Shown here: positions 1 through 64,000 of the stretch, one piece after another
How positions within the stretch are numbered: the stretch's first letter is position 1
Layout of the letters: each line of letters starts with the position of its first letter
IMG/VR virus record: IMGVR_UViG_3300023440_000003
Coordinates: 1 to 64,000 of that record
Direction: 5' to 3' (one strand)
Origin: a virus
DNA: 64,000 nt
Made by a program: the position numbers and the translations under genes
Notes under the pieces: generated by a model
Told to the model about the DNA's origin: nothing
The model's database searches: none
What the model saw: the letters and a program-made list of their open reading frames with translations, nothing else

Positions 1-141
1 TTATTTTTCAAATGTGAAAATTGCGGTAGTGAAGGTGTTATTAAACCATCTGATACAACAAAAGAACTTAAGCGCAATTGTGGTTATAGCGAATCGGAAC
101 CGTTAGGTGTTACTATACCAGAGTGTCCTAATTGTAGCTAA
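1..141 (+). CDS. 5'-truncated small Zn-ribbon protein
   Basis: Frame 1 reads LFFKCENCG...PECPNCS* with two CxxC pairs; not in the ORF track. Confidence 0.6.
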   Translation, partial: LFFKCENCGSEGVIKPSDTTKELKRNCGYSESEPLGVTIPECPNCS

Positions 142-161
142 AAAATAAAAATTTTGGAGGT

Positions 162-497
162 GTGATTTTGACACTCAAAGAACTTGCTGAAGCTATAACA
201 GAAGCAAATGAGAAGTATATAAAATCTGATGATCGTCTGGACAAAGTAGCTAAAGATATGGTGAGTTGTATTCACAAAAATAAGGAGTTGCCTTATGATT
301 TATCACTATTGGCTTCTGATTTATCTGATGAGCTTATGAGAGCAGCAGAATTGGCTCCTCTGCACCCAGGCTATTCTACTTATTCTAAAGCTGTAGAAAG
401 TATTATTAAAAGATTTTCAGAAAAATATCCAGACATTGATGCGGCTTCCTTAGCTCCGTTACTTTTGCTCATTTTGTTAACTCAGTTTAGGTCGTAA
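162..497 (+). CDS. hypothetical protein
   Basis: GGAGG SD before GTG; followed by terminator. Confidence 0.7.
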   Translation: MILTLKELAEAITEANEKYIKSDDRLDKVAKDMVSCIHKNKELPYDLSLLASDLSDELMRAAELAPLHPGYSTYSKAVESIIKRFSEKYPDIDAASLAPLLLLILLTQFRS

Positions 498-506
498 AAA
501 TATTTT

Positions 507-539
507 GAGGAGGTGCTTACAAAGCACCTCCTCTTTTTT
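507..539 (+). terminator. intrinsic terminator
   Basis: GAGGAGGTGCTT-aca-AAGCACCTCCTC 12-bp stem plus T-run, between convergent genes. Confidence 0.85.
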
Positions 540-888
540 AGTTTACTTTTAAATACATGTACTTAGTAAAACATTTTTTTGGGTTTTGATAAAACATGTA
601 ACATCCTGCGGCAGTTTTATAATTAATGCTGGCTTGGTATATTTTGTCTTTGGTTATTAGAATCATCATTAACTTTCTGAAGCCGCAATCCATTCTCATA
701 GATAAATTGATCACTTCTGAAAATATTTTTTTAGCTTCTTTTGCCTTAACATCTTTATAAATAATGATTTTTTTATCCATATTGTCATTTTTGATCACTA
801 CATTTTTGGCAGCTGTATGTTTTATTATCATAGGTGAAAGAAGCAAATTGCATTGTGTTATGAGAACCAATGCAAAAATTACTTTCAT
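538..888 (-). CDS. hypothetical protein with N-terminal hydrophobic/signal segment
   Basis: 116-aa ORF; GAGGAG SD; hydrophobic N-terminus. Confidence 0.6.
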   Translation of the reverse strand: MKVIFALVLITQCNLLLSPMIIKHTAAKNVVIKNDNMDKKIIIYKDVKAKEAKKIFSEVINLSMRMDCGFRKLMMILITKDKIYQASINYKTAAGCYMFYQNPKKCFTKYMYLKVN

Positions 889-970
889 GATGCTCCTCTT
901 GATTTCATGGGAATTTTATCAGTTAAGGATGTGTGAAGTTTTTTCAGTGTTTTGCTTCCATCTTTAACTT

Positions 971-1729
971 TCATTCCGGCCTCTTTATATTAATTTCGAT
1001 TTCATGCTCATAAGAATCAATGTTTTTAAGAAGTTCGTCTGGTACAGGCCTTTTAAGTTCTTTCTTTGAATTGACCACTTGAGAAGACACTGAATAAAAT
1101 TCATTTTTGTCAGGTAGCGGTAAAGAAAAAGTACTACAGAGTTCAATGAAATGGTCAAAAGATTTTAACTGGTCGATAGATGTTTCGAAAGTTTTTATAT
1201 TTCTGGCATTCAGAAAACTCTTATAGTAACTGCAACGGTAATCCATTTCTAAAGCATACCAGTAGCATAGTTGATAATCATTATAACGGTGCCAGTCAGG
1301 GAGCTTAAGAAAAACCGGATCATCAGGATATAAATAATATCTAAGACCTAAATCAGTTCTTCCCGGAATAGTATTCAATTGATAAAGACTCAAAGCTATA
1401 TATCTGGGATTTCTCCGTAAAATTATGCATCCAAATTCAACCCCAAGTATGTAAAGAGGTTCAAGAAAGCCCTTGCAGAATAAATGGCTTGTTTCTACAT
1501 AAACGTCGCAATTCTGTTTGCGTATAAAAGGAAGCTTTTTCTCCAACAAAAATTTTTTAGCTATATCAGGGTCTGTCTGAACCTGTCTCATTACAGTGAC
1601 AAAATCAGGGGCAGGCTCATGCAAAGAAAGCACCCCTGGAACCAGGCTCATCAACCTACACAAATATCCCGTACCAGTACGTCCTGCAGTAATAGAAAAA
1701 ATCATGTACTTATCTTTTTTGCCAGCCAT
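971..1729 (-). CDS. sulfotransferase-family protein
   Basis: PAPS-binding-like TAGRTGT, downstream HEP motif and ILRRNP..IALS segment. Confidence 0.7.
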   Translation of the reverse strand: MAGKKDKYMIFSITAGRTGTGYLCRLMSLVPGVLSLHEPAPDFVTVMRQVQTDPDIAKKFLLEKKLPFIRKQNCDVYVETSHLFCKGFLEPLYILGVEFGCIILRRNPRYIALSLYQLNTIPGRTDLGLRYYLYPDDPVFLKLPDWHRYNDYQLCYWYALEMDYRCSYYKSFLNARNIKTFETSIDQLKSFDHFIELCSTFSLPLPDKNEFYSVSSQVVNSKKELKRPVPDELLKNIDSYEHEIEINIKRPE

Positions 1730-2451
1730 GACGGTGCTATTACTCCATCTTCTCTGTGATGTTTGCAGTGCAGGTCACAAATCACAGCTGGATAAATACC
1801 TTTCTCACGCACAACACGCCAGAAGCGTAAATCCTCCGCTTCGTTGTTTTGTATAGACTGCATTTCAAACATGCCAGCATCGTGAATTTCCGGGACGTTC
1901 TTTAACAGCACACAGCCAAAGCCAGTGTAATATTTATCGCTGTGCAAAATACCTTTTTTCGGTAGATCCCGCACAAAATGTGCGACTGCTATTCCCTCAT
2001 ACCCAGGGGGTGGCTCCCACTGAAATACATACGGCACATTAAAGCATCGGTCTTCGTTGCTATAACACACGGCTGACACGGCTACTGCATCAACCGCAAG
2101 CATACGTTCAAGTGCATCTTCTGGTGGTTCAATGTCGCTGTCCACCATCCAGATGTAGTCCAGTTTATGCATGTTTGCCAGCATGAGTATGATTTGCCGG
2201 CTTACGGCAATGGAGGGGATTTTGCTTACAAAAGCATGTTCATTCCAGGATGACCAACAGAATAATTTTACTCCATCATAACCCCTATTTCTATATTTCT
2301 GCACAAGCATGTTATAACGCTGTGCGTCAAGTGAATTTGCAATGATATACACCATGTCCGGCTTGCGTGTTTGATGCAAAACCGCCTGTAAAGCAATATC
2401 GCGTGAATACCACTTGTCATCACAGAGTGGGATGAATGCGCCTACCTTCAT
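1702..2451 (-). CDS. GT-A fold (family 2-like) glycosyltransferase
   Basis: WMVDSD DxD motif, TGFGCVL, EDLRF, C-terminal CKH. Confidence 0.75.
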   Translation of the reverse strand: MKVGAFIPLCDDKWYSRDIALQAVLHQTRKPDMVYIIANSLDAQRYNMLVQKYRNRGYDGVKLFCWSSWNEHAFVSKIPSIAVSRQIILMLANMHKLDYIWMVDSDIEPPEDALERMLAVDAVAVSAVCYSNEDRCFNVPYVFQWEPPPGYEGIAVAHFVRDLPKKGILHSDKYYTGFGCVLLKNVPEIHDAGMFEMQSIQNNEAEDLRFWRVVREKGIYPAVICDLHCKHHREDGVIAPSWLAKKIST

Positions 2452-2843
2452 GTAGAAGCTTCTAATTGCAATTGAGATACTGTATTTGCTATTCTTTTTT
2501 CTGCGAAAGCAATGTATTCTTTGTTTAACTCAATACCTACCCAGTGTCGTTCTAGTCGCTTTGCCGCTACCGCTGTTGTGCCGCTTCCCATGAAGGGGTC
2601 AAGTACTATGTTGCCATGTGGGCAACCAGCTTTAATCATCTTGTTTTGCATAATATCAGTGGTGTTGCCATATCGAAAGTCTACCATATTTAATTGGCAT
2701 GTGGCATCTGGATGGAATTTTTTGAAGTAATCTTCTGCTATATCTTTTATAGTATGGGGGCTGGAAAGAATTTTTAGCACACTTTCTGGATCGTCAGTTC
2801 CAAAGTATATAGCATCATTTTCTATTCTGTATTGTAAATCCAC
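2448..2843 (-). pseudogene. truncated/chimeric N4/N6 DNA methyltransferase (SAM-binding half only)
   Basis: IVLDPFMGSGTTAVAAKRLERHWVGIELN present; no DPPY/SPPY catalytic motif in 131 aa. Confidence 0.6.
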
Positions 2844-2872
2844 GTTGAATAATTATACTAAAAAATTATTGT

Positions 2873-2905
2873 AGAAAGAAAGGCAGTGCCTTAGAGGCAC
2901 TGCCT
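2873..2905 (-). terminator. intrinsic terminator of the MoxR-VWA operon
   Basis: AGGCAGTGCC/GGCACTGCCT hairpin at 2881-2905 with A-rich left flank. Confidence 0.65.
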
Positions 2906-2923
2906 GGTTTAGTTGTGATTACT

Positions 2924-3886
2924 TTACACCCTCAATTTTTTCGCGGTATTGATAAAGGATTTTATATCTACAATATTTGGATATAATTTACCTTTGAAGT
3001 CTGAAATAGATATATTTCCTCCCTGATACCATGGATGTTCATAAGCTTCTTTGAATCGTGTTTCAGAGGAAAACCAGTATATGGTGTTAATATGGCTATG
3101 TGGTATCAACGCATGTAATGCATCAAAATCGGTAAATATTATGATATGGCGTCCTCTCCATGGCCAGTTGCTACCAAACGATACTGATTCCATTTTGTTA
3201 CGTTTTATTTTTGTAGTAATGTATCCATTCGGTGCTGTATATAGTTCAATACCCCCGTGTTTTAGCGCCAGTTCTATCACCGTTGTATACAGCATAGCTT
3301 GTTCCACACACGAGCCACTTGTATCCAGCAGGATTATTATATTTTCTTTTTCTCTGGACGATGTGCATTTAGATAATGGTTTGTGATCTAATCTTCGTTG
3401 AAGTATTTTTTCCATATCATATTCATCATCTCCTTCTATTTTGTATCCACTTAGATCTTCGGCAAGTTTGTATATGATTCTGTCAAAAATATTTTGATAT
3501 CTCCTTATCTGGTAATAAGGTAGTCGTTCTTTTATATCTATTATTTCCAGTTTGTTTACACGATATTGTTTACTCAAAGCAGTCACATGCGTTACATGAT
3601 CATCTTGTTTCAGTTTTTGTGAAGAGTCTGTATGTTCTTCAGTTTTTTCAGTTTCATTATTTTTTGCCTTATTGTTTGTTGGTGCGTGATTTTGTTCTGC
3701 ATTTTCTTCGTTGTGCTTATTATTGGATGATGCAGTGCCTTGGTTATTGTTATTATTTGTTTCTGTTTGTAAATGACACTGGTCATGGCATGGCATTCCT
3801 ACACTAATATTCTGATTGTTATTCGCGTTATTACTGGATCCTTGTCCTTGATTATTTTCTATTTCCCATTTTCTTACAAATTTCAT
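2924..3886 (-). CDS. VWA (MIDAS) domain protein with N/Q-rich N-terminus
   Basis: ILLDTSGS MIDAS motif, IIFTD; overlaps the AAA ATPase stop. Confidence 0.75.
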   Translation of the reverse strand: MKFVRKWEIENNQGQGSSNNANNNQNISVGMPCHDQCHLQTETNNNNNQGTASSNNKHNEENAEQNHAPTNNKAKNNETEKTEEHTDSSQKLKQDDHVTHVTALSKQYRVNKLEIIDIKERLPYYQIRRYQNIFDRIIYKLAEDLSGYKIEGDDEYDMEKILQRRLDHKPLSKCTSSREKENIIILLDTSGSCVEQAMLYTTVIELALKHGGIELYTAPNGYITTKIKRNKMESVSFGSNWPWRGRHIIIFTDFDALHALIPHSHINTIYWFSSETRFKEAYEHPWYQGGNISISDFKGKLYPNIVDIKSFINTAKKLRV

Positions 3887-5265
3887 ATCAGTATGTTTGC
3901 TATAAATGATCTTGTTATGTAAAGGCTATGTTTATCTACCATGCTGATTATTTCTATTTTGTTTGGTGTGACGCGTGCTTTGTAATTATACATTTTCTCA
4001 TCTGGAGGATATTTGAGTATTATTTCATTTTTTGAGAATTTGACTATATAAACATCTGGGTTGTTTTTAAGTTTCTCCATAACGTCGTTCATCTTTATAT
4101 TTGCTTCAAATACCAATTTACCCATGGGGATATCCATTTTACTTAATTTATTGAAAATGTCATCATCTAACAACGCTTTTGCGGGAAGTGGTTGTTTCAG
4201 GACTATGTATGGTCCTTCTATATATGCTATATCTGCAAGAGTATAAGGATCTTCATTAGGCTGAAATTTTATTCTGGCCATCATATCGTAAGCACGTTCG
4301 GAGTACACTATAAATCCACCGGTATTTTCAAAGTATTCCACATCCATTTCTTTACCTTTTTCATAATCGATCTGCAATTCTTCTATCTTTCTAGGTTCTA
4401 ATTCTTTAGCTATCTGCCCAAATTTATTGATCTGATTAAAGTCTGCTTTCATTAATGGTTCTTCCAGATTAATGTTTATATTGTCCGCATTGTTAAGTAC
4501 TTGTTGAAGCAGCATATGATTTTCCATGTTTTTAGTTATAAATTGATACACCAGACTTCCAAAATCCACATGTCCATTGGTCACTTCAATAGCATCTAGC
4601 ATCTGTCTTAACTCTTGAATGGTTGCTGGTTTTGGTAGGTTTGCTGCAAGAGTCGCTACATAAAGCCCTACTGCTGTATCTATGTAAGGATTGTTTTTGT
4701 GACTAAATTCTAGTGCTTTTCTAACTATTTCAGGATGAGGATTCTGCAGTCGAAGTATTGGCATCCTCCTAAGCAGAGGTTCACTGAGCTCTCTTTCGTA
4801 ATTAAGTGTGAAGAATATTATGAGATTTTTGAAGTTTGCTACTGCTTTTTTACCTGCAAAATTTATTCTTCCAGTCTGTAGGAAGTCAAGCATAAAACTA
4901 TCAGCACTTGGTCTGGTTTTATCCCATTCATCCAGCAATAATATTACTTTGTGCTCGTGGCTTCTTTTTACTGCTTCCATTACAGGACCATCAGCTAGAG
5001 TTACTCCAGATTTGGTTTTTTCCGATGGTAAGAGTTTCATGATAAGATCATCTTCTCGTGTGCCAGGGAAGCACTGAAATACTATGAAGTCATATCCCAT
5101 CACTTCGGCAAGATACTGTACGAGCATTGATTTACCACTTCCTGGTGGACCTTCAATAAATGCTCCTTTTACGGGTTTATTATTCAGGACTGCCTTAATT
5201 TGATATTCTAACTGTGGTGTTATAAAATATCCGCGATTTTCCAGCTCCTGCTTCAAATTTTCCAT
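3883..5265 (-). CDS. MoxR-like AAA+ ATPase
   Basis: Walker A GPPGSGKS, Walker B LLLDEWDK, ELSEPLLRR arginine finger. Confidence 0.85.
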   Translation of the reverse strand: MENLKQELENRGYFITPQLEYQIKAVLNNKPVKGAFIEGPPGSGKSMLVQYLAEVMGYDFIVFQCFPGTREDDLIMKLLPSEKTKSGVTLADGPVMEAVKRSHEHKVILLLDEWDKTRPSADSFMLDFLQTGRINFAGKKAVANFKNLIIFFTLNYERELSEPLLRRMPILRLQNPHPEIVRKALEFSHKNNPYIDTAVGLYVATLAANLPKPATIQELRQMLDAIEVTNGHVDFGSLVYQFITKNMENHMLLQQVLNNADNININLEEPLMKADFNQINKFGQIAKELEPRKIEELQIDYEKGKEMDVEYFENTGGFIVYSERAYDMMARIKFQPNEDPYTLADIAYIEGPYIVLKQPLPAKALLDDDIFNKLSKMDIPMGKLVFEANIKMNDVMEKLKNNPDVYIVKFSKNEIILKYPPDEKMYNYKARVTPNKIEIISMVDKHSLYITRSFIANILI

Positions 5266-5287
5266 TCGTGCCTCCTGAGAATTTTTT

Positions 5288-5578
5288 TTAAATTATTCTT
5301 TTGTAGATTTCGGTTAATACCTTAGCAAGTTGTTCATGGTTTGCTTTTATATTGTCTTTAAACTTCAAATATTTATCTAAATCTTGTTGGTTTTCTATAA
5401 GGTTTTCTACTTTATCTTCTGACGGAAATATAGCTATCCGTATTTTATCAGCGAATTGTATTACCACTTTTGCTCCTACTTCCTGTGCTTCTTCTTGTAA
5501 CTTTTTAAGAGTATCATCCATATGAGCTATATCCTCTAGTTTCACAGTAATAGATTGATCTTTTTCCATGGGTGACAC
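5288..5578 (-). CDS. hypothetical protein
   Basis: 96-aa ORF; GGAGGTG SD suggests start at the second Met. Confidence 0.6.
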   Translation of the reverse strand: MSPMEKDQSITVKLEDIAHMDDTLKKLQEEAQEVGAKVVIQFADKIRIAIFPSEDKVENLIENQQDLDKYLKFKDNIKANHEQLAKVLTEIYKRII

Positions 5579-5618
5579 CTCCTTTTCTGAATTTAAATTC
5601 TTTTAACAATAAAAATTA

Positions 5619-5651
5619 AAAACCTCCACCAGCACTTAGGCCGGTGGAGGT
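5619..5651 (-). terminator. possible intrinsic terminator
   Basis: ACCTCCACC...GGTGGAGGT stem preceded by A-run. Confidence 0.5.
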
Positions 5652-5797
5652 GGGAGTGAGGGATTAGGACAGGAGGCGGCCTTATGTTCTTTTAGTCATT
5701 TTATTCAGAATATTCCATTCTCTTTTAGTAAAAACAACATCACTTGAAAATTTGTTTTTCTTTGCTAATGTGGTGGCTTCGTTTCTAGAAGCGGCCT

Positions 5798-6532
5798 TTA
5801 CTTTAAGGACCTGTTGCTTTTTAAAATTGACACAATAATAGATTGTTCTCGGCATTCTTTCACCTCCTGTTGTGATTTTCTTATGATGTAGTGAGGATGT
5901 TTTTGTAAATTGGTAGTTATGTGTATCCTTGGTATGAAAAATTGCTGTTTTATATTTAGTACTTTGAGTATGCTTTTTTCTTTTATAGCTCTGTAGGAGT
6001 GGGTAAAAGAAATATTTTTCACTATTAATGATTCTGGCAGTATATGTATTAATTTTCCTCCAATTGCTAGTTTTAGGTTGTAGTCTTTTTTGATTTTTTC
6101 TAGTTCCTCCACTATATCTGGCAAATTTTTCATAGCTTCGGCTTCATATATAAAATCTAATTTACCTGCTAGTCTCAAAATACGTGCTCCTACATATTTT
6201 GGTTCTCTTATAACCGTATTATTGAGCTTTTGTTTTAGTTCTTCTGGAGAATCTGTATTTATTGATAATATAGTTATCTGACCCACTGCAAATATTTCAG
6301 ATTCTTCTTCATCATATTCTGCAAATAGAACGAAGTCGCCAAAGTGCATATACTTACTGGCTAAAAAATTAATACCTCTATTGAATCCTAGTTTTTCAGC
6401 TTCCTCTAAAAATGAAGTTTTAGTGTAGTAAGGAAAATAGCATCTGGACTTAGGTCTGGCTTTACGTATAAAGTGTATCCAGCAGGTTGGCTCCACTGGA
6501 GCTAAAAAATTTTCTATTGTCATTTTTATCAT
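5798..6532 (-). CDS. hypothetical protein
   Basis: 244-aa ORF in the minus-strand cluster. Confidence 0.65.
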   Translation of the reverse strand: MIKMTIENFLAPVEPTCWIHFIRKARPKSRCYFPYYTKTSFLEEAEKLGFNRGINFLASKYMHFGDFVLFAEYDEEESEIFAVGQITILSINTDSPEELKQKLNNTVIREPKYVGARILRLAGKLDFIYEAEAMKNLPDIVEELEKIKKDYNLKLAIGGKLIHILPESLIVKNISFTHSYRAIKEKSILKVLNIKQQFFIPRIHITTNLQKHPHYIIRKSQQEVKECREQSIIVSILKSNRSLK

Positions 6533-6544
6533 TTTCTAAATTTG

Positions 6545-6652
6545 TTACTCTTCTTCTTTATTCTTTTCTCTCATATTCTGTGCCGCTGTTATAACAGTGG
6601 CACTGATAGCCACCGCAATTGCGGTGGCTATTAAAATTTTCAATCCTTTCAT
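6545..6652 (-). CDS. 35-aa single-pass membrane peptide
   Basis: MKGLKILIATAIAVAISATVITAAQNMREKNKEEE*; GGAGGTG SD; own promoter; below the track cutoff. Confidence 0.65.
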   Translation of the reverse strand: MKGLKILIATAIAVAISATVITAAQNMREKNKEEE

Positions 6653-6680
6653 CGCATCACCTCCTTCAAGAGTTTATTAC

Positions 6681-6709
6681 CTTATACCATAATTTTACAT
6701 TCAAGTCAA
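6681..6709 (-). promoter_or_regulatory. sigma70-type promoter
   Basis: TTGACT-17 nt-TATAAG with extended TG on the minus strand. Confidence 0.65.
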
Positions 6710-6762
6710 ATAAATACCTAACTTTGCTTCTTTACCATTTCTTATGGTAATATTTAGCTTAG

Positions 6763-7218
6763 ATGAAGATGTTTAAGATCATAAAATTTAATGAGTCCTT
6801 TACTTCTCCGTCTCTTACCATGTTTCGAGCTAATTTTTATGGTTTGCGACGATTGTGTGGTTTCTTTCGAGCCGTCATTGCTTATGCGTCTCTTATATGG
6901 TTTGGTTATTCTGGTATTACTTTTTATCCTTACATTATTATCAAGGCAGAAGATGATTCTGGAGCTGTTAGATGTCATGAAAGTGTCCATTTAATTCAGC
7001 AAGCATTATTAGGGCGCAAGTTTTATTTATATTATATAGGCTATTACTTAAGAAATTTATTTAAGTATTTTAATCATGCTACAGCGTATCGAAAAATTCC
7101 TTACGAAGTAGAGGCCTATAAACTTCAATATGACAGGTTAGGTCTGCTGGATTTTTATAATCGTCATGGCATCATGGATTCTTTTAATTTTTATCAAATG
7201 TTGATTAATCCTCGATAA
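6763..7218 (+). CDS. HExxH zincin-like metalloprotein
   Basis: HESVHLIQQ ... PYEVEAY. Confidence 0.6.
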   Translation: MKMFKIIKFNESFTSPSLTMFRANFYGLRRLCGFFRAVIAYASLIWFGYSGITFYPYIIIKAEDDSGAVRCHESVHLIQQALLGRKFYLYYIGYYLRNLFKYFNHATAYRKIPYEVEAYKLQYDRLGLLDFYNRHGIMDSFNFYQMLINPR

Positions 7219-7468
7219 TTATTCTGCACTCTTCTAGTATGTAATGACCTTCTAATTTCTTTTTTACCTCTTCAACTATTTCTTTAAATTCATCATCAGA
7301 AAGTTTTTGTTCATAGCCATCTTCGTATCCTATAGCATAGCCATTTTGCCGTGCAGTATTTTCACATTTCGGACATGGTTGTACGTATAGAATATAATTT
7401 CTGAAGCTGACTTGCAGTTTTGTTTTGCATCGCATACAAACCACACGTTTTATGATTCTGCCTGACAT
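7205..7468 (-). CDS. small Zn-finger protein
   Basis: CMRC...CPKC, GYAIGYEDGY. Confidence 0.6.
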   Translation of the reverse strand: MSGRIIKRVVCMRCKTKLQVSFRNYILYVQPCPKCENTARQNGYAIGYEDGYEQKLSDDEFKEIVEEVKKKLEGHYILEECRIIIED

Positions 7469-7524
7469 TTGATTTTATTTTATTATCATTAGCTAAATTA
7501 TTGAAACAATGTTATAATTTAGTC

Positions 7525-7902
7525 ATGATGCGTTCTGACAGTTTAGTTACATATGTTCCTGAATTCAGTATCCCTCCTTCTATCCATTTAGGGGCTTCAT
7601 TGTTAGGAGCATTAGGTCTTGGATCTATACCCGTTGCAGTTAAAGTTTTGCCTGTTGGGGAAAAAATTCCATGGCCTATTATAGGACTAGCATCTTTGCT
7701 CTTGGGTTACACTGGTGCCACAAGGTTCTCATCGTTAATCGAACAGGCCATAATGGGAAAAATGCAGAGAGATCAGGTTAATAAATTGATCCTTCAAAAA
7801 TATCTTGCGGAGCAAAATCAGATGATTCCAATGCTTCCACCAATGCAGTTGCTTCCTTATTCTGCTTTATATCAGGCTTACGCTAATTTGCCGGTGCTAT
7901 GA
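7525..7902 (+). CDS. glycine-zipper membrane protein
   Basis: Two Gly-rich hydrophobic segments; ATG 6 nt after TGTTATAAT. Confidence 0.6.
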   Translation: MMRSDSLVTYVPEFSIPPSIHLGASLLGALGLGSIPVAVKVLPVGEKIPWPIIGLASLLLGYTGATRFSSLIEQAIMGKMQRDQVNKLILQKYLAEQNQMIPMLPPMQLLPYSALYQAYANLPVL

Positions 7903-8132
7903 TGTATAGAAATCTGACCACAGCTATATTTAAGTTAGCTCAATTAGCCAAACAGAGAAACCAATTCAAACTTATGGAACAAACTAAAAAATCTGTAGAG
8001 CAACAATCTAAACAAATCAGTAAAGATACCAAACAGGCCATCAAAGAATTTAAACAACAACAAGGTCTAAAATCTGAATTTTCTGCAATTAATTTCGGTA
8101 CTAAACGTAAAAATACTAAAATAAAGTTATAG
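7899..8132 (+). CDS. small basic KxA-motif protein (putative head protein)
   Basis: N-terminal IFKLA; K/Q-rich. Confidence 0.6.
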   Translation: MMYRNLTTAIFKLAQLAKQRNQFKLMEQTKKSVEQQSKQISKDTKQAIKEFKQQQGLKSEFSAINFGTKRKNTKIKL

Positions 8133-8153
8133 AAAAACTAAAGGAGGTTGCTT

Positions 8154-9095
8154 ATGTGGAATTTATTTTTAGAGCCATTATTACTTAAAGATGCGATAGC
8201 AGTATCTGTTATGAGAGAGTTATCCCCTTATGAACGCAAAGCTGCATATGCAGCAGAGCAAGTGGCAAAGTTTTTAAGAAGTCTTGCTATTGGGGCTCCT
8301 GCTGCAGCTGCTGGATCTGCTGCATCAGCCGCATCTACCGAAGCTGTCAGGCAATCGAATCTTTTAAGACGTGCTCTTAAATCTAAAAAAGGTCTTGGTA
8401 TAGGTCTGGGTATAGGTGCAGCAGCTTTAGGCCTTACAGGCATAAAATATTTTGGACAACCACGACAAAAATCTATAAAAGGAGGTGTGACAATGTATCC
8501 AGATTTAATGAAAGAGGCTATGAGGGGTTTTAATTTAAGACGTTTATTTACTCCCAGAGCTAAACTTGAAGCCGCTAAGGCCGTAGAGGATTTTCTGAGA
8601 TCTGCTTATGAAAGTCATATAGCACAACAGTTAAGAAGACTGAACAGACGTAATATGGCTATTGGTGCAGGAGTTGGTTTTGCAACTGGTTTAGGTTTAT
8701 ACAAGCTGCTAGGTGATAGATTAACTGGTATGGAAAAAGCTGCTGCTTTAGATATGCTTCCGGTAGATCCGTGGGTAGAAGCTTTATTAGAAGAAGAATT
8801 AATTAAAGAAGCTATGGCTGAAGCTATTGAAGATCAAATTCTTGAGGATTTGATCATGCAGGATCTTATAGAGCAGGAGATTTTTGAAGATATTTTGGCT
8901 AATGAACTTATAAAAGAAGCTTTTATACCTGCAAAGATTTTAGCAGCTGAACAATTTATGAGGCCTATTTCAAGAATTGCTGAGTTTGCTAAAGCTAATA
9001 AACGTATGTTAGCAGCTGCAGGTGCAGGTTTGGCCGGAGGTGGTCTTACTGGTTATCTTATGGGTAGGAGGAAAAGACGTAGACAGGGATTTTGA
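8154..9095 (+). CDS. multi-unit KxA/glycine-zipper protein (putative virion internal protein)
   Basis: SD AAGGAGG; LLKDA, LMKEA, MEKAA, LIKEA x2; three Gly-zipper helices followed by basic tails; internal SD+ATG at 8493. Confidence 0.7.
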   Translation: MWNLFLEPLLLKDAIAVSVMRELSPYERKAAYAAEQVAKFLRSLAIGAPAAAAGSAASAASTEAVRQSNLLRRALKSKKGLGIGLGIGAAALGLTGIKYFGQPRQKSIKGGVTMYPDLMKEAMRGFNLRRLFTPRAKLEAAKAVEDFLRSAYESHIAQQLRRLNRRNMAIGAGVGFATGLGLYKLLGDRLTGMEKAAALDMLPVDPWVEALLEEELIKEAMAEAIEDQILEDLIMQDLIEQEIFEDILANELIKEAFIPAKILAAEQFMRPISRIAEFAKANKRMLAAAGAGLAGGGLTGYLMGRRKRRRQGF

Positions 9096-9476
9096 ATGGA
9101 AGGAATGGTAGAAAAACTAATATATTTGCTTATTGGAACAGCTATTGGACTATTGAGTCAAATTATTTCCTGGCTTCTACGTAGAGCTACTGACAAAAGC
9201 ACTCAGTCTGAAGTGCAGGTCAAACTTTTGGATCAGCAAGTTAATGGAATACTAGAACGTCTAGATGAATATGATGATATGCTTGATGCGGTACGTTCTG
9301 ATCTGGATAAGTTATCTGGAGCAAGTGATGAGTATACAAATTCTCAAAAAGTAATAATTGCCAGTCTAGAGATGGCTCAAAAACAAATGACGGAGGTGGT
9401 GAGGCTATGGACAAGCACACTGACATCATTAATGTCGATTTCTTTGATGAGGCCGAGAAGAAAATCGAAGAGATGA
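9096..9476 (+). CDS. N-terminal TM plus coiled-coil protein (holin/lysis-associated candidate)
   Basis: LIYLLIGTAIGLLSQIISWLL followed by a heptad region. Confidence 0.45.
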   Translation: MEGMVEKLIYLLIGTAIGLLSQIISWLLRRATDKSTQSEVQVKLLDQQVNGILERLDEYDDMLDAVRSDLDKLSGASDEYTNSQKVIIASLEMAQKQMTEVVRLWTSTLTSLMSISLMRPRRKSKR

Positions 9477-9594
9477 TTATTAAAGTTAATGGTAATGAGC
9501 TTCTGAAACGATATCTTGAAGCTGTAAAGGAATTCACTGAAGCTAACCGAGCTTTTGTCCAGGTGGCGCATAGTTTTATTGATCGTATGAAAGA

Positions 9595-9858
9595 ATGAAG
9601 GAATTTGGTAGTAAAGTAATTAATCTGTTCGAAAAAATAATTGTTCGTATTTTGCTTTCTTTAGACGATCTTTTCAGCTTCAAAGCTCAAATAATGATTG
9701 CATGGTTGATTCTTTCATATTTAAGCGAATTTAAAACTGTAGTAGTGATATGTGCGGCTGTAGTGACTATCCTTGTAGGATGGGGTAGAGAAATTCAAAA
9801 GCCTGATAGTAATTTATTCAAATTGATTAAAGCGTTTCTGGAGTCCAGACAGACGTAA
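9595..9858 (+). CDS. two-TM holin-like protein
   Basis: 87 aa, two hydrophobic helices, charged C-terminus. Confidence 0.4.
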   Translation: MKEFGSKVINLFEKIIVRILLSLDDLFSFKAQIMIAWLILSYLSEFKTVVVICAAVVTILVGWGREIQKPDSNLFKLIKAFLESRQT

Positions 9859-9896
9859 TTTATATTTAATCATTTTCTTATGATAAAATGTTTTCC

Positions 9897-10223
9897 GTGA
9901 TGAGTGATCGGAACAAAATATATTTTCTATTGAAGATTGCAGCTTTACAGTTAAGTCCTCAGAGTATGGAACGATTGATTCAGCGTTTTAATCAGGCTGC
10001 TATAAATTTAAGACGTATGGGTACCGCTTCAGCAATGAAGCCATTGAGATTGTACACGAGTTTATTGGAGGAAGCGGTAAAGCCAGCTATAGGTACTGGT
10101 AAAATTCCTCTCATGGAAGAAGCAAAACTTACTAGGTTTCTTAAAGAAGTAAGACGTGCTCCTAAACCCATACCTTCAGATGTCGAACAAATACTTAAAA
10201 GATATTTTATGTATTATGGTTGA
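9897..10223 (+). CDS. small basic KxA-motif protein
   Basis: YFLLKIAA near N-terminus; start just after TGATAAAAT. Confidence 0.6.
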   Translation: MMSDRNKIYFLLKIAALQLSPQSMERLIQRFNQAAINLRRMGTASAMKPLRLYTSLLEEAVKPAIGTGKIPLMEEAKLTRFLKEVRRAPKPIPSDVEQILKRYFMYYG

Positions 10224-10562
10224 ATGATGTATCCTGTGGTTGTATATCAGCATCCGATTCAGCCATATTCACCCAGTCCTTCATCCATGGCAATGAAAGG
10301 ATTAATGGGTAGAATTGTTACCAGCCCTTTGCTTTATGCTGGTTTAGGTGCATATATTGCTAAAGCCAGTCCAGAAGCAGTTAGTAGGTTTGGATTTTTA
10401 ATTCCTAAAAACATAAAAAAGTTTTTTCATAAACAAAAGATGCTTAAAGGAGCTTTGATGGGCGCAGCTGCGGGTATGTTAATGCGATTAGCCCATAAAA
10501 AATTACTGGAAGCAGAATTAGGTTATCCTGTACCTACTGGTATAGGTTATTACATTATTTGA
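10224..10562 (+). CDS. membrane protein, R-x-x-TSP...YYII paralog family
   Basis: GRIVTSPLL, Gly-rich helices, C-terminal GYYII. Confidence 0.65.
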   Translation: MMYPVVVYQHPIQPYSPSPSSMAMKGLMGRIVTSPLLYAGLGAYIAKASPEAVSRFGFLIPKNIKKFFHKQKMLKGALMGAAAGMLMRLAHKKLLEAELGYPVPTGIGYYII

Positions 10563-10634
10563 GATTTGATCCTGTGAAAACATTTGTTATAATAGAGTTC
10601 AGGACAAAATATTTTTAGTTAAAGGAGGTGCATC

Positions 10635-11054
10635 ATGTATTTAGATGATGTAATTTTAGAAGATCTTCTTCTGAACGAGATCGATCCTTATTATGCTGTT
10701 GACCCGTATCTTGACTATTTTGAAGACCCTTATGAAGAAGCATTAACAGATCTTCTGTACAAAGCTGCTTCTGCAAGAAGAAGAAGCAGAGCGGGAGGAC
10801 TCGCTGGAATTGCCGGTAGAGTTATTACTTCTCCGGTTCTCTCTGCAGCTACTGCTGCATTGCCAGGCGTAGCCACTGGACTTGCATTTGGTCGTCGCAT
10901 AGGTAGACCGGCTCTTGGAGCTGTTATTGGTGGTCTGGGCGGCGCTATTGGTGGTTTTGCTAGTGGTGCGCTTAGTAGATTCATTTTTAGAAAAGCTTTA
11001 GAGCAGGCCACTGGAAGAGCTTTACCGGTTTCTACCGGCTATTACATATGGTAA
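10635..11054 (+). CDS. KxA-motif glycine-zipper protein, R-x-x-TSP family
   Basis: Acidic leader ending LLYKAAS, then GRVITSPVL, Gly zipper, GYYIW; strong SD. Confidence 0.7.
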   Translation: MYLDDVILEDLLLNEIDPYYAVDPYLDYFEDPYEEALTDLLYKAASARRRSRAGGLAGIAGRVITSPVLSAATAALPGVATGLAFGRRIGRPALGAVIGGLGGAIGGFASGALSRFIFRKALEQATGRALPVSTGYYIW

Positions 11055-11163
11055 TTATTTGTTTGTTTTAACCATTAATTACCATATTTTGACTATGTTG
11101 TCTAATAACTAACTATTCATTGACTAAGTTATCTAAATTTAACTATTTAGTTTCTGTTTAAGT

Positions 11164-11655
11164 ATGCGACAGAGCCTTGACACTGCTATTGCCTGGGCAG
11201 AAAAAGAATTCCAGCGTCAGAAATCTAAATTAGATACTCGTTTAAAGCGTGGAGAATTAACTCAGCAAGAATATAAAGAGCGTCTGAGAAGATTGGAAGA
11301 ACGCAGACAACAAGCTATAAAAAATATAAAGAAAAAATTTCAATTAAATAAAAAATCATCTGTACCTCCAGAAGCTTACTTATTTGCTGGGTCTGCAGGT
11401 TTGGGTTTAAGTGCGTTAGGTTCTCGCATGTATCTTAAGAGACGAGGCCCAAAATTTTATATTATGGTTGGACCTGCTGCATCCAGTCCAGTACCTCCTC
11501 AACATTCTATTGTCCTTAAGAGAAATGCTGCTAGAATGTCTCAGTGGAAGAATAAACTAATAAATCGTTTACCCACGTTACTTGCCGCAGGAAGTTTAGG
11601 TCTTGCGGCATTGGGTCTCTATTATTATGTAAAAAGAAGAAGATTAAAAGAATGA
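11164..11655 (+). CDS. basic coiled-coil plus two glycine-zipper helices
   Basis: AGSAGLGLSALG and AAGSLGLAALGLYYY, each followed by KRR. Confidence 0.6.
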   Translation: MRQSLDTAIAWAEKEFQRQKSKLDTRLKRGELTQQEYKERLRRLEERRQQAIKNIKKKFQLNKKSSVPPEAYLFAGSAGLGLSALGSRMYLKRRGPKFYIMVGPAASSPVPPQHSIVLKRNAARMSQWKNKLINRLPTLLAAGSLGLAALGLYYYVKRRRLKE

Positions 11656-11954
11656 AATGGCTTAAAAGGTATTGGTACATCCTTTTAATTACCTTGATAC
11701 TTGTTTTAGCTACAATTTTTGGTCGTTCTAACGCATTTTTTACCCTTTATAAAAAGTATAGAAAACGGTTGAATGATTTGATGGAGGATCTTGAGCATGC
11801 TGAAAATGTCAGATCTAAACAAGAAGAAACTATTAAGAACGATTATGACACCAAAATCAAAGAGTTAGATGAGCAAGTGGAAGCTACTTTTCAAAAAGCT
11901 AAAGCAGAAGATAAACTTGACGCTTTAGCTGAAAAACTTTTTGGTAAAAAATGA
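11652..11954 (+). CDS. i-spanin-like protein (N-terminal TM plus coiled coil)
   Basis: MKWLKRYWYILLITLILVLATIF then coiled coil; overlaps next gene. Confidence 0.45.
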   Translation: MKWLKRYWYILLITLILVLATIFGRSNAFFTLYKKYRKRLNDLMEDLEHAENVRSKQEETIKNDYDTKIKELDEQVEATFQKAKAEDKLDALAEKLFGKK

Positions 11955-12370
11955 AGAGGTTTATTTCTTTAACGATTGTTTGTTCTTTACTATTTAGCTT
12001 TGTTTCTTATGCAGATGATTTAAAGATAATCCGTTTGAAAAAAGGAGATAGTTTAGTAGCTCCTTACGATGGTAGATTTGTACCTGATTATATGTTTGAA
12101 AACATGGTGAAAACTGGATTGGAATTGAAAGCGTGCAACAAAAAGCTTACCTTGATAGAACAACGTGAAAAAGAATTATGCAATGTAAAGCTCAATTATG
12201 AAAAAGAAAAATTCAATATGTATCGTGATTTCTACAACAGAAGTATAGATGATTTGGAAAAAATCCTAGACAAACAACAATCTTTCTGGAAGAGTCCTGT
12301 TTTTAATTTTATTTTAGGAGCAGTTATAGCAGTGGCTACGGTTTGGGCTGTAGCTTATGCATTTCGATAA
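11951..12370 (+). CDS. exported coiled-coil protein with C-terminal TM (spanin-like partner)
   Basis: Signal peptide ending SYA-DD, coiled coil, C-terminal FILGAVIAVATVWAVAYAF. Confidence 0.45.
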   Translation: MKRFISLTIVCSLLFSFVSYADDLKIIRLKKGDSLVAPYDGRFVPDYMFENMVKTGLELKACNKKLTLIEQREKELCNVKLNYEKEKFNMYRDFYNRSIDDLEKILDKQQSFWKSPVFNFILGAVIAVATVWAVAYAFR

Positions 12371-12371
12371 T

Positions 12372-13133
12372 TTAATCCATCCATAATGCACTTAAAATTG
12401 TTTTACCTCTTTTAGGTACTGTAATTAAACCTAATATGTTTTTATTAAATTTGGCTGCTTGTCTGTTTATTGGCATGTATAATCCTACATCTCGATATAT
12501 TTGTGCTACGGGATAATGTCCTAGGAAAGATGTATATGGTATTCCATAGGTTTTGATCCATTTTGCGATCTCTGCAGGAGTAGATCTAAATTGTGTATAT
12601 GTATATATACCTGGAGTGGGGACAACGGGTGAATTCAGAAAATAAATTTCCTCTGGCAAAAATGTTTTCAGGATTTGATTCCTTCGCATTAATTTTATAG
12701 TATCTTGGTCTATAATCGCATATATATCTCTCCAGTCATAAAACTGCTTCAGTCTATGTATAGCAGCTTCTACATCTCTAATTGTACCTGCTCCTTTTCT
12801 TCCCTTTAGATATAATGCTATCCTTAAAGTTTCTTCTTTGGGTATTAGTCTTTGGTATACGTTTAGTGGAATAAGGTTATACTGAATTGATGTTAATGGT
12901 CTGTCTACTTTTTGTAATGCCTGACGAAGGGTTTTTATCGTTAGTAGATCTTCCATATTAATGTACACAGGCATACGTTTTGCGCTAGATTCTAGGCTCA
13001 GTATGACTTTTCTTAATTCTGGAATTTTTATGATATATTCTCCGAAAGTCCCTAATTTTTTCTTTCCATGAAGAGCTACAGCTCTGATGGGCACTAGTCT
13101 TTGAGCAAGTTTGTAAAGGTAATATGCTAACAT
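12372..13133 (-). CDS. KxA-motif protein of unknown function
   Basis: Starts MLAYYLYKLAQ; TTGAGA-17-TATAAT promoter with ATG 6 nt downstream. Confidence 0.65.
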   Translation of the reverse strand: MLAYYLYKLAQRLVPIRAVALHGKKKLGTFGEYIIKIPELRKVILSLESSAKRMPVYINMEDLLTIKTLRQALQKVDRPLTSIQYNLIPLNVYQRLIPKEETLRIALYLKGRKGAGTIRDVEAAIHRLKQFYDWRDIYAIIDQDTIKLMRRNQILKTFLPEEIYFLNSPVVPTPGIYTYTQFRSTPAEIAKWIKTYGIPYTSFLGHYPVAQIYRDVGLYMPINRQAAKFNKNILGLITVPKRGKTILSALWMD

Positions 13134-13139
13134 AACTTA

Positions 13140-13168
13140 ATTATACATTTGTCATAGACAGGTCTCAA
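13140..13168 (-). promoter_or_regulatory. sigma70-type promoter for a leaderless mRNA
   Basis: TTGAGA-17 nt-TATAAT, 6 nt, then ATG at 13133 with no SD. Confidence 0.6.
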
Positions 13169-13254
13169 AATTTGGATTTGGACTTGTTTTTTATTCTAAT
13201 AGTTTGTGTTATACTTTACTTGATGTCTAAAGCCTTTCAAGGAGGTGTAAAATC

Positions 13255-14607
13255 ATGAAGTACAGAATTTTGGATTATTATGATGATTTGACGGACAAGT
13301 ATCTCAGTCCTTTGCTTAAGGATGCACAGCTTCCTGAAAAAGACAAAAGCAAGTTATTGGATTCTGATTTTGCTTTGATACTTCGTTATCCGAATGGAGT
13401 AATAAATCGTCACTATCCTATTCACACCGAGCAAGATGTAAAACTTAGTATGGACTATTTTCTAAAAACCGCCAGCAAGCTGTCTCCTAGAGAACGTTAT
13501 GTTGCCGCTTATTATATTGCTAAGGCAGCTAATGCTTTTGGTATTGAAGTGCCTGGATACATAGAGACAATTCTTACTGGAGAGCCTTTTGAAGTAGAAA
13601 CTAACATTGTAGATGTTGTGGAAGAGCCCGAGGAAGAAGCTGAGGAAAGAGAATACTTACTTCCAAATGCCAAAATGCTCCCTGTAACCCCTGATAATAT
13701 AAAGGATTATGTCAAGAATTTTGAAAAAATTGCTGAAAATCTTGAACAAGAGCAAAAAGAAGAAGCAGCATTTAATCTTTTAAGGATTATGGCAAGGGAT
13801 AATAAGAAAGTTAATCTTCCTAGTACTATAGTAAAACTGGCTCAGGCATATTCTCAAAGGCTCATAGAAAAAGAACGTCAGAAGAAAAAATTAGAAGTAA
13901 GCGCAGAATTAAAGAAATTAGCTGCTTCATTGCCTTATGAATGGCATAAGCTTTCGCCTAATCAAAAATATACAATCGCGAAACTTTTAACCAAAGCAGC
14001 ATCTGATGATCCTACTTTTACTCTTGGTGATGTGGAAAGGACATTAATAGCTGATTATATTGACCACGGGCTTAATCCCAAATTGCTTCATTATAATTTG
14101 CAAACCAGAGCGGATAATTTATTAACTGCTTACACGACGTCTTCTAATTATGATCCTGATGTGGATATTGATGTATTAAAACGCAAACTTGTAGACATTG
14201 GTAAAGAAGCTCTTACACTTTATAAGTCAGGTTCTTATAGTGATAAAGATGTGATAAAACTTATAGAAGATTTGAATGAATGGGATAAACATGCCGGATA
14301 TGCAGGAAGATACTCTGAGTTTTATTTGGACGATCCTTATGTGACTTTTTCCAGACATGGTTATAGTTCTTATCTTAAAGGACGTATTTCCGAACCTGAT
14401 CGAAGCACTGCTATAGCGAAGCTAGCATCGTCTAGAGAATATCCTAATGCTCCTGATTATTCTTCTATTAGAGAGGCCTTTTTTGATCAGGTAGGCCCAT
14501 CTCCTGTTCGAAGACCTGTAGTTATAGGTATTAGTAAAGTTGCTGCCAGAAGAGCGGACCCTTTGATATCTATTTTATCTGAAATCTTTAATATCTTAGG
14601 GTTTTAA
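13255..14607 (+). CDS. KxA-rich head/scaffold-like protein
   Basis: About 10 KxA motifs (LLKDA, FLKTAS, FEKIA, IVKLA, LKKLA, LTKAAS, IAKLAS, ISKVAA); N-terminal DSDFA...YPIH domain shared with 45274 ORF; upstream of portal. Confidence 0.6.
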   Translation: MKYRILDYYDDLTDKYLSPLLKDAQLPEKDKSKLLDSDFALILRYPNGVINRHYPIHTEQDVKLSMDYFLKTASKLSPRERYVAAYYIAKAANAFGIEVPGYIETILTGEPFEVETNIVDVVEEPEEEAEEREYLLPNAKMLPVTPDNIKDYVKNFEKIAENLEQEQKEEAAFNLLRIMARDNKKVNLPSTIVKLAQAYSQRLIEKERQKKKLEVSAELKKLAASLPYEWHKLSPNQKYTIAKLLTKAASDDPTFTLGDVERTLIADYIDHGLNPKLLHYNLQTRADNLLTAYTTSSNYDPDVDIDVLKRKLVDIGKEALTLYKSGSYSDKDVIKLIEDLNEWDKHAGYAGRYSEFYLDDPYVTFSRHGYSSYLKGRISEPDRSTAIAKLASSREYPNAPDYSSIREAFFDQVGPSPVRRPVVIGISKVAARRADPLISILSEIFNILGF

Positions 14608-14618
14608 GGGCTTGACAT

Positions 14619-15263
14619 ATGGCATTAAATATTGCGGATTTATTGACTAATGAATTAATAGACGCAAGAATTCTAGCTACCTTTCTGACCAAATATTTTA
14701 AGGATGAATGGATACCCGTATTAACTTCTTCATTAATAGATTATCTGGAGTCTAATTACAATGTAGTTCTTCCACAACGCGTCAGGGATAAAATAGGTGC
14801 ACTGCAGACTTTATTTATGAATGATTTATTCTGGGAAGAATGGCATGTTTTTGAGAAATGTGCTTTGGCTCTTGCTCATAAATTTGTGCGTTTCGACGTA
14901 GCTCAAGAAATGGAACCAGAAGAATTAACTTATGCAATAAAAGTATCAAGAGATCTACGTAAAGAATCTTTCAGTGATGAAGTCAGAGCTTATATTACTC
15001 TGGTTTATATAGATCAGGGTTGTTTGTATCCTGATGAATTTATAGTTAATAAAATCTTTTTTAAAGATATATTGAATAAATTAAAAGTAGCTGACATCGT
15101 TGATTCGTTAGGGGTTGCACGTAAAAAAATAAAGCAGGATAATTTTAATATGGTGAAGGATCCTCTTCTTCGTGAACAACTTCGGAGGTATCTTGCAGTT
15201 CAGGCTTTTTTAAAAGATATGGAACGCACTTATAGACAACAAAAATTGGAGTATAAATTATGA
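14619..15263 (+). CDS. hypothetical protein coupled to portal
   Basis: 214-aa ORF; ATGA overlap with portal. Confidence 0.7.
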   Translation: MALNIADLLTNELIDARILATFLTKYFKDEWIPVLTSSLIDYLESNYNVVLPQRVRDKIGALQTLFMNDLFWEEWHVFEKCALALAHKFVRFDVAQEMEPEELTYAIKVSRDLRKESFSDEVRAYITLVYIDQGCLYPDEFIVNKIFFKDILNKLKVADIVDSLGVARKKIKQDNFNMVKDPLLREQLRRYLAVQAFLKDMERTYRQQKLEYKL

Positions 15264-17146
15264 AAAATCCTTACACAATTATAGGACTGGATCAGGTTTT
15301 TAAAGAGGACATAAAGAGCGTAGTATCTCCTTTAGTCAAAGACATATATTCAATGATTGATTTATGTGAACATTTTCTGGTTAATGAAGGCTTGATTGCT
15401 ACTATTGTAAGCAAGCTGGCTTCTTATGTAGTTACAGATATAGTAACAGATGTAAAAGACCGAGAAGCTGCTAATAAAATAATTGATATTTTAGATCGCA
15501 ATAGAATTTTAGAGATGCTAGTTCATTTTAATGCTGTTGTTCTTGGTTATGGAAATTTATTCTTAAGTGTTATGAAACCATTCACCAGGGTATTAAGATG
15601 TAAAAAATGTGGATTTGAAGATAAAATTGCCCGGTTTAGAGTGGTAACTATTTCAGCAAGGTATGAAATTGTAGGTATCTGTGAAAAATGTAAACAGCGT
15701 ACTGTGTTCGATGTTCAGGATATTATTCAAACTAATAAGACTTATATTTTCAAAATATGGGATCCCAGAGATATAGTGATTGACGTGGATCCTATAGGAC
15801 ATAAAAACAGATACATTTTGAAAGTACCTAAACAGATTATTAATAGAATAAAACGATATTCCGCCACACCTATACCTACTACGTTGAATATTAATCCTCA
15901 AATGGTTTATAAATTTGGGGAAATTAAGGCTTTTCTTGAAACACTCGATCTAAATTTCTTAAAGGCTATTAAACATAAAAAAGGCATACTATTCGCCCCA
16001 GGAGAAGTATTACATGTAAGGCGTATAGGTAATTTTGCTTTTTGGGAATCTGTGTGGGGCCTTCCTATACATGCTGCTGCTTTGGAGGATTTAATAGCTT
16101 ATTCTATATTAAAGCGTTACAGGAATTACTTAGCTAGAGAGCGTACTATCCCCTTAAGGTTCGTATATCCTCAGATATCTGGAGAAATTATTAAGCTTTT
16201 AGATTTAAAAACACACGCATCTAATGTTATCAAGGCTTTTGAGCAATGGGCAAGAAATAAATCGACTATTCATTATATTCCTATACCGGTGGGGATGCTT
16301 AACCTGGGTGCAGAAGGTGCTATGATTAATCTGGAGCCTATGATTCAGTCATTAGAACAAAAAATTATAATGAGCTGTAATGTTCCTCAAGAGTTTGTTT
16401 ATGGAGGCATTTCTAGCTGGACTGGTAGCAGTATAGCATTGCGAATGTTAGAGAATCATTTAAGATTTTTGCTTAATATAGATGCTCGAATACTTAACTA
16501 CATAAAAGATAAAATAGCTTTAATAGAAGGAGTTTATGAAGAGTTAAAGGATATAAAGCTACGTCTTGCTTCACCAAGAACAGTTGATGATATAGCCAAG
16601 CAGCGTATTATGCTTGAACTTAACCAGCGGAATTTATTATCTGACAGCACTCTTCTTAAAGAGCTCGGTGTGGATCCTGATAAAGAACATGAAAATACGA
16701 TTTCTGATTTTCGTAAACGAGCAGAACGCCAGGTTGAGTTTATGAAGGCAGAACTTGAAGTTAAGAAAGAAGCTGCAAAATATCAAGTAGAATCTCAGAT
16801 AGAACTTCAGACTTTACAAAAACAATTATTAGCTGCTCATGGGATAGAATTTGAAAAATTTACTCAGCTTCCTCAGGAAGCACAGGCTCTGGTTTATCGT
16901 CTTCTTTCTATGAAACCTTCTGAAAGAATGTTTGCACTAAGTATGTTACAACAACAGTTTCCTGTCTTGTATAATCACATACTTCCAATACTAGACCAAT
17001 TAATTCAACAGCAACAACAACAATCTGAACAGCCACAGGAGCAACCTGAAACTCAACAGGGAGGTACTGAACAATCTGGCAAAACACCTGCAGAGGCTCC
17101 ACTTCCTGAACAACGTCCTCCACGAAGAGAAGAAAAGCCAGTGTAA
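15260..17146 (+). CDS. portal protein with Zn-ribbon insertion
   Basis: GYGNLFL, WDPRDI, WGLPI, NVPQEFVYGG, TLLKELGVDP, C-terminal coiled coil and Q/P tail; CKKC...CEKC insert. Confidence 0.7.
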   Translation: MKNPYTIIGLDQVFKEDIKSVVSPLVKDIYSMIDLCEHFLVNEGLIATIVSKLASYVVTDIVTDVKDREAANKIIDILDRNRILEMLVHFNAVVLGYGNLFLSVMKPFTRVLRCKKCGFEDKIARFRVVTISARYEIVGICEKCKQRTVFDVQDIIQTNKTYIFKIWDPRDIVIDVDPIGHKNRYILKVPKQIINRIKRYSATPIPTTLNINPQMVYKFGEIKAFLETLDLNFLKAIKHKKGILFAPGEVLHVRRIGNFAFWESVWGLPIHAAALEDLIAYSILKRYRNYLARERTIPLRFVYPQISGEIIKLLDLKTHASNVIKAFEQWARNKSTIHYIPIPVGMLNLGAEGAMINLEPMIQSLEQKIIMSCNVPQEFVYGGISSWTGSSIALRMLENHLRFLLNIDARILNYIKDKIALIEGVYEELKDIKLRLASPRTVDDIAKQRIMLELNQRNLLSDSTLLKELGVDPDKEHENTISDFRKRAERQVEFMKAELEVKKEAAKYQVESQIELQTLQKQLLAAHGIEFEKFTQLPQEAQALVYRLLSMKPSERMFALSMLQQQFPVLYNHILPILDQLIQQQQQQSEQPQEQPETQQGGTEQSGKTPAEAPLPEQRPPRREEKPV

Positions 17147-17169
17147 GACTTTCATGAAGGAGGTGAATA

Positions 17170-17526
17170 ATGGCTAAATTAGTAGATTTACCATCTAAAC
17201 CAAAAAAGAAAAAATCGGTAGATAACATTATTGAAGATTTTATTTCTGGCATCAAATCAGAATCTATATCTGATATAGATAGAATACTTGCTCCATGGCA
17301 GCAAGCAGTTAAGAAAATTGATGATTCTGTTTTTCATATAGAAAAATTCTGCATAGATAATCCTGATGATAAAATAGAATTTGAGATGTTAATGAACCGT
17401 ATAAAGAAGGAGCCTGATAAGTTTTTAGATCTTACTATTAAAGATTATTTCAGCAAAGATGGCCTTTATTTTGTAGTGGTTCAATACTATGAAGTAAAGG
17501 AGGGTAACGATGCCGACAGTGAATAA
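17170..17526 (+). CDS. hypothetical protein
   Basis: Strong SD; downstream of portal. Confidence 0.7.
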   Translation: MAKLVDLPSKPKKKKSVDNIIEDFISGIKSESISDIDRILAPWQQAVKKIDDSVFHIEKFCIDNPDDKIEFEMLMNRIKKEPDKFLDLTIKDYFSKDGLYFVVVQYYEVKEGNDADSE

Positions 17527-17881
17527 TGATGTAATTTTTACCAGTCAACCAGTTAAATCCACAGTAGTTCAAAATATAGCAGTTGGTGGTGGTGAAGATC
17601 TTATAGTAAATTTTGGTCTGCGTCAGGATAATCTGTTGAATTTAACCAAGATACAGCGGATTATGATAAGCAAGCCAGGAACCGGTACTGCCAGTTTGCA
17701 GATTACTTTGAGTGATAATTATGAAAACTATGTGATAGTGAATACTACTTTTTCTGACTATTTTGTCTTCACCCCTGATCCTGCTCTTCCATGGTTTAAG
17801 GATGAAACTTTAATAATAACAGTTGGCACACCAGATGCTGGTGATTATGTCATAAGCGTAGTTCATGGAGCCATTATATAA
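17510..17881 (+). CDS. small beta-rich putative virion protein
   Basis: V/T/I-rich composition; SD GGAGGG. Confidence 0.55.
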   Translation: MPTVNNDVIFTSQPVKSTVVQNIAVGGGEDLIVNFGLRQDNLLNLTKIQRIMISKPGTGTASLQITLSDNYENYVIVNTTFSDYFVFTPDPALPWFKDETLIITVGTPDAGDYVISVVHGAII

Positions 17882-18492
17882 TGGCAGGAGCTAGGCCATA
17901 TAGTTCTAAGTCTATATCTAGAGATACCACAGAAACATCTACGATAAATTCAGCTACCCCTTTAACTAAAGAACCTCCTTTGGTTGTTATTGGACCTAGA
18001 AAAGGCAGGGATAGGGTTTTATTGACTGAGTCTTTGAAAAATCAGGATGATATCTTAAATGCTCCTGCATTTTTTTACATTAAAGCTAACACAAGTGTGA
18101 TTTATTATCATAAGATTATTATTCAAAGTGTAGATTCTTCAATAAATGAAGGAGTTTCACCCATTCCAACAAACAAGGGGCCTATTTATCTTGTAGGTAA
18201 GAAACCTCCTACAACAGTAAGAATTTCTGGAACGTACCTGATGGGGAAGAATGTAGAAACTGGAGAAATAATAACGCCTAAAGATTTCGTAAAAGAATAT
18301 TACAATTACTTGTCTGCCGAAACGTCTACTAAAAATAACTATGATGTATATCTTTCTTATTTTGGTGATTTAATTAAAGTTTTAGTTTTGGGAGCTTCTT
18401 TTGGAAACACTTATGCTCCTGTACTTTCTGTGGCATTTAACTTAGCACTCCTTGATGAAAGTGATGTATTTAAGAATTTAGTTACCAGTTAA
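17881..18492 (+). CDS. putative tail tube-like/baseplate protein
   Basis: About 200 aa, beta-rich, PTTVRISGTY segment reminiscent of tube-fold proteins. Confidence 0.35.
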   Translation: MAGARPYSSKSISRDTTETSTINSATPLTKEPPLVVIGPRKGRDRVLLTESLKNQDDILNAPAFFYIKANTSVIYYHKIIIQSVDSSINEGVSPIPTNKGPIYLVGKKPPTTVRISGTYLMGKNVETGEIITPKDFVKEYYNYLSAETSTKNNYDVYLSYFGDLIKVLVLGASFGNTYAPVLSVAFNLALLDESDVFKNLVTS

Positions 18493-21346
18493 GGCTTGTT
18501 TTGGTATTCATAGCTATTTCAAGAAGTTGTTTGATTTCTTTTATACTATTATCTATCTGAGCAAGCCATTCTTTTTCACTTTTCTTTTCAACTTCTGCTT
18601 TTTTAAGTTCAGCTATCATTTCTTCAGGCTCTTTTAATGGTGTTACTTCGTATTTTTCATATTTAGCTACGATTCTTTTGATGTGTTGTGCTGTTTGTTC
18701 ATCCAGTCTGTAAGTTTTGACTAATCTATCTACTTCTTTTATTGATTGATCTTTAGGTAGTGCAGTAATATTAATTAATTCTCGTGTGAGAGCATGACGT
18801 AGTTCTGGAGCCATAGTTTCAGGTAATGCAGCTTCGAGTTCTCTTCCAAATCGTTCCATACGTTTTGCAGCTACTTCTATAGTTTGTTCAGTGAGTCCTT
18901 GTTTTAACTCAGCCGCTGTGAGAAGCAATCCTGATTGTTGAATTTTGTTTGCTATATCAGCAGGCAATTTGCCTTGAGAAAGGAGATTTTCCATTTCCTG
19001 TCTTCTCTGATTTAATAATTCAAATATTGGACTTGAACTGCCGTAGGTCATATATGCCATGATTCTTGCACCTGTAGGATCTAGGCCATTAAATATCTGA
19101 AATAATTTAACTGCTCCTTGAAATCTTGCTTTTGGATCAGAAATATTCACACCAAGAGCTTTTAGCATCAAGTTTGTATGAGTTTTCAGAGCGGAGAAAA
19201 ATCTATAGCTTTGCATTAATGTCTTTTTTGGTGCTGTTTTTATTTTGAATAACATATCCAACATACCACCTTCATTAAAGATTTGTCCCGCGGCACCAAA
19301 TAGATCAAACACGTTAGTAAATCCTCCTGCTGGAGTTTTTCCTACTTCTGCAGCCAACGCCGCCACAAAAGCTAAAGGTGATTGCATTACTATTTGTGCA
19401 CCTGTTCTGAAAGCTGTCATGGCTGCCTGAACAGGTCCTCCCATATTGACAAAAACATCTCTATACAGCCGTTCTCCTCTATAAGCTGCACCAAGAACTC
19501 TACCTAATATAGCATTATTCATTTGTATTAACGGACTTGCTTCTTGAGCAGTGACTACTTGAGGATAATAACCTATATTTCTACCCATGGATAAGATCAT
19601 TTGTACTAACGGCATAGCTCTTTCCGGTCCTACACCAAACGGAGCGAAACGTTGCAATCCTGGTCTAATTATGTTAAACCACGCAGTGGGTTGTATTCCT
19701 AATCTTGTGCCTACAAGTATGGCTTCTCTGGTAACTACTTCTGGAGGTAAATTATATCTTACTGCAACTTCTCCCATACTAAGTGCTAATTGTCTCATCA
19801 CCGCTGAAGCTGATTCGGGTCCGTACCATGGTAAGATTTCCCCAGTTCGGATAAGTGCTTCCATAAGTTCTGGAGATCTTTCTATTAAAACGTTTTCTAG
19901 TGCATGTGTTACTTTATTTATACGTTCAACGTATTTTTGTACCAATTCTCTGGATCTTAATCTGTAATACAGGCGGTTATATACTTGTCTACCAAAATCT
20001 ATTTGTCTCTGAGCCTCTTCTGCACCCATTAATGGTGTCCAGATAGTTTCTAAGAACGGAGCTGCCAGATACTCATACCATCCTCTTAACATTCCTGTAG
20101 CAAATAGTCCTGCTCTTGTAGCAAGTCTTTCATACCATGCATATTCTCTAAATAATGGTTGATACATTCGTATGCCCTGTGGAGTAGTCCTAATTGTGAG
20201 TCCTTGCATAATTCCTGGAACCATCGCTGCGGGCACTTCTCTTAGCAAGTTTCGTTGCACTGTTCTTCTTACACGTGCTTCCATATTCACACGTCTAAGT
20301 ACATCAGTTATTAATTGACTGCTTCCATAGAATTGGGAAGATTTCACGTATCCAATAAAGTTTTGATATATTTCTGCGACACTTTGTACATCCATACCAA
20401 AAGGCACTATGCCTTGAGGATTCCATAACCAAGAAGCAGCCTGGGCCCATCTTTGCAGTATATCTGGATTTCTGTATAACTCCTCAATAGCTTCTATTCT
20501 TCCCATCATTTCTCTGGAACTTATTCCATATCTTCTTGCAAGTTCACTCACACGTCTCACATAAGTTGGCATCCATGATCGTACGAAAAAGCCCCATTCT
20601 TCTGGAGTAGCAAATATTGTTCTTGCAACTGGTCCTGCGAGTATTGCCCCTATACCAATTCCTCCAGCGATAGCGCCTGCAACTGGCAGTACAGTCCCTG
20701 CAGCCGGGACTAAAGCACCTAATTTAGACAGTTTGCTCCATAATAACATTCCACCAATAATTCCCATCAATCCTTCTTGTTGAAAACCCAGTAATCTTAA
20801 GAACATATTGCCTGGAACAATTGTGGGAATTTGTGTCCATCCCATTAATGCAGATCCTATACCGAACAGCATTCCAGAAGTATTTACCCATGGAAATACA
20901 TTTATTGCAGCCCATCCTATTCTTTCTCTCCAGGAAAGCTGGCCAAATGGGATTGTTAATTGTTCACGTATTCTTTCTCTGGCTTCATACACAACTCTTT
21001 GTGCTTCCGAAAATTGTGTTAAAGTACCTAAATAACTGAATGGACTTATTCCCATAGTATACATAAATTTAGCGGCAGGCGATGCCTGAAAAGGCAACAT
21101 AACCCTGGCAGCGTAATCCATTGCAGAAGGACCAAACTGTACTCCGAACCCACCAAGTGTGGCCGCACTTAAACCAGGGGCCATTCCATATCCTGGCATT
21201 AGAGGCATTCCTGTCATCATAGCAGCAGTCACAGGGCCAACAGTAGTTTGCATTTGTTGAATAGTCTGACGGCGGAGTTTCATTAACTCGGTTTGTACGT
21301 TTGAAGTATCAAGTTCTACTGCTATGCGATAAGTATCTTCTGGCAT
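18482..21346 (-). CDS. tape-measure-like protein
   Basis: 954 aa; N-terminal RIAVELDTSNV...LMKL; helical, G/A/M-rich with hydrophobic stretches; C-terminal LAQIDNSIKEIKQLL. Confidence 0.55.
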   Translation of the reverse strand: MPEDTYRIAVELDTSNVQTELMKLRRQTIQQMQTTVGPVTAAMMTGMPLMPGYGMAPGLSAATLGGFGVQFGPSAMDYAARVMLPFQASPAAKFMYTMGISPFSYLGTLTQFSEAQRVVYEARERIREQLTIPFGQLSWRERIGWAAINVFPWVNTSGMLFGIGSALMGWTQIPTIVPGNMFLRLLGFQQEGLMGIIGGMLLWSKLSKLGALVPAAGTVLPVAGAIAGGIGIGAILAGPVARTIFATPEEWGFFVRSWMPTYVRRVSELARRYGISSREMMGRIEAIEELYRNPDILQRWAQAASWLWNPQGIVPFGMDVQSVAEIYQNFIGYVKSSQFYGSSQLITDVLRRVNMEARVRRTVQRNLLREVPAAMVPGIMQGLTIRTTPQGIRMYQPLFREYAWYERLATRAGLFATGMLRGWYEYLAAPFLETIWTPLMGAEEAQRQIDFGRQVYNRLYYRLRSRELVQKYVERINKVTHALENVLIERSPELMEALIRTGEILPWYGPESASAVMRQLALSMGEVAVRYNLPPEVVTREAILVGTRLGIQPTAWFNIIRPGLQRFAPFGVGPERAMPLVQMILSMGRNIGYYPQVVTAQEASPLIQMNNAILGRVLGAAYRGERLYRDVFVNMGGPVQAAMTAFRTGAQIVMQSPLAFVAALAAEVGKTPAGGFTNVFDLFGAAGQIFNEGGMLDMLFKIKTAPKKTLMQSYRFFSALKTHTNLMLKALGVNISDPKARFQGAVKLFQIFNGLDPTGARIMAYMTYGSSSPIFELLNQRRQEMENLLSQGKLPADIANKIQQSGLLLTAAELKQGLTEQTIEVAAKRMERFGRELEAALPETMAPELRHALTRELINITALPKDQSIKEVDRLVKTYRLDEQTAQHIKRIVAKYEKYEVTPLKEPEEMIAELKKAEVEKKSEKEWLAQIDNSIKEIKQLLEIAMNTKTSLNW

Positions 21347-24300
21347 TTATGGCCTCTTAGGTTCAAAAGGTTTAATATTGGATATTATATTTTCCATACT
21401 GGCTTGTTCTGGTTTAAATTCATCTATGTTTGTTACTGGCACACTTAAGAGACCTGTTTCTAGATTCATCGAAAATAATCCTCTGTAGCTTCCACCATAT
21501 TTCATTGGTGATATATCTAATCGAATTTGTCCTTTGCCTGGCTTTTTTGTAATAGTGTATTTATCTGGTGCGCCACTTGCCGTTATAAATTGTTGTAATT
21601 TTCTCTTTATCATATCTCTAGCTTCGTCGATAGTTCGTTTTTTCTTTAAATAGCCTATGACATAAAAACCTCTTCCTCCTGAGAATCTAACTTCCACTTG
21701 TTTAATGTCTGGATCTTTTTTCATGAAATCTCTTACCTTTTTTGTTACTTCTTTGATTTGATCAAAATCTACATCAGGCCCTGGATCGATATCTACAACT
21801 AATCTATCAGTTATAGCACCAAATGATGGATGAAATTCTACAGTTCTTCTTTCAATCCAGTATTGAAAGTCTTCTGGATTGTCTACATCTCCTTTATGTT
21901 GTTTTATTTTTATTTTTTCTTCATCTATATTACGTCTTAGTACTATCCTGGAAGGATCAAATGCTTGCATTACAATTACCTGAGGGAATTGTTTCAATTC
22001 ATTAAGAAGATTTTTTCTGATTTTTGGTTGCATATAGAGTAAGAATATATCTCTTTTGGTAAAACTACCGAATGGTGCGTCTACTATGATATTATCCCAT
22101 CTTTCTGGATCGGGAGTTTTTGATGCTACTTTTTCTATAAATTCTTTGCCCTTTTCAGGATGCCATCCTATAAAAACTGGCTGTCTAAGTGCTCCATCGG
22201 GGTATTGTCCGGCTGCTCTGATTTTTGCCACTCGACCTATATATTTTTCTGGATGTTCTGCCATATCTTTTCTTTGTTCCATTGTAAATCCTGCACCTAC
22301 TCTTCCTACCACGGGCCCGTTAGGTTCGAAAGAGTATTCTATACCTCCAGCATATTTGCCTCTCCAGTTTGGAGAAGAGGATTCAAAGATACCTACTACA
22401 TAAACATCATATTCAGGTTTGAATTTTGCTTTTACAGGTTTTTCTACATCTTCGAGATTTTGTATTACTATACCTTCTTTAGATTCAGGTATGGATCCGG
22501 TACGTATTGCATCAAAAAGCATTTGCTTTTCTTCTTTGGTAAACGCTGCTTGTGGAGGTTCTGCATAAGGAAAGTGTTGAACGAATTCATTAATCAGCCT
22601 TAGTTTTTCTTTGTAAGGTAATTCTTTTTCTACATATTGGTCTTTAAATTTTACAACATCAAATACCGTAAGGCGGGGCTGGACTTTTTTGCTTTCAATA
22701 AGTTTTCTACTTATTGGAGTCTCGCTATGGGTAACACTTACTATTTCATTAATTGGTTTAGCCTGTCCTTTTTCATCTGTAAGAAAAAGTTCGGCTCTGA
22801 ATATACTTCCTTTGAATGATGAAGGCACTTTGAATTTTCCATAAGGAGGAACTTTATATGTATGTTCTATTAATCCCGTACTTGTGCTTACAGCCCATCT
22901 TGGTGAAAAGAGCTTGACTTTACCATCTGGTTTTACATAAAGAAGAACTTGTACACCATCATCTTTTCTGGTAAATATGTATCTATCATCATTTAGGAAT
23001 CTTTTAATTGCTTCTTCTGGAGTTATTTCTTTGTATTTTTCTTTACCTTCCGGAAGGTCCAGTAGTTTATCTCTGGTATCGGTAACATTTATCATGTACC
23101 AGTTATCACCTTGACCTTTAGTTAACAGGTATTCTTGAGTTTCATTTGCTCGATATATGTTGAATCTTATATGAGAATCATCTGCACTTAAGATGTCAGC
23201 TTTACCTCTGAACTCTATGGTTACTGTTCCTGCACCATAGTATCCATCAGGAATGCGTCCTGAAAAATTCATATAGTCCATTGTGTGATCTGGTTGTCTT
23301 ATGAATAATCGACGTTCTCCTGGCATAGGCCAGTATCTTCCCGCCCAACTGTAAGCTATTTTTGTTTTAGGATCTCCAAGTCTGAAATCGAGGTGGCTAT
23401 TCGATACAAGCAAACTGCCTGCAAAGTAATTATGATTATCTTCTACTTCAATATCATATCGTTCTAGTGGTTTTGACGGATTTACTTTTATATACTTTAT
23501 CTCTCTGATAGGTACAGGCAATAAGGTCATTTCATTATGCGTTGCAGCTGTCCAGTTGTAATATCCTATTTCATCTAAAGGACATTTATATTCCATGCCT
23601 TTAGCGATGTAAGGAGCTACTAATTTTAGGAATCTTTCTATACTTTTTTTCCTGTTTATGGAAATATAGTAGTAGGTTTTGCCGTTAGGATAAGTTCTAT
23701 TTCTTAGAGTAGCGTGGATTTCGTATTTTTCTCGTAGCCATGTAATAATAAGTTGTACATCTTCTTTAGGAAAGCCGAGAGTGTGTAAGAGTATTTGCTG
23801 ATGCGGACTAATTCTTTTTCCTCGGTCTGATCTAGGTCTACGTTTGTATCGAGCTGAATGTTTAATAACATAGTCGCCTCCCGGAACATATTGACCATCA
23901 TCCATATACCATACTGCTAATGCTCTTTCGTCTATCATATCTAATATTTCCTTAGTGATACGTTTCTTGCCGTCTTTGTATAAGATATTTCTGAGTAGAT
24001 AAAACCATGGATGTTTTATTCTGAAATAGTAATAGTCTTGTCTTTTGCCTTTACCTTGTCTAATTTCGACGTCCATTTTAAACGTTGGAGAGAGAAGTTT
24101 GTAACCAAAATCGAAATACTCTTTGTTGACTTGTCCCCAATTGAATGTCCAAGGAGTAGTCTGCGGAATAGACCCATCACCTAATAGCGCACCTAAGATA
24201 AATTGTTTTTGATCTTCTGTTAAATTTTGCACAGGCATCAACATATAATCCCCTTTACGAACATCTTTAGCCAGTTTTGGGATAATTTTTCCATCCACAT

Positions 24301-24778
24301 ATACATACACTTTATGGTTTCCTGTCAGTGTTATTGACCCACGTCTCGAGTGGAATCTAAGTCTTATCCATTCAGTGGATGTTCCATTTTTATACCAGTT
24401 AACCACCCTTTTCCATTCCAGTTTACCTGTTCTAAAATTGTAGCTTAGGACTTTTATAGGTAGACGTTTGTTGACTATTTCTTGAATTCTTATTCTTCCC
24501 TTGTCAGTGATAATTCGTGTGCCTCCCGTCAAACATCCAGCACGTTTAGCATTATGCTTTTGAATGACGCATTCCCATTCTACTGGCGGATCATCAGGTC
24601 CAAGTTTTATAGTCGGAATTGGGGATTTTTGTTCAAAATTTATAATTCCAGTTATAGCAGTATCATTGTATCTGGATTGTGCTCTCTGTATTAATTTATC
24701 CGCTTCTTGCAATAATGGGTCTTCAAGTACAGCCAGATTGTTTAGATTTTCCGCTATTTTAGTTAATTTTTTCCACAT
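21347..24778 (-). CDS. ligD: LigD-like NHEJ enzyme (phosphoesterase, ATP-dependent ligase, primase-polymerase) with intein
   Basis: PE domain VIQKHNAKRAG/SHLDFRL; ligase RKDDG, EGIVI, KAK, GRVGAG, LRQPVF; Pol domain DRLVVDIDP, SGGRGFYV. Confidence 0.85.
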   Translation of the reverse strand: MWKKLTKIAENLNNLAVLEDPLLQEADKLIQRAQSRYNDTAITGIINFEQKSPIPTIKLGPDDPPVEWECVIQKHNAKRAGCLTGGTRIITDKGRIRIQEIVNKRLPIKVLSYNFRTGKLEWKRVVNWYKNGTSTEWIRLRFHSRRGSITLTGNHKVYVYVDGKIIPKLAKDVRKGDYMLMPVQNLTEDQKQFILGALLGDGSIPQTTPWTFNWGQVNKEYFDFGYKLLSPTFKMDVEIRQGKGKRQDYYYFRIKHPWFYLLRNILYKDGKKRITKEILDMIDERALAVWYMDDGQYVPGGDYVIKHSARYKRRPRSDRGKRISPHQQILLHTLGFPKEDVQLIITWLREKYEIHATLRNRTYPNGKTYYYISINRKKSIERFLKLVAPYIAKGMEYKCPLDEIGYYNWTAATHNEMTLLPVPIREIKYIKVNPSKPLERYDIEVEDNHNYFAGSLLVSNSHLDFRLGDPKTKIAYSWAGRYWPMPGERRLFIRQPDHTMDYMNFSGRIPDGYYGAGTVTIEFRGKADILSADDSHIRFNIYRANETQEYLLTKGQGDNWYMINVTDTRDKLLDLPEGKEKYKEITPEEAIKRFLNDDRYIFTRKDDGVQVLLYVKPDGKVKLFSPRWAVSTSTGLIEHTYKVPPYGKFKVPSSFKGSIFRAELFLTDEKGQAKPINEIVSVTHSETPISRKLIESKKVQPRLTVFDVVKFKDQYVEKELPYKEKLRLINEFVQHFPYAEPPQAAFTKEEKQMLFDAIRTGSIPESKEGIVIQNLEDVEKPVKAKFKPEYDVYVVGIFESSSPNWRGKYAGGIEYSFEPNGPVVGRVGAGFTMEQRKDMAEHPEKYIGRVAKIRAAGQYPDGALRQPVFIGWHPEKGKEFIEKVASKTPDPERWDNIIVDAPFGSFTKRDIFLLYMQPKIRKNLLNELKQFPQVIVMQAFDPSRIVLRRNIDEEKIKIKQHKGDVDNPEDFQYWIERRTVEFHPSFGAITDRLVVDIDPGPDVDFDQIKEVTKKVRDFMKKDPDIKQVEVRFSGGRGFYVIGYLKKKRTIDEARDMIKRKLQQFITASGAPDKYTITKKPGKGQIRLDISPMKYGGSYRGLFSMNLETGLLSVPVTNIDEFKPEQASMENIISNIKPFEPKRP
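23399..24535 (-). mobile_element. LAGLIDADG intein in the LigD PE domain (379 aa)
   Basis: Starts CLTGGT; block B TGNH; LGALLGDG and WYMDDG; ends YDIEVEDNHNYFAGSLLVSN|S. Confidence 0.9.
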
Positions 24779-24874
24779 TTTGTGCTCTTTTTGATTTTAT
24801 CATAGTGACTTCTGTTGAAGAAACCCTTATTTAGCGGGTATAAGTAGAGAAAATTACGACGAGGAGGTGGAGGC

Positions 24875-25081
24875 ATGAATGATCAATTTATAAGGCTCAA
24901 GCGCGAGGATTTAGAAAACTTAGATTCCGTTAAAGATTTACTGACAGAGGTTATTTTGGCAGATAATACAGTAATTTACATGGTGAAAGATAACAAGCTA
25001 AATGATGTTGTTGAGTTTATAGACGAGTTTATGGATAGCTTCGACTACTTTCATGAATTTTATAGGAGGCTTATAAGATGA
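24875..25081 (+). CDS. small acidic protein
   Basis: SD GGAGG; coupled to helicase. Confidence 0.6.
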   Translation: MNDQFIRLKREDLENLDSVKDLLTEVILADNTVIYMVKDNKLNDVVEFIDEFMDSFDYFHEFYRRLIR

Positions 25082-26637
25082 TAGCTACTTATAGAGATAA
25101 GTACGTAGTTATTGATGATGGTTATCACTATAAACAGTACTTAAAAAAGCTTGGTTTCGTCTGGGACTCTAAGATGAAAGCATGGAAATTATTGGCTGAT
25201 GTAGGAGCTTTTCGCGCGTTAAAAGAATTACGTACAACTTTTGCAGTGCCTGTAATTATAGACAGTAGACTCAAGCGATACAAAGAACGATTAGCTCAAT
25301 TGCTTAGAATGAAGATAGATTATTCGTCTTTTCAGCCTACTAAGCCTTCTATGGAACATCAGATCGATTCTACGTTACTGATTTTAAAAGCCAAACGTGC
25401 AGGCATTTTTAATGACACAGGTACGGGTAAAACTAAGATTGCGGTGGATGCTATAGAGTTTCTTATTAATAATGGATATATTCGTAACGTTTTAATTATT
25501 ACTCCAAAGCATTTAATTAAAAAATGGAAACGTGAGATAGCAAAGTTTACAAAATTGGATCCTGAAAGTATAGACATTATAAACTATGAGTTTTTTTCCA
25601 GAAATCCAGATTTTAATATCACTTACGATATGATTGTTCTGGACGAAGCTACTTATATTAAAAATCCAAAAGCTAAACGGACTCAGACTATCTGGAAATT
25701 AGGTGCTGGAGTTCCATTTAAAGTAGTACTTACTGCAACACCTACTACGCAATCCATCGAAGATTTGTGGTCTATTATGTTTTTCCTTGATGGTGGTAAG
25801 CGTCTTGGTACCAGTTTTAGTGCATTCAGAGATAAGTACATGCATAAGCGTGAGGTAAGACGACGGGATGGTAGTAAATTTGTAAAGTACATTCCTATCA
25901 AACGATTAATTGGAGAGATTACTGAGAATATTTCTGATATTACAGTCGCTTACACGAAAGATGTGATAAAAGATTTACCATCTAAACTATACGACGAAAG
26001 GCCGTTGGAGCCTACTAAAGAAATGCTTGATTATCATCATATGGTGAAAAAAGGTATTTTTATATCTGGAGAAGACAAACTGTACAGAATCAAAAATACC
26101 ATTATTCGTCTACATCAAATCACTTCTGGTTTTGTTTACGATCCAGATAAGGATCGGTATATAATATTTAAAAATAATCCTAAACTTGAAGCTTTGAAAG
26201 AGATTTTAGAAGAAGAAGTCAGAGGCAAGAAAGTTTTAATCTGGAGGACATTTGTTATAGAGACAGGTTTGATAAAAGAGGTGGTGCACAAAGCAGGATT
26301 AAAGCCATTGATTCTGGATGCTAAAACTAAAGATCCTGCTGCGGTTCTTGATGAATTTCATAATAAAGATGATAGAGTGATAATTGCCAGTCCTTTTTCT
26401 CATAAATATGGGCATGAGATATTTGCAGATGTGATAATCTTCTATTCCAATTCTTTTTCTGTGGAAACAAGAAAACAGGCAGAAGACAGAAGTCACAGAT
26501 ATGGTTCTGTGAGGTCGCCACTCTATATAGATTTATATTACGAGGGAATGATGGATGATTATGTATTGAAGAGTTTAAAAAGAAATATAGATGTTTTAGA
26601 CACCACAATATCCAATTTAAGGAGGGCGTTGATATGA
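25078..26637 (+). CDS. SNF2-family helicase/ATPase
   Basis: DTGTGKT, LDEAT, LTATP, QAEDRSHRYG. Confidence 0.9.
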   Translation: MIATYRDKYVVIDDGYHYKQYLKKLGFVWDSKMKAWKLLADVGAFRALKELRTTFAVPVIIDSRLKRYKERLAQLLRMKIDYSSFQPTKPSMEHQIDSTLLILKAKRAGIFNDTGTGKTKIAVDAIEFLINNGYIRNVLIITPKHLIKKWKREIAKFTKLDPESIDIINYEFFSRNPDFNITYDMIVLDEATYIKNPKAKRTQTIWKLGAGVPFKVVLTATPTTQSIEDLWSIMFFLDGGKRLGTSFSAFRDKYMHKREVRRRDGSKFVKYIPIKRLIGEITENISDITVAYTKDVIKDLPSKLYDERPLEPTKEMLDYHHMVKKGIFISGEDKLYRIKNTIIRLHQITSGFVYDPDKDRYIIFKNNPKLEALKEILEEEVRGKKVLIWRTFVIETGLIKEVVHKAGLKPLILDAKTKDPAAVLDEFHNKDDRVIIASPFSHKYGHEIFADVIIFYSNSFSVETRKQAEDRSHRYGSVRSPLYIDLYYEGMMDDYVLKSLKRNIDVLDTTISNLRRALI

Positions 26638-27134
26638 GAGTAATTGGTATTGATCCATCTTTGAGGTACACAGGAGTTGTGATTTTAAATGATGATTACA
26701 TTGAGAGATCCGTATTGTTATATTCGGTGAAGAAAGTTGATGTGAAAAATGCCGAGCCAATATATGTCGAAGATATGTATATTGGTTTGGATGAATATCT
26801 ACCCAAATTAATATCCAAATATAACCCAACAATAGCTGGTGTAGAAATACCTTTTATCCCTAGAAACATGGGACATTTGAATAAAATTCTTATTCTCTGC
26901 GGCTGGATTCAACATATTATTTACAAATCTCAGAATGGTGTAAGTGCTTTATTTGATGTAACTGTGCCTCAAATCAGGAATCATTTGAATGTATTTAAGA
27001 ATTTTAAACATAATATCCGAACAAAGGTTAAGTCTTTAGTAGTTAACGCTGATTGGACTGGTAAGGACAGTCAACACTTGTATGACGCCACAGCAGTAGC
27101 ATTGACTGCTATGCATATGATGAATCTAAAGTGA
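26634..27134 (+). CDS. ruvC: RuvC-like Holliday junction resolvase
   Basis: VIGIDPSLRYTG, VEIPF, HLYDATAVA. Confidence 0.8.
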   Translation: MRVIGIDPSLRYTGVVILNDDYIERSVLLYSVKKVDVKNAEPIYVEDMYIGLDEYLPKLISKYNPTIAGVEIPFIPRNMGHLNKILILCGWIQHIIYKSQNGVSALFDVTVPQIRNHLNVFKNFKHNIRTKVKSLVVNADWTGKDSQHLYDATAVALTAMHMMNLK

Positions 27135-27232
27135 GTACTATTTTTTGCTATTCTAGCTTTTAAAACTAGTTTTGATTCTATTTTTATTTTTTAGTTAGAA
27201 TATGTAGTAGTTTGTTTTTATTAGAGGTGATT

Positions 27233-28414
27233 ATGCTTTACAACGATTGGTTAAGTAAGTCGTTATACAGGCATCAGCTTTATAAAACTGCTTTTTTACC
27301 CCCTTTACCTGTGGGTTTACGTTTAAGGGCTATCGAACTGCCCGCAGTTGGACTTGAAACTTTGAGACAATCAGGACATAGATTATCTCAATATTTAGGT
27401 TCTTTAAGATCTTCACGTCAATATCGTAGAGGTTTACGGAATCTTGGTTCAGCTTTAGAACGAGGTGGTGAACTTGCTCTTAGGCAGGCTCAATCTTTAG
27501 AACGTTTATTTAATGCTGTAAGTACGGCAGCTATGAATGCTAGTGCTGAAAGATTTTTTTCTCAATTAGGACGCGCAGGATCTTTATATGCCGCAAGAGC
27601 ATCAGGAATTTCTCGTTTGGGTAAAGCTTTAGAATCAGCTGCTCAGCTTCAGGCTGCAAAAAATATTGGAGAATTCTTAAGGACATATGGCACTCCTCCT
27701 GTTCGTAATGCAAGAGTTAGTAGAAGTATTTTTTCTAAAGTGATGCCTTATGCTTTGATTGGTGCAGGTGGATATTTATTGGCCAGAGCGATATCGAAAC
27801 CAAAATCTAAGTCTAAATATATATCAAAAACTGCTTCTATTTATGGAGGTGAACCTATGTATTACATACATCCATTGTTAATAAAAATAGCTGAAGATCG
27901 AGCTTTAGAAGAACTTCAGAATCGCTTAGCTCAACTCAGACAATTTGGTGTTTTAAACTATCCAGATGTTGTGCAGGCTTTAGAGATTGCGCCTCCTTTG
28001 CTATTAGGTGTTGCAGGTATAGGTTTAGGAGGATTTCTCGGTAGAAGGCATCCTCTTGCTGTGGGTCTTGGTACTATGCTTGGAGGTATTCTTGGGGGTT
28101 TTGGTGGTTATAAACTGGGTCAATGGTTAGCTAATGTATATGCATCAGATCCTGAACGATTGGCACTAGCACGTAAGTATGGTGAGGCGCTTCTTGCTTA
28201 TCGAAGAGCTTTAGGATTATCTGCTCCTTCTTTACCGTCAGATCCTGTAAGATTGATGAAAGCTATATCTGCTTTGACTCCTGCTGCTGTGAAGGAAGAA
28301 ATTGCACGACAAAGATTAGAAGATAGTATTAGAGCACAAAAAGCTGCGTTGTTAAGTAAAGCAATGGCTGATCAGATGTTAGGAAAAGATACTAATTTAT
28401 CTATAGGAATTTGA
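27233..28414 (+). CDS. two-unit KxA/glycine-zipper protein
   Basis: SD GAGGTG before ATG 27233; LYKTA, ISKTAS, LIKIA; internal SD+ATG at 27857; Gly zippers. Confidence 0.7.
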   Translation: MLYNDWLSKSLYRHQLYKTAFLPPLPVGLRLRAIELPAVGLETLRQSGHRLSQYLGSLRSSRQYRRGLRNLGSALERGGELALRQAQSLERLFNAVSTAAMNASAERFFSQLGRAGSLYAARASGISRLGKALESAAQLQAAKNIGEFLRTYGTPPVRNARVSRSIFSKVMPYALIGAGGYLLARAISKPKSKSKYISKTASIYGGEPMYYIHPLLIKIAEDRALEELQNRLAQLRQFGVLNYPDVVQALEIAPPLLLGVAGIGLGGFLGRRHPLAVGLGTMLGGILGGFGGYKLGQWLANVYASDPERLALARKYGEALLAYRRALGLSAPSLPSDPVRLMKAISALTPAAVKEEIARQRLEDSIRAQKAALLSKAMADQMLGKDTNLSIGI

Positions 28415-28417
28415 GAC

Positions 28418-28705
28418 ATGAAGGATAATTTAATTCTTGCAGCATATTATTTGTACAAATACGCTAAAGGAGGACATTCTCGTAAAGATCCCACTCCTGA
28501 ACTCGTTGATCATGTTGCTGCCAGAATAATGAAGGAACATCCTGAATACACCAGAGAGCAGGCTTATCGTATTGCAGTTAAGCAACTCCAAAGACATGGT
28601 TATTTGAAGAAAGGAACCATGCAGTTAACAGAAAAAGGTAAACGCCAGGCTCAAAAGCATTATAAACATAGACGAGCATTAGATTGGAAAAAACGACCTT
28701 ATTAA
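28418..28705 (+). CDS. small basic KxA-motif protein, probably nucleic-acid binding
   Basis: YLYKYAK leader; REQAYRIAVKQLQRHGYL...LTEKGK winged-helix-like end. Confidence 0.6.
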   Translation: MKDNLILAAYYLYKYAKGGHSRKDPTPELVDHVAARIMKEHPEYTREQAYRIAVKQLQRHGYLKKGTMQLTEKGKRQAQKHYKHRRALDWKKRPY

Positions 28706-28709
28706 GGAG

Positions 28710-29108
28710 GTGAATGTTATGTTTGAGTACATTACTCCAGAGAACTTAGCTATTTTAGATATCGTATCGGATTTACACATCCAAGAAAATGACCCAGTTT
28801 ATACGTTAATGAAGTATGCTGACGCGCAACGTGCGGCTTTGATTGCTGGAACTGGACTTAGTTTAGCTGGTGGAGGAGGTTTGCTGTATGATTTGATCAG
28901 AAAAAGACTGATTCAGAAAAAATTACAACAGCTTGGAGGCACCCCTATAGCATCATTGCCTGCGACTACCGGAGGATTGAGAATTTCTGATTTGTTGGGA
29001 CGACGCAGTTCTAATTTGCTTTCAATACTTAAGCGGAAAAAACATTTGTGGCCTGTGTTTGCTCTTACTTTAGGTGGAGGTCTTTTAACTTATGGTTTAT
29101 TGGATTAG
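28710..29108 (+). CDS. KxA/glycine-zipper protein
   Basis: Acidic leader ending LMKYA; two Gly-rich helices. Confidence 0.65.
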   Translation: MNVMFEYITPENLAILDIVSDLHIQENDPVYTLMKYADAQRAALIAGTGLSLAGGGGLLYDLIRKRLIQKKLQQLGGTPIASLPATTGGLRISDLLGRRSSNLLSILKRKKHLWPVFALTLGGGLLTYGLLD

Positions 29109-29128
29109 ATCTTTAAGGAGGTGAATTT

Positions 29129-29965
29129 ATGGATCCAAAACTTTTAAGAGCACGAACTTTGTCAAGCAGATTATTGGATGAATATATAAGATTGAAAGGT
29201 CTTTCTGAAAAAGCCAGGTTAGTATCAGAACATGCCATGAAAGATTTGCGAAGAGCACCACAGCAATTCATACCTGAATGGGGTCAAACTCTATCACAAT
29301 TAGAATCTGAATTTTCTAGGATGTATCGGGTTATGCGAACTTTACCGACGGAAACTGTTGAAGCCTTGCGTCAATATCATAAGGCAGTTCCTAAAGTGTT
29401 TAGTCATCCATTACCTTTAGCTTTAGGTGTATTGGGATTAGGTTTAGGATATCTTGCCAGCCGCAAGGACTATCAAGTTCCAGGATATATTCCTCTGGGT
29501 TTGGGTACTATAGGTTTAGCAGGAACAGCGGGAAGCCTGATGAAAGCACGTTCAGCGCATAGCGCTGCCGCGGATTTACTTTCATTGTTACCTGATATTG
29601 ATTTCTCCAGAGTGTTTCCAAGAGATGCTGGCGCTATGCCAGATTTTACTAATGTTGTTAGGAATGTAGAAGAATATTTAAAAGCCCGACAGAATTTAGC
29701 TGAAGCTTTTGCTAAAAATCGGGCTGCTCGTAGTTATAGTAGTGCTTTAAGACAGTTGAGATTAAATAAGAGTTATGTTGAGGAATTATTATCCAGAATG
29801 GGACGTATGGATTATGATATTACGCGTTTTATGGAATTGAGTCGTGATTTTATATCTCGCCAGTTAGAAGCCAATAGGTTACGCAGGTTGGGGCGTCTTT
29901 TCTGGATGGCTTCTCTTCCGTTGTTTACTTATTATGCTGGCACGAAGTTATTCAACAGGCAGTAA
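29129..29965 (+). CDS. Arg-rich membrane protein with glycine zippers
   Basis: SD AAGGAGGTG; LALGVLGLGLG, LGLGTIGLAG; C-terminal TM. Confidence 0.65.
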   Translation: MDPKLLRARTLSSRLLDEYIRLKGLSEKARLVSEHAMKDLRRAPQQFIPEWGQTLSQLESEFSRMYRVMRTLPTETVEALRQYHKAVPKVFSHPLPLALGVLGLGLGYLASRKDYQVPGYIPLGLGTIGLAGTAGSLMKARSAHSAAADLLSLLPDIDFSRVFPRDAGAMPDFTNVVRNVEEYLKARQNLAEAFAKNRAARSYSSALRQLRLNKSYVEELLSRMGRMDYDITRFMELSRDFISRQLEANRLRRLGRLFWMASLPLFTYYAGTKLFNRQ

Positions 29966-29970
29966 ATAAT

Positions 29971-30558
29971 TTATTTGAATATTTTTTCCCATTCTCTTAA
30001 TTTCTCTATTTGAGCCTCTTCTTCTTTTTCTGTCATAGGGAATAATCGATTCATAAGTGTGCTTATAGCTTTAGTTTTATTGTTATCATCTGCTGTAAGA
30101 GCTATAACGGATAGTAATATTATTTCTTTAAAATAGTTCCATATCTGCATCAATGCTATTTCCTCTATTTCATTCAAGGGTTCATTTTTTAATTTGTATA
30201 TGATTCTTGGAAGAGTTTTTATTATTAATGTATCTACTATGTCTTCTGAATATAATTTTTTTAGTTCTTCTCTGAATCGATCTGTGGATATTTTTTTGTT
30301 GATATTTTCGGTGAATTGATTAAATGCTTCCTCGATTTTGTTTACTATAGGCAGAGGAAGCTTCTTGTACTGTTCTGCAATAGCCTTCTTATCAGTAGTT
30401 CCATTTAAGTCAAATAAATAGTCAACGATATAGTTTGAAGTTTTAAACTCGTACCGAAAAGTCACATAGAATTTATTTTTGATAATCCAGTAGCTTTCTT
30501 CTACATAACCTTCGACCAAAGCAGTTCTTACATCAATTCTGCTGTGTTTTATTTTCAT
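29971..30558 (-). CDS. putative tail assembly chaperone (paralog B)
   Basis: SYWIIKNKFYVTF...KLPLPIVNKI shared with adjacent ORF. Confidence 0.45.
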   Translation of the reverse strand: MKIKHSRIDVRTALVEGYVEESYWIIKNKFYVTFRYEFKTSNYIVDYLFDLNGTTDKKAIAEQYKKLPLPIVNKIEEAFNQFTENINKKISTDRFREELKKLYSEDIVDTLIIKTLPRIIYKLKNEPLNEIEEIALMQIWNYFKEIILLSVIALTADDNNKTKAISTLMNRLFPMTEKEEEAQIEKLREWEKIFK

Positions 30559-30941
30559 TTATTGAGCAGTTCATTACATTCTCTTGTGAAAATAAGATAA
30601 AGATTAAGTATTTTGTCAATTAGTGGTGTAGGAAGTGATTTAAGATATTCTTCGGCTTCTTCAGGATTGGAAAACTTCTGATCACCTAATTCTGTTATTT
30701 GATGGCACATATAATAAAAATTCCAGTTAACAGTAACATCCTGAACATTTTTAGACATTAGTTCTTCTCTAATTTGAAGAGCTTCTTCATTAATCAGGCT
30801 TTGAAATGTAACGTGCAATTTATTTGGTATTACCCAGTAACTTTTGGATACTCTTCCTCCTGGGGTTAATAAGTTTTCTGGTGTAAAATTAGAATCATCT
30901 TTTACTTCATACTTAAGTGTTGGAAACAGTTCATCTGTCAT
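30555..30941 (-). CDS. putative tail assembly chaperone (paralog A)
   Basis: SYWVIPNKLHVTF...SLPTPLIDKI. Confidence 0.45.
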   Translation of the reverse strand: MTDELFPTLKYEVKDDSNFTPENLLTPGGRVSKSYWVIPNKLHVTFQSLINEEALQIREELMSKNVQDVTVNWNFYYMCHQITELGDQKFSNPEEAEEYLKSLPTPLIDKILNLYLIFTRECNELLNK

Positions 30942-31324
30942 AACTTTCCTCCTGAAAGGATTTTGATTAGCTTTAATGGCACGGGTTTTTCTTTAGACAT
31001 TAGGTAGCAGACTTCTCGTAAAAATAATCTAATTCTTTCTGGATCTTGATTCATTGCTTTGCATATGTTTGTGAAATGGTAAAGATATTGTTCATTATCC
31101 TGTCTGAAAAAATAATACACAGCATCTGCTATCGAAAATGGATTTTTATCTTGTAGATCTTTTAGTGCTTGTAATGTGACTCTATGCATGACTTCCAGAA
31201 TATAGTCATTATGTTTGTTTTGTGCTAAAGATCTTTCGAAGGTTTTCCTTAAACTATCTATGATAGTTTTAGATGAAGGATTCTTCACATAGGATAGCTT
31301 ATATTGGTTTGTTTTAATTGTCAA
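30938..31324 (-). CDS. hypothetical protein
   Basis: QALKD...DAVYYF...FTNICKAMNQDPERIR helical pattern; coupled to next gene. Confidence 0.55.
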   Translation of the reverse strand: MTIKTNQYKLSYVKNPSSKTIIDSLRKTFERSLAQNKHNDYILEVMHRVTLQALKDLQDKNPFSIADAVYYFFRQDNEQYLYHFTNICKAMNQDPERIRLFLREVCYLMSKEKPVPLKLIKILSGGKL

Positions 31325-31370
31325 CTACAATATAATATTCTTAGACATTATTACTAAAGGAGGTAAAACA

Positions 31371-31733
31371 ATGTATTACGACATCATGCTTTACAAATTA
31401 GCACAACAACAACAAATGAATGAAGAAGCATTGAAAAGAGCTTTAGGGCGTAGATTTATTCAAACACTGGCGTTAAGTGAGCGACTCGCTGAACAGACTT
31501 TACCTCGTTTTGGAGTTGCTGTAGGATCTGGTGTTTTAGGTGGAGCTCTTGGTGGCGCTGCTACTGCTCTATTACGGAAAGGACCTGTTGGTCGTACTAT
31601 GGGTAAAGGTGCTTTGATTGGTGGTGTTTTGGGTGCGGGATTAGGTATTTATGATTGGCTTCGTCGTAGAAAGATTCAGCGTGCATTAGCTAGAAATATG
31701 CTTATGAATTATATGTATCAATACAGATTATGA
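31371..31733 (+). CDS. KxA/glycine-zipper protein
   Basis: MLYKLAQ; GVLGGALGG, GALIGGVLGAGLG followed by RRRK. Confidence 0.7.
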   Translation: MYYDIMLYKLAQQQQMNEEALKRALGRRFIQTLALSERLAEQTLPRFGVAVGSGVLGGALGGAATALLRKGPVGRTMGKGALIGGVLGAGLGIYDWLRRRKIQRALARNMLMNYMYQYRL

Positions 31734-32149
31734 GTATTATTAAAGATCTTGAAAGTTATTTTGGAAGTTCTACTGCGGATGATGTTGCTAGTGTAAAGTC
31801 TATACCTTTTGATGTAAAAGTTACTTTTACTTCTGCTGAACTTGCTGGCCATCGAGTTACAGTAGAAAAAGTTATTAATTTACCATCACCCAACGTTTAT
31901 ATAGAAAACGTTAGTGCCATAAAACGCAGCGGTTTAGGTTATTTTTCTATTTTGCTGAGTAAGAGTTCTATTAGTCAAAATAGTCTTGTAGATGTTTTTT
32001 ATGAAGTAATAGACGTATCTGATAAGATTATAGACGAGATTGGGATGAATTATTTCTCTTCAGATCAGACTCCTAGGTTATGGGTAGTGGTCACTAGTTA
32101 TGGAACCCCTTTAGAAGTTGAGGTTCAAATTTCGGGGCTAATTAGATAG
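31730..32149 (+). CDS. putative virion protein
   Basis: Beta-rich S/V composition; in structural operon. Confidence 0.5.
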   Translation: MSIIKDLESYFGSSTADDVASVKSIPFDVKVTFTSAELAGHRVTVEKVINLPSPNVYIENVSAIKRSGLGYFSILLSKSSISQNSLVDVFYEVIDVSDKIIDEIGMNYFSSDQTPRLWVVVTSYGTPLEVEVQISGLIR

Positions 32150-32153
32150 TAAA

Positions 32154-33488
32154 ATGTTTAGAGTTAGGCCCAAAAGCTTCGGTGTCTATTCTAGAGCTAC
32201 TGTAGTTCAGAGTAAGGTATCTATTTATCGTTTAGGTGGTAGTAATGTGTTTGTTTTGCGCCCTTCGGTACCAATTTTAGGATCTATGGACGACTCTATT
32301 GTAATTCATACATTGCCTAATGGAGGTAATGCTGAATTGATCCAAGTCTTTAAGTCTTTGGATGATAACATAGAATCTGTGTCTTTTATCGTTGGATTAG
32401 ACGCAACTCCTACTATCGTTGATAATTTTGAAGGTGCTTTTGCCTGGCAGACTAGTGATGCCACTAATACTCCGGCAACCCAAGATATTAATGCTTATGA
32501 AGGTAATTATGCTATGAAAATTTCTACTACTAAAAATCGAAGCCTTAACGACAAAGTTTTTTTGTCGTATCAGACTGCTCAGGATTGGTCTGGATATGAA
32601 TTTATAAAATTTTATTGGCAGTGCAATGAAGATTTATATTTCCGTTTTTATATATCCGATGGAGTGAATTTTATGTATATAGATTTACCGAAATCCAATG
32701 TTTACACTGAGCAAGTAATAAGATTATCAAGTATGATTCCGGATGGAGGGACTTATCCTGATTTAACTGCAGTAGTAGAGGTAGGTTTTTTGGTTATACG
32801 AGATAATGAAAATACTACAGCATATGTGGATAATATAGTATTGATACCAGATAGTGCTGTATCTTTTGATGTACAAATTCTTGATCTTGGTTCCACACCT
32901 TCAGTCGTTCCTCCTTTTACTGTAAAGCCTTTCGATGATGGATCTACTTTTACCACATTTACTTTGTCAAATTATATTAAAAATGAAGTAGAGATAGAAA
33001 CTCCTATCGGGATATCTGACCTATCTAACTTATTAGTCAAGGGTAATTTTTATGGAGTACGTATTTTCAATGTGCAGGGCGATTGGCCTTTACAAATTTA
33101 TGGAGGGATATCAGCGGATCCATCACTTTATATGGTATATACTAGCACTGACGGTACAAATTTTAGTGAACTTGCAGGCAATTCTGCACATTTTTATACG
33201 AAAGTAGAGTTGAGTCAAGGAAGTTTTTTGAGGCATTTAAGTCTGCATCCAGAAATTGTACCAAACAATTCTAGAGTTGAAGTTAGATGTATGTTGTATA
33301 ATAATGAAGTCATACATCATGTAATTAATGATACTATAATTACAGATAAACTTGAAGTTACTTTTGAACCTCCTTTATTTATTCCCAGAGGTGCTTATGG
33401 TTTGTTACATATTTATGATAATTCTGTAGGCGGTTCTTGGTTAATAAAGAGATTATTATTATATGAAAAAGCAGAGTATATACCATAG
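32154..33488 (+). CDS. putative virion protein with carbohydrate-binding-like beta-sandwich
   Basis: VDNFEG..W, EGNYAMKI, QDWSGYEFIKF, AYVDNI pattern. Confidence 0.55.
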   Translation: MFRVRPKSFGVYSRATVVQSKVSIYRLGGSNVFVLRPSVPILGSMDDSIVIHTLPNGGNAELIQVFKSLDDNIESVSFIVGLDATPTIVDNFEGAFAWQTSDATNTPATQDINAYEGNYAMKISTTKNRSLNDKVFLSYQTAQDWSGYEFIKFYWQCNEDLYFRFYISDGVNFMYIDLPKSNVYTEQVIRLSSMIPDGGTYPDLTAVVEVGFLVIRDNENTTAYVDNIVLIPDSAVSFDVQILDLGSTPSVVPPFTVKPFDDGSTFTTFTLSNYIKNEVEIETPIGISDLSNLLVKGNFYGVRIFNVQGDWPLQIYGGISADPSLYMVYTSTDGTNFSELAGNSAHFYTKVELSQGSFLRHLSLHPEIVPNNSRVEVRCMLYNNEVIHHVINDTIITDKLEVTFEPPLFIPRGAYGLLHIYDNSVGGSWLIKRLLLYEKAEYIP

Positions 33489-33490
33489 CT

Positions 33491-33919
33491 ATGAGAAGGA
33501 TTGATTATATAGTAATTCATCATTCTGCAAGTTCTTACGGTGATTCAAAATTAATAGATAGATGGCATAGAGAAAGAGGATTCAAAAAGATAGGTTATCA
33601 CTATATCATTTTAAATGGCTTTAGAAAAAATAGCCGGGAATACGAAGTAGCTTTTGATGGTTTTATAGAACCTGGAAGAAAATTATCAGAAATAGGTGCA
33701 CACGTGAAAGGATATAACAAGAATTCTATAGGCATATGCCTTATAGGAAATCATTTGTTTACGTTAAATCAATTCATAAGTTTGAAAATTCTTGTTAAAG
33801 AGCTAAAAAATAAATTTCCTACTGCTAAGGTGGTAGGTCATTGTGACCTGGATCCAGTAAATAAACCTGACTGCCCAGGATTTGATGTTGATACATTTAT
33901 AGCTGAAGTTTTGGATTAA
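33491..33919 (+). CDS. N-acetylmuramoyl-L-alanine amidase endolysin (T7 lysozyme-like)
   Basis: IVIHHSA, IGYHY, GAHVKGYNKNSIGICLIG, GHCD, CPGF. Confidence 0.92.
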   Translation: MRRIDYIVIHHSASSYGDSKLIDRWHRERGFKKIGYHYIILNGFRKNSREYEVAFDGFIEPGRKLSEIGAHVKGYNKNSIGICLIGNHLFTLNQFISLKILVKELKNKFPTAKVVGHCDLDPVNKPDCPGFDVDTFIAEVLD

Positions 33920-33928
33920 TCTTTCATA

Positions 33929-34198
33929 CCAGGGAGGATCCCAGTAGTCCCCCTTGGCCGGGGGGCTCGGGGCACTACGGGTCTAGCCCCACCCCGCCCG
34001 TGGCCCTGAGAATCCTGGGATCGAAGAGGCTGTATGAGTAGGAGGGGCGCCCGGTAGGGGGTAGCCTCTCCGCTGCCCTGCGGTAGGTCCCACCTACCGC
34101 AGGGAAGGCTGACTGGGGACCCGGGACCCGGTCAGCCCAGGGTCAGCGTCGGACCGGCCTGGTCCACCGGTGGCGCTGACTTGGAGTTTTTTTTTTTT
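33929..34198 (+). ncRNA. unclassified GC-rich structured RNA ending in a U12 tract
   Basis: Abrupt GC-rich island; stems 33937-44/34015-22, 34025-33/34061-69, 34076-88/34092-104, 34107-17/34127-37, 34142-50/34172-80; G-U pairs favour the plus strand. Confidence 0.75.
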
Positions 34199-34240
34199 AG
34201 CTATTATTTTATTTTAGACTTTTGATAAAATAGCTAAAAA

Positions 34241-34474
34241 ATGAAGGTTCTAGATTTAGAATTTATACGCAATAAGAAAAGGTGGAAGTACTTTTTATAT
34301 AAACTTTCTTTTTACATGATTTTATTATCTACGGCGATATTTTTTGGAGCAGTTCTTTTTGCACTTATAGAAGGATTGGTTAAGTATAGATTATGGAAGT
34401 TAGTTGGTGTAGCAGCGTTAGGCGTGTTTGTATTTTTTATTATATTCCATTACACTTGTGAGGAATTTGATTGA
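34241..34474 (+). CDS. two-TM membrane protein (holin candidate)
   Basis: 77 aa, two hydrophobic helices, near endolysin. Confidence 0.45.
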   Translation: MKVLDLEFIRNKKRWKYFLYKLSFYMILLSTAIFFGAVLFALIEGLVKYRLWKLVGVAALGVFVFFIIFHYTCEEFD

Positions 34475-34794
34475 TTTGATAGCGTTTCTAATAGTTGTTT
34501 TATTTTTATGAATCTCCTAGGATTTCCATTAGGTATATATTCTATACCATTTTCTGTAATTTTAGGGATATAACCGTCTAGCATTTTTTGATAAAGTTGT
34601 TTCATTTCTTTTGGTGATTTGTTTAGTTTGATCATCAGAAAATGATACAACAGACTATCTAAGTATTTAAGAATTTTCACAGATTTACTTCTTCTTACTA
34701 CATGGCATTTTTCAATGTATATCTCAATGTAATCAGTTACTCCTTTTTTGACTAATTCTTGTCGATACAAGAATTTTTTGAATTCTTGAATCAT
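34450..34794 (-). CDS. hypothetical protein, paralog of 36339-36689
   Basis: EFKKF, YIEKCH, LDSLLYHF, GYIPK shared. Confidence 0.65.
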   Translation of the reverse strand: MIQEFKKFLYRQELVKKGVTDYIEIYIEKCHVVRRSKSVKILKYLDSLLYHFLMIKLNKSPKEMKQLYQKMLDGYIPKITENGIEYIPNGNPRRFIKIKQLLETLSNQSNSSQV

Positions 34795-34804
34795 TCCCGC
34801 CTCC

Positions 34805-35299
34805 TTAATAATGAAAATCTACTAATACTACCCATTTGTTTAATAGGAGTTCAGGTGGATTCACTTCTAGAAAGTGTGTTATATATTCTCCATATTCTGA
34901 TTCATCTATTATTATACACGCTTCTCCTGAACATACGCCTTCATCATTGTCTGCTTTGCATTGTATAAGTTCATTTAATATGATATCATCTATACGTTCT
35001 ACTACACTTATTTTCAGGTTATATTTTTTTACTATATTGTCCCATTCTTCTCCAGTGAAATAAGATTTATTTTTAATAATACGATCCCATTCTTTTGGGA
35101 TGATGTGTAGTATATCTAAATATGTATTCCATCTGTGTAAGTTAGAATTTATAACAAAGTAATCCGCTATACCACCAGCCCAGAATTTACCTTCGTAATT
35201 TACGAAGTTGTTTTCGTACAACCATCGTTCTACCATATCAGCCACTTCTTCTCTATTTAACTTGTCGTCCAATACGACTACACGTAACAACGCATGCAT
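34805..35299 (-). CDS. hypothetical protein
   Basis: 164-aa ORF ending WVVLVDFHY. Confidence 0.65.
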   Translation of the reverse strand: MHALLRVVVLDDKLNREEVADMVERWLYENNFVNYEGKFWAGGIADYFVINSNLHRWNTYLDILHIIPKEWDRIIKNKSYFTGEEWDNIVKKYNLKISVVERIDDIILNELIQCKADNDEGVCSGEACIIIDESEYGEYITHFLEVNPPELLLNKWVVLVDFHY

Positions 35300-35302
35300 T
35301 TT

Positions 35303-35521
35303 TCATACTCGTATTACATCAATATTTTTTATCCATAGGTCTATGTAAGAAATCTCATAATTTTTATTATTAAATTTCTTTTCTAATTCTTGAGATATAG
35401 CTTGCATTACTTTTATAGGATTTTTGTTAGAGGTTACATATATCTGATCTGTAATAACTCGTTTACTACCATCAGTTCGTTTTTTGTGTTCAATTAGATA
35501 TTTCACTTTGAACAGTCTCAT
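35303..35521 (-). CDS. hypothetical protein
   Basis: 72-aa ORF with SD. Confidence 0.55.
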   Translation of the reverse strand: MRLFKVKYLIEHKKRTDGSKRVITDQIYVTSNKNPIKVMQAISQELEKKFNNKNYEISYIDLWIKNIDVIRV

Positions 35522-35541
35522 TTGTTGACTCCTTGTTGGAT

Positions 35542-36342
35542 TTAGGTGTAATTTAGCTCCATTAAACTAGTGATATTGTCAATGTAATCTATGTTATAGT
35601 ATAGAGTCCTCATGGCACTTCCATAAATATAAATAGTCATATTGTTCTCTCGAATTTTTTTAATAGGATGTAACATCGTCATAGCGGAAAGATGATGTTC
35701 TACACTATACAATATTGATCCTTGACTCATGTTTGGAAATGAAATAATTGTTTTTCCTGTGCTTAAATCAGCAGTAATACCCCAAAGCCAGCGTGATATT
35801 AAGGCTAGACGCGGTTGCATTAAAGGAATCAGTCCACACACAGGATCCATGTATTCAGACCACGACTGTAAATTTTTCTTGAATAAATATATATATCCGT
35901 ATGAATCAATATCGCTAAGACTTATATTAGAACGTGATAATGGCCATGTATGACCTGAAATGCATGATATAATGTAGTTGTAAGTATCTAAGTGTATTGC
36001 TTTAATTTTTACGCCTTTATCGTTGAGCCATCCCCTTAAGAGTTTAGTATTGATTTTTTGCGATGTAATCATAGCTGATATTTCTTTCTCATCTATTGTT
36101 AAGTTTGGGGTATTACATTGTCTTGTTATTGATATGATAACTGTACATTTTTTATCTCTGATAGTTGTAGCCCCAAAAACTGCTTGGCCTAGCTGGTCTT
36201 TGATAAGTATTGTCATAGGAGGTAATAATTCTTGTTTAAATAATATATCAATTTTATTTTGTTGATTGCCTGCTGTAATTTCAGTAGAGGATTTTTGGAT
36301 TACAAATGAGTGAAATGAAGGATTATTAAATTCTATCTTCAA
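35542..36342 (-). CDS. hypothetical protein
   Basis: 266-aa ORF in the minus-strand cluster. Confidence 0.6.
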   Translation of the reverse strand: MKIEFNNPSFHSFVIQKSSTEITAGNQQNKIDILFKQELLPPMTILIKDQLGQAVFGATTIRDKKCTVIISITRQCNTPNLTIDEKEISAMITSQKINTKLLRGWLNDKGVKIKAIHLDTYNYIISCISGHTWPLSRSNISLSDIDSYGYIYLFKKNLQSWSEYMDPVCGLIPLMQPRLALISRWLWGITADLSTGKTIISFPNMSQGSILYSVEHHLSAMTMLHPIKKIRENNMTIYIYGSAMRTLYYNIDYIDNITSLMELNYT

Positions 36343-36689
36343 TGTGATCCTCCGAATTCTTCATTTAGATGTATTATGAATCTTCTCACGCTTATAAAAG
36401 TGTTGGTATTGTAGAATTTTATTTCATTATCTTTTTTACGTGGAAGATAACCTTCTTTTGCTCTCTTTATTATCGTTTTACACGTGTTTTCGTCAAAGTC
36501 GAACTTTGTATATATGAAATGTTCCAATAATGTGTCTAAAACATTAAATGATGCTATATATTTGCGGTCAATTAAATGACAATAATTGATATATTTTTCT
36601 AAAAGCTGTTCCGTGTCGGAAGTAACATCAATTAGAGATTCTAGTACAAACTTTTTGAATTCCGTTATTATTTCAGTCACATTTTCCAT
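36339..36689 (-). CDS. hypothetical protein, paralog of 34450-34794
   Basis: EFKKF, YINYCH, LDTLLEHF, GYLPR. Confidence 0.65.
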   Translation of the reverse strand: MENVTEIITEFKKFVLESLIDVTSDTEQLLEKYINYCHLIDRKYIASFNVLDTLLEHFIYTKFDFDENTCKTIIKRAKEGYLPRKKDNEIKFYNTNTFISVRRFIIHLNEEFGGSH

Positions 36690-37180
36690 GTCAATTCCTC
36701 CAGATCAATGTCTTCTATTTCTTTTTTGATTTTCTTTTCATACACATCTACAGGTACAATCATATAATCTCCTATCAAATTGACAATATTATTTTCTTTT
36801 GCGTATGCAGGAAATGTCCATATTCTGATGTGGTTATTTACCTTATCTATAATGAAAGCTCTGTTAATTCCGAACACTGTAGGTGAGGTTGTAATTTTAG
36901 GCAGCAGTATTGTTTCCAATACTACATCTGTAATGGTACCCCTATAATAGGTCCGGTTAATTCTACTATTGTCTCTAATAGGAGTTGTGTCTATATTTAC
37001 AGTGACGTACATATCTATAGGAGATTGATGAAACATAGTAAGGTCCTGATCAATTTTTTGATGTATTAAAATTTTGTCTACCGCTACTACTGCACGCATT
37101 TCTAGCACATCATTAGAATCCGGTGTTATAGCTATAATAGCTTCTTTGCTTATTATGAAAAATATTTGTTCCATGCTCAC
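36677..37180 (-). CDS. hypothetical protein
   Basis: SD AAGGAGGTG. Confidence 0.65.
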   Translation of the reverse strand: MSMEQIFFIISKEAIIAITPDSNDVLEMRAVVAVDKILIHQKIDQDLTMFHQSPIDMYVTVNIDTTPIRDNSRINRTYYRGTITDVVLETILLPKITTSPTVFGINRAFIIDKVNNHIRIWTFPAYAKENNIVNLIGDYMIVPVDVYEKKIKKEIEDIDLEELTWKM

Positions 37181-37249
37181 CTCCTTGAAGTTTTTAACTC
37201 TTATAACATCATTTTACCTTTATGGTTAATAATAAAGTTTGCTATAATA

Positions 37250-37567
37250 ATGCATGAAATGCCACAGTTTAAAGATTTACAAGCAGATAATTTCTTTTAC
37301 GCAACTGAAACTACTTACACAATAAGTGCATCTGGCTGGACTGAGGTGGATTTTGGCTTCGAAGCTAAGATTCTTGTATCCGTAGAAAATAAAAGTACCA
37401 CAGGATATCTAGAAGTAGCTTTATCTCCTATAAGTAACCCAAATCCACCTCAGCCTAATTATGCTAGATTGGAGCCTGGAGGTGATCCTTTAGACTTACC
37501 TAGGCTGACTATTTCAAGGATTTATATAAGAGGAACATCAGATAAATTTATAATAAAAGCTGTGTGA
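37250..37567 (+). CDS. small beta-rich virion protein
   Basis: Start probably 37250 or 37259 after TGCTATAAT; first gene of tail-appendage operon. Confidence 0.55.
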   Translation: MHEMPQFKDLQADNFFYATETTYTISASGWTEVDFGFEAKILVSVENKSTTGYLEVALSPISNPNPPQPNYARLEPGGDPLDLPRLTISRIYIRGTSDKFIIKAV

Positions 37568-37575
37568 GGTGAGTT

Positions 37576-37842
37576 ATGGCTGTAACTTATACTATTAATG
37601 GGATGAGTATCACAGTCAACGGAGCTACTTTTACTTTGACTGCTGACACTATTCAGGATAAGAGATATGTTTTTTATGATGATGGTACTGGCACGATTAA
37701 TTTTGTTGAAGTCGTTCCAAATGGAGCTGAATATAGCTTACCGTCAGGAGCTGCTGAATTATTACATGTGGTTGTTCCATGTAACTGTGTTGATCTAGTT
37801 AATGTAGATGGTTGGGGAATTATTGATGTAAGTGGAGGTTAA
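37576..37842 (+). CDS. small beta-rich virion protein
   Basis: SD GAGGTG; T/V/G-rich. Confidence 0.6.
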   Translation: MAVTYTINGMSITVNGATFTLTADTIQDKRYVFYDDGTGTINFVEVVPNGAEYSLPSGAAELLHVVVPCNCVDLVNVDGWGIIDVSGG

Positions 37843-37844
37843 AT

Positions 37845-38723
37845 GTGGCTTATTATTCTTTCCTATCTAATTCAGCAAACTTAATTACTGACATAAAGAA
37901 TGTTCTTGTGACTAATGAAGGATGGATAGATTATGACCCGACATACAATGTAGTTCAGACTCCAGCTACTGCGGCCTATCCTTTTTTCTTTAGGTTTGTG
38001 CAGGTGTTAAATCATTATAGGTTAGATGGAGCTGCCTATCTTGGTTGGGATAATGTCAATCACACTGGTAGTTTTGCTTCTCCAACAAAGTATGCTCAAT
38101 TTTATAGCACTACTCCAACAGTTACTCCTGCTGCAGTCAATGTAATTATGTACGTCTGGAATAATGGTTTCATTATATGGCTTAAAGGTGCTGCTACAGA
38201 TGGTACTCCCTATACAGGTATGTTTTATATAGGAGATATGGAAGTTTTAAGTGACTTTCCTAATACTATGCCTCTTGCTTATCTTGCTACATATGGAACT
38301 GTGTATGCTCCTGGTTTTGTGGGAGCATGTCCATACACGAGAAATCAAACAGAATTCATATGGAATAATACTGGTTACTATTTTGTTCTTTCTTCCATAA
38401 TTCCTGCTGCAAATTATTATGTTCATGTAGGCACAACCACAACTCCTGAAGGTGAGAGGTTATGGTTGAATGAATTGTTTTTAGTTAACGTCAATAATCT
38501 GACTGCCAACGCTGTTGCTCAGGGTATTATGGGAAAGCTTAGATTTGTGAGAGGTATTTCACAAGATGTAGCATTACTTGACGGTGATGAAATTGTCGAC
38601 CAGTTTAACAGCTGGACTTTTGTGTCCTTACCTCAAGATGGAGGAAATCAGTTCAACAATGCAATGTGGAATGATTTGAGAAATTATACCTCTTTTAAGT
38701 ACATTGCTATTTTTAAGGCGTAG
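37845..38723 (+). CDS. putative tail/receptor-binding protein, copy 1
   Basis: NEGWIDYDPTYNVVQTP, WDNVNHTGS, TPEGERLW shared with 38908 ORF. Confidence 0.65.
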   Translation: MAYYSFLSNSANLITDIKNVLVTNEGWIDYDPTYNVVQTPATAAYPFFFRFVQVLNHYRLDGAAYLGWDNVNHTGSFASPTKYAQFYSTTPTVTPAAVNVIMYVWNNGFIIWLKGAATDGTPYTGMFYIGDMEVLSDFPNTMPLAYLATYGTVYAPGFVGACPYTRNQTEFIWNNTGYYFVLSSIIPAANYYVHVGTTTTPEGERLWLNELFLVNVNNLTANAVAQGIMGKLRFVRGISQDVALLDGDEIVDQFNSWTFVSLPQDGGNQFNNAMWNDLRNYTSFKYIAIFKA

Positions 38724-38725
38724 AT

Positions 38726-38896
38726 ATGGCAATTTATACAAGTGGATATCAGTTTAATGCACCTATCTCTCAACAGAGAACTATTATCATGAATCCGGTT
38801 TATATAGCTGACTATCATACATCTATTCTCTCCACAATATCATACGGAGTTACTACTTTTACTGTAAAGCTTAGAAGATTATTCTTGTTTTTGTAG
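38726..38896 (+). CDS. 56-aa partner protein, copy 1
   Basis: MAIYTSGY...VKLRRLFLFL*; paralog of 39771 ORF; below the track cutoff. Confidence 0.65.
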   Translation: MAIYTSGYQFNAPISQQRTIIMNPVYIADYHTSILSTISYGVTTFTVKLRRLFLFL

Positions 38897-38907
38897 GGAG
38901 GTCAGCT

Positions 38908-39771
38908 ATGGGATTCTATATAGGGTCTGCCACCAGAGACATTTTAATATCCACTATAAAAACCAATCTTGTCAATGAGGGTTGGATTGATTACGATCCA
39001 ACATACAATGTAATTCAAACTCCTACAACAGCAACATATCAGTTTTTTGTAAGGTTCATATCGATAGATGATCAAAAGCTTAGCATCGCTTGTTATTTAA
39101 ATTGGGATAATGTGAATCATACTGGGTCACAGTCGTCTAACACTAAGGATATTGTATTTTTTGATTCTCCTCCTAATACGACTCCACCTAACGTTAACTA
39201 CATTTTGAGATCGTGGGGAAATGGATTTATTCTATGGCTGAAAGGAGATCCTCTACATGGAAGTCCACAATATAATCTTGCATATATTGGAGATCTAGCA
39301 GTTGTTACTGATTTTCCTCATCCATTTCCAGTAATATTTATGTGTTCTTCGTATTTTTCTGGTGCTTCTCATCTTGGATCTGGATATATTGTAGCCAAAA
39401 ACCGTTTTGGCGAATTTGTGTGGGGTGGTCCTGCACATTACGCTCATCTTGTTTCAATCCCGCCATGTTCCACATGGGAAGGAGGTTATACGATAAATGG
39501 AGATGTAAATACTCCAGATGGACAGAGATTATGGATGCCTGAGTTGTATCTAGTAGCAGCAAAACAGCCTCAAGGTGTTTATGGCCGACTGCAATATATT
39601 AAAGGTATTACTCAGGATATAGCTTTTTTTGATGGGGACGAATTGATAGATCAAAGCGGGAACAGTTTTGTTGTAGCAAATCTTTACAATCGTTATGGCG
39701 AATTCTGCAATTTACTAGGGGCTTATCCTTATGCATATAATATAAAAAGAGTTGCTATACAGAAAATCTGA
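38908..39771 (+). CDS. putative tail/receptor-binding protein, copy 2
   Basis: NEGWIDYDPTYNVIQTP, WDNVNHTGS, TPDGQRLW. Confidence 0.65.
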   Translation: MGFYIGSATRDILISTIKTNLVNEGWIDYDPTYNVIQTPTTATYQFFVRFISIDDQKLSIACYLNWDNVNHTGSQSSNTKDIVFFDSPPNTTPPNVNYILRSWGNGFILWLKGDPLHGSPQYNLAYIGDLAVVTDFPHPFPVIFMCSSYFSGASHLGSGYIVAKNRFGEFVWGGPAHYAHLVSIPPCSTWEGGYTINGDVNTPDGQRLWMPELYLVAAKQPQGVYGRLQYIKGITQDIAFFDGDELIDQSGNSFVVANLYNRYGEFCNLLGAYPYAYNIKRVAIQKI

Positions 39772-40004
39772 TGGCTGTATACACTTATGGATACAGTACC
39801 AGCATTTCTCTTAACAATGTTAATTCAAACACACATATAGTAACCGGTGCAGTCGAACCTTTGGCTGTCCAAGTTTCTTTTCAGAGTTCTTATCTTAGCC
39901 TTGAGTTTGGCGTAGGCTTACCCAGACGAGTTACTGTATTTTTAACCAATACATCTCCAGAGGCTTTTAGAGTTCAGATAAGACGTGTATGGGTGTTTTT
40001 ATAA
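39771..40004 (+). CDS. partner protein, copy 2
   Basis: MAVYTYGY...VQIRRVWVFL*. Confidence 0.65.
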   Translation: MAVYTYGYSTSISLNNVNSNTHIVTGAVEPLAVQVSFQSSYLSLEFGVGLPRRVTVFLTNTSPEAFRVQIRRVWVFL

Positions 40005-40092
40005 TACTACTTTTTCCAAACACTATATTTTTAATCTAGCTGCTTTGGCTACGTATTGATAATTTAATGATTGTTTTTTAAAATCGTTTTTA

Positions 40093-41136
40093 ATGCCTTT
40101 GGTGCTTAGAAGATATCTTAGAATATTGTTTTGTCGTGCAGATAAAGGAGGAGTAGGTCATTATAGGGTTACATTGCCTGTCAAATATCTAAGAAATACA
40201 GGTTTTTTCTGCACAGATAGTATGGCTATTTCTGCTTCTTTAGTTGAATCACATGACGTTCTTTATTTCAGTAGACAATATAAATGGGAAATCATAAGCT
40301 TTCTGCAAAAATTTTCTGCTGGATTGCCAATTATTCACGATTTTGATGATTATTTGTTTCATGTTGATCCTGCAAATCCTGCTTCTGCTTTGTTTTACAG
40401 ACCTGAAGTACAGAAGGGCTTGATAGAATTCACAAAAATGTCTAAAGTTGTGACTGTGTCTACCGAGCCATTGATGGAAGAAATGAAAAAGCGTTTTCCT
40501 AAAAAACTTATTGTATTGTGTCCTAATGGTATTGAAGATGATAATTGGTTAAATCCTGAAGCTAAAAAGCCTAATGATAAAATCAGAATTGGATGGGCGG
40601 GTTCTGTTAGTCACGTTGGAGATATGAGAATTATTGCAGATGCTGTAAATGAGATAGCCAGAAAATACCAAAACAAAGTGGAATTTCATTTTTTTGGAGT
40701 TACTGAGGAATGGTTAAGTAATGTAGGCATCAAAACTGATGCTCCTAACATTCACACACACAAACCTGTACCGGTGGAAATGTATATGGCTATGTTAAAA
40801 AATTTGAATTTTGATATAGGCTTTGCTCCTTTAGATCTTACAAGGTTCAATGATTGTAAAAGCAACATCAAATTTTTAGAATACACTGCCGCTGGTGTAC
40901 CCGGGATTTATTCTCCAGCATATCCGTATAAGTCAAGTATAGAACATGGCGTTACGGGTTTATTGGTTAAAAAGAATCAGATAAAGCATTGGATAAAAGC
41001 TTTTGAACAATTGATTCATGATGAAGCCATGAGAAAAGAATTGGTAATTAAAGCTCAAGAGTGTGTTAGAAAGAAATGGACTATGAATCAAACTGTAGAA
41101 TACTGGAGTAATGCAATTGAAGCCGCAATTCAATGA
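40093..41136 (+). CDS. GT-B fold (family 4-like) glycosyltransferase
   Basis: GVGHYR, DFDD, IGWAGS, DIGFAPL, FNDCKSNIKFLEY, HGVTGLLV. Confidence 0.85.
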   Translation: MPLVLRRYLRILFCRADKGGVGHYRVTLPVKYLRNTGFFCTDSMAISASLVESHDVLYFSRQYKWEIISFLQKFSAGLPIIHDFDDYLFHVDPANPASALFYRPEVQKGLIEFTKMSKVVTVSTEPLMEEMKKRFPKKLIVLCPNGIEDDNWLNPEAKKPNDKIRIGWAGSVSHVGDMRIIADAVNEIARKYQNKVEFHFFGVTEEWLSNVGIKTDAPNIHTHKPVPVEMYMAMLKNLNFDIGFAPLDLTRFNDCKSNIKFLEYTAAGVPGIYSPAYPYKSSIEHGVTGLLVKKNQIKHWIKAFEQLIHDEAMRKELVIKAQECVRKKWTMNQTVEYWSNAIEAAIQ

Positions 41137-41320
41137 TCATAGGTCTTTTGTAGGACCACCTGATAAATTTGATCTTATTGGTGCTATACAATTTAAGGAG
41201 TATAAAAATATTAATGTAATCATGAAGAAATACGGAATTTAAAAGATACCTGTAAAATTGCACTGTGGTTATTAGACTGGTATAATTTAATCTAGGTTAT
41301 AAAATTAGAGAGGTGCTATA

Positions 41321-41815
41321 ATGGCTATCATAGAAAATGAAGTCATAATTCCTCAACTTTATTCAGAATGGCGCACAGATGTCATAAATTTTTTAAGATC
41401 TTTGGTTTATGAGTTAAGAGATCATAAGCATAAATTAACTACTGGATGTACAGTTAAGGATCTCTTATCAATATTTCAATCGGTAAAAGTACGTGTAGAC
41501 AAAATTAAACAGTTATTGAATTCGCCATTTCTGTCGAGACTGGAAAGTGATTTGCAAAACGAAATAAGCCCATTGTTTTCGATTACTTCTAAATTGCAAG
41601 AACTGGATCAGTATCATCAACAATTAGAACTGCTTATCAATAAGAAATTTTTTGATCCTAATGAACCTCCTCCCCCAAATGGTCTTTCTCTGCGAGATAA
41701 ATATTTTGATGCTTCTGGAAATCCCAAGCTGGTAAATCCTGATCTTACTGATAGAATGATCGACCCTGCAGACTTTACAGATATTGTCAATTTGATGACA
41801 AGTTATGGAATTTAG
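41321..41815 (+). CDS. hypothetical helical protein
   Basis: SD GAGGTG; TGGTATAAT upstream. Confidence 0.65.
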   Translation: MAIIENEVIIPQLYSEWRTDVINFLRSLVYELRDHKHKLTTGCTVKDLLSIFQSVKVRVDKIKQLLNSPFLSRLESDLQNEISPLFSITSKLQELDQYHQQLELLINKKFFDPNEPPPPNGLSLRDKYFDASGNPKLVNPDLTDRMIDPADFTDIVNLMTSYGI

Positions 41816-41818
41816 TGT

Positions 41819-42838
41819 ATGGGTTGGTTATCTGGATGGCAATACCGGCGATTAATTACTGTGGACAATTCTCAAGGTGTATCTAAAAATGACTACCAAG
41901 TTCTTGTAGAACTAAATTCTTCTAATTTCGATTTTACTAAGGTTAACAGTGATGGTTCAGATTTAAGAGCTACTTTATCTGATGGTACAACTGTTATACC
42001 TTTGTGGATTGATATATGGGATACGGTTACACCATATGCTCGTATATTTGTTAAACTTCCATCCATATCTGTAGGTATTAATCAGTTTTATCTTTATTAC
42101 GGTAATCCTGGAGTAGGTTCAGCCTCTGATCCGTTTCAAGTTTTTGATGAATATCGTGATTTCGAACCTTCAGAGGATTTGACAGGATGGACTACTACAT
42201 GGATTAGTGCTTCAAATGTTTCTTATGTATATGATATACCAGCGAAATACAATAGCTATGGTAAATATTATAAAGATCCATCTACTGGATATGGAGCTGT
42301 AGTTGATTATAAGACCCTTTCACAGTACGAAGATTTTATTGCGGAACTGTGGGTATATGTAGCTTTCAATTATAGTTATTATGACCAGCATTATGGAATT
42401 CTACTGTATAAAAGTGGATCGACGGTATACAGGGCAGGTTTATCAAATCCAGGAGCTTCTAATTCTCCTCGTTTGTATGCTATAGCAGGTTACAAATTAA
42501 TAAGTTTATGGCCAAATAATAACGTATGGTATTTTATTAGAGCAAAAGTTCAATATGATGTAGCTAATAATCAGACTACATGTACTACAGAAGTTTATCA
42601 CGAGGATTTAACCTTGATGGACAGTTATACTTATACATCTAGTGTTTTGGCAAATGTAATAGGAGTCCATTTAGCATCTGGTTATTCTCAAACAGGAAAA
42701 GTAGGAGTGGATAGTTTAAGGAAAATGAAATGGATTTATCCAGACCCTATTGTCACTGTAGGTAGTGAAGAGCTTGCTCCACCACTTGGTTCATCAAGAC
42801 GTCGTAGGGTAATATTTTATTATGGAGAATACCGATGA
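41819..42838 (+). CDS. DUF2341-like virion/tail protein
   Basis: WLSGWQYRRLITV...DYQVLV...DGSDLR...LYYGNP pattern. Confidence 0.7.
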   Translation: MGWLSGWQYRRLITVDNSQGVSKNDYQVLVELNSSNFDFTKVNSDGSDLRATLSDGTTVIPLWIDIWDTVTPYARIFVKLPSISVGINQFYLYYGNPGVGSASDPFQVFDEYRDFEPSEDLTGWTTTWISASNVSYVYDIPAKYNSYGKYYKDPSTGYGAVVDYKTLSQYEDFIAELWVYVAFNYSYYDQHYGILLYKSGSTVYRAGLSNPGASNSPRLYAIAGYKLISLWPNNNVWYFIRAKVQYDVANNQTTCTTEVYHEDLTLMDSYTYTSSVLANVIGVHLASGYSQTGKVGVDSLRKMKWIYPDPIVTVGSEELAPPLGSSRRRRVIFYYGEYR

Positions 42839-43218
42839 CGGTTAGAAAGAGTCAGACCCTGCAAGATCTAGTTTTTGTGATTCCTCTGGTTAAAGTTACT
42901 GGAGAAGCTGCCGCAGGTCTTGTAACCACTCTCTCAACCAGGATTATTGATCCAACAGGTAATCCTCTTCTACCAGGTATTGATTATGATGAAGCTGTTT
43001 TTAGTGAACCACATTCTGATGGAAACTACGTGGTTAAATTTCCACAAACGGCTAATTTGAAAGCATTTACTTTAGAAGATGCTACTAATCCTTATGTTTT
43101 GATACTTGATTCTACTGACCCGGATACATATCCTACTGTATTAGAAGTGTGGATTGTGTCTGAGTATGCCTGGGAAAGAAAGGCTAGAATTATTGATTAT
43201 ATAAAAAGTTATAGCTAA
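42835..43218 (+). CDS. putative virion adaptor protein
   Basis: Beta-rich; between tail genes. Confidence 0.5.
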   Translation: MTVRKSQTLQDLVFVIPLVKVTGEAAAGLVTTLSTRIIDPTGNPLLPGIDYDEAVFSEPHSDGNYVVKFPQTANLKAFTLEDATNPYVLILDSTDPDTYPTVLEVWIVSEYAWERKARIIDYIKSYS

Positions 43219-43230
43219 TGGAGATCTAAA

Positions 43231-44664
43231 ATGCGTTGGTTTGTAAAAAGTACAGGTGATGATAACAATTCAGGTGAGACGATAGATCAGGCATTTGCCA
43301 CATTACAGAAGGCTTTAGAAGTTGCTGCGGATGGTGATGAAATTATTATTTTAGATAATATTGTTAACACTTCCGACATTATTTTACCTAATAAATCGTT
43401 AATTATTCGTGGACATAGACTAGGATACTATCCTTTAACTGATGGTGAATCGCGACCCAGCTCTATACAATTTAAACAAGGCAGTGTAATGGTTTTTTCT
43501 CAGGGCTCTGCTCCTATAGTGATTGAAGACCTTGATTTCATTTTTGATTCTGATACGCCTTCTGCATCAGGTGCAGATATACTATTACAGTCCGGTACCA
43601 GTTTTTGTTACCATAAGACGTTTCAAAGCTGTATGATATCTTCTTATAGGAATAATCCTGTAGTTAATTTGAACTTATCGTATATTGGTTTGATGAATTT
43701 TTATAATGTACATATACAGTCTTATACAGAGAATGAATGTTTAATTTTGACTAATATTACAGGAGTTTTTGCTGACGGACTTTTAACTCAGCATGTCTCT
43801 GCCAGCGGAGATGTTAACCCTCATGTGTTGTTGATGGTTAATAATTCAATACCAAAATCTTTTATAGTCAGAGAATCAAGTTTTTTATTTGTTAATGAAG
43901 ATACTGGTTATACTAATTACATTTTTGTTTCAGATAATTCTCCAGGAATAGGTGTAGTTTTTGATAAAAATACTTATGCTCTAATAGAATTTAACGATCT
44001 CACCCAGAGTAAATATTTTACTAGTCAGATGCCTTCTGGTGCTAAAGAATACGATCCTTCTCCTTCAGAAGCTTTATTTACTTATCCTATTGCTTCTAGT
44101 ATTATGGTATCACCCCCGGGTATTTATAATGTCACAATTTCTACTAAGACTGCGGGAGGTTCGGGGATACCATTTACTATGATAAATGTGCTTAATGATC
44201 AAGGTAAATTACTTCATGAATTTCAGACTGATCAGAATGGAAATGCATCTATTACATTGAATCAAGGAACATATCACATCCGGGCTTATGCTGTGGGGTA
44301 TACCTTTACGGAATCAATAGTTAATATTACACAGGATACTCAAATAGATCTTACAGGTTCTGAAATTTATTACACTCCATCACCAGATCCAGCATTGTGT
44401 CGTATTCACATTTATGTTAAAGATTTCGGATTGCAACCTCGTGCTAATATAAGAGTATATGTGGATATTTCGGATTTACCTCAGACTATAGGCTCTAATA
44501 TAGGAGTGCTTAATACACAGACTTTTCTTACCGATGCTAATGGGTATGTTTATTTTGATGTGGCTCAAGGTGCTACAATTACTGTCAATATTCCAGATGC
44601 CAGATTGAAAAAAGAATTTACGGTACCTCTGCAATCTTCACTTAATTTAGCTGATATTGTGTGA
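43231..44664 (+). CDS. tailspike-like beta-helix protein with C-terminal prealbumin-like domains
   Basis: WFVKSTGDDNNSGETIDQAFATLQKAL start; TDQNG and TDANG repeats. Confidence 0.65.
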   Translation: MRWFVKSTGDDNNSGETIDQAFATLQKALEVAADGDEIIILDNIVNTSDIILPNKSLIIRGHRLGYYPLTDGESRPSSIQFKQGSVMVFSQGSAPIVIEDLDFIFDSDTPSASGADILLQSGTSFCYHKTFQSCMISSYRNNPVVNLNLSYIGLMNFYNVHIQSYTENECLILTNITGVFADGLLTQHVSASGDVNPHVLLMVNNSIPKSFIVRESSFLFVNEDTGYTNYIFVSDNSPGIGVVFDKNTYALIEFNDLTQSKYFTSQMPSGAKEYDPSPSEALFTYPIASSIMVSPPGIYNVTISTKTAGGSGIPFTMINVLNDQGKLLHEFQTDQNGNASITLNQGTYHIRAYAVGYTFTESIVNITQDTQIDLTGSEIYYTPSPDPALCRIHIYVKDFGLQPRANIRVYVDISDLPQTIGSNIGVLNTQTFLTDANGYVYFDVAQGATITVNIPDARLKKEFTVPLQSSLNLADIV

Positions 44665-44694
44665 TTTTAGAGAATAATAAGTTGATATGATAAT

Positions 44695-44958
44695 ATGTTT
44701 ACCATGAATGAAGCTAAAAAAACAGCATTATGGTCGCGTATTTTAAGTTCCCCTTTATTAGTGTTATTAGCTAAAGGCACAGTGATGAGTGGATTAAGTA
44801 GAGCAGCCGGTTTGCCATGGAAGTATGCTTTGCCTATTGGAGCTTCTGCAGCTTTTGCAGATTTGGTGTGGGTATACCTTGAGCGAATGGCTAATTTACG
44901 TGCAATTCAACATTATAATCCACAAATTCAGATACCAAAGTCAGTGTATGTAATATGA
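44695..44958 (+). CDS. membrane protein, R-x-x-(S/T)SP family
   Basis: KKTALWSRILSSPLL; QHYNPQI; C-terminal YVI. Confidence 0.6.
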   Translation: MFTMNEAKKTALWSRILSSPLLVLLAKGTVMSGLSRAAGLPWKYALPIGASAAFADLVWVYLERMANLRAIQHYNPQIQIPKSVYVI

Positions 44959-45230
44959 TGGATAATTGGCCATACTATGTTGGAAGATTTATAACTGCTC
45001 CTGCAGTTGAGGCAACTAGTGTTTTATTAGGTGCTAAATTGTTAGAAAAGAAATTTCCTGATGTATTTAAAAAATTAAGTCCCAGAGGCAGAGCAGTGGC
45101 ATATCTTACACTAGCAGCGCTCGCTTATACTACATCGCATTTAAGCAGAAAACATTTGGTTAAGAGCTTACAACAATATAATCCTAATATTAAAGTAAGC
45201 ATGCCATGGTCATTTTATTATTTAATATAG
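44955..45230 (+). CDS. membrane protein, R-x-x-(S/T)xP family
   Basis: GRFITAPAV; QQYNPNI; C-terminal FYYLI. Confidence 0.6.
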   Translation: MMDNWPYYVGRFITAPAVEATSVLLGAKLLEKKFPDVFKKLSPRGRAVAYLTLAALAYTTSHLSRKHLVKSLQQYNPNIKVSMPWSFYYLI

Positions 45231-45273
45231 GCTTTGGTAGAATAAATGGTAGAATCCTTCAGGAGGTGGTATC

Positions 45274-45603
45274 ATGGACAATTTAGTATATGCAAGCTTT
45301 TTACTTAAAGAAGCAGCTAAACTCAGTTATAGGGAGCGGCAGCGTTTGCCTGATTCTGCTTTTGCTATTGTTTACAGAGATCCTAAGACTGGAGAAAAAA
45401 TCAGAAAGTACCCTATTCACGATAGGGCCCATGCAAAAAATGCGCTGGCTCGTGTTGCTCAGTTCGGTACCCCTGAAGAAAGAGAAATAGTCAGACGAAA
45501 GGTTTATCAGCGATATCCTGACTTGAAGAAGCAAAGAGAAGAAAAAATAGGTAGACCTTTGACTAGACGTGATTTACGTAAGCGCAAGTTACCTAAGAAG
45601 TAA
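45274..45603 (+). CDS. small basic KxA-motif protein with LPDSAFA...YPIHD domain
   Basis: FLLKEAA leader; LPDSAFA, RKYPIHDRAHAKNALAR; strong SD. Confidence 0.7.
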   Translation: MDNLVYASFLLKEAAKLSYRERQRLPDSAFAIVYRDPKTGEKIRKYPIHDRAHAKNALARVAQFGTPEEREIVRRKVYQRYPDLKKQREEKIGRPLTRRDLRKRKLPKK

Positions 45604-45604
45604 T

Positions 45605-46855
45605 TCAATTTGCATTTGTACACAAAATTAATACTTTATCTGGATACTTTGAATGTCTAAACACTAATATTTGAACAAATCCTGATATATTTCGTGGGGT
45701 TAGTATTATTTTTTGAGTTTTGGGGTTAAGTTTCTCTAAAAGTGCACTTATCTTTCTATACAAGGCTATATATTCTGTGGTTGACCCCAGTAACCTGAAG
45801 CCTTTATTATATAGCTTTTTGATAAGATTTCTTAAATCGTCCTTATATTTGTATTGTATTATTGCTATGTTTATATCTGGCTTATTTATTTCAGCATTCT
45901 CGAAGAATCTGTCGTATAGGTGAATGGTATGTCGACCATAAAGTTCAACGCCAGCACTTTTTGCTGCCCATAATATAGGGTTTATGTATCCATAATAACC
46001 GTTCTTTTTATTATGGTCTCTTTCTTTATCTAAAAATACAGCAGCTTTTTTGGATAATGATCTGGGAAGTTTTAACATTACTTTATCGTCAGTTTTTACG
46101 AAATATAATCCAAGAAATTTGAATTCCTCATTTTTCCTTATTGGTGTGATACGGATCTTAAATTTATAACGTCCAAATACAGACTTAATGTAGTTTATGA
46201 TTTTTTCATCACTTAAACTAGATTGAACTCCTATTAAAAAATCATCAGCATATCTGAATGTCACCATCGATAGCGATCTATTATATGCTTTTGTAATCAC
46301 ATTAAGTCTGTAAGTTAAGCCCGTAGTAAGTATTCCGGCAAGTATAGGTGATGTAGGTAATCCATAAGGGATATGACCATTTATGAAACAATACGTTTTA
46401 ATTACGTCTATGAATCTATCTATATCCATACCTAACTGCAACTTATTTACCTTAGCTATAAAATTTATTGAATCGTCCAATGCGACGTCATAAGTTTCAT
46501 ATAATTTTTTTGGGAGAACATATTTATATAGGTCTAATCTGTCAGGAGTTATTGATTCGAAGTAATTTATTACATCCACTTTAAAAAATCTTCTGTCATC
46601 TTGCAGTATATGAAAGAGTTGTAGGAATTTTTGGCCTGAATGTACTGATGAGATAGCGAAATCAGTACAGTTAGTTTCGACATATTTTAGATATATGATG
46701 TAGTGTGTACTTAGAGTGTTATGCAAAATTTTTAGAACTTTTTCGTAAGGACCTAACGGTATATATATTTTTTTAAACTTATCTTTCTTCTTTATTTGTC
46801 TGACTCTATACACTTTGGGTATTTCTTTCTTGAAAATTTTTGTTTCAAACTCCAT
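45605..46855 (-). CDS. reverse transcriptase (retron-like, unclassified)
   Basis: KVDVINYFESI, HIPYGLPTSPILA, FRYADDFLI, FKFLGL; SD AGGAGGTG. Confidence 0.85.
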   Translation of the reverse strand: MEFETKIFKKEIPKVYRVRQIKKKDKFKKIYIPLGPYEKVLKILHNTLSTHYIIYLKYVETNCTDFAISSVHSGQKFLQLFHILQDDRRFFKVDVINYFESITPDRLDLYKYVLPKKLYETYDVALDDSINFIAKVNKLQLGMDIDRFIDVIKTYCFINGHIPYGLPTSPILAGILTTGLTYRLNVITKAYNRSLSMVTFRYADDFLIGVQSSLSDEKIINYIKSVFGRYKFKIRITPIRKNEEFKFLGLYFVKTDDKVMLKLPRSLSKKAAVFLDKERDHNKKNGYYGYINPILWAAKSAGVELYGRHTIHLYDRFFENAEINKPDINIAIIQYKYKDDLRNLIKKLYNKGFRLLGSTTEYIALYRKISALLEKLNPKTQKIILTPRNISGFVQILVFRHSKYPDKVLILCTNAN

Positions 46856-46899
46856 GCATCACCTCCTTTTCTACTTCTTATATCTCTAAATATGCTAAA

Positions 46900-49800
46900 A
46901 TGTTCAAAGAAATGGTCAAGGAATTCATTCAATTTGTCAAGTCAGTATTTCCGATAGCCACACAGAATCGTGAGATTAAACTGGATAATGTCTATACAGA
47001 TGCTTCCAAAATACCCGATGTATCTGATTATCAAATCCAAAAAAGATACAGACTTGAAGGCCGAAGTTTAAGTGTACCGGTTTATGCAGATTTTACTCTG
47101 TATGAAAAAGGCAAAGTTGTTGCTAAAGCACAGAAGTTGCTAATCGCTCGCGTACCGTTAAAACTTCCTAGAGGAACTTATCTGTTTAAGGGTAATGAGT
47201 TCTTTGTTGCAAATCAGCTTCGTTTGAAGCCAGGAATTTATGTCAGAATTAGAGAAAACGGAGAAGTGGAGGCCCATTTCAATTTAGCTAAGTGGACTTT
47301 TAAAGCTTATTTTAATGGAAGTAAAGTTTATGCTAAGTTCACAAGAGGTCCTGCTATACCTTACTATACATTACTGAAGCTATTTGGTGCTTCTGAAGAT
47401 GAGATTAAAAATGCATTTGGCGAACTATATAATGAGAACATTTTATATGACGAAGATGCTATTCTTGGGTGGTATCGTGCATATTATGGAGAAGGTACTA
47501 AGGAAGAAGCTGTAAAAACATTCAAAAGTATATTATCCTCCGGTTACAGGTTTGATCCGGAAATTTCCAGGCATCTTTTAAATATAGAAGCATCAAACAT
47601 TAATAAAGATGTCCTGCTTGCAGCTTTAAAAAAACTTATCGCAGTACGGAGAGGTGAGAAAGAACCTGATGATAGAGATGCTTTGTTTTTTAAACAGCTA
47701 TTGGAAGAAAGCGATATATTAAGTGAACATTTTCATAATATGAAATCAAAAGTTATTTTTAAAATACGAAGAAATCTAGTATTAAAAGACAAAATAAGAG
47801 ATATTGTTCCTATAGCTGTATTTCAGAGTGTTGTAGACAATGTTTTTACTAAAGATCTTGTAAATCCTTTAAAGCAAACAAATCCAGTAACCATTGCAGA
47901 AAACAATTCCAGAGTAACTATTTTTGGAGAAGGAGGTATTAAGTCAGAATATGCAGTGCCTTATCAGGCTAGAGCACTTAATCCGTCGCATTTTGGTATT
48001 GTAGATCCAGTAAGGACTCCAGAATCTTCAAAGGTAGGGGCTGTATTATTTAGAACAATTGGAGCTGGTAAAGATCCGAAGACTGGTCTACCAGCAACTG
48101 AAGTTTTAGATGTGAAAACAGGAAAGCTTAAACGGATAACATCAACTGAATTTTTTAATTCAAGGGTTGCTTTTCCTGACCAAATTAAAGAAGTAAAAAA
48201 TGGTAAGGTAGTTTTTAAGAACAAGTCTCAGGTAAAAATACTATACCGTGGAAATATTGAAATAGTTCCTGCATCTAAAGTGGATTATGTTGTGCCTAAC
48301 TACATGAATGTTTTTACTGTTTCGACCCTATTTTTACCTTTTTTACAATCATTACACCCTAACCGTGCTTCTAAAGCAGCAAACACCATAACACAAGCAC
48401 TTCCATTAAAATACAGGGAACCTCCTTTGGTCCAAAGCGCAATATCAGAAAATTTATCTATGGTGGATATTGTAGGCAGGCAATATTCAGTGAGATCTCC
48501 TGTGGATGGAGAGATAAAATCGGTTAAGAATAATGTGATAGTCATCAAAGATAAAAAAGGAAAAGAGCATAAAATATCTTTAGCTGATTATCTTCCATTG
48601 AACCAAAATAGTTTCATCTCTATGGAAATTAAAGAAAATATAAAACCTGGCGTAAAGGTAAAAAAGGGAGATTTGCTGGCAGATACTAATTTTACAAAAG
48701 ATGGTCAGTTGGCGTTAGGAGTGAATGCTATTACTGCTTTAATGCCGTTCAAACATTTAAATTTTGAGGATGGTATTGTGGTATCAGAGTCTTTTGCTAA
48801 AAAGCTTACTTCTCAACGTTTATTTCACTTTCGTTATCCTTTAGGTTCTGATGTAAAAATTGACAAAGAACTTTATCGATCACTTTATCCTCATGAATTA
48901 CTTGAAGACAATTATAAAAAGTTGGATGAGGATGGAATAATAAAGAAAGGAGCAGTAGTTAAAGATGGTGATATATTAATAGCGGGCTTAGTAAAAAAGA
49001 AGGAAAGTAAAATAGACGAAATAATTGCTCGGTTAAACAGACGTTTAGTTCAACCCTGGGTAAAAAAGCCATTAATTTGGGATAAAGAGTTTGATGGCAT
49101 AGTAAAAGACGTAATTAAGACAAAACAGTTTATATCTATAACTGTTCTTACTGAAGAACCAGCAATAGTTGGAGACAAATTGACAAACTCTCATGGTTCA
49201 AAAGGAGTCATTGTGCACATAATTCCTGATGATCAAATGCCTAAACTTCCGGATGGTCGAACTGTAGAGGTAATCATAAATCCTGTCTCTATTCTTGGAA
49301 GAAATAATCCATCTCAGGTTTATGAAATGGTAGCTGGAAAAGTAGCTGAAAAACTAAAACAGCCTTTAAAAATTCCAGCATTTGGAGTAGATGACACTCA
49401 TAAGTTATTAAAAAATCTCACCAAACAATATGGGGTTTCGGATACTGAAACTTTAATTGATCCAGTTACCGGAAAGAAAATCCCCAATGTTATGGTTGGT
49501 CCTATGTACATTTATAAACTGGAACATCAAGTAGAAGAAAAAATGTCAGCCAGATACAAAGGAGCCTATGATCAGTGGGATATGACTCCAGCAAAAGGTG
49601 TTGATGAACCTGGACAGGCTGTAGGGCTTATGGAAATATATGCTTTATTGGCTCATGGTGCAGGAAATGTATTAAAAGAAATGGCTACATGGAAGTCAGA
49701 GCGTAATCCTTTATTCTGGGAGGCCATAGAAAATAACTTACCTCCTCCGCCCCCAAAGACTACATTTGTTACTAAAAAATTCGAGAACTTATTGAGAGCT

Positions 49801-52800
49801 GCTGGAATTGATGTAAAAAAAGAAGGGCATCTCGTAAGGATAATGCCACTTACTCAAAGCCAGGTTAAATCTCTCACACAAAATCGTTTCATAAAAAATG
49901 CCAAGATGGTAGTAGCTGGTACTTTAAAAGAAGAAAGTGGTGGTCTTTTTGATCCAGAACTAACTGGTGGTTTACGTGGAGATAAATGGGCTGCTATTAA
50001 GTTACCGGATAAGTTACCTTCACCTATCGTATTGCGTGTGTTTAGCTTATTATTGAATATGAAAGAAAAAGATATTAAAGATATAATTCTTGGTGTTAAA
50101 AAAATTCAGGGAATGTCTGGTTCTGAAGCTATTCTCAAACTGTTAAAGTCTAAATCTTTAGACGAATATTTGAAGCAAGCTCAGGATATGGCTGACGTAG
50201 CTAAGCGGTCTAATAATTTGAACGAGTTAAATAAAGCTAACTTGATTATACGTTTTATAAAATACATGAAGGAGAATAACATTAAATGGGAGGAATTCTT
50301 TCTCGATCGCTTGCCGGTACTCCCTCCTCAATTCCGTCCTGTGTATGTTGATAAACATAACAGGTTATTTCATTCAGATTTTAATCTTGTATACAGAGAT
50401 ATTAAATTACTGGCGGACCAGATCCAGAGAGCAAAGCAGGAAGGTTTACCTGAAGACGAGATTAACAAAATGAAGAAAGATTTATATGAATCTATTGAAA
50501 TTCTGTATGGTCTGGCGGATCCTTCTTCTAGATATTATGGTAAACGTAAACCCAGAGGAATACTTGACTACATTCATGGACCAAAACCTAAAGAAGGTTA
50601 CTACCAGCACAAAGTACTCCGTAAAACTCAGGATTTATCTGGACGCTCTGTTATTGTTCCTAATCCTGGCCTCCATCCAGATGAAATCGGTATCCCAGAG
50701 GAAATGGCGTGGAAGATATTTGAACCTTTTATTTTAGCTAAACTTAAATCAGAGTTTGCTATGTCTCCTGCTGAAGCAAGGATCGAACTGGCTAATCGAG
50801 GTGATAAGGCCAGAAAAGCTTTGGAATTGGTCGCCAGCGAACGGTTAGTTATTGTTAATCGCGCACCTTCACTTCATAAATACAATATGCTCGCTTTTAA
50901 ACCTAAAATTGTTCCAGGACATGCTATACATTTTCCAAACGTCGTAGTATCTATGCAAAGTGGTGATTACGATGGCAACTCGTTAGCTGGTGATGAATAT
51001 GTGATTTATTCGTTGAAAGATGAAATATATTTTCGTCCTATTAAAGACTTTCCTAGGGAAGATTCTCCGTACAAGATTAGTAAAAGAGGTGTTAAATATT
51101 TTAAAGTTCCACCAGGCATCAAGGTTCTTGCCTATGATTATAATACAAACACCTTGAAGTGGGATAAGGTCAGTAGTTTTAGTGAACATCCAGTTCAGAA
51201 AGTTTATAAAGTTAAGACTTATCATGGAGCTTCGGCTGTAGTTACTGGAGATCATTCTTTACTTGTTTTTGATCCAAGAGATTATACTTTCAAACGTATG
51301 TCTCCTTTGGAGATAATGCGTAATAAAAACAGGCGTTTTTTTGTGGTCAGACCTAAGAAAATTCGTCCTCTCGTAGAGGTTCCGCGTATAAAATTAGGCG
51401 ATTTGGAGTTAGATTTGGATTTTGAACTTGGTTATTTAATTGGATGTTATGTTGGGGATGGTTGGGTTGACAATCGGAATGGTTTTTACATTGCTAGTAT
51501 GGATAACGGAATTTACGGTAAGCTTAAAAGACTAATAAAGCGGAAATTTAATGTGGCTATGAAAGCTAGAAAAGCTGTAACCAAGATTTTTAAGGGTTAT
51601 GAAGCAACTTCTAGAAAGTTATACGCTAATTTACCTAAGGAATTCAGACGATTTTTAAAAGAAAATTGTGGAAGCAAAGCTAGTGATAAAAAATTACCTT
51701 CTCCTATTTACTTTTGTTCGCCTGTTATTTTCAGATTAGGATTATTATCTGGTTTACTTGATACGGATGGTACAGTGCATCAATCTTCTGAAGGTAGGTT
51801 CACTATCCTTTATAATACTATTTCTGAAGTTTTAGCAGATGAAGTTAGAATATTAGCTCTTAGTCTTGGTATCAGATCTACGATTAAAAAGGTTAAGAAT
51901 ACAGATGGTGTTGAGTATTTTCAGATTATATTTTCCTGCAAGGATTTAGCTGAAGCTGTTTTTGGAAAAGGTATACACCTTAGACTATATCATACAAAGA
52001 AAAAGAAGATTCTGAGTAAGCTTTTTGAAGTAAAGCGAGATAAACGTTTCAATGGCAGTTTGTTCAATATTGTTCCTATATCTGAAGAGTTAATATATCT
52101 TTTGAATTATTCATATCGAAAAGGTTCTAGATTTTCAGCTGATTTCATCTTAGATACTATTAAGCGTGAATACGTTCCGAAGGAAATGATATCTTCTATA
52201 TTACATAATGTTCATCCTAGACATGAACATTTAAAAAAACAGTTCGAGTTACTTAAAGCTTTTATAGAGACAGATGATGTATGGTTTGATTTTATTACAG
52301 AAGTCATTCCGCAGCAGGAAGTTCCTACCTATGATTTAACTACAGAATCTAAGACTTTTCTGTGTGGTATAGATTTCATAGTTTATGATACTACTGCAAT
52401 ACATGTTCCAGTAACTCAAGAAGCTCTGCAGGATGCAGTAAAGCTTTTACCTTCTCAGAATTGGCTTCATGAGGGGCGTCCTAAAGAAATATGGCTTACG
52501 CCAAAGATTGAAGCAATATGGGGGCTCTATAAAATAACCCGAGACGGAAAAGATAAAAGCAAACAGTTTAAATTCAATAATGTAGATGATGCATTACGTG
52601 CTTTTCACAGAGGTGATATTGACATTACGGATACTGTTGTGATTAATAATCAAAAAACTACTTTAGGTAGAGCCTTAGTTAACCGTATTTTACCTAAAGA
52701 TTTCAGAGATCCTAATATTAAACTAGACAAAACCACTATAAATAAATTGATGCGGAATATTTTTGAAAAATATGGCGGTAAAGAAGGTGCCAGGGTTGCA

Positions 52801-54432
52801 GGAGAATTGAATAAACTTGGAGGAGATTTTGCTTATCTTATCGGATTTAAATTGTCTTTAGATGATTTTAGTCCTAAATTTGAGGATTTATTGGACAAAG
52901 CGTTTGTAGAATCGCTTAAAACTAAAGATCCATCAAAAATTAACCGTAAGGCTATGGAGCTGCGTCAAAAAATAATGAAGTCTTTAATGAAGCAGGATGA
53001 TAACACTTTGGTACAATTAGTTAAATCCGGTACACGCGCTAAAAAAGATTCCTTAATGCAACTTTTAGCTTCGCCAGTACAGCTTGCTGATGTATATGAT
53101 CGTCCAATTCCTGTAATAGTTCCAAGAGGATATGCTAAAGGTATGGACACTATTGATTACTTATTTGCTTCTTATGGTGCTAGAAAAGGAGCGATAGAAA
53201 AAACAGTTAAAACAGGGGAACCTGGAGAGCTTTCAAAAGAACTTGTTGCTGCAGCGATAGATTATGTAATAACTATGGAAGATTGTGGAACTAGAAAAGG
53301 AATCGTTATGGATGTGGATAAGGCAGATGCTTTAAACAGAGCTTTAGCAGAAAATGTGGTTAAAAATGGTAAGATTATTGCAAAACGTAATGAGATAGTT
53401 GATGGTAAAGTATATGAAAAACTCAAAGAATCAGGAGTGAAACAGGTAAAGGTAAGATCACCTTTGACATGTGAAGCCCCTGATGGTATATGTGTGTTAT
53501 GTTATGGTGCTAAACCTGATGGCACAATGCCTCATATAGGAGAATACGTAGGAATTAAGAGTGCACAGTATTTAAGTGAACCTGTAACACAGATGACTAT
53601 ATCTTCTGTACATACTGGTGGACTTGTTAAAGATATGGGCACTTCTTTTCAGGATATTAGAGCCGTAATGGAAATGAGTAATGTGCCTGCTAGAGCCACG
53701 GTTGCTAAAGTTGCTGGCAAAGTAGAAAAAATTGTGAAACGGCCAGAAGGCGGATATGAAATAATAATAGATGGAAAATCTCATATCACTTCTCCATGGG
53801 TTGAACCTAAAGTTAAAGAAGGAGATGAAGTAGCCAAGGGTGATATTTTAACTACTGGTTTACCCCATCCAAAAGATATCTATGATGCCGCAGGCTTGGA
53901 AGCTGCACGTAATTTTGTAGTGAATTATCTTGATACTGCTTATCAACAAAATGGTATGAAGTTAGACAGGCGTCATTTTGAAATTATAGGCAAAGTTATG
54001 TTTGATACAGCTGTTGTTACTGATCCTGGTGACACGGATTTAGTTCCCGGAGATTACGTTAAAATTAATAAACTCAAAGCTTTAAACGCACAGATGCCTC
54101 CAGAAATAGACGTATCTTTAGAAGACGCAGCAGGTAGAATCTTGGCAACTCCTGTAGATAAATATCCTGCAGGTACTAAGTTAACTTCTGAGATAATAGA
54201 TGATTTAAGAAAGAAAAAAATAAAAACCGTAAAAGTTAGAAGCAAGCCAGCATCATTCAAACCCGTAGTTAAAGGTATAGAACAATTGCCATTGCTTCGT
54301 GATGATTGGCTTACAAGAATGGCTTATAGAGATATTAAAAATACTGCTATAGAAGGGGCTCTACGTTCATGGAGTTCTGACTTACAAGGCTACAGTCCGA
54401 TACCAAAATTAGTGTATGGAGAGACTCCATGA
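46900..54432 (+). CDS. rpoBC: fused beta-beta' DNA-directed RNA polymerase with intein
   Basis: beta: DPVRTPES, NFEDGIVVSE, GDKLTNSHGSKGV, YKLEHQV, GLMEIYAL; beta': LPVLPPQFRP, SGRSVIVP, NRAPSLHK, GDYDG, GARKG, RSPLTC, EPVTQMTISSVHTGG; one ORF; start 46900 or 46912. Confidence 0.93.
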   Translation: MFKEMVKEFIQFVKSVFPIATQNREIKLDNVYTDASKIPDVSDYQIQKRYRLEGRSLSVPVYADFTLYEKGKVVAKAQKLLIARVPLKLPRGTYLFKGNEFFVANQLRLKPGIYVRIRENGEVEAHFNLAKWTFKAYFNGSKVYAKFTRGPAIPYYTLLKLFGASEDEIKNAFGELYNENILYDEDAILGWYRAYYGEGTKEEAVKTFKSILSSGYRFDPEISRHLLNIEASNINKDVLLAALKKLIAVRRGEKEPDDRDALFFKQLLEESDILSEHFHNMKSKVIFKIRRNLVLKDKIRDIVPIAVFQSVVDNVFTKDLVNPLKQTNPVTIAENNSRVTIFGEGGIKSEYAVPYQARALNPSHFGIVDPVRTPESSKVGAVLFRTIGAGKDPKTGLPATEVLDVKTGKLKRITSTEFFNSRVAFPDQIKEVKNGKVVFKNKSQVKILYRGNIEIVPASKVDYVVPNYMNVFTVSTLFLPFLQSLHPNRASKAANTITQALPLKYREPPLVQSAISENLSMVDIVGRQYSVRSPVDGEIKSVKNNVIVIKDKKGKEHKISLADYLPLNQNSFISMEIKENIKPGVKVKKGDLLADTNFTKDGQLALGVNAITALMPFKHLNFEDGIVVSESFAKKLTSQRLFHFRYPLGSDVKIDKELYRSLYPHELLEDNYKKLDEDGIIKKGAVVKDGDILIAGLVKKKESKIDEIIARLNRRLVQPWVKKPLIWDKEFDGIVKDVIKTKQFISITVLTEEPAIVGDKLTNSHGSKGVIVHIIPDDQMPKLPDGRTVEVIINPVSILGRNNPSQVYEMVAGKVAEKLKQPLKIPAFGVDDTHKLLKNLTKQYGVSDTETLIDPVTGKKIPNVMVGPMYIYKLEHQVEEKMSARYKGAYDQWDMTPAKGVDEPGQAVGLMEIYALLAHGAGNVLKEMATWKSERNPLFWEAIENNLPPPPPKTTFVTKKFENLLRAAGIDVKKEGHLVRIMPLTQSQVKSLTQNRFIKNAKMVVAGTLKEESGGLFDPELTGGLRGDKWAAIKLPDKLPSPIVLRVFSLLLNMKEKDIKDIILGVKKIQGMSGSEAILKLLKSKSLDEYLKQAQDMADVAKRSNNLNELNKANLIIRFIKYMKENNIKWEEFFLDRLPVLPPQFRPVYVDKHNRLFHSDFNLVYRDIKLLADQIQRAKQEGLPEDEINKMKKDLYESIEILYGLADPSSRYYGKRKPRGILDYIHGPKPKEGYYQHKVLRKTQDLSGRSVIVPNPGLHPDEIGIPEEMAWKIFEPFILAKLKSEFAMSPAEARIELANRGDKARKALELVASERLVIVNRAPSLHKYNMLAFKPKIVPGHAIHFPNVVVSMQSGDYDGNSLAGDEYVIYSLKDEIYFRPIKDFPREDSPYKISKRGVKYFKVPPGIKVLAYDYNTNTLKWDKVSSFSEHPVQKVYKVKTYHGASAVVTGDHSLLVFDPRDYTFKRMSPLEIMRNKNRRFFVVRPKKIRPLVEVPRIKLGDLELDLDFELGYLIGCYVGDGWVDNRNGFYIASMDNGIYGKLKRLIKRKFNVAMKARKAVTKIFKGYEATSRKLYANLPKEFRRFLKENCGSKASDKKLPSPIYFCSPVIFRLGLLSGLLDTDGTVHQSSEGRFTILYNTISEVLADEVRILALSLGIRSTIKKVKNTDGVEYFQIIFSCKDLAEAVFGKGIHLRLYHTKKKKILSKLFEVKRDKRFNGSLFNIVPISEELIYLLNYSYRKGSRFSADFILDTIKREYVPKEMISSILHNVHPRHEHLKKQFELLKAFIETDDVWFDFITEVIPQQEVPTYDLTTESKTFLCGIDFIVYDTTAIHVPVTQEALQDAVKLLPSQNWLHEGRPKEIWLTPKIEAIWGLYKITRDGKDKSKQFKFNNVDDALRAFHRGDIDITDTVVINNQKTTLGRALVNRILPKDFRDPNIKLDKTTINKLMRNIFEKYGGKEGARVAGELNKLGGDFAYLIGFKLSLDDFSPKFEDLLDKAFVESLKTKDPSKINRKAMELRQKIMKSLMKQDDNTLVQLVKSGTRAKKDSLMQLLASPVQLADVYDRPIPVIVPRGYAKGMDTIDYLFASYGARKGAIEKTVKTGEPGELSKELVAAAIDYVITMEDCGTRKGIVMDVDKADALNRALAENVVKNGKIIAKRNEIVDGKVYEKLKESGVKQVKVRSPLTCEAPDGICVLCYGAKPDGTMPHIGEYVGIKSAQYLSEPVTQMTISSVHTGGLVKDMGTSFQDIRAVMEMSNVPARATVAKVAGKVEKIVKRPEGGYEIIIDGKSHITSPWVEPKVKEGDEVAKGDILTTGLPHPKDIYDAAGLEAARNFVVNYLDTAYQQNGMKLDRRHFEIIGKVMFDTAVVTDPGDTDLVPGDYVKINKLKALNAQMPPEIDVSLEDAAGRILATPVDKYPAGTKLTSEIIDDLRKKKIKTVKVRSKPASFKPVVKGIEQLPLLRDDWLTRMAYRDIKNTAIEGALRSWSSDLQGYSPIPKLVYGETP
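50980..52389 (+). mobile_element. LAGLIDADG intein inside the RNAP catalytic motif, Ser start and Asp end (470 aa)
   Basis: DYDGN|SLAGDEYV; block B TGDH; LIGCYVGDG and LSGLLDTDG; block F TYDLTT; IVYD|TTAIHVP. Confidence 0.88.
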
Positions 54433-55478
54433 AGATAAGGGTTGCAGAGATTATCTTAGTAGATACACGCAAGGGTAAATTAAAGGTAAAGTGTCTTGAT
54501 AACGAAGAGTTATTCACCATCACCAGAATGGCTGTGATACTTGGATCTTCTAATTATTATTCTGGTTTTTTTAAATATCCAGAGAAGGGCGATAGAGTGC
54601 TGTTATTAGAACAGGAAAATGATCCTGATCCTGTTATCTTACCAATATTTGTACCTGAATCTAGGATAATGTTCGAAGATGAAGATAATGAATTTTATCT
54701 TGTGGAATTGCTTCATTTAATAAACAATCTGGATGCTCAGCCAGGAGATTATGTGATTTATGGAAAAAATGATAATTATGTAATAGTTCGGGCGAACGGT
54801 AATATTATCTTTAAGACTGGCTTTACTAAAGTATTAATGTCCGCTTCCATTAATATAGGAGGTTTTTATACTGATGCTATGAATTTTATATTTAGAAGCC
54901 ATTTAGGTTTATTTGCGTTGAAATTACTTTATAATAGAAACGTTGGACCTTCAGCTATTTTTGAAATCAATCAGCCTCCCAATTTATCTGGCGATTCTCC
55001 ACTTGTTGCATTTAAGGCTGGCAATACTATAAAGAACTTTTTAAGCTTTGAACTTGATAGAAATGACGGAAGTATTAGGTTGTATTCTGATAGTTTTACT
55101 ATTAAAATAGATTCTGATGGTAATCTAGAATATGAAACTGAAGGGAATAATAAAGTGATTATTCGTCAGAATCTAGATCATACTATTGAAGGCAAAGCCG
55201 ATTTAAGAGTTAAACAAGATATATCTACTCAGGTATCTGGAAATGCATCTATTCAAACGTCAGGAGACATGAATATTAAAAGTAAGGAACTGGTTATACA
55301 AGTTACAGGTGATGCTGTGATCAAAGCCACCAATGCTATAGTGGATGCAACTACTGTTACCCTAGGGAAATCGCCTCAATCGCCTATAGTTACGGGATTT
55401 CCTGATGGAACTATGCCAGTGTGTTATGTTACCGGAGCTCCAATACAGGGAAGTACTACATGTAAGGCAGGAAAATGA
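54429..55478 (+). CDS. baseplate central spike (gpV/gp5-like)
   Basis: N-terminal OB-like region with PEKGDRVLL, repetitive beta-strand C-terminal half, C-terminal CYVTGAPIQGS; overlaps the RNAP stop. Confidence 0.65.
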   Translation: MKIRVAEIILVDTRKGKLKVKCLDNEELFTITRMAVILGSSNYYSGFFKYPEKGDRVLLLEQENDPDPVILPIFVPESRIMFEDEDNEFYLVELLHLINNLDAQPGDYVIYGKNDNYVIVRANGNIIFKTGFTKVLMSASINIGGFYTDAMNFIFRSHLGLFALKLLYNRNVGPSAIFEINQPPNLSGDSPLVAFKAGNTIKNFLSFELDRNDGSIRLYSDSFTIKIDSDGNLEYETEGNNKVIIRQNLDHTIEGKADLRVKQDISTQVSGNASIQTSGDMNIKSKELVIQVTGDAVIKATNAIVDATTVTLGKSPQSPIVTGFPDGTMPVCYVTGAPIQGSTTCKAGK

Positions 55479-56086
55479 ATTTAATGAATTTAATGGCACA
55501 AGAACTGGGTTGGGTAAATGCTCAGCAGGCAGTTCTGCGATACTCTTTTATAGATTCTTTTGTCAATCCTGGGGATATAGTAATAGATATTGGTGCTGGG
55601 TATGGATTTCTAGGAGATTATATAATTAAAGTGTCTGGAAAGAGCATTACTTACATTCCAGTAGAACCTCATGATGATTTTTATTCACGTCTTGTTGAAA
55701 AATATCCTCATGCTATTAAAAAAAGTTTATTTCACATAGCTTCTCCTTCTAATATTTTTGGTGATATACTTCCCGCTGATGTAGTTGTAGCTTCAGGAGT
55801 AATAGCGGAATTATCTATAGATCGTACTATTAAATTGCCAGTAGATCAGAAAGAAAAATTGTTTATAAAATTACTACTTAGTATTCCTAGCAAAACCTAC
55901 ATCTTTGATATATGGGACAAACATTTCTTTAGGCGTAGGGGTGGAGATACTCAGGTTAGAGTATCGGATCCAGGATTAATACTAAATTACGTCGAAGAAA
56001 ATTTAAATAAGGAAGATAAGGTTTTTTATTTAAGACCCATAAAAGATGACTATGAAGCTTCATTCTTTGTGATAACAAAAAAGTAA
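55475..56086 (+). CDS. class I SAM-dependent methyltransferase
   Basis: VIDIGAGYG motif I; DVVVASGV. Confidence 0.75.
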   Translation: MNLMNLMAQELGWVNAQQAVLRYSFIDSFVNPGDIVIDIGAGYGFLGDYIIKVSGKSITYIPVEPHDDFYSRLVEKYPHAIKKSLFHIASPSNIFGDILPADVVVASGVIAELSIDRTIKLPVDQKEKLFIKLLLSIPSKTYIFDIWDKHFFRRRGGDTQVRVSDPGLILNYVEENLNKEDKVFYLRPIKDDYEASFFVITKK

Positions 56087-56099
56087 AAGGAGGAATTTT

Positions 56100-56441
56100 A
56101 TGAAGAATTTGATTGTCCAGTATTTTACTTTAGTTCAAAAACAAGTTCCCCAAGCTCAGATGGAAGCATTCGCCAAAAAATCAGGATTAAACACTCAAAA
56201 TATATCTCAAATTGCTAAGATAGTGGTTGCAATAAACAGTGCGTTCAATACAGCAATCCTTGCCACGCAGGATACTCCCGAAGTATTTCCTAAAGTGTTC
56301 GCTAATGTTGTAGATAATAACATGAAAGAATTAGGTCTAGATTTAAATTCTTTACCTAAAGATCTAGTTTTTGGGGTAATAGAGGCTATCTTGGCAATAA
56401 GTTCTCAAATTTTGAATGAAGTGTCCGAGAATCAACCCTGA
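56100..56441 (+). CDS. hypothetical helical protein
   Basis: SD AGGAGG. Confidence 0.6.
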   Translation: MKNLIVQYFTLVQKQVPQAQMEAFAKKSGLNTQNISQIAKIVVAINSAFNTAILATQDTPEVFPKVFANVVDNNMKELGLDLNSLPKDLVFGVIEAILAISSQILNEVSENQP

Positions 56442-58399
56442 AAGGCAAATTTTAATTCTTTTACATAAGACAGGAATTTATCGAACTCATCTATTAAAAT
56501 TTTAAGTTCATCTTCTGGGTAATCTATACCGCCTAATCTTGCCATTAACAAATATTTGGCCAGAATGCTTTCAGCTTCTTCTAGAATAGGTAAACCCTCG
56601 ATCAAATATGCCATATTTTCAGGAGCTGCAAGAGACAAACTAAAAATAGAATCCAGAGTAGTTGCATCGTTTAATTCTATTGCGATTTTTATGATCTGCC
56701 ATGGCATTATTAAGTTATTGAATTTATCAAGTAATTCTCTGCCTTTATAAGATGCTTTTTTCAACATTTCGTTTATGGAACTTGATGGCAGATAGAAATC
56801 ATTAATGTATACTTCACTATGCTGCATAGCCAGTTTAAGCAGATTTCCTGCATCACTAGGTTTATATCTGTGAGAAAGTATAAAAGTCGCTTCATCCCAG
56901 GTTAAGTTTTTAAGGTCAAATGTTATCGTATCGTAATATATTGATGCTCCTTTTATGATTCTATCTAAGTAAGGTCCTTCTATACTGAAAGTTTTACTTT
57001 GTCTGTCATAACGTATGATACAGGTAGAAAGGTCTTTATTAATATCATGCTTGGCTTGCTTGAGTATGTTTGCATTGCATTTTATTACTTCTGTTTTTTT
57101 AGTCACCTCTATTAACTTAACAGATTTGCCAGGTAATCTTATATTTGATTCATCATCGCTTATCATTACCATTGCATGATCTGAAGAATTATTTATAACA
57201 ACTTTATATTTCTTATCGAGTCCATCGAAAATGATAGTATAACCATGTCGTTTATCTATTTCTTTGGTAACTACTTGCCAGGGACCAAATGCATATTTAT
57301 CATCTATCACAATAAAGTAGTATCTTCCTGGTAAAGCAATAGGATGCTCTTTTAAATGTACGTTCTTTTTTAATTTAGTTATTGCTGCAAAAGGTTCATC
57401 AAAACTTACATCAAACCATTTATCACTTATAAAAATGTATCCTTTATCTATCGTTTTATCGTCTTTTATATCTTTCCATTGAAATACTTTGCCTTCTAAT
57501 TTGAGTTTTCTTTCTGGCGAATATGTAATAATACTATCGCCGGCTTTTGCAGTTATGAAATCAATACTGGCTATTTTTACAGGATATGTTTTACCAAAAT
57601 TTAATGTGACCGTTTGATGTGCTGCAATGAACTCTATGAATTTTTTACTGTCTATATTATATTTTTCTGCTATTTTATGTAGTGTTGTATAGTCTCCTTT
57701 TATTTTTATAGGGTTCCATATTTTCTGACTATTCATTATGATTGTAAATTTTCCTGGAACTTCTGCATCTTTGCGTATTTGTATTACTGGTCTATCAATA
57801 CTATCCTCAAAAACTTCGGTCAGCTTATTTATATCCGGAAAGACTCTACTTTGAAGCACATCCAGTATTTCATTGAAATGTGGGTACTTAACTCTTAACT
57901 TATCTACTTCTCTTTTATGCTGATTTAGTATGTTGGCTAATTTAAGAAGTTTCGTTCTATTCGTTAATGAAGAGACTTTCTCAAGCAAAGCTCTGGAACC
58001 AGACTGTGGAGCCAATGCTCCCCCGCCTATATCAGGTTGTTTTGGAATTCCAGCCGTTCCTGCAAATAATTTGTTTCCTTGTAAGGCATCATATAGTTTT
58101 CGTGGATTGGCATAAGTAAGTTTTTTATCAACTATCATAAGATCTATTGGTAAGAGTTTTCTGTTTCTTATAATTACCGGAAGATCCACACGTGCATCTT
58201 CTGAATATATGGTTACATATCCTATAGCATTATTTTCATCCGCCTTAATAAAAATAACGTCCATTATATATGGTGCAGTTTCTGGATATTTTTCCGTTAC
58301 AGTTTGTATTACAATACCAGTCCACTGTGATGGATCTGGAGGAAGACTAATTTCCTCACTGTTACTACGGAGCACGTTTGTAATAGGGTTCACTGCCAT
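56432..58399 (-). CDS. large KxA-rich putative head/internal virion protein
   Basis: LLKLA x2, LHKIA, PVKIAS, ILKQA, IIKGAS, IIKIA; extended -10 just upstream. Confidence 0.6.
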   Translation of the reverse strand: MAVNPITNVLRSNSEEISLPPDPSQWTGIVIQTVTEKYPETAPYIMDVIFIKADENNAIGYVTIYSEDARVDLPVIIRNRKLLPIDLMIVDKKLTYANPRKLYDALQGNKLFAGTAGIPKQPDIGGGALAPQSGSRALLEKVSSLTNRTKLLKLANILNQHKREVDKLRVKYPHFNEILDVLQSRVFPDINKLTEVFEDSIDRPVIQIRKDAEVPGKFTIIMNSQKIWNPIKIKGDYTTLHKIAEKYNIDSKKFIEFIAAHQTVTLNFGKTYPVKIASIDFITAKAGDSIITYSPERKLKLEGKVFQWKDIKDDKTIDKGYIFISDKWFDVSFDEPFAAITKLKKNVHLKEHPIALPGRYYFIVIDDKYAFGPWQVVTKEIDKRHGYTIIFDGLDKKYKVVINNSSDHAMVMISDDESNIRLPGKSVKLIEVTKKTEVIKCNANILKQAKHDINKDLSTCIIRYDRQSKTFSIEGPYLDRIIKGASIYYDTITFDLKNLTWDEATFILSHRYKPSDAGNLLKLAMQHSEVYINDFYLPSSSINEMLKKASYKGRELLDKFNNLIMPWQIIKIAIELNDATTLDSIFSLSLAAPENMAYLIEGLPILEEAESILAKYLLMARLGGIDYPEDELKILIDEFDKFLSYVKELKFAFQG

Positions 58400-58439
58400 T
58401 TGTCTAAAAGTATATCACAGAGATTAATTAACTTCCAAT

Positions 58440-59126
58440 TTAAGGATAGATTACAGGACCCTTGCATGTAGAACTACTTGTAGCTGATGTAGTGGTTCCT
58501 GTTACTGTCATATAAGCTTCACTGCCTGATATTATAGCTTCATAAATATTTATTATTTCAGTCACAAGAGTTTGCATAAATTTGGGCAATTCTCCTGTGG
58601 GATTACCTGTGCTATCATATTTTGTAAATCCCAGACTTATGAAATAAGATATAATCGCATTTTCCAGCGATGATCTATTCTGTAATGACAAGTCAGCATA
58701 TGCAGATCCAGATGTGGTGGGTGTCGTCTCTAGATTTGTGATATCTAGAGTATTGATCTGATTAAGGAATTGTCTAAATGCATTTACGAATATATTTAGA
58801 AAATCATCTCCAAAACCTTGTTGTATGTTTAATGCAGCCTTTGCATTATTGATTGCAGTAGCTACTGCTGGATGATTACTATCAGGTATTATTGAAAACA
58901 TTAACGTTATCGAGGTTACGTTAGTTATTATTGGGCCTGCGATTATAGCTGTCGCAGTTATTGAAGTATAATCGTAAAACAGATCTCCCATAGCCTTTGC
59001 TATTATTTCATCGAACCTTTCATTTATATTTGGTATTAATGGTTTATTACTAACGATGTCTGGATATGTATTTTGATACTCTGTGAGTATCAGATTACCT
59101 AATTTTTTATCTATACTAATTGACAT
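58440..59126 (-). CDS. putative virion protein
   Basis: 228 aa, T/S/I/A-rich; start uncertain. Confidence 0.5.
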   Translation of the reverse strand: MSISIDKKLGNLILTEYQNTYPDIVSNKPLIPNINERFDEIIAKAMGDLFYDYTSITATAIIAGPIITNVTSITLMFSIIPDSNHPAVATAINNAKAALNIQQGFGDDFLNIFVNAFRQFLNQINTLDITNLETTPTTSGSAYADLSLQNRSSLENAIISYFISLGFTKYDSTGNPTGELPKFMQTLVTEIINIYEAIISGSEAYMTVTGTTTSATSSSTCKGPVIYP

Positions 59127-59980
59127 TGAATTGCCTCAATGATAAAGTAGAATACGTGATTAGATTACCTTGCATACGTTTCATAGCGGCTTCATTAATT
59201 TTATTTGATGATATAGAACAATGTAAAGAGTTTCTTGTACAGAATTACGTTCCTTTACCTCCGGATGATAAATTACAAAAATTGAATGAAGTAGTGAAAG
59301 GCTCTTCAAAACGATTGACAAAGACTCAAAAAATAAAACTTCTGAAAGAAAAGAAAATGCCAGAATTTGCAAGGTATTTTATAAAGGGTGAAATAGACAT
59401 GGAGCCTGATTTTGATGAGCTCTTACACGTGCAGCAAAGTTTTAATATAAGAATACCACTTCAAGCTTTTTTGATGACCAAAGACCCTGACATGTTGAAA
59501 TTAAGTCCTTTTGAGGTTTCTGAAAAAACACGTGAACTTTATAAATTCTATTTATTTGACATAGAAAAGATGAGATTAAAAGACTGGATAGTTTATCTTA
59601 AGTTACTGTATGAATTATTTCCTACGGATGCCAAATTGCTACTTATGCTTAAGAAAGGAGAAACTTTCTTATTTAAAAGGCACTTCAAACACTATTTGAA
59701 GATAAGTATGGATGATGTAAATATGGAGCTTAATAGTACTGCTGTTACAGTATTTCGCTTGTTAAGTGAACAGATTATTAAACAGGATGAATATGGAAAT
59801 TTATACCTTGAAATGAAGCCAGAAGTTTTTAGGGAGGCTAGATTATGGGCTAATTTACTTATTAATTCTATGAAGGTATTCAGAGAACAACTGACAGGAG
59901 AACAGATACCAGAAAAAGTGGAATTAGTGCCACATGAATATGATATACCCACATTAAAAAGATTAATAGATGGGAAGTAA
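59120..59980 (+). CDS. hypothetical protein upstream of TerL (terminase small subunit candidate by position)
   Basis: Helical; overlaps the TerL start; own start uncertain. Confidence 0.45.
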   Translation: MTLNCLNDKVEYVIRLPCIRFIAASLILFDDIEQCKEFLVQNYVPLPPDDKLQKLNEVVKGSSKRLTKTQKIKLLKEKKMPEFARYFIKGEIDMEPDFDELLHVQQSFNIRIPLQAFLMTKDPDMLKLSPFEVSEKTRELYKFYLFDIEKMRLKDWIVYLKLLYELFPTDAKLLLMLKKGETFLFKRHFKHYLKISMDDVNMELNSTAVTVFRLLSEQIIKQDEYGNLYLEMKPEVFREARLWANLLINSMKVFREQLTGEQIPEKVELVPHEYDIPTLKRLIDGK

Positions 59981-61505
59981 CAAACCAGTACAGCTTCGCA
60001 GAAGCGATCTTGTTGCAAGTCTTATATATATCGGAGGAAAGCCTTTTGATTTTAAAAATAGAGAATATTTAATACCTATTTATGATACATTTAGGCCGGT
60101 TGTATTAAAAGGTGGTAGACAGATTGAAAAAAGTACTTTGCTTGCTGTGATTATGATTATTGACGGAATAAGTCATGATTTTTTCAATTCGTTATATGTG
60201 AGTTATACTCAAAAACAGGTATCATTTTTTTCTAATTTACGTTTCGATCCTATAGCGTCATACTCTCCTTACATAAAATCTCATTTCTATACCGGCTCAA
60301 ATCTAATAAAAAGGGTTGGTGATAAAACTTTTCGCAATGGTTCTGCGTTCTTTTTTAGATCAATGTATTCACATCATACAGCAGAATCTATAAGAGGATT
60401 AAGCGCTGATAGAATATGTTTCGATGAGGTTCAAAGTCTCGATCCTAGAGGAATGTCTATAGTGGAGGAATGTATGTCCCACTCACCGTATAAATATGTA
60501 ATATATGCAGGTACAGCAAAATCTCCTCAGAATGAAATAGAACGTATGTGGAATATGTCGACTCAGATTGAGTATATGATCAAATGTGAAGCATGCAACC
60601 ACTGGAATTATCAGGATGAGAAAATAATAGGCAAAAACAGTTATATATGCAGTAGATGTGGAAAGCCTATAGATATGAGAAATGGTACTCTTGTTATGAT
60701 GGGAGATAAATATGCGCCATACTTTGGAATGCGTATCACTCAGATGCAGGCTCCTTTTGTAAGTTTTGATGAAATAAAACTTAAATATGAACGTATGCCA
60801 TTATATCTGTTCTATAATGAAGTCCTGGGTCTTCCTTATGAATTTGCAGAACGCCCCATCAGTTTAAGAGAACTGCAGGCTTGTTGTGTTGATAGAGATT
60901 TCATAGAGTCTTCTACTCTTGTAGGTAGAACTGTAGCTGCGGGAATAGATTGGGGAGGCGGTACCAGATCTTTTACTGAGGTGGTTATAGGAGAATTTAT
61001 AAATGGTAAGTACAAAGTCTATTATGTGCATAGATTAAAAGTAGCAGATCCTATTGAGCAGGTGGATTTTCTATCTAGATTGCTGAAGACTTATAAAGTC
61101 AGAATTGCCGTATGTGATATGGGTTTTGGTGACATGAAAGTACAGGAGCTTAGAGCTCTAACTGGCATTCCAGTTATTGGTTGTTATTATTCATCTACTA
61201 AAGTCAGAAGCATTATATATAAAGAAAAAGAAAATATGATCCATGTAAATAGAACCTGGGCCTTAAGTGAAGTATTTCGTCTTTTGAAACGTAGAAGGTT
61301 TGAATTTCCCAGATATTCTATAATGGCAGAATTTTTTGAAGAAATCCTGAACGTAACAACTGAGGTACATCAAGTTCAGGGGCAAGATACAATTATGTAT
61401 ATTCACGATGCCGAACATCCAGATGATTTTCTTCATGCGCTGAATTATTTTAAAATAGCCTGCGATTATAAAAAATTCGTTGACAATCTTAACATAGTGG
61501 TTTAG
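59970..61505 (+). CDS. terL: terminase large subunit (lambda GpA-like)
   Basis: VLKGGRQIEKST Walker A, ICFDEVQ Walker B, AGT, CEAC/CSRC Zn finger, GIDWG and PDDFLHA nuclease motifs. Confidence 0.88.
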   Translation: MGSNKPVQLRRSDLVASLIYIGGKPFDFKNREYLIPIYDTFRPVVLKGGRQIEKSTLLAVIMIIDGISHDFFNSLYVSYTQKQVSFFSNLRFDPIASYSPYIKSHFYTGSNLIKRVGDKTFRNGSAFFFRSMYSHHTAESIRGLSADRICFDEVQSLDPRGMSIVEECMSHSPYKYVIYAGTAKSPQNEIERMWNMSTQIEYMIKCEACNHWNYQDEKIIGKNSYICSRCGKPIDMRNGTLVMMGDKYAPYFGMRITQMQAPFVSFDEIKLKYERMPLYLFYNEVLGLPYEFAERPISLRELQACCVDRDFIESSTLVGRTVAAGIDWGGGTRSFTEVVIGEFINGKYKVYYVHRLKVADPIEQVDFLSRLLKTYKVRIAVCDMGFGDMKVQELRALTGIPVIGCYYSSTKVRSIIYKEKENMIHVNRTWALSEVFRLLKRRRFEFPRYSIMAEFFEEILNVTTEVHQVQGQDTIMYIHDAEHPDDFLHALNYFKIACDYKKFVDNLNIVV

Positions 61506-61547
61506 TTTGGGTATTGAACATATGAATATGCTAAAATTGACTTGACT

Positions 61548-62576
61548 ATGGAAATAGTTAAGAAAGCCATAGATCTGTATTATAGTGAAAAACTAGATCC
61601 TCATGCTGTATTAGCCGCCTGGGTTTTACGTGATAGACCTCCCAGAGCTGTTATAGAAAAAGCTGCTAAGGAAATAAATCAAGCTCTTTATACTGAGGAA
61701 GTCCTGAGAAGAGGTAATCTGGATGTAAATATTCCTTTGATAAATATAGACAAAGTAATGAAACTTATTGAATCTTACGAAAATAGTAACCCCAGATCTG
61801 AACCTCTTCCAGAAATAGATTTAGTATCTACTCCTTCCGCTATAGGAGAACTTGTTTCTAACGGTCGTATGGAATTATGGTTAAACGATATGTTAAAGCA
61901 AGCAGATGATCGTCCTAAAAGTTCTCCAGAAGCTTTGAGAGAAAAAGTTATTAATTTGTTGAAAACCACGTATACAGAAGAGTATAGGAAAATTAAAGAT
62001 CACTTAGTTAATACTATTCTTGATCTTGAAGATTTTACTGAAAAAGTAGCATCTGCTATGGTCAATGATACTGTATATTTAAATGTAGCTCCTCAGTCCT
62101 TTTTTCCTATTCTGGATCACTATATAAAAAATCCTGGAATTAAGAGTCTGATATTGCAAAAATATAATGAAGGCTTATCTAAGCATGCTTCTATTGATTC
62201 TTCTGAAATGATAAGTGGTGATAGAGTCATTGATGTTATTGATAAAATGAGCACTATTTACTATTTAAAATCCGACAACAGAACTAGACATCTCGATCAC
62301 ACTACAATATCTATTCCAGTTTTATACACTTTATTTTCTGAAATGGGATGTGAAGATATGTTGGACACCTCAGAAATAAAGCCAATAAAAAAAGAAAAAT
62401 CGGACGAAATAGAACTTGAAGTAAAAATACCTATTCCTAAAAGCCCGGGTGATCTAATTAATTATCTGTTAAGTTTCGACGTAGCGGAGTCTATTGATTA
62501 CAAACCTATTCTTCAGTCCATTATTGATCTGGCCAAACTCAAAATGCTATTGGGGGTGTTAGATGAATCGGAATGA
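61548..62576 (+). CDS. KxA-motif putative head protein
   Basis: IEKAA, MLKQA, TEKVAS, LSKHAS; lies between TerL and protease. Confidence 0.6.
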   Translation: MEIVKKAIDLYYSEKLDPHAVLAAWVLRDRPPRAVIEKAAKEINQALYTEEVLRRGNLDVNIPLINIDKVMKLIESYENSNPRSEPLPEIDLVSTPSAIGELVSNGRMELWLNDMLKQADDRPKSSPEALREKVINLLKTTYTEEYRKIKDHLVNTILDLEDFTEKVASAMVNDTVYLNVAPQSFFPILDHYIKNPGIKSLILQKYNEGLSKHASIDSSEMISGDRVIDVIDKMSTIYYLKSDNRTRHLDHTTISIPVLYTLFSEMGCEDMLDTSEIKPIKKEKSDEIELEVKIPIPKSPGDLINYLLSFDVAESIDYKPILQSIIDLAKLKMLLGVLDESE

Positions 62577-63021
62577 AATAGTATATGCTATGCTTTACAA
62601 AACTGCAGCTGGAGGGTCAATAGAACCGTTAGGAGTGCGCCACAGACTAAGAAGAATTGTAAGATTATTAACACCTCCTATGGTAGGCTTAGGAATACTT
62701 CACATGTACCACACTGTTAGATCATGGATCGATAAACGCCATTTTGAAAAAGTACTTGAAGAAGTCATGAAAGAACCATCAATAGCAAGATATCCAAAAG
62801 AACAAGTGCGTAGATATGCTGAAACTTTTTATGAACTCAATCCGGATCTTGCTACAAAAGCTGAAGTCTTAAAAACTTTTCTACGGTCTGCCTTAGCGAT
62901 GCAAGGTATAGATCCGGGTTTTGCTAGTAAAGTTGTGCAGAGAACTAAACCACCTATTGATATCAGTGTGCCTTTAGGTCCTATTATAGCTCAAAAACTT
63001 TTTGGGTCTATGGGATCATGA
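62563..63021 (+). CDS. KxA-motif protein
   Basis: MLYKTAA leader; hydrophobic segment. Confidence 0.65.
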   Translation: MNRNEIVYAMLYKTAAGGSIEPLGVRHRLRRIVRLLTPPMVGLGILHMYHTVRSWIDKRHFEKVLEEVMKEPSIARYPKEQVRRYAETFYELNPDLATKAEVLKTFLRSALAMQGIDPGFASKVVQRTKPPIDISVPLGPIIAQKLFGSMGS

Positions 63022-64000
63022 TTAAGTATTTTTCAGATAGTATGATTCTTGCTTATGTAGATTTAAAAAAAGACATACTCCATAAAATTGCATCAAGTCC
63101 AGATCTTGAAAAAATCGCTGAAGAATCATTACGCAAAAAACCTTTAGAACCTGGGTATCGTAGAATTCTAATAAATGCACTAGGCGCTGGAGAATACTGG
63201 GGATTTAACAAGAGAGGTGATTATTTTCCTGAGAATGAACTGAATCCCTCAGAATATAGATTTGGCATCCCATATGGATATCAAACTTATGAAACTCATG
63301 GGAAAGTCTATTTACATCATAAAAAAGACAATCCTGAATTTTGCATTGGTAAAGTTGCAATGGCCTATTGGCATGATGGTTTAAAAAGAGTGTTTGTGTT
63401 AGGAGATGTACTGGAAAAGAAAGCTGCAAATTACTTAGAACACTTAAGATCTGGAAATCCAGTTCCCACATCAATGGGTGCAGCTGTGTTATTTGACGCT
63501 TGTAGTATATGTGCACCTGATTATGAATACTTAACTCAGTTTCATCCTGATGAAGTAAAGTTATTAATTAAACAAGGACAACTTCCTGGAGTACGCACTA
63601 AGCCCTCAGAAAGTCCATGTATACATGTACCCCACAGAGTTAGTACATATTATCCAGAATTAGACAAGTATGCCTATATGGTAAATTATTATCCCGTATT
63701 TATAGATATTTCTATTGTAGATAGGCCAGCAGATTCAATATCTGCAGCACTTAAAAAAATTGCGTCAATTGATGAAAGTTTGATTTTTAATACAAGCAAT
63801 CTGGCTAGAACTAAAACATTTATACATGAACAGTTATTACCTCAGTCAGTAGACAGCAAAGATATACTGCTTTTGGTCAAACTTGCTAATTTCTTAGGTC
63901 CCAAGAATACACTAAATTACCTCAGCAAATTACGCATTCCCTTAACTAAAGCTGAATTTGAAGCTATTAAACAAACTAAAATCGTCAAAACGGCTAATTT
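63018..64000 (+). CDS. HK97/assemblin-fold prohead protease (3'-truncated)
   Basis: Open frame to window end, not in the track: NKRGDYF, VYLHH, TSMG, CSIC, FIDISIVDRPAD; flanked by HKIAS, LEKIA and LKKIAS, LVKLA, IVKTA. Confidence 0.75.
   Translation, partial: MIKYFSDSMILAYVDLKKDILHKIASSPDLEKIAEESLRKKPLEPGYRRILINALGAGEYWGFNKRGDYFPENELNPSEYRFGIPYGYQTYETHGKVYLHHKKDNPEFCIGKVAMAYWHDGLKRVFVLGDVLEKKAANYLEHLRSGNPVPTSMGAAVLFDACSICAPDYEYLTQFHPDEVKLLIKQGQLPGVRTKPSESPCIHVPHRVSTYYPELDKYAYMVNYYPVFIDISIVDRPADSISAALKKIASIDESLIFNTSNLARTKTFIHEQLLPQSVDSKDILLLVKLANFLGPKNTLNYLSKLRIPLTKAEFEAIKQTKIVKTAN

What the first reader, a model, noticed from the sequence alone, without database searches (positions are those of the whole stretch)
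7899..64000. Window-wide hydrophobic-x-K-x-A motif marking a probable protease-processed virion cargo system
Seen: at least 15 otherwise unrelated ORFs carry it. It often closes a short hydrophobic or acidic N-terminal leader: IFKLA (7899), LLKDA (8154), LLKIA (9897), LYKAA (10635), LYKLA (12372, 31371), LTKIA (LigD), LYKTA (27233, 62563), LYKYA (28418), LMKYA (28710), LLKEA (45274). It is repeated many times in 13255, 56432 and 61548, and brackets the catalytic domain of the prohead protease (HKIAS/LEKIA ... LKKIAS). Such leaders are not evident in the helicase, RuvC or tail-appendage genes. Established: T4 and phiKZ prohead proteases cleave short motifs in head proteins, after Glu. Inference: this is a K-x-A-type cleavage or capsid-targeting code that allows head cargo to be predicted from sequence.
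Basis: partly seen in the sequence, partly recalled or inferred. Interest (0 to 1): 0.82.

Follow-up and report, generated by a model that had tools for sequence, protein, structure and literature searches.

The report
Lys-x-Ala head-protease cut-site code
This uncultured phage and hundreds of relatives mark their capsid protease, scaffold-like proteins, capsid protein and, here, about a dozen small basic proteins with a short hydrophobic-x-Lys-x-Ala signal; it is most likely where the capsid-maturation protease cuts, a rule I found in no paper, but no cut has been measured.

Summary
The motif is enriched over shuffled and reversed controls. It is about 8-fold enriched in the head module and about 2-fold in the rest of the window, with no enrichment in the tail genes.

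The strongest support comes from other genomes.
- The ORF at 63018-64301 folds like T4 gp21 and herpesvirus assemblin.
- In 50 diverse homologues, L-x-K-x-A-(S/A) is nearly invariant on both sides of the catalytic domain.
- In 80 IMG/VR loci around such proteases (GC 31-60%) the motif occurs 1374 times against 261 for its reverse. All 80 loci are skewed the same way, with a peak at residues 10-40.
- K-x-A also sits at one homologous place in the capsid-protein N-arm, and at the N-terminus of a conserved small protein upstream of the protease.

Most likely this is the cleavage motif of an undescribed branch of prohead proteases. The bond is probably K-x-A|S, but it is undecided.

Specific to this phage, 13 of 73 non-head proteins carry Tyr-rich leaders ending L-Y-K-x-A. 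Their mature parts are very basic. This fits T4-like capsid-targeting propeptides, but packaging is only inferred.

This scan noted the same code earlier in at least eight other genomes. No paper describing it was found.

The parts
63018..64000 (+). Prohead protease gene. It runs to 64301, beyond the window. It comprises an N-terminal leader, a catalytic domain (about residues 40-245) and a helical C-terminal extension.
   Evidence: AlphaFold2 with 50 homologues gave pLDDT 81.8, with the core above 90. The best structural matches were T4 gp21 (5jbl, Z 9.2, rmsd 3.1 over 126 residues) and VZV protease (1vzv, Z 8.8). H101 and S152 are invariant. There are 1606 representatives at E<=0.001 in the metagenome library. 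No Pfam or PHROG hit for this sequence.
63078..63119 (+). Two N-terminal motif copies of the protease, L-H-K-I-A-S and L-E-K-I-A-E, just before the catalytic domain.
   Evidence: K23 and A25 are at least 90% conserved in 50 homologues. Both copies are kept in the 47%-identical P0004.
63750..63767 (+). L-K-K-I-A-S site at the C-terminal end of the catalytic domain. It is the counterpart of a herpesvirus release site.
   Evidence: K247 and A249 are at least 90% conserved; consensus L-x-K-V-A-S in 49 of 50. It is followed by a linker with pLDDT below 50 (residues 248-262).
62563..63021 (+). Conserved small head-module protein. Its leader MNRNEIVYAMLYKTA is followed by a basic part with a hydrophobic stretch.
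   Evidence: 76 homologues lie directly upstream of the protease in related loci. Most have [LM]-x-K-x-A-[GSA] near the N-terminus, followed by a Gly-rich hydrophobic stretch.
61542..62576 (+). Multi-site head-module protein with FTEKVAS (62037-62051) and GLSKHAS (62175-62189).
   Evidence: Weight-matrix scores of 12.1 and 11.1 bits. It holds the same gene position as Arash gp220, which has three sites.
56432..58399 (-). 655-residue head-module protein with six motif copies, five of them in residues 445-570.
   Evidence: Homologues lie upstream of the protease in IMG/VR loci. The same-sized Arash gp218 and D181 152305-154173 carry a site at about residue 465-474.
13255..14607 (+). 450-residue acidic protein with a leader ending LLKDA and 5-6 further sites. 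It looks like a polyprotein or scaffold.
   Evidence: A ribosome-binding site CAAGGAGG precedes the start.
7899..11054 (+). Cluster of leader-bearing small proteins: 7899-8132, 8148-9095, 9888-10223 and 10635-11054.
   Evidence: Leaders end in IFKLA, LLKDA, LLKIA and LYKAA. The mature parts have pI 9.8-12.0, some with Gly/Ala-rich hydrophobic stretches.
12372..13133 (-). 253-residue basic protein with the 10-residue leader MLAYYLYKLA.
   Evidence: The mature part has pI 10.0. No homologue was found.
27212..29108 (+). Three adjacent leader-bearing basic proteins: 27233-28414 (LYKTA), 28418-28705 (LYKYA) and 28719-29108 (LMKYA).
31371..31733 (+). 120-residue protein with the leader MYYDIMLYKLA. 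The mature part has pI 11.5 and Gly-rich hydrophobic stretches.
   Evidence: The ribosome-binding site AAAGGAGG precedes the start.
45274..45603 (+). 109-residue protein with the leader MDNLVYASFLLKEA. The mature part has pI 10.9.
21347..24778 (-). LigD-like repair enzyme with a 9-residue leader (MWKKLTKIA) and a strong internal FIEKVAS site (22124-22138) between the ligase and Prim-Pol domains. A candidate, not established, as cargo.
   Evidence: Pfam domains LigD_N, ligase OB, LigD_Prim-Pol, and an intein with LAGLIDADG. The internal site scores 12.8 bits.

Best explanation
**What it is.** [L/M/I/F]-x-K-x-A-[S/A/G/Q] is most likely the substrate motif of this phage's own prohead protease, ORF 63018-64301. 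The enzyme is a serine protease with the T4 gp21 / herpesvirus assemblin fold.

**How it probably works (inferred).**
- During head assembly the protease frees itself by cutting at the sites on both sides of its catalytic domain.
- It fragments the scaffold-like proteins encoded around it.
- It trims about 20 residues from the capsid-protein N-arm.
- It removes short N-terminal propeptides from internal head proteins.

**The scissile bond.** The likeliest bond is after the alanine (K at P3, A at P1, S/A/G at P1'). This matches the P3-x-P1 reading of T4 gp21 (L/I-x-E|) and of herpesvirus assemblin (V/L-x-A|S). Cutting after the lysine is the main alternative.

**What is special to this lineage.** A Tyr-rich form of the leader (Y-x-x-L-Y-K-x-A) heads about a dozen otherwise unrelated small basic proteins spread over the window. 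Several have Gly-rich hydrophobic stretches. These leaders probably work like T4 capsid-targeting sequences: they load the protein into the prohead and are then cut off.

**Shown:** the motif, its enrichment, its conservation at defined places, and the protease fold. **Inferred:** cutting, the bond, packaging and ejection.
For: **Protease identity.** The model has pLDDT 81.8. The best two of 48,161 chains were T4 gp21 (Z 9.2) and VZV assemblin (Z 8.8). The top Foldseek hits were nearly all herpes assemblins plus gp21. H101 and S152 are invariant. 40 of 50 relatives match PHROG 18299, 'head maturation protease'.

**Motif at the domain borders.** K23/A25 and K247/A249 are at least 90% conserved in 50 homologues of 24-47% identity.

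**Independent weight matrix.** A matrix trained only on those sites in other genomes finds 19 hits of at least 10 bits here. Shuffled sequences give 2.5 and reversed sequences 5. D181 and Arash show similar excess.

**Related loci.** In 80 IMG/VR loci the motif occurs 1374 times forward and 261 reversed, and all 80 are skewed forward. Density is 4.3-7.4 per 1000 residues at positions 1-40 and 2-3 per 1000 beyond residue 50 (with 3.9 per 1000 at 200-300). The reversed motif gives 0.4-1.0 per 1000 in most bins.

**Conserved positions in substrates.**
- K-x-A lies at one homologous position of the capsid-protein N-arm in nearly all 61 homologues.
- It lies at the N-terminus of the conserved protein upstream of the protease.
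- The acidic scaffold-like ORF after the protease carries the best site in the genome, DLEKVAS at 15.6 bits. It sits 14 residues from the C-terminus, like a herpes maturation site.

**This window.**
- By region, observed against shuffled: head module 24 against 2.9, rest of window 25 against 12.6, tail genes 2 against 1.6.
- 13 of 73 non-head proteins carry an N-terminal leader, against 2.4 expected.
- The mature parts of leader proteins have median pI 10.0 against 7.4 for the rest, p = 0.001.
- N-terminal sites are aromatic-rich, with Tyr at -1 in 7 of 21 against 1 of 34 internal sites.

**Outside knowledge.** Herpes release and maturation sites are cut after Ala (PMC4498786).
Against: **No experimental support.**
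- No cut has been measured in any member of the clade.
- The only virion proteome, from Arash, lists 116 proteins and gives no peptide-level data.

**Tests that came out weak or negative.**
- The independently trained matrix does not show significant N-terminal enrichment here: 10 of 31 hits in the first 50 residues, p = 0.08.
- LYK.A alone does not survive multiple-test correction.
- In Arash and D181, leaders outside the head module are not enriched.
- Across the 80 loci, leader proteins are not more basic than the others.

**Other readings not excluded.**
- K-x-A in the capsid-protein N-arm could be conserved for structural reasons.
- phi-x-K-phi-A resembles coiled-coil heptads. A profile search even hit designed coiled coils, so part of the excess in helical scaffold proteins may be structural.

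**Limits on lineage and family.**
- No close relative of this lineage was found to test whether the L-Y-K-x-A leaders are conserved.
- This protease sequence has no Pfam S77 or S78 hit.
Confidence: 0.75

Rival explanations
1. The motif is the protease's site, but the bond cut is after the lysine: L-x-K|x-A-S, with L at P3 and K at P1. This is the exact register of T4 gp21's L/I-x-E|. The A-S pair would then be read on the prime side.
For: L or M at -2 and K at 0 are the most constrained positions after Ala. The L-x-K spacing equals T4's L-x-E (established knowledge of gp21 specificity).
Against: In capsid-protein N-arms the -2 residue is often not hydrophobic, while K-x-A is kept. Strong conservation of A at +2 and of a small residue at +3 fits P1/P1' of assemblin-type cuts after Ala (PMC4498786). 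Prime-side specificity this strong is unusual for gp21-like enzymes (my own knowledge).
Confidence: 0.2
2. The motif is a docking or assembly signal that is bound but not cut. It would be a peptide through which head proteins bind the protease, scaffold or capsid shell. Alternatively, the N-terminal leaders are cut but have no targeting role.
For: Only conservation and position are shown. The N-terminal leaders have extra conserved features (Tyr-rich) beyond what a minimal cleavage site needs.
Against: Sites lie exactly at the borders between the folded protease domain and disordered linkers. They are repeated many times in scaffold-like proteins. This is the pattern of self-release and scaffold fragmentation seen in T4 and herpesviruses.
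Confidence: 0.1
3. The motif is a composition or helix artefact: amphipathic or coiled-coil heptads rich in Leu, Lys and Ala, in an AT-rich genome with many lysines.
For: K, A and L are common here. A family-profile search hit designed coiled coils with LKKIAQ repeats. Many sites lie in helical proteins.
Against: Reversed-sequence controls keep composition and periodicity, yet give 4-8 times fewer hits. The skew holds in 80 of 80 loci from 31 to 60% GC. The two best-conserved sites flank a beta-rich domain and lie in non-helical, low-confidence segments. Tail proteins show no excess. The distant homologue in mycobacteriophage Catera shows none either: 3 forward against 2 reversed.
Confidence: 0.03

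Closest known systems
Phage T4 head maturation: prohead protease gp21 (PDB 5jbl), scaffold gp22, and internal proteins IPI-III and Alt with their capsid-targeting sequence
   Same: - The protease has the same fold (Z 9.2).
- The protease gene is followed by an acidic scaffold-like gene.
- One short motif marks the protease itself, the scaffold, the capsid-protein N-terminus and 10-20-residue N-terminal leaders on small basic proteins.
   Different: - The motif is hydrophobic-x-K-x-A-(S/A/G), not (L/I)-x-E.
- The protease carries a Cys/His cluster (C162, C165, C201, H203) and a roughly 180-residue helical C-terminal extension.
- This sequence has no Pfam S77 hit.
- The capsid-protein propeptide is only about 20 residues.
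- No biochemical data exist.
Herpesvirus assemblin (pUL26 and homologues) with release and maturation sites, consensus (V/L/I)-x-A|S
   Same: - Same fold (VZV protease Z 8.8).
[quoted passage not shown]
- Ala followed by Ser in the motif (PMC4498786).
   Different: - P3 would be Lys rather than Val or Leu, and there is an extra hydrophobic residue at P5.
- There is an additional site N-terminal to the catalytic domain.
- It is a phage of bacteria.
- The bond cut has not been determined.
phiKZ gp175 and SPN3US gp245 prohead proteases, which cleave many head and ejection proteins at (S/A/G)-x-E (PMC10052503, PMC5694885)
   Same: - A large phage that encodes a multisubunit RNA polymerase.
- Many head proteins carry the protease motif.
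- Propeptides on proteins are thought to be packaged and ejected.
   Different: - A different motif.
- A different and much less studied clade. Its cultured members are Salmonella phage Arash and Vibrio phages D181, D148 and D69.
- The substrates here are only predicted.

Membership tests
Assemblin-fold prohead serine proteases (T4 gp21 / MEROPS S77, HK97 gp4 / S78, herpesvirus assemblin / S21) | The characteristic protease fold | tested here: met
   The model has pLDDT 81.8. The best matches among 48,161 chains were 5jbl (T4 gp21, Z 9.2, rmsd 3.1, 126 residues) and 1vzv (VZV protease, Z 8.8, rmsd 2.7, 114 residues). The next rows (MCE domains, Z 6-6.7) share only the beta-barrel.
Assemblin-fold prohead serine proteases (T4 gp21 / MEROPS S77, HK97 gp4 / S78, herpesvirus assemblin / S21) | Conserved catalytic Ser and His, with a third His in gp21 and assemblin | tested here: inconclusive
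   H101 and S152 are invariant in 50 homologues, and H203 is at least 90% conserved. Residue-by-residue equivalence to the gp21 triad could not be read from the tools. H203 may instead bind metal with C162, C165 and C201.
Assemblin-fold prohead serine proteases (T4 gp21 / MEROPS S77, HK97 gp4 / S78, herpesvirus assemblin / S21) | A match to the family's sequence profiles (Pfam Peptidase_S77 or S78) | tested here: not met
   No Pfam hit at E<=0.01 for this protein. One of 50 relatives hits Peptidase_S78 at E = 0.037. 40 of 50 relatives, but not this sequence, match PHROG 18299 'head maturation protease'. So this is a separate sequence family with the same fold.
Assemblin-fold prohead serine proteases (T4 gp21 / MEROPS S77, HK97 gp4 / S78, herpesvirus assemblin / S21) | The gene lies in the head module, between the terminase or portal genes and the scaffold and major capsid protein genes | tested here: met
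   TerL is at 59970-61505. The protease is at 63018-64301. An acidic scaffold-like ORF is at 64358-65197. The capsid protein is at 66977-67936 (PHROG 2522). Arash and D181 have the same order.
Assemblin-fold prohead serine proteases (T4 gp21 / MEROPS S77, HK97 gp4 / S78, herpesvirus assemblin / S21) | Proteolytic activity on head proteins | not testable with these tools
   No biochemical or peptide-level virion data exist for any member.
T4-type capsid-targeting propeptides (CTS) on internal head proteins | A short N-terminal leader that ends in the prohead protease's own cleavage motif | tested here: met
   13 of 73 non-head proteins have the motif in residues 1-47, against 2.4 expected. Leaders are 9-45 residues long. 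The same motif flanks the protease domain.
T4-type capsid-targeting propeptides (CTS) on internal head proteins | The cargo proteins are small and basic | tested here: met
   Median pI of the mature parts is 10.0 against 7.4 for the rest, p = 0.001. This holds in this genome only, not in Arash, D181 or the 80 loci.
T4-type capsid-targeting propeptides (CTS) on internal head proteins | The leader is necessary and sufficient for encapsidation, and is absent from the virion form | not testable with these tools
   This needs virion proteomics or leader-reporter fusions.
Herpesvirus-type protease-scaffold with release and maturation sites | A cut site at the C-terminal end of the protease domain and another near the scaffold C-terminus | tested here: met
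   L-x-K-V-A-S follows the domain in 49 of 50 homologues. DLEKVAS lies 14 residues from the C-terminus of 64358-65197. This is sequence-level evidence only.
Herpesvirus-type protease-scaffold with release and maturation sites | The bond cut is Ala|Ser | not testable with these tools
   The bond is inferred by analogy. Cutting after Lys is not excluded.

The most novel reading that the evidence does not exclude
The Tyr-rich leader Y-x-x-L-Y-K-x-A is a true capsid-addressing tag. With it, this phage lineage loads a dozen or more unrelated proteins into its head for injection. These would include basic DNA-binding-like proteins, Gly-zipper membrane-active proteins and possibly a complete LigD end-joining enzyme. 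The K-x-A|S rule would then let head cargo be read from sequence across a clade with more than 1600 protease representatives.
Probability: 0.35. Interest if true: 0.72.

Novelty: new variant of a known kind. Interest (0 to 1): 0.58.

Why it matters
Prohead-protease specificities are known for only a few model phages: T4 (L/I-x-E) and phiKZ/SPN3US (S/A/G-x-E).

A Lys-x-Ala rule for a large, almost wholly uncultured clade would allow three things:
- predicting mature protein ends;
- annotating scaffold and internal proteins that have no homologues;
- listing candidate injected proteins from sequence alone.

The rule is cheap to test, because two relatives are in culture: Salmonella phage Arash and Vibrio phage D181. 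It also ties phage and herpesvirus assemblins closer together, since both would cut after Ala, before Ser.

Tried and rejected
**Structure and family searches**
- Single-sequence AlphaFold2 of the protease failed (pLDDT 36.6).
- Sequence searches of the PDB gave nothing useful, with the protein or with the family profile. The profile hit only designed coiled coils through the LKKVAS stretch.
- Pfam and PHROGs gave no hit for the protease itself or for most motif-bearing proteins.

**Search for close relatives of this lineage**
- The capsid protein found nothing in IMG/VR.
- It found only one 83%-identical protein on a 1.6-kb contig in the protein database.
- An alignment of the protease with P0004 found nothing in the JGI metagenomes.
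- ORF 12372-13133 has no homologue.
So whether the L-Y-K-x-A leaders are conserved in a sister phage could not be tested.

**Literature**
- No paper contains LxKxA-type strings.
- Nothing relevant came up for prohead protease with lysine, or for assemblin with Ala-Ser in phages.
- The phage G capsid paper (J Mol Biol 2020) is not held.
- The Arash paper and its supplement have no peptide-level data.

**Readings rejected or not settled**
- Composition or coiled-coil artefact: rejected on the reversed-sequence controls and the 80 of 80 loci.
- Signal-peptidase-type leaders: rejected, because Lys at -3 and the lack of an n-h-c layout do not fit.
- The distant protease homologue of Cluster C mycobacteriophages (Catera gp94) does not share the motif. 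The rule therefore belongs to a sub-clade, not to the whole superfamily.
- I could not confirm that 56432-58399 is the portal. The Arash annotation calls a different gene, Gp204, the portal.

Full report
**Setting**

The window is the first 64 kb of a 79,587-bp IMG/VR viral contig. CheckV rates it 44% complete, and GC is about 35%. The rest of the contig holds the end of the head module and the tail genes; I read it as L001.

Recognisable genes:
- TerL at 59970-61505.
- A major capsid protein at 66977-67936.
- A 2530-residue fused RNA polymerase beta-beta' with an intein.
- A SNF2 helicase and a LigD-like enzyme.

The nearest cultured phages are Salmonella phage Arash (181 kb) and Vibrio phages D181, D148 and D69 (187 kb). 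Only core genes are shared, at 21-37% identity.

**The observation**

| Pattern | Observed | Shuffled | Reversed |
|---|---|---|---|
| phi-phi-K-x-A | 51 | 17.0 | 18 |
| phi-phi-K-x-A-[QASGKN] | 31 | – | 4 |

LYK.A occurs 7 times against 0.56 expected. In an unbiased list of all abc.d patterns it ranks second, but p = 2.7e-6 would not survive correction for 160,000 patterns. What does carry weight is position. All seven copies lie in the first 45 residues, which hold about a fifth of all residues.

By region:

| Region | Observed | Shuffled mean |
|---|---|---|
| Head module | 24 | 2.9 |
| Rest of window | 25 | 12.6 |
| Tail genes | 2 | 1.6 |

Outside the head module, 13 of 73 proteins have the motif in residues 1-47. 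Shuffles give 2.4 on average and never more than 9 in 2000. AAGGAGG-type ribosome-binding sites stand before starts upstream of the motif for many leaders, so those leaders are translated.

**The protease**

ORF 63018-64301 has no Pfam or PHROG hit. It does have 1606 representatives in the metagenome library. With 50 of them as an alignment, AlphaFold2 gives pLDDT 81.8, with the core at residues 40-245 above 90.

An all-against-all structural search puts T4 gp21 first (Z 9.2) and VZV assemblin second (Z 8.8). The top Foldseek hits are nearly all herpes assemblins plus gp21, though at weak E-values. H101 and S152 are invariant. Most relatives match PHROG 18299, 'head maturation protease'. It is a separate sequence family.

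**The decisive comparative result**

In those 50 homologues, which are 24-47% identical to this one, L-x-K-x-A-(S/A) is nearly invariant at two places. One is just before the catalytic domain (K23, A25). The other is just after it (K247, A249; consensus L-x-K-V-A-S). The second site sits where the ordered domain gives way to a linker of pLDDT below 50. This is the layout of self-release sites.

A weight matrix trained only on these sites in other genomes finds 19 hits of at least 10 bits in this genome. Shuffled sequences give 2.5 and reversed sequences 5. D181 and Arash show the same kind of excess.

I then fetched 80 IMG/VR loci around protease homologues, spanning GC 31-60%.
- [LIVMF]-x-K-x-A-[SAGQ] occurs 1374 times forward and 261 reversed. 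All 80 loci are skewed forward.
- Density peaks at residues 10-40, at 4.3-7.4 per 1000 over positions 1-40. Beyond residue 50 it is mostly 2-3 per 1000.
- Leu (49%) or Met (24%) stands at -2, and acidic residues flank the motif.
- K-x-A occupies one homologous position in the capsid-protein N-arm, just before the conserved G..FIR..LRE..F.RKILPP block, in nearly all 61 capsid-protein homologues.
- The small protein encoded directly upstream of the protease (here 62563-63021, Arash gp221) has such a site after a 10-25-residue leader in most of 76 homologues. A Gly-rich hydrophobic stretch follows.

The distant protease homologue of Cluster C mycobacteriophages shows no such skew. The rule therefore belongs to a sub-clade.

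**Mechanism**

The best reading is that this is the protease's cleavage motif. The enzyme would do four things:
- release itself;
- fragment the scaffold-like proteins (61542-62576, 64358-65197 and the small ORFs up to 66385);
- trim the capsid protein;
- remove propeptides.

The acidic ORF after the protease carries the best site in the genome, DLEKVAS at 15.6 bits. It lies 14 residues from the C-terminus, as a herpes maturation site does.

Which bond is cut is not decided. I favour K-x-A|S for two reasons. Both gp21 (L/I-x-E|) and assemblin (V/L-x-A|S; PMC4498786) read P3 and P1. Also, the capsid-protein sites keep K-x-A while the residue at -2 varies. Cutting after Lys, in the T4 register L-x-K|, remains possible.

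**The cargo idea**

In this genome the N-terminal sites form a subclass of their own.
- They are aromatic-rich: 18.6% against 7.6% for internal sites.
- Tyr stands at -1 in 7 of 21 N-terminal sites against 1 of 34 internal sites.
- The mature parts are basic, with median pI 10.0 against 7.4 for the rest, p = 0.001.
- Several have Gly/Ala-rich hydrophobic stretches.

It is not shown, for these reasons:
- No virion data exist for this phage.
- The independently trained matrix does not give significant N-terminal enrichment (p = 0.08).
- Arash and D181 show no general excess of leaders outside the head module. Their RNA polymerase beta subunits do both start MPK[SK]AS.
- The Arash virion proteome is too inclusive and lacks peptide data.

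**Novelty**

I found no paper that describes a K-x-A specificity for a prohead protease. The library lacks most subscription journals, and the phage G capsid paper is not held.

The notes of this scan show that other agents reached the same reading on at least eight other genomes, one of them naming Arash. All of them state that no cut has been measured. Those notes are unchecked leads. My verdict rests on the tests above.

I class this as a new variant of a known kind: the known logic of head maturation and cargo propeptides, with a new motif and a new protease family.

Noticed in passing
window 46840-54432 (+): One 2530-residue ORF fuses RNA polymerase beta and beta' domains (Rpb2_6, Rpb1_1/2/3/5). 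An intein with a LAGLIDADG endonuclease is inserted at about residues 1426-1841. In Arash and D181 the beta and beta' parts are separate genes.
   Followed up: partly
window 21347-24778 (-): A complete LigD-type end-joining enzyme: phosphoesterase, ATP-dependent ligase and Prim-Pol domains. An intein with LAGLIDADG is inserted in the phosphoesterase domain (residues 94-459). No Ku gene was looked for.
   Followed up: partly
window 45605-46855 (-): A 416-residue ORF with a weak reverse-transcriptase match (RVT_1, E = 2.5e-6, 27.8 bits, below Pfam's cut-off of 29.6). It is divergent from the RNA polymerase gene and overlaps its start by 16 bases. Its role is unknown (group II intron, DGR or retron-like).
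   Followed up: no
window 63018-64000 (protease residues 160-205): The protease family has a conserved Cys/His cluster (C162, C165, C201, H203; motif C-S-I-C ... C-x-H) inside the catalytic domain. It looks like a metal-binding insertion.
   Followed up: no
window 10635-10769 and L001:3209-3300 (genome 65209-65300): Two otherwise unrelated proteins share an acidic, Tyr-rich leader (…DPYYAVDPYLDYFE… and …NPVDFYADPYLEMYD…) ahead of their K-x-A sites. The match is weak (BLASTP E = 0.03). It may be a portable propeptide.
   Followed up: partly
window 37845-40004 (+): A tandem duplicated gene pair: 37845-38723 with 38726-38896, and 38908-39771 with 39771-40004. Their N-termini are clearly similar (…NEGWIDYDPTYNV[VI]QTP…). 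They are probably tail-appendage or receptor-binding paralogues.
   Followed up: no
L005-L024 (Arash 130093 and D181 144017): The RNA polymerase beta subunits of Arash and D181 both begin M-P-K-[S/K]-A-S. This is a five-residue leader of the K-x-A-S type. Arash RNA polymerase beta is the protein most detected in the published virion proteome.
   Followed up: partly

What the first reader, a model, noticed from the sequence alone, without database searches (positions are those of the whole stretch)
33929..34198. Unclassified ~260-nt highly structured GC-rich RNA after the endolysin
Seen: a sharp GC-rich island in an AT-rich genome with at least five stems. These include a perfect 13-bp hairpin (34076-34104), an 8-bp long-range closing helix (33937-44/34015-22) and several G-U pairs, followed by T12. 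I could not find tRNA, tmRNA, SRP, RNase P or hammerhead signatures. Inference: a functional RNA, with GC enrichment suggesting a thermophilic host. Candidate roles are the trans-encoded template for the orphan RT, a packaging or structural RNA, an RNAP regulator, or an anti-defence decoy.
Basis: partly seen in the sequence, partly recalled or inferred. Interest (0 to 1): 0.75.

Follow-up and report, generated by a model that had tools for sequence, protein, structure and literature searches.

The report
Orphan heat-stable folded RNA in phage
A 260-base GC-rich stretch between the cell-wall-cutting gene and the putative holin gene of an uncultured hot-spring-type phage most likely makes a very stable folded RNA that ends in a strong transcription stop. 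No other sequence I could search carries it, so its function remains a guess.

Summary
Window 33929-34198 is the only strong GC island (about 70% GC) in a 79.6-kb, 35% GC phage contig. It has no ORF and folds on the + strand into seven robust helices. These include an 8-bp helix closing a three-way junction, a perfect 13-bp hairpin and a terminator hairpin followed by T12. The fold beats all 200 shuffles (z -4.5). It is 22 kcal/mol better than the minus strand, with 17 versus 4 G-U pairs, and is predicted to persist at 75-85 C. It matches no Rfam family, tRNA or tmRNA.

The phage belongs to the known lineage with a fused beta-beta' RNA polymerase (mReC). Its nearest accessible relative comes from a Chinese hot spring, which fits a thermophilic host.

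No homologue was found: not by blastn in GenBank phages and plasmids, not by three exact-motif scans of IMG/VR and GTDB, not in about 90 mReC fragments, not in 49 full mReC records, and not in the hot-spring relative. There is therefore no covariation evidence.

Nothing supports the reverse-transcriptase-partner idea. My best reading is a stable 3'-terminal RNA domain of the endolysin transcript. Its U12 terminator would insulate the putative holin gene, and its body has an unknown binding role. It is a real orphan of moderate interest.

The parts
33491..33919 (+). Upstream gene: 142-aa N-acetylmuramoyl-L-alanine amidase (endolysin). It is complete; its stop lies 17 nt before helix P1.
   Evidence: Pfam Amidase_2 E 3e-14, profile positions 3-130 of 131. 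Homologues are of the same length.
33889..33897 (+). Possible weak extended -10 promoter (TGATACATT) inside the end of the amidase gene. If used, the RNA would start near 33904. This is not significant on its own.
   Evidence: Regex TGnTAnnnT gives 4 hits in 1.3 kb; by my own rough base-frequency estimate (not a tool result) about 2-3 are expected. The consensus sigma-70 scan found nothing here.
33937..34022 (+). 5' domain: an 8-bp closing helix P1 around a three-way junction with hairpins P1a and P1b. P1b has a 13-nt C-rich loop, CUAGCCCCACCCC.
   Evidence: MFE and pair probabilities at 37-75 C.
34023..34040 (+). Purine-rich single-stranded linker GAAGAGGCUGUAUGAGUA, running on into AGGAGG. 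It carries two Shine-Dalgarno-like motifs and an AUG at 34034 that opens a 7-codon mini-ORF (MSRRGAR, stop 34055-57). Its meaning is unknown.
   Evidence: Unpaired in all folds; sequence read.
34041..34071 (+). Hairpin P2 (8+4 bp, loop GGUAGG).
   Evidence: Pair probability 0.99 and 0.86.
34076..34104 (+). Hairpin P3: 13 perfect base pairs with a CCC loop.
   Evidence: (I1).
34107..34137 (+). Hairpin P4 (11 bp). Its 9-nt loop contains the self-complementary CCCGGG, which could allow loop-loop dimerisation (inference only).
   Evidence: (I6, I9).
34141..34198 (+). Intrinsic terminator: hairpin P5 (10+5 bp), a 5-nt spacer and U12. This is the longest U-tract among the clear terminators in the genome.
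   Evidence: the two other clear terminators, at 534 and 67990, are single about 11-12-bp GC-rich hairpins followed by T6 and T7.
34193..34241 (.). Perfect 13-nt AT-rich inverted repeat (TTTTTTAGCTATT / AATAGCTAAAAAA). It spans the end of the T-run, a TGATAAAAT promoter-like site (34223-31) and the first base of the downstream start codon.
   Evidence: (I3). TTTTTAGCT occurs 9 times in the window against 2.6 expected.
34241..34474 (+). Downstream gene: 77-aa ORF with two hydrophobic segments, a putative holin. No family match. Its 3' end overlaps a convergent minus-strand gene (34450-34794).
   Evidence: sequence.

Best explanation
The element is transcribed from the + strand as the non-coding 3' end of the message that carries the endolysin gene. 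Alternatively it may be a roughly 295-nt transcript of its own, starting from a weak extended -10 site at 33889.

It folds into a very stable body: a three-way-junction domain plus three hairpins. It ends at hairpin P5 followed by U12, which stops RNA polymerase 43 nt before the putative holin gene.

Shown:
- The fold, its strand bias and its thermostability.
- The terminator signature.
- The gene context.
- Other operon ends in this phage manage with one short hairpin.

Inferred:
- The terminator insulates the putative holin from endolysin-operon transcription. The holin would then be expressed from its own promoter-like site at 34223, so lysis timing would be set separately.
- The roughly 200-nt body upstream of the terminator is more than termination needs. 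It would survive as a nuclease-resistant, heat-stable 3'-derived RNA that binds some protein or RNA partner still unknown.

I put about 0.8 on 'a real folded RNA from this strand' and about 0.4 on this particular combined role.
For: - Unique GC island.
- + strand fold z -4.5 against -2.0 for the minus strand, with 17 against 4 G-U pairs.
- Helices have pair probabilities of 0.76-0.99 at 65 C, apart from the inner part of P5 at 0.60.
- MFE of -61.8 kcal/mol at 75 C against about -5 for background windows.
- P5+U12 fits the intrinsic-terminator pattern. The two other clear terminators in the genome (positions 534 and 67990) are single hairpins with T6 and T7, so U12 is the longest tract and the upstream 200 nt are surplus to termination.
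- The element starts 10 nt after the amidase stop (helix P1 17 nt after it) and ends 43 nt before the 2-TM ORF.
- No class-B promoter motif (GnTATAAG) lies near it; there is only a weak TGnTAnnnT.
- The downstream ORF has its own TGATAAAAT.
Against: - There is no homologue anywhere, so no covariation and no proof of selection on the fold.
- There is no expression data.
- A stabiliser or insulator role does not explain a junction-closed 5' domain.
- The identification of the 77-aa ORF as a holin rests only on size, hydrophobic segments and position.
- The promoter-like sites are low-information matches.
- The nearest relative (the JZ contig) has no such element, so the phage lineage does not need it.
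Confidence: 0.4

Rival explanations
1. It is a free-standing trans-acting non-coding RNA that partners a phage enzyme. Candidates are a template or primer for the retron-like reverse transcriptase at 45605-46855, a 6S-like regulator of the phage's own fused RNA polymerase, or a decoy against host defence.
For: - It is the only GC-rich RNA-like island in a genome whose RT has no adjacent ncRNA. The RT lies head-to-head with the RNAP, with almost no spacer.
- The RT scores best against retron RT models.
- The junction-closed 5' domain and the palindromic CCCGGG loop look like binding surfaces.
- Two other RT-bearing relatives also carry GC-rich non-coding elements some kb from the RT: G007 19258-19356 (z -5.9) and L179 5650-6300.
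- The RT-less JZ relative has neither element.
Against: - The RT is 11.4 kb away on the opposite strand. From established knowledge, known retron, DRT2, DRT9 and DGR RNAs are all encoded next to their RT.
- No a1/a2 repeats close the whole molecule (direct reading only, not formally tested).
- No second copy or complementary target exists in the genome.
- The model R1 finds nothing in RT-bearing relatives.
- The L179 island is not significantly structured (z about -2).
- The fold is multi-branched, not the 6S rod with a central bubble.
- Co-occurrence rests on three genomes.
Confidence: 0.2
2. It is a cis-acting leader that gates transcription into the putative holin gene. The model is the short pR'-tR' '6S' transcript of phage lambda, which Q lets polymerase read through into the lysis genes, or the put RNA of HK022, which makes polymerase terminator-resistant. 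Under this reading, read-through of U12 would set the time of lysis.
For: - The position is right: a strong terminator lies 43 nt before the 2-TM ORF, which is the last + strand gene before a convergent operon.
- A possible promoter lies just upstream.
- The 13-nt perfect repeat links the U-tract to the start-codon region (I3).
- The P4 and P5 arms are repeats of each other, GCUGAC / GGUCAGC (D4 and D10).
Against: - No competing antiterminator exists. When either P4 arm is blocked, P5 still forms.
- There is no riboswitch, T-box or leader match.
- The downstream ORF has its own promoter-like site after the terminator.
- No Q-like or N-like factor was identified.
- There is no conservation to test.
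Confidence: 0.15
3. It acts as DNA, not RNA. It could be a replication origin or R-loop primer site, a packaging site, a recombination or attachment site, or a protein-binding palindrome cluster.
For: - P3 is a perfect 13-bp palindrome and P4 contains GGGACCCGGG/CCCGGGACCC. Such perfect repeats carry no strand information.
- It sits at a convergent transcription junction.
- G-clusters on the non-template strand would favour R-loops.
Against: - There is a strong strand asymmetry: 22 kcal/mol, 17 against 4 G-U pairs, z -4.5 against -2.0.
- There are no iterons or AT-rich unwinding repeats inside the island.
- No integrase or resolvase occurs in the contig.
- The terminase genes are 25 kb away.
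- No tRNA or tmRNA fragment is present, as an attP would often carry.
Confidence: 0.08
4. It is a functionless piece of foreign GC-rich DNA: a captured fragment, a decayed mobile element or an assembly chimera that merely happens to fold.
For: - It is a singleton, absent from the closest relative.
- Any 70% GC sequence folds strongly in absolute terms.
- In another thermophile-like relative (G002), the single GC island sits after a TnpB-like ORF (read by eye from the translated sequence, not tested), which would make it a mobile-element RNA.
Against: - The fold beats composition-matched shuffles (0 of 200).
- The element fills an intergenic gap precisely and ends in a terminator in the transcribed orientation.
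- It has no terminal inverted repeats or target duplication.
- It has no ORF remnant.
- It has no similarity to anything in phage, plasmid or GTDB searches.
- No transposase is adjacent.
Confidence: 0.07

Closest known systems
GC-rich RNA-gene islands in AT-rich (hyper)thermophile genomes (Klein, Misulovin & Eddy, PNAS 2002; cited from memory, title terms confirmed as cited in papers)
   Same: A sharp GC island in an AT-rich genome with no ORF and a stable fold. This is exactly the signal used there to find new structured RNAs. It implies selection for heat-stable pairing.
   Different: Those were cellular genomes and most candidates were confirmed by northern blots. This case is a phage singleton without expression data or relatives.
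Phage lambda pR'-tR' short '6S' transcript, and HK022 put RNA (established knowledge)
   Same: A short, terminated, non-coding transcript placed directly before a lysis gene; a terminator sits between the regulator and the lysis gene.
   Different: No sequence or Rfam similarity. No Q-like protein was found. Here the endolysin lies upstream of the element rather than downstream, and no antiterminator alternative is evident.
3'-terminal stabilising hairpins and RNase III sites of phage T7 polycistronic mRNAs (established knowledge)
   Same: GC-rich hairpins between phage genes that define and protect mRNA 3' ends.
   Different: T7 sites are single irregular hairpins. This element has seven helices, including a closed three-way junction, and other operon ends in the same genome have only one hairpin.
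Retron msr-msd ncRNA
   Same: A structured RNA of a few hundred nt in a genome that has a retron-like RT.
   Different: It is not adjacent to the RT and lies on the opposite strand. No a1/a2 closing repeats were seen (by eye only). No family match.
Large or ornate phage-borne orphan RNAs (ROOL RF03087, GOLLD RF01998), phi29 pRNA (RF00044) and 6S RNA
   Same: Phage-encoded, multi-helix and of unknown or structural function.
   Different: No covariance-model match to any of them even at E<=10. It is much smaller than ROOL or GOLLD. The phage has a terminase, so it has no need of a pRNA. The fold is not a 6S-type rod.

Membership tests
Any Rfam 15 family (including tRNA, tmRNA, RNase P, SRP, 6S, group I/II introns, riboswitches, T-box, HEARO/omega RNA, pRNA, ROOL, GOLLD, ribozymes) | Covariance-model score at or above the family's gathering threshold | tested here: not met
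   no hit at gathering score. At E<=10 there are only hairpin-level microRNA or snoRNA noise hits, far below threshold. ARAGORN finds nothing.
Bacterial intrinsic (factor-independent) terminator | GC-rich hairpin followed within a few nt by a U-tract on the transcribed strand | tested here: met
   P5 (10+5 bp), GGAG spacer, then U12. The generic scanner missed it because the stem-to-T spacer is 5 nt and the loop is irregular.
Retron ncRNA (msr-msd) | Encoded immediately upstream of, and on the same strand as, the retron RT | tested here: not met
   The RT is at 45605-46855 on the minus strand, 11.4 kb away.
Retron ncRNA (msr-msd) | Inverted repeats a1/a2 pairing the 5' and 3' ends of the whole RNA, with the priming G beside the stem | tested here: inconclusive
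   Read by eye only; no dedicated search for a1/a2 was run. No predicted helix joins the 5' and 3' ends: P1 closes only the first 86 nt, and the 5'-3' pairing seen at 37 C is A-U/G-U pairing with the U-tract and is lost at 75 C.
DGR template repeat | A near-identical variable-repeat copy elsewhere in the genome | tested here: not met
   Longest shared or complementary word with the rest of the genome is 10 nt, which is chance level.
Riboswitch or attenuator expression platform | A mutually exclusive antiterminator helix competing with the terminator | tested here: not met
   Constraint folding with either P4 arm blocked leaves P5 intact.
TnpB/IscB omega RNA | Overlaps or abuts a tnpB/iscB gene | tested here: not met
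   The upstream gene is an Amidase_2; no transposon nuclease is adjacent. There is no HEARO hit.
Conserved structured RNA family of the RNAP-encoding (mReC) phage lineage | Homologues with compensatory changes in related phages | tested here: not met
   Model R1 found only the window itself at 305 bits. The best other hit scored 15.9 bits (E about 0.05), in a repeat hairpin of L181. Nothing was found in 49 full records or in the hot-spring MAG.
attP with captured host RNA gene end | Integrase gene in the phage, and a tRNA or tmRNA fragment in the site | tested here: not met
   No tyrosine or serine recombinase in 79.6 kb, though the contig is only 44% complete. No tRNA or tmRNA signal.

The most novel reading that the evidence does not exclude
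The RNA is the trans-encoded working partner of one of the phage's two unusual polymerases. It could be the template or primer RNA of the orphan retron-like reverse transcriptase, which in three lineage members sits head-to-head with the RNA polymerase gene. Or it could be a 6S-like RNA that tunes the phage's fused beta-beta' RNA polymerase. Either would be a new RNA-enzyme pairing in a thermophilic phage.
Probability: 0.08. Interest if true: 0.8.

Novelty: new member of a known kind. Interest (0 to 1): 0.42.

Why it matters
If it is transcribed and stable, this would be an uncatalogued, heat-stable structured RNA in a phage lineage that brings its own cellular-type RNA polymerase and, in some members, a reverse transcriptase. 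Little is known about gene regulation in these phages, none has been cultured, and no non-coding RNA has been described for them; the lineage paper, PMC7481178, mentions none.

The element also splits the lysis cassette (endolysin | RNA + strong terminator | putative holin). This is an unusual arrangement that could bear on how lysis is timed at high temperature.

As a singleton without covariation, its present value is that of a well-defined candidate for expression and structure probing, not a demonstrated new class.

Tried and rejected
1. Known RNA classes. Rfam at gathering score and at E<=10, and ARAGORN at normal and lax thresholds, gave nothing.

2. Homologues by sequence.
- blastn against GenBank phages and PLSDB plasmids gave none.
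- Exact-motif scans of IMG/VR (two) and GTDB genomes (one) gave none, or one chance hit at an RBS.

3. Homologues by neighbourhood.
- 9 IMG/VR and 80 metagenome loci encode relatives of the amidase. None has a GC island or blastn match next to the gene.
- The 444-aa neighbour, the helicase and the terminase have no IMG/VR relatives.

4. Homologues by lineage.
- The fused RNAP led to 87 IMG/VR loci and one hot-spring MAG contig.
- blastn, a GC-island scan, an intergenic fold screen and covariance model R1 found no relative.

5. A tempting resemblance to a 255-nt structured element in L092 (CCCAG...CUAGC...CUGGG around two hairpins). I rejected it as evidence because the same pattern is equally frequent in shuffled sequence: 6 observed against 2-8 in shuffles. 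MAFFT and R1 also give no support.

6. Coding: stops in all six frames.

7. Group I intron in the amidase: the amidase is full length, there is no Intron_gpI hit, and T12 reads as a terminator.

8. Antisense or target search within the genome: only chance 10-mers.

9. Antiterminator alternative: not found.

10. Host identification through a glycosyltransferase search: no informative names.

I therefore could not fetch the contigs of the closest RNAP relatives (P0205 at 62% identity, P0206 at 50%, P0207 at 45%) or of the 65%-identical amidase P0002.

Full report
**What is there**

The window is the first 64 kb of a single 79,587-bp virus contig with 35.1% GC and no N. CheckV rates it 44% complete.

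Between the stop of a 142-aa Amidase_2 endolysin (33491-33919) and a 77-aa ORF with two hydrophobic segments (34241-34474) lies a 320-nt gap. Its first 270 nt are 64% GC in 200-nt windows, and up to 74% per 100 nt. The flanks are about 30% GC. It is the only such island in the contig; the next-highest 100-nt window reaches 0.59.

The island ends in T12 at 34187-34198. All six frames contain stops.

**Fold**

On the + strand the 281-nt stretch folds at -156.6 kcal/mol. Shuffles average -130.8 (z -4.53), and 0 of 200 do as well. The reverse complement reaches only -134.4 (z -2.04).

The + strand fold uses 17 G-U pairs and the minus-strand fold uses 4. Selection on an RNA, but not on a DNA element, would leave this signature.

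Seven helices are stable from 37 to 75 C. At 65 C their pair probabilities are 0.76-0.99, except the inner part of P5 at 0.60.
- P1 (8 bp) closes a three-way junction with P1a and the bulged P1b.
- An 18-nt purine-rich linker follows.
- Then come P2, the perfect 13-bp P3, and P4, whose loop holds the palindrome CCCGGG.
- Last is P5, followed by GGAG and U12.

At 75 C the element keeps -61.8 kcal/mol, while random windows of the same genome average -5.3.

**What it is not**

- No Rfam 15 family matches at gathering score. At E<=10 only hairpin-level microRNA noise appears.
- ARAGORN finds no tRNA or tmRNA, even at lax settings.
- There is no second copy or complementary site in the genome. That excludes a DGR template and gives no antisense target.
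- No integrase or resolvase is present, and no transposon nuclease is adjacent.
- The amidase is full length, so the element is not an intron interrupting it.

**The phage**

The 2530-aa ORF at 46840-54432 is a fused beta-beta' multisubunit RNA polymerase carrying a LAGLIDADG intein. More than 1500 fused proteins of about 2000 aa on phage-sized contigs are related to it.

This is the RNAP-encoding Caudovirales lineage described in PMC7481178, which reports no non-coding RNA. Most other proteins of the contig have no PHROG or Pfam match.

The nearest relative I could fetch has 48% RNAP identity, 57% terminase identity and many shared genes. It is a 113.8-kb contig binned into an Aenigmatarchaeota MAG named JZ-1_201705. 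JZ-1 is a JinZe hot-spring site in Tengchong (PMC6783470).

The IVYWREL thermal index gives 54 C for this contig and 58 C for the JZ contig. The median over about 90 lineage members is about 10 C. The calibration is rough for phage proteomes, but the ranking supports a thermophilic setting. So do the two inteins and the heat-stable fold.

**Search for relatives of the RNA**

- blastn against GenBank phages and plasmids found nothing.
- Three exact-motif scans of IMG/VR and GTDB genomes found nothing, or a chance hit.
- 89 loci around amidase relatives contain no similar island.
- From the RNAP I collected 87 IMG/VR loci, three full relatives and the JZ contig, about 2.4 Mb in all.
- A covariance model built from the window sequence and its 80 robust pairs (R1) scores 305 bits on itself. 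Its best other score is 15.9 bits (E about 0.05), on an unrelated repeated hairpin in L181.
- Forty-nine full records, nine of them at least 90% complete, and the whole hot-spring MAG gave nothing.
- The JZ contig has no non-coding GC island at all; its GC peaks are Gly/Pro-rich coding repeats. It also lacks the amidase and the RT.

The element is therefore a singleton.

**A near miss**

L092, a 30% GC relative, has a 255-nt GC-enriched intergenic element ending in T9 (z -5.1; no Rfam hit). It superficially shares a CCCAG/CUGGG helix around two hairpins with CUAGC in a loop. That pattern is equally common in shuffled sequence, and neither MAFFT nor R1 links the two. I treat them as analogous at most.

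**Expression signals**

Three clear intrinsic terminators exist in the contig, at 534, 34187 and 67990. The other two are single hairpins of about 11-12 bp followed by T6 and T7. P5+U12 is therefore a terminator with the longest U-tract, and the 200 nt before it are surplus to termination.

No GnTATAAG motif lies near the element. It does sit before the helicase, the RT and the convergent operon.

A TGnTAnnnT match (TGATACATT) at 33889 could start a transcript of about 295 nt, but such matches occur at chance frequency. A second match (TGATAAAAT, 34223) lies between U12 and the 77-aa ORF. It sits inside a perfect 13-nt inverted repeat that links the T-run to the start codon.

Blocking either arm of P4 does not produce an antiterminator; P5 still forms.

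**Reverse transcriptase**

The 416-aa RT (45605-46855, minus strand) scores weakly against retron RT models, far below family cut-offs. It lies head-to-head with the RNAP.

The same head-to-head arrangement recurs in L137/G007 and L179/G045. RT relatives occur in 6 of 53 other records. None of these carries an R1 match.

G007 has a 100-nt rod-plus-terminator RNA candidate 9.6 kb from its RT (z -5.9). L179 has a 650-nt GC-rich non-coding island 2 kb from its RT, but that island is not significantly structured.

This loose co-occurrence, together with the absence of both elements in JZ, keeps the RT-partner idea alive at a low level. Position, strand and the lack of any template-like copy argue against it, and I saw no closing repeats, though I looked for those only by eye.

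**Reading**

Most likely (about 0.8) this is a genuine + strand RNA.

The role I favour (about 0.4) has two parts.
- It forms the 3'-terminal non-coding domain of the endolysin message, and its U12 terminator insulates the putative holin gene.
- Its heat-stable body persists as a 3'-derived RNA with an unidentified binding partner.

The rivals are:
- a free trans-acting partner of the RT or RNAP, or a decoy (0.2);
- a lambda-6S/put-like read-through leader for the holin (0.15);
- a DNA-level site (0.08);
- inert foreign DNA or an artefact (0.07).

**Verdict**

The element is a new, orphan member of the known kind 'GC-rich structured RNA island in an AT-rich thermophile genome / phage-borne orphan ncRNA'.

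Other agents in this scan have reported comparable GC-rich RNAs in vent phages that encode their own RNAP, on other DNA (not checked here). No sequence link to those was found.

Noticed in passing
window 46840-54432 (+): A 2530-aa single-chain beta-beta' multisubunit RNA polymerase with a LAGLIDADG intein in the beta' part. More than 1500 fused relatives of about 2000 aa lie on phage-sized metagenome contigs. This places the phage in the published RNAP-encoding Caudovirales (mReC) lineage.
   Followed up: partly
window 45605-46855 (-); L137 9057-9848 (= G007 28754-29545); L179 8325-9215: A retron-like RT lies head-to-head with the RNAP gene in three lineage members (about 25% identity between RTs). 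RT relatives are present in only 6 of 53 other records and absent from the closest relative (JZ contig).
   Followed up: partly
window 21347-24778 (-): A 1143-aa protein with an ATP-dependent DNA ligase region and an inserted LAGLIDADG homing-endonuclease (intein-like) segment. It is 52% identical to a JZ-contig protein.
   Followed up: no
L092 8060-8320 (+): A 255-nt GC-enriched (about 58% in a 30% GC phage) intergenic element closed by an 11-bp helix and ending in T9. Fold z -5.1, no Rfam match. It is a second orphan structured-RNA candidate in the lineage, 1.4 kb after the RNAP gene.
   Followed up: partly
L213 (G007) 19258-19356 (+): A roughly 100-nt G/C-run rod hairpin plus a clean terminator (GGGGGAG...CUCCCCC U8), z -5.9. 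It lies about 25 nt after a TGGTATAAG promoter-like motif and upstream of a LigD-like gene on the other strand. It is a small-RNA candidate.
   Followed up: partly
G002 (L108) about 115600-115880: The only GC island (63% in a 30% GC, thermophile-like relative) directly follows an ORF whose zinc-finger C-terminus looks TnpB-like by eye. It is probably the transposon's guide (omega/re) RNA.
   Followed up: no
L199 / G006:C2 (JAWBPV010000002.1, 113.8 kb): A contig binned into a hot-spring Aenigmatarchaeota MAG is a phage of this lineage, with RNAP, terminase and many shared structural genes. The archaeal bin assignment is probably a binning artefact, not a host call.
   Followed up: partly
window 34193-34205 / 34229-34241: A perfect 13-nt AT-rich inverted repeat joins the terminator T-run to the A-run before the start codon of the 77-aa ORF. 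TTTTTAGCT is over-represented in the window (9 observed against 2.6 expected).
   Followed up: partly
L179 5481-7030: A 1.5-kb stretch without ORFs longer than 85 aa contains a 650-nt segment of 53-63% GC in a 35% GC phage, 2 kb from its RT. It is not significantly structured (z about -2 on both strands) and has no Rfam match.
   Followed up: partly

Follow-up and report, generated by a model that had tools for sequence, protein, structure and literature searches.

The window analysed here, 64,000 nucleotides long, corresponds to positions 1 to 64,000 of the IMG/VR virus record IMGVR_UViG_3300023440_000003. It carries on its plus strand, as do all features described below, a gene for a fused β–β′ RNA polymerase (46900..54432) that likely starts with the ATG at 46900, encodes 2510 residues, and contains the Pfam RNA polymerase domains. 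The reading frame is open from a TTG at 46840 (translation 46840–54432), and approximately 2040 residues of polymerase are left once the intein found within it is removed. The database copy of the protein, P0006, is also 2510 residues long. No other RNA polymerase gene is present in the 79.6-kb record, which is approximately 44% complete, and a search of IMG/VR with the N-extein returned one distant relative only. The active-site motifs NFED, GDK, KLEH, NRAPSLH, and HTGG, which a first-pass annotation of this DNA had considered intact, are all found in the translation, as are the remaining signature motifs of β and β′ and the Pfam domains. The DxDGD triad of the β′ subunit is the exception, since the metal-binding loop (50965..50979) is encoded as D-Y-D-G-N, with the third ligand position taken by an asparagine, Asn1380 (codon AAC, 50977–50979), which precedes the intein and is referred to as Asn(-1). 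Few residues in biology vary as little as the third aspartate of this loop. In multisubunit RNA polymerases it belongs to an invariant triad of aspartates (PMC5856549).

The loop is interrupted directly after Asn(-1) by an intein of 470 residues (50980..52389), consisting of a HINT splicing domain and a nested LAGLIDADG homing endonuclease. The junctions read ...SMQSGDYDGN|SLAGDEYV...GIDFIVYD|TTAIHVPVT in the translation, so that the arrangement DYDG-N|S...VY-D|T noted on first reading is confirmed together with its key codons. The N-terminal nucleophile Ser1 (TCG, 50980..50982) opens block A, SLAGDEYV; among the Asp-ending alleles that align at this column, the first residue is either Cys, Ser, or Thr. 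Block B, VVTGDHSLL (51238..51264), provides Thr89 (B:7) and His92 (B:10) and thus the T89-G-D-H92 signature of class 1 inteins. The core of the homing endonuclease (51427..51777) is recognized by Pfam (LAGLIDADG_3, 8.6e-15; Intein_splicing is below threshold) and has matching helices in the structural model; its two motifs, LGYLIGCYVGDGWV (51427-51468) and LGLLSGLLDTDGTV (51736-51777), with their acidic ends ...VGDGW and ...DTDGT, predict a LAGLIDADG endonuclease. Block F, TYDLTTESKTFL (52327..52362), includes Asp452 (F:4, 52333–52335), an aspartate present in 130/130 allelic inteins, as well as Lys458 (F:13, 52351–52353) at a position where histidine is usual. The C-terminal junction (52384..52392) is formed by Tyr469, Asp470, with which the intein ends (GAT, 52387–52389), and Thr+1 (ACT, 52390–52392), the residue that opens the C-extein TTAIHVP. 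Both nucleophiles of a class 1 intein, each of which can be Cys, Ser, or Thr, are thus present as Ser1 and Thr+1, and Lys458, Tyr469, and Asp470 stand in place of the F:13 histidine, the penultimate histidine (G:6), and the terminal asparagine (G:7). Each of these three departures is tolerated in some known inteins (PMC4031507).

An AlphaFold2 model of the intein (pLDDT 88, pTM 0.88) is matched best by Foldseek to the TliVMA intein (7qss, E 5e-23), followed by PI-PkoII, PI-PfuI, and PI-SceI, and a match to PI-PkoII is also found at the sequence level (5e-10). Excision of nucleotides 50980-52389 leaves a loop equal in length to the D[FY]DGD-T-x-x-x-H-V-P of intein-less homologues, 90 of which close the loop exactly. 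The HINT fold and this closure bear out the earlier claim that an intein sits in the catalytic loop of the polymerase. Assignment to class 2 (KlbA-type, with Ala1 and direct attack by Cys+1) is ruled out by Ser1 and Thr+1, and assignment to class 3 by the presence of Ser1 and of Asp rather than Cys (WCT triplet) at F:4 in 130/130 inteins.

Fold and domain plan are the same as in the class 1 LAGLIDADG inteins TliVMA (7qss), PI-PkoII (2cw7), PI-PfuI (1dq3), and PI-SceI (1vde), with Foldseek E values of 5e-23 to 1e-12. The window intein has Ser1, Thr at B:7, His at B:10, Asp at F:4, and Thr+1 in common with them, but differs in having Lys rather than His at F:13, Tyr rather than His at the penultimate position, and Asp rather than Asn at the end, as well as a residue -1 that takes the place of a catalytic one in the host. 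Inteins that end in Asp or Gln are known, the Chy RIR1 intein being an Asp-ending one; to our knowledge, none of them has been described as changing a catalytic residue of its host. Like the window intein, they have an end other than Asn that can cyclize and cleave the C-terminal junction (PMC4031507). In the family to which the window intein belongs, by comparison, the Asp end is fixed over 75 cluster representatives, and Asn(-1) is found only with Asp-ending inteins.

Inteins in large subunits of RNA polymerases include those of Mja rPol A' and A'', Nph rPol A'', and eukaryotic RPB2, RPA2, and RPC2, which, like the window intein, occupy highly conserved sites near the active center (PMC1635734). 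The hosts of the window family, unlike those enzymes, are single-chain β–β′ polymerases of phages. A literature search found no publication on an intein inside the NADFDGD loop, and no cultured phage with this intein is found among 50,697 phage records. The intein belongs to a large and apparently undescribed family specialized for the metal loop of RNA polymerase, with the site DxDG[D/N]|T. Within this family it is a divergent member that combines Ser1 with the block B histidine, a singleton on a long branch whose nearest relative is 32% identical. Homologous polymerases of Salmonella phage Arash (Gp206 and Gp216) and of Vibrio phages D69, D181, and D148, with approximately 30% identity over 76% of the protein, lack an intein in their loop, retain the aspartate in the sequence DYDGD, and are split approximately 85 residues after it.

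Comparison of 130 allelic inteins encoded in phage polymerases from metagenomes, one per 50%-identity cluster, reveals three combinations of residues at the junctions. Asp(-1) accompanies an Asp-ending intein in 56 of them and an Asn-ending intein in 55, the latter belonging to an Asn-ending clade, while Asn(-1) is found next to an Asp-ending intein in 19, the window included. The fourth combination, Asn(-1) with an Asn-ending intein, is found in 0/130. All 90 intein-less alleles have DxDGD, so that the possibility of intein-less relatives with DxDGN, which would have spoken against the significance of the asparagine, falls away. In the aligned set, the column of the third ligand is Asp in all 197 other alleles (86 intein-less, 55 Asn-ending, and 56 Asp-ending). 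Thr+1 is found in 130/130 intein alleles vs 54% of the intein-less ones, and the terminal Asp in 75/75 members of the Asp-ending class. The swap of Asn(-1) and a terminal Asp, raised in the first-pass annotation as a possible consistent mark of the intein alleles, thus recurs, in 19 cluster representatives, but is not consistent, since Asp(-1) is retained beside 56 inteins ending in Asp and a further 55 alleles with Asp(-1) have inteins ending in Asn.

Four changes at position -1 are needed by the trees, at least three of them forced by supported branches. All of these changes fall among Asp-ending inteins, and Asn(-1) has three or more origins. In a deep clade characterized by Cys1, of which P0021 is a member, Asn(-1) is present in 16/16 members, and it is therefore maintained there, beyond mere tolerance. 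A joint clade of the window lineage and the Cys1 group is not rejected by the AU test (p 0.25), and the two may share the origin of Asn(-1). The residue at F:13 is Lys or Arg in 16/19 Asn(-1) alleles, with Lys in the window, vs 0/111 Asp(-1) alleles. The alleles P0224 and P0140, for instance, differ at -1 (Asn vs Asp) as well as at F:13 (Arg vs Tyr). The F:13 residue shifts together with Asn(-1) in three of four independent contrasts and in the opposite direction in none, with a sign test p of 0.25, four contrasts being too few to reach significance. Independent contrasts for a link between Asn(-1) and Cys1 have no consistent direction. Position B:10 is Glu in 15/19 Asn(-1) alleles, all belonging to the Cys1 clade; the window intein retains His. 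Judged from these alignments and trees, Asn(-1) is an evolved, selected state, found solely beside Asp-ending inteins, coupled to a basic F:13 residue, and housed in polymerases that are fully constrained elsewhere. That a genuine mobile intein of class 1 type is inserted here and that its asparagine is a selected state may be regarded as highly probable.

The polymerases that carry Asn(-1) retain the consensus at a median of 92% of the 238 other conserved columns, equal to that of the Asp hosts, and the window polymerase retains it at 89%, inside the range of the Asp hosts. A pseudogene is rejected on account of this equality of extein conservation. Among 239 conserved columns, no compensating change common to at least three lineages is found, except for the Asp column itself. 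The conservation of the hosts and the lack of a co-changing column indicate a functional enzyme in which nothing points to adaptation to another ligand. Either the maturation of the protein re-creates the aspartate, or the polymerase works without it.

The positions of Ser1 and Thr+1 mark ordinary splice junctions, supporting the earlier expectation that canonical joining gives DYDGN-T; the first spliced product would for this reason be DYDG-N-T. As suggested by the conserved residues, Ser1 would form an ester at the carbonyl of Asn1380, Thr+1 would take over the N-extein, and Asp470 would then cyclize to an anhydride, with Lys458 at F:13 assisting in place of the usual histidine, thereby releasing the intein. 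A terminal Asp is a known, workable cyclizing residue in inteins (PMC4031507). The reading that we favor, with a probability of roughly 0.4, is that Asn(-1) is subsequently converted to Asp in a step that requires the Asp-ending intein, so that the mature enzyme regains its carboxylate. We can speculate, as the most economical chemistry, that the reactive aspartyl anhydride of step 3 acylates the neighboring amide of Asn(-1), yielding an imide; once this is hydrolyzed, the polymerase would be left with Asp and the C terminus of the intein with the nitrogen. Deamidation of Asn(-1) via a succinimide, promoted by the intein, would have the same outcome. We know of no precedent for conversion of Asn to Asp in protein splicing. 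It is only tentatively that we propose the full scheme, in which splicing of the Asp-ending intein edits its host through a new chemistry, the anhydride taking the nitrogen of Asn(-1) by way of the imide or of promoted deamidation, the encoded asparagine becoming the catalytic aspartate only upon splicing, and the polymerase being masked until then.

Another explanation is that splicing is canonical, the asparagine stays, and the mature DYDGN polymerase works, with the amide oxygen ligating Mg-A. This possibility is the most parsimonious in new assumptions, the residues required for canonical steps 1–3 are all in place, and the stable retention of Asn in the deep clade of 16 members agrees with it. 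Better splicing, for instance through reduced N-terminal cleavage relative to Asp(-1), would make up for the catalytic loss, and such a trade-off would explain the purging of Asn wherever an Asp-ending intein is absent. The covariation of Asn(-1) with a basic F:13 is also explicable without conversion, since Asp(-1) might be the general acid of step 3, a role that Lys or Arg at F:13 would take over in a variant of this explanation. Substitution of Asn or Ala for Asp at the metal ligands of two-metal polymerases, however, costs orders of magnitude in rate. The presence of Asp in every one of the 197 other aligned alleles, in a triad that is otherwise invariant (PMC5856549), also argues against a working amide ligand, as does the lack of a compensating change in the other conserved extein columns, and we consider this explanation possible but rather unlikely.

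A register shifted by one residue, put forward in the first-pass annotation, would have Asn(-1) leave with the intein and the terminal Asp become the third ligand, giving DYDG-D-T. The product would be perfect for every Asp-ending allele, and an invariant terminal Asp (75/75) next to a position -1 that varies between Asp and Asn is what would be expected if the terminal Asp were a polymerase residue. We nevertheless know of no chemistry that would activate the Gly-Asn bond. Residue -1 has the nucleophile, be it Cys, Ser, or Thr, as its immediate neighbor, so that the acyl shift activates the carbonyl of residue -1 and brings that residue into the product; Thr+1 comes right after the terminal Asp, with the invariance noted above, so that step 3 cuts that bond. 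These are the canonical steps 1–3, and the last residue of an intein excised in the shifted register would be Tyr, Trp, Phe, or Gln, which cannot cyclize in most members. The shifted register is thus disfavored and appears very improbable. A further explanation is an artefact, that is, an AAC-for-GAC sequencing error, or a decaying or dispensable polymerase with an irrelevant intein, a view to which the isolated position of the window intein (a singleton on a long branch, with 32% identity to its nearest relative) and the incompleteness of the record, which leaves room for a second polymerase, lend some weight. The AAC at 50977 is probably not an error, because 18 other 50%-identity clusters have Asn there beside Asp-ending inteins, and the window has Lys at F:13, where a basic residue is found only in Asn(-1) alleles. 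The open frame of 2510 residues, the 89% agreement with the consensus, and the homologous enzyme of phage Arash, whose Gp206 is the most-detected protein of the virion proteome and part of a virion-associated polymerase (PMC10585845), argue against a dead or dispensable gene. Artefact or decay is therefore most improbable.

A set of phage polymerases thus encodes Asn at the third ligand position, and does so only beside one type of intein. Conversion of this residue would mean that protein splicing is able to rewrite an amino acid, a new post-translational chemistry and possibly a tool for traceless unmasking of Asn to Asp. If there is no conversion, a multisubunit RNA polymerase runs on two carboxylates and an amide, and the essentials of two-metal catalysis would have to be revised. 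The family illustrates the co-evolution of an intein and its host site, in which residue -1 appears to belong to the splicing machinery. The exteins of the window polymerase and P0007 are 59.7% identical, but their inteins differ in class, and the residue at -1 tracks the class of the intein.

The 470-residue insert at 50980–52389 (plus strand) interrupts the metal-binding DxDGD loop of the fused β–β′ RNA polymerase, and translation across its two junctions (slashes) reads ...VVVSMQSGDYDGN/SLAGDEYV...GIDFIVYD/TTAIHVPVT. The junction residues reported in the first-pass annotation are exact, codons and translation agreeing for Asn(−1) (50977–50979, AAC), Ser1 (50980, TCG), the terminal Asp470 (52387, GAT), and Thr+1 (52390, ACT), all on the plus strand. 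The third metal-binding Asp is thus represented by Asn at position −1. Sequence matches and the modeled fold identify the insert as a genuine intein. Modeled by AlphaFold2 together with 10 residues per flank and with 37 homologues as input, it reaches a pLDDT of 88 and a pTM of 0.88, and its top structural matches are the homing-endonuclease inteins TliVMA (7qss, E 5e-23), PI-PkoII, PI-PfuI, and PI-SceI; PI-PkoII is also the nearest solved protein by sequence (5e-10). In the block nomenclature of a published review (PMC4031507), the nucleophiles are Ser1 and Thr+1, block B carries Thr B:7 and His B:10 (T89-G-D-H92), F:4 is Asp (D452), and two LAGLIDADG motifs represent the homing endonuclease. 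Three positions depart from the usual residues: F:13 is Lys (K458) in place of His, G:6 is Tyr in place of His, and G:7 is Asp in place of Asn. A terminal Asp or Gln is able to cyclise, leading to cleavage of the C-terminal junction (PMC4031507). The intein and the gene differ little in GC content (0.33 and 0.36), so that, judged by composition, the intein did not arrive recently from a source of differing composition. No cultured phage with this intein was present among 50,697 phage records, and a literature search found no paper pairing "intein" with "NADFDGD". The known inteins of large RNA polymerase subunits are those of Mja rPol A′ and A′′ and Nph rPol A′′ (PMC1635734).

A word-indexed search with the N-extein gave 113 homologous phage polymerases. 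When the intein with its 60-residue flanks was the query, exhaustive phmmer searching gave 2108 hits, of which 146 fell below 1e-30; the best 150 of the 2108 are cluster representatives at 50% identity. Junctions were parsed by pattern and curated by hand, with five mis-parsed rows dropped and 37 proteins, mostly truncated, left out as unresolved. The curated set comprises 130 inteins at exactly the site found in the window and 90 intein-less alleles, counts that refer to cluster representatives and not to independent samples. All 90 intein-less alleles read D[FYVHIL]DGD, as the first-pass annotation had anticipated. Its further expectation, that intein alleles consistently carry the Asn, is not supported in that form: the swap is real and recurrent, found with Asp-ending inteins in 19 of the 130 alleles, but it is not the rule, since Asp(−1) is kept with 56 other Asp-ending and 55 Asn-ending inteins. 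The combination of Asn(−1) with an Asn-ending intein does not occur among the 130, and on these sequences Asn(−1) is one state within the Asp-ending class. Thr+1 is present in 130/130 intein alleles versus 54% of intein-less ones. Across 2038 extein residues the nearest polymerase is P0007 (59.7% identity). It has Asp(−1) and an intein of the other, Asn-ending class, with 32% identity over 335 residues to that of the window; by this comparison, residue −1 tracks the intein class and not the polymerase lineage.

In intein trees (FastTree, 130 rows; IQ-TREE, 81 rows) calculated without the first and the last two residues, the Asn-ending inteins form a single clade (support 100) and the remainder are Asp-ending. 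Four changes are needed to account for Asn(−1), and strongly supported branches make at least three of these unavoidable. Asn(−1) is found in a deep clade, in which each of the 16 cluster representatives has both Cys1 and Asn(−1), and in three single inteins: P0224, paired with an Asp(−1) sister, P0140 (support 100); P0124, likewise sister to an allele with Asp, P0120; and that of the window, which sits at the end of a long branch. Joining the window to the 16-member clade is not rejected by an AU test (p = 0.25), so that the window could represent a deep and divergent branch of that lineage instead of a fourth origin. It has Ser1 and keeps the block B His, whereas the clade has Cys1 and S-D-N-E in block B.

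In an alignment of 216 exteins with inteins removed, 239 columns are at least 80% conserved among the Asp alleles. The third aspartate column (Asp in 197/197, Asn in 19/19) is the sole one of the 239 in which all Asn(−1) lineages deviate, and no other is altered in three or more of these lineages as a compensating change would be. At the other 238 columns the consensus is kept at a median of 92% in Asn(−1) hosts, 89% in the window, and 90–92% in Asp hosts; judged by these columns, the Asn(−1) host enzyme is alive and unchanged. Within the intein, F:13 is Tyr or Trp in most Asp-ending inteins with Asp(−1), Glu or Asp in 54 of the 55 Asn-ending ones, and Lys or Arg in 16/19 inteins with Asn(−1) versus 0/111 with Asp(−1). 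The basic residue is carried by the Cys1 clade (Lys), the window (Lys458), and P0224 (Arg, where the Asp(−1) sister has Tyr). Three of four phylogenetically independent contrasts go in the same direction and none in the opposite one, the four being too few for significance (sign test, p = 0.25). Lys458 is nevertheless the best internal evidence, at the sequence level, that Asn(−1) of the window is an evolved state, and its match to the other Asn(−1) alleles disfavours a base-calling error.

In canonical steps 1–3, residue −1 would be carried into the product and the terminal Asp removed. Since the signatures of these steps are in place, with a nucleophile right after residue −1 and Thr right after the terminal Asp, the primary spliced product should be DYDGN-T. 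A register shifted by one, proposed earlier as a way of keeping the Asp, is unlikely: the conserved nucleophile positions fit the ordinary junctions, no chemistry would activate the Gly–Asn bond, and the last residue would be non-cyclising. What has to be explained is the distribution of the Asn: 197 alleles uniformly have Asp, Asn appears only beside Asp-ending inteins, and the deep 16-member clade has it without exception. A neutral Asp-to-Asn change would be expected also in the 90 intein-less and 55 Asn-ending alleles, where it is absent.

We can speculate, with a probability of roughly 0.4, that the Asn is converted to Asp in a step dependent on the Asp-ending intein. Cyclisation of a terminal Asp yields an anhydride, which acylates far more strongly than the usual succinimide. 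In step 3, such an anhydride would arise in the branched intermediate a few bonds from the side chain of Asn(−1), and it could then N-acylate the amide of this Asn; hydrolysis of the imide would then leave Asp in the polymerase, the nitrogen having moved to the intein. Deamidation promoted by the intein would have an equal outcome. It is also conceivable, if rather doubtful, that the Asn is retained at a moderate cost to catalysis by the polymerase, in exchange for better splicing; Asp(−1) would then normally aid step 3, and the basic F:13 would substitute for it. The sequence data do not separate retention of the Asn from its conversion, and we lean slightly towards conversion because of the lack of a compensating polymerase change and general knowledge of two-metal polymerases.

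The 55-member Asn-ending clade (...LSN/T; P0007, P0019, P0022, P0133, and ~50 more), inserted at the position equivalent to 50979/50980, has no N-terminal nucleophile, position 1 being mostly Gln, Asp, Leu, or Glu, with three Cys and two Ser. Its block B is D-D-D-R-A-V, with neither Thr B:7 nor His B:10; Glu occupies F:13, and Asp is constant at −1. Assignment to the class 3 inteins is ruled out by Asp at F:4, and by these motifs the clade appears to fit none of the described intein classes; one speculation is that activation of the junction falls to the Asp at −1. In another polymerase, P0162, a member of the window's intein family (residues ~1490–1975) occupies a site four residues further upstream, following the first Asp of the metal-binding loop (GFNLD/SMLGEIF...IALYD/SDGDTVNFHVP). 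Asp at −1 and an Asp end at this shifted site suggest that the family perhaps requires Asx at −1. Five long polymerases (P0128, P0147, P0148, P0204, and P0073; 3000–3760 aa) exceed the single-intein expectation by 500–1700 aa, and contain intein-like segments at other sites or ~1000-aa loop inserts, which may be nested elements.

The polymerase open reading frame (46840–54432, plus strand) encodes a single-chain β–β′ enzyme and probably starts with the ATG at 46900, as does its database copy P0006 (2510 aa). Its Pfam domains are Rpb2_6, Rpb2_3, and Rpb1_1/2/3/5; midway through Rpb1, Pfam also identifies LAGLIDADG_3 and, weakly, Intein_splicing. The fused chain (46900–54432) has ~2040 aa once the intein is removed, and its stop codon and the start codon of the following gene (54429–55478) overlap in the sequence ATGA. 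In the distant cultured relatives Arash and Vibrio phage D69 the enzyme is split ~85 residues past the metal loop, whereas that of the window is one chain; in D181 and D148, the polymerase gene region holds a free-standing homing endonuclease. The homologue in Salmonella phage Arash is the most-detected protein of the virion proteome (PMC10585845), suggesting by analogy that the family is virion-associated. The IMG/VR record, 79.6 kb long and ~44% complete by the CheckV estimate, contains no second polymerase gene. It has the appearance of a tailed phage, encoding a large terminase, a helicase, a clamp loader, and a ligase. The ATP-dependent DNA ligase gene (21347–24778, minus strand, 1143 aa) contains another intein, 379 aa long (23399–24535, minus strand), with Cys1, TGNH in block B, a LAGLIDADG domain, and the end ...LLVSN/S; by its motifs this intein is fully canonical and serves as an internal control for that of the polymerase.
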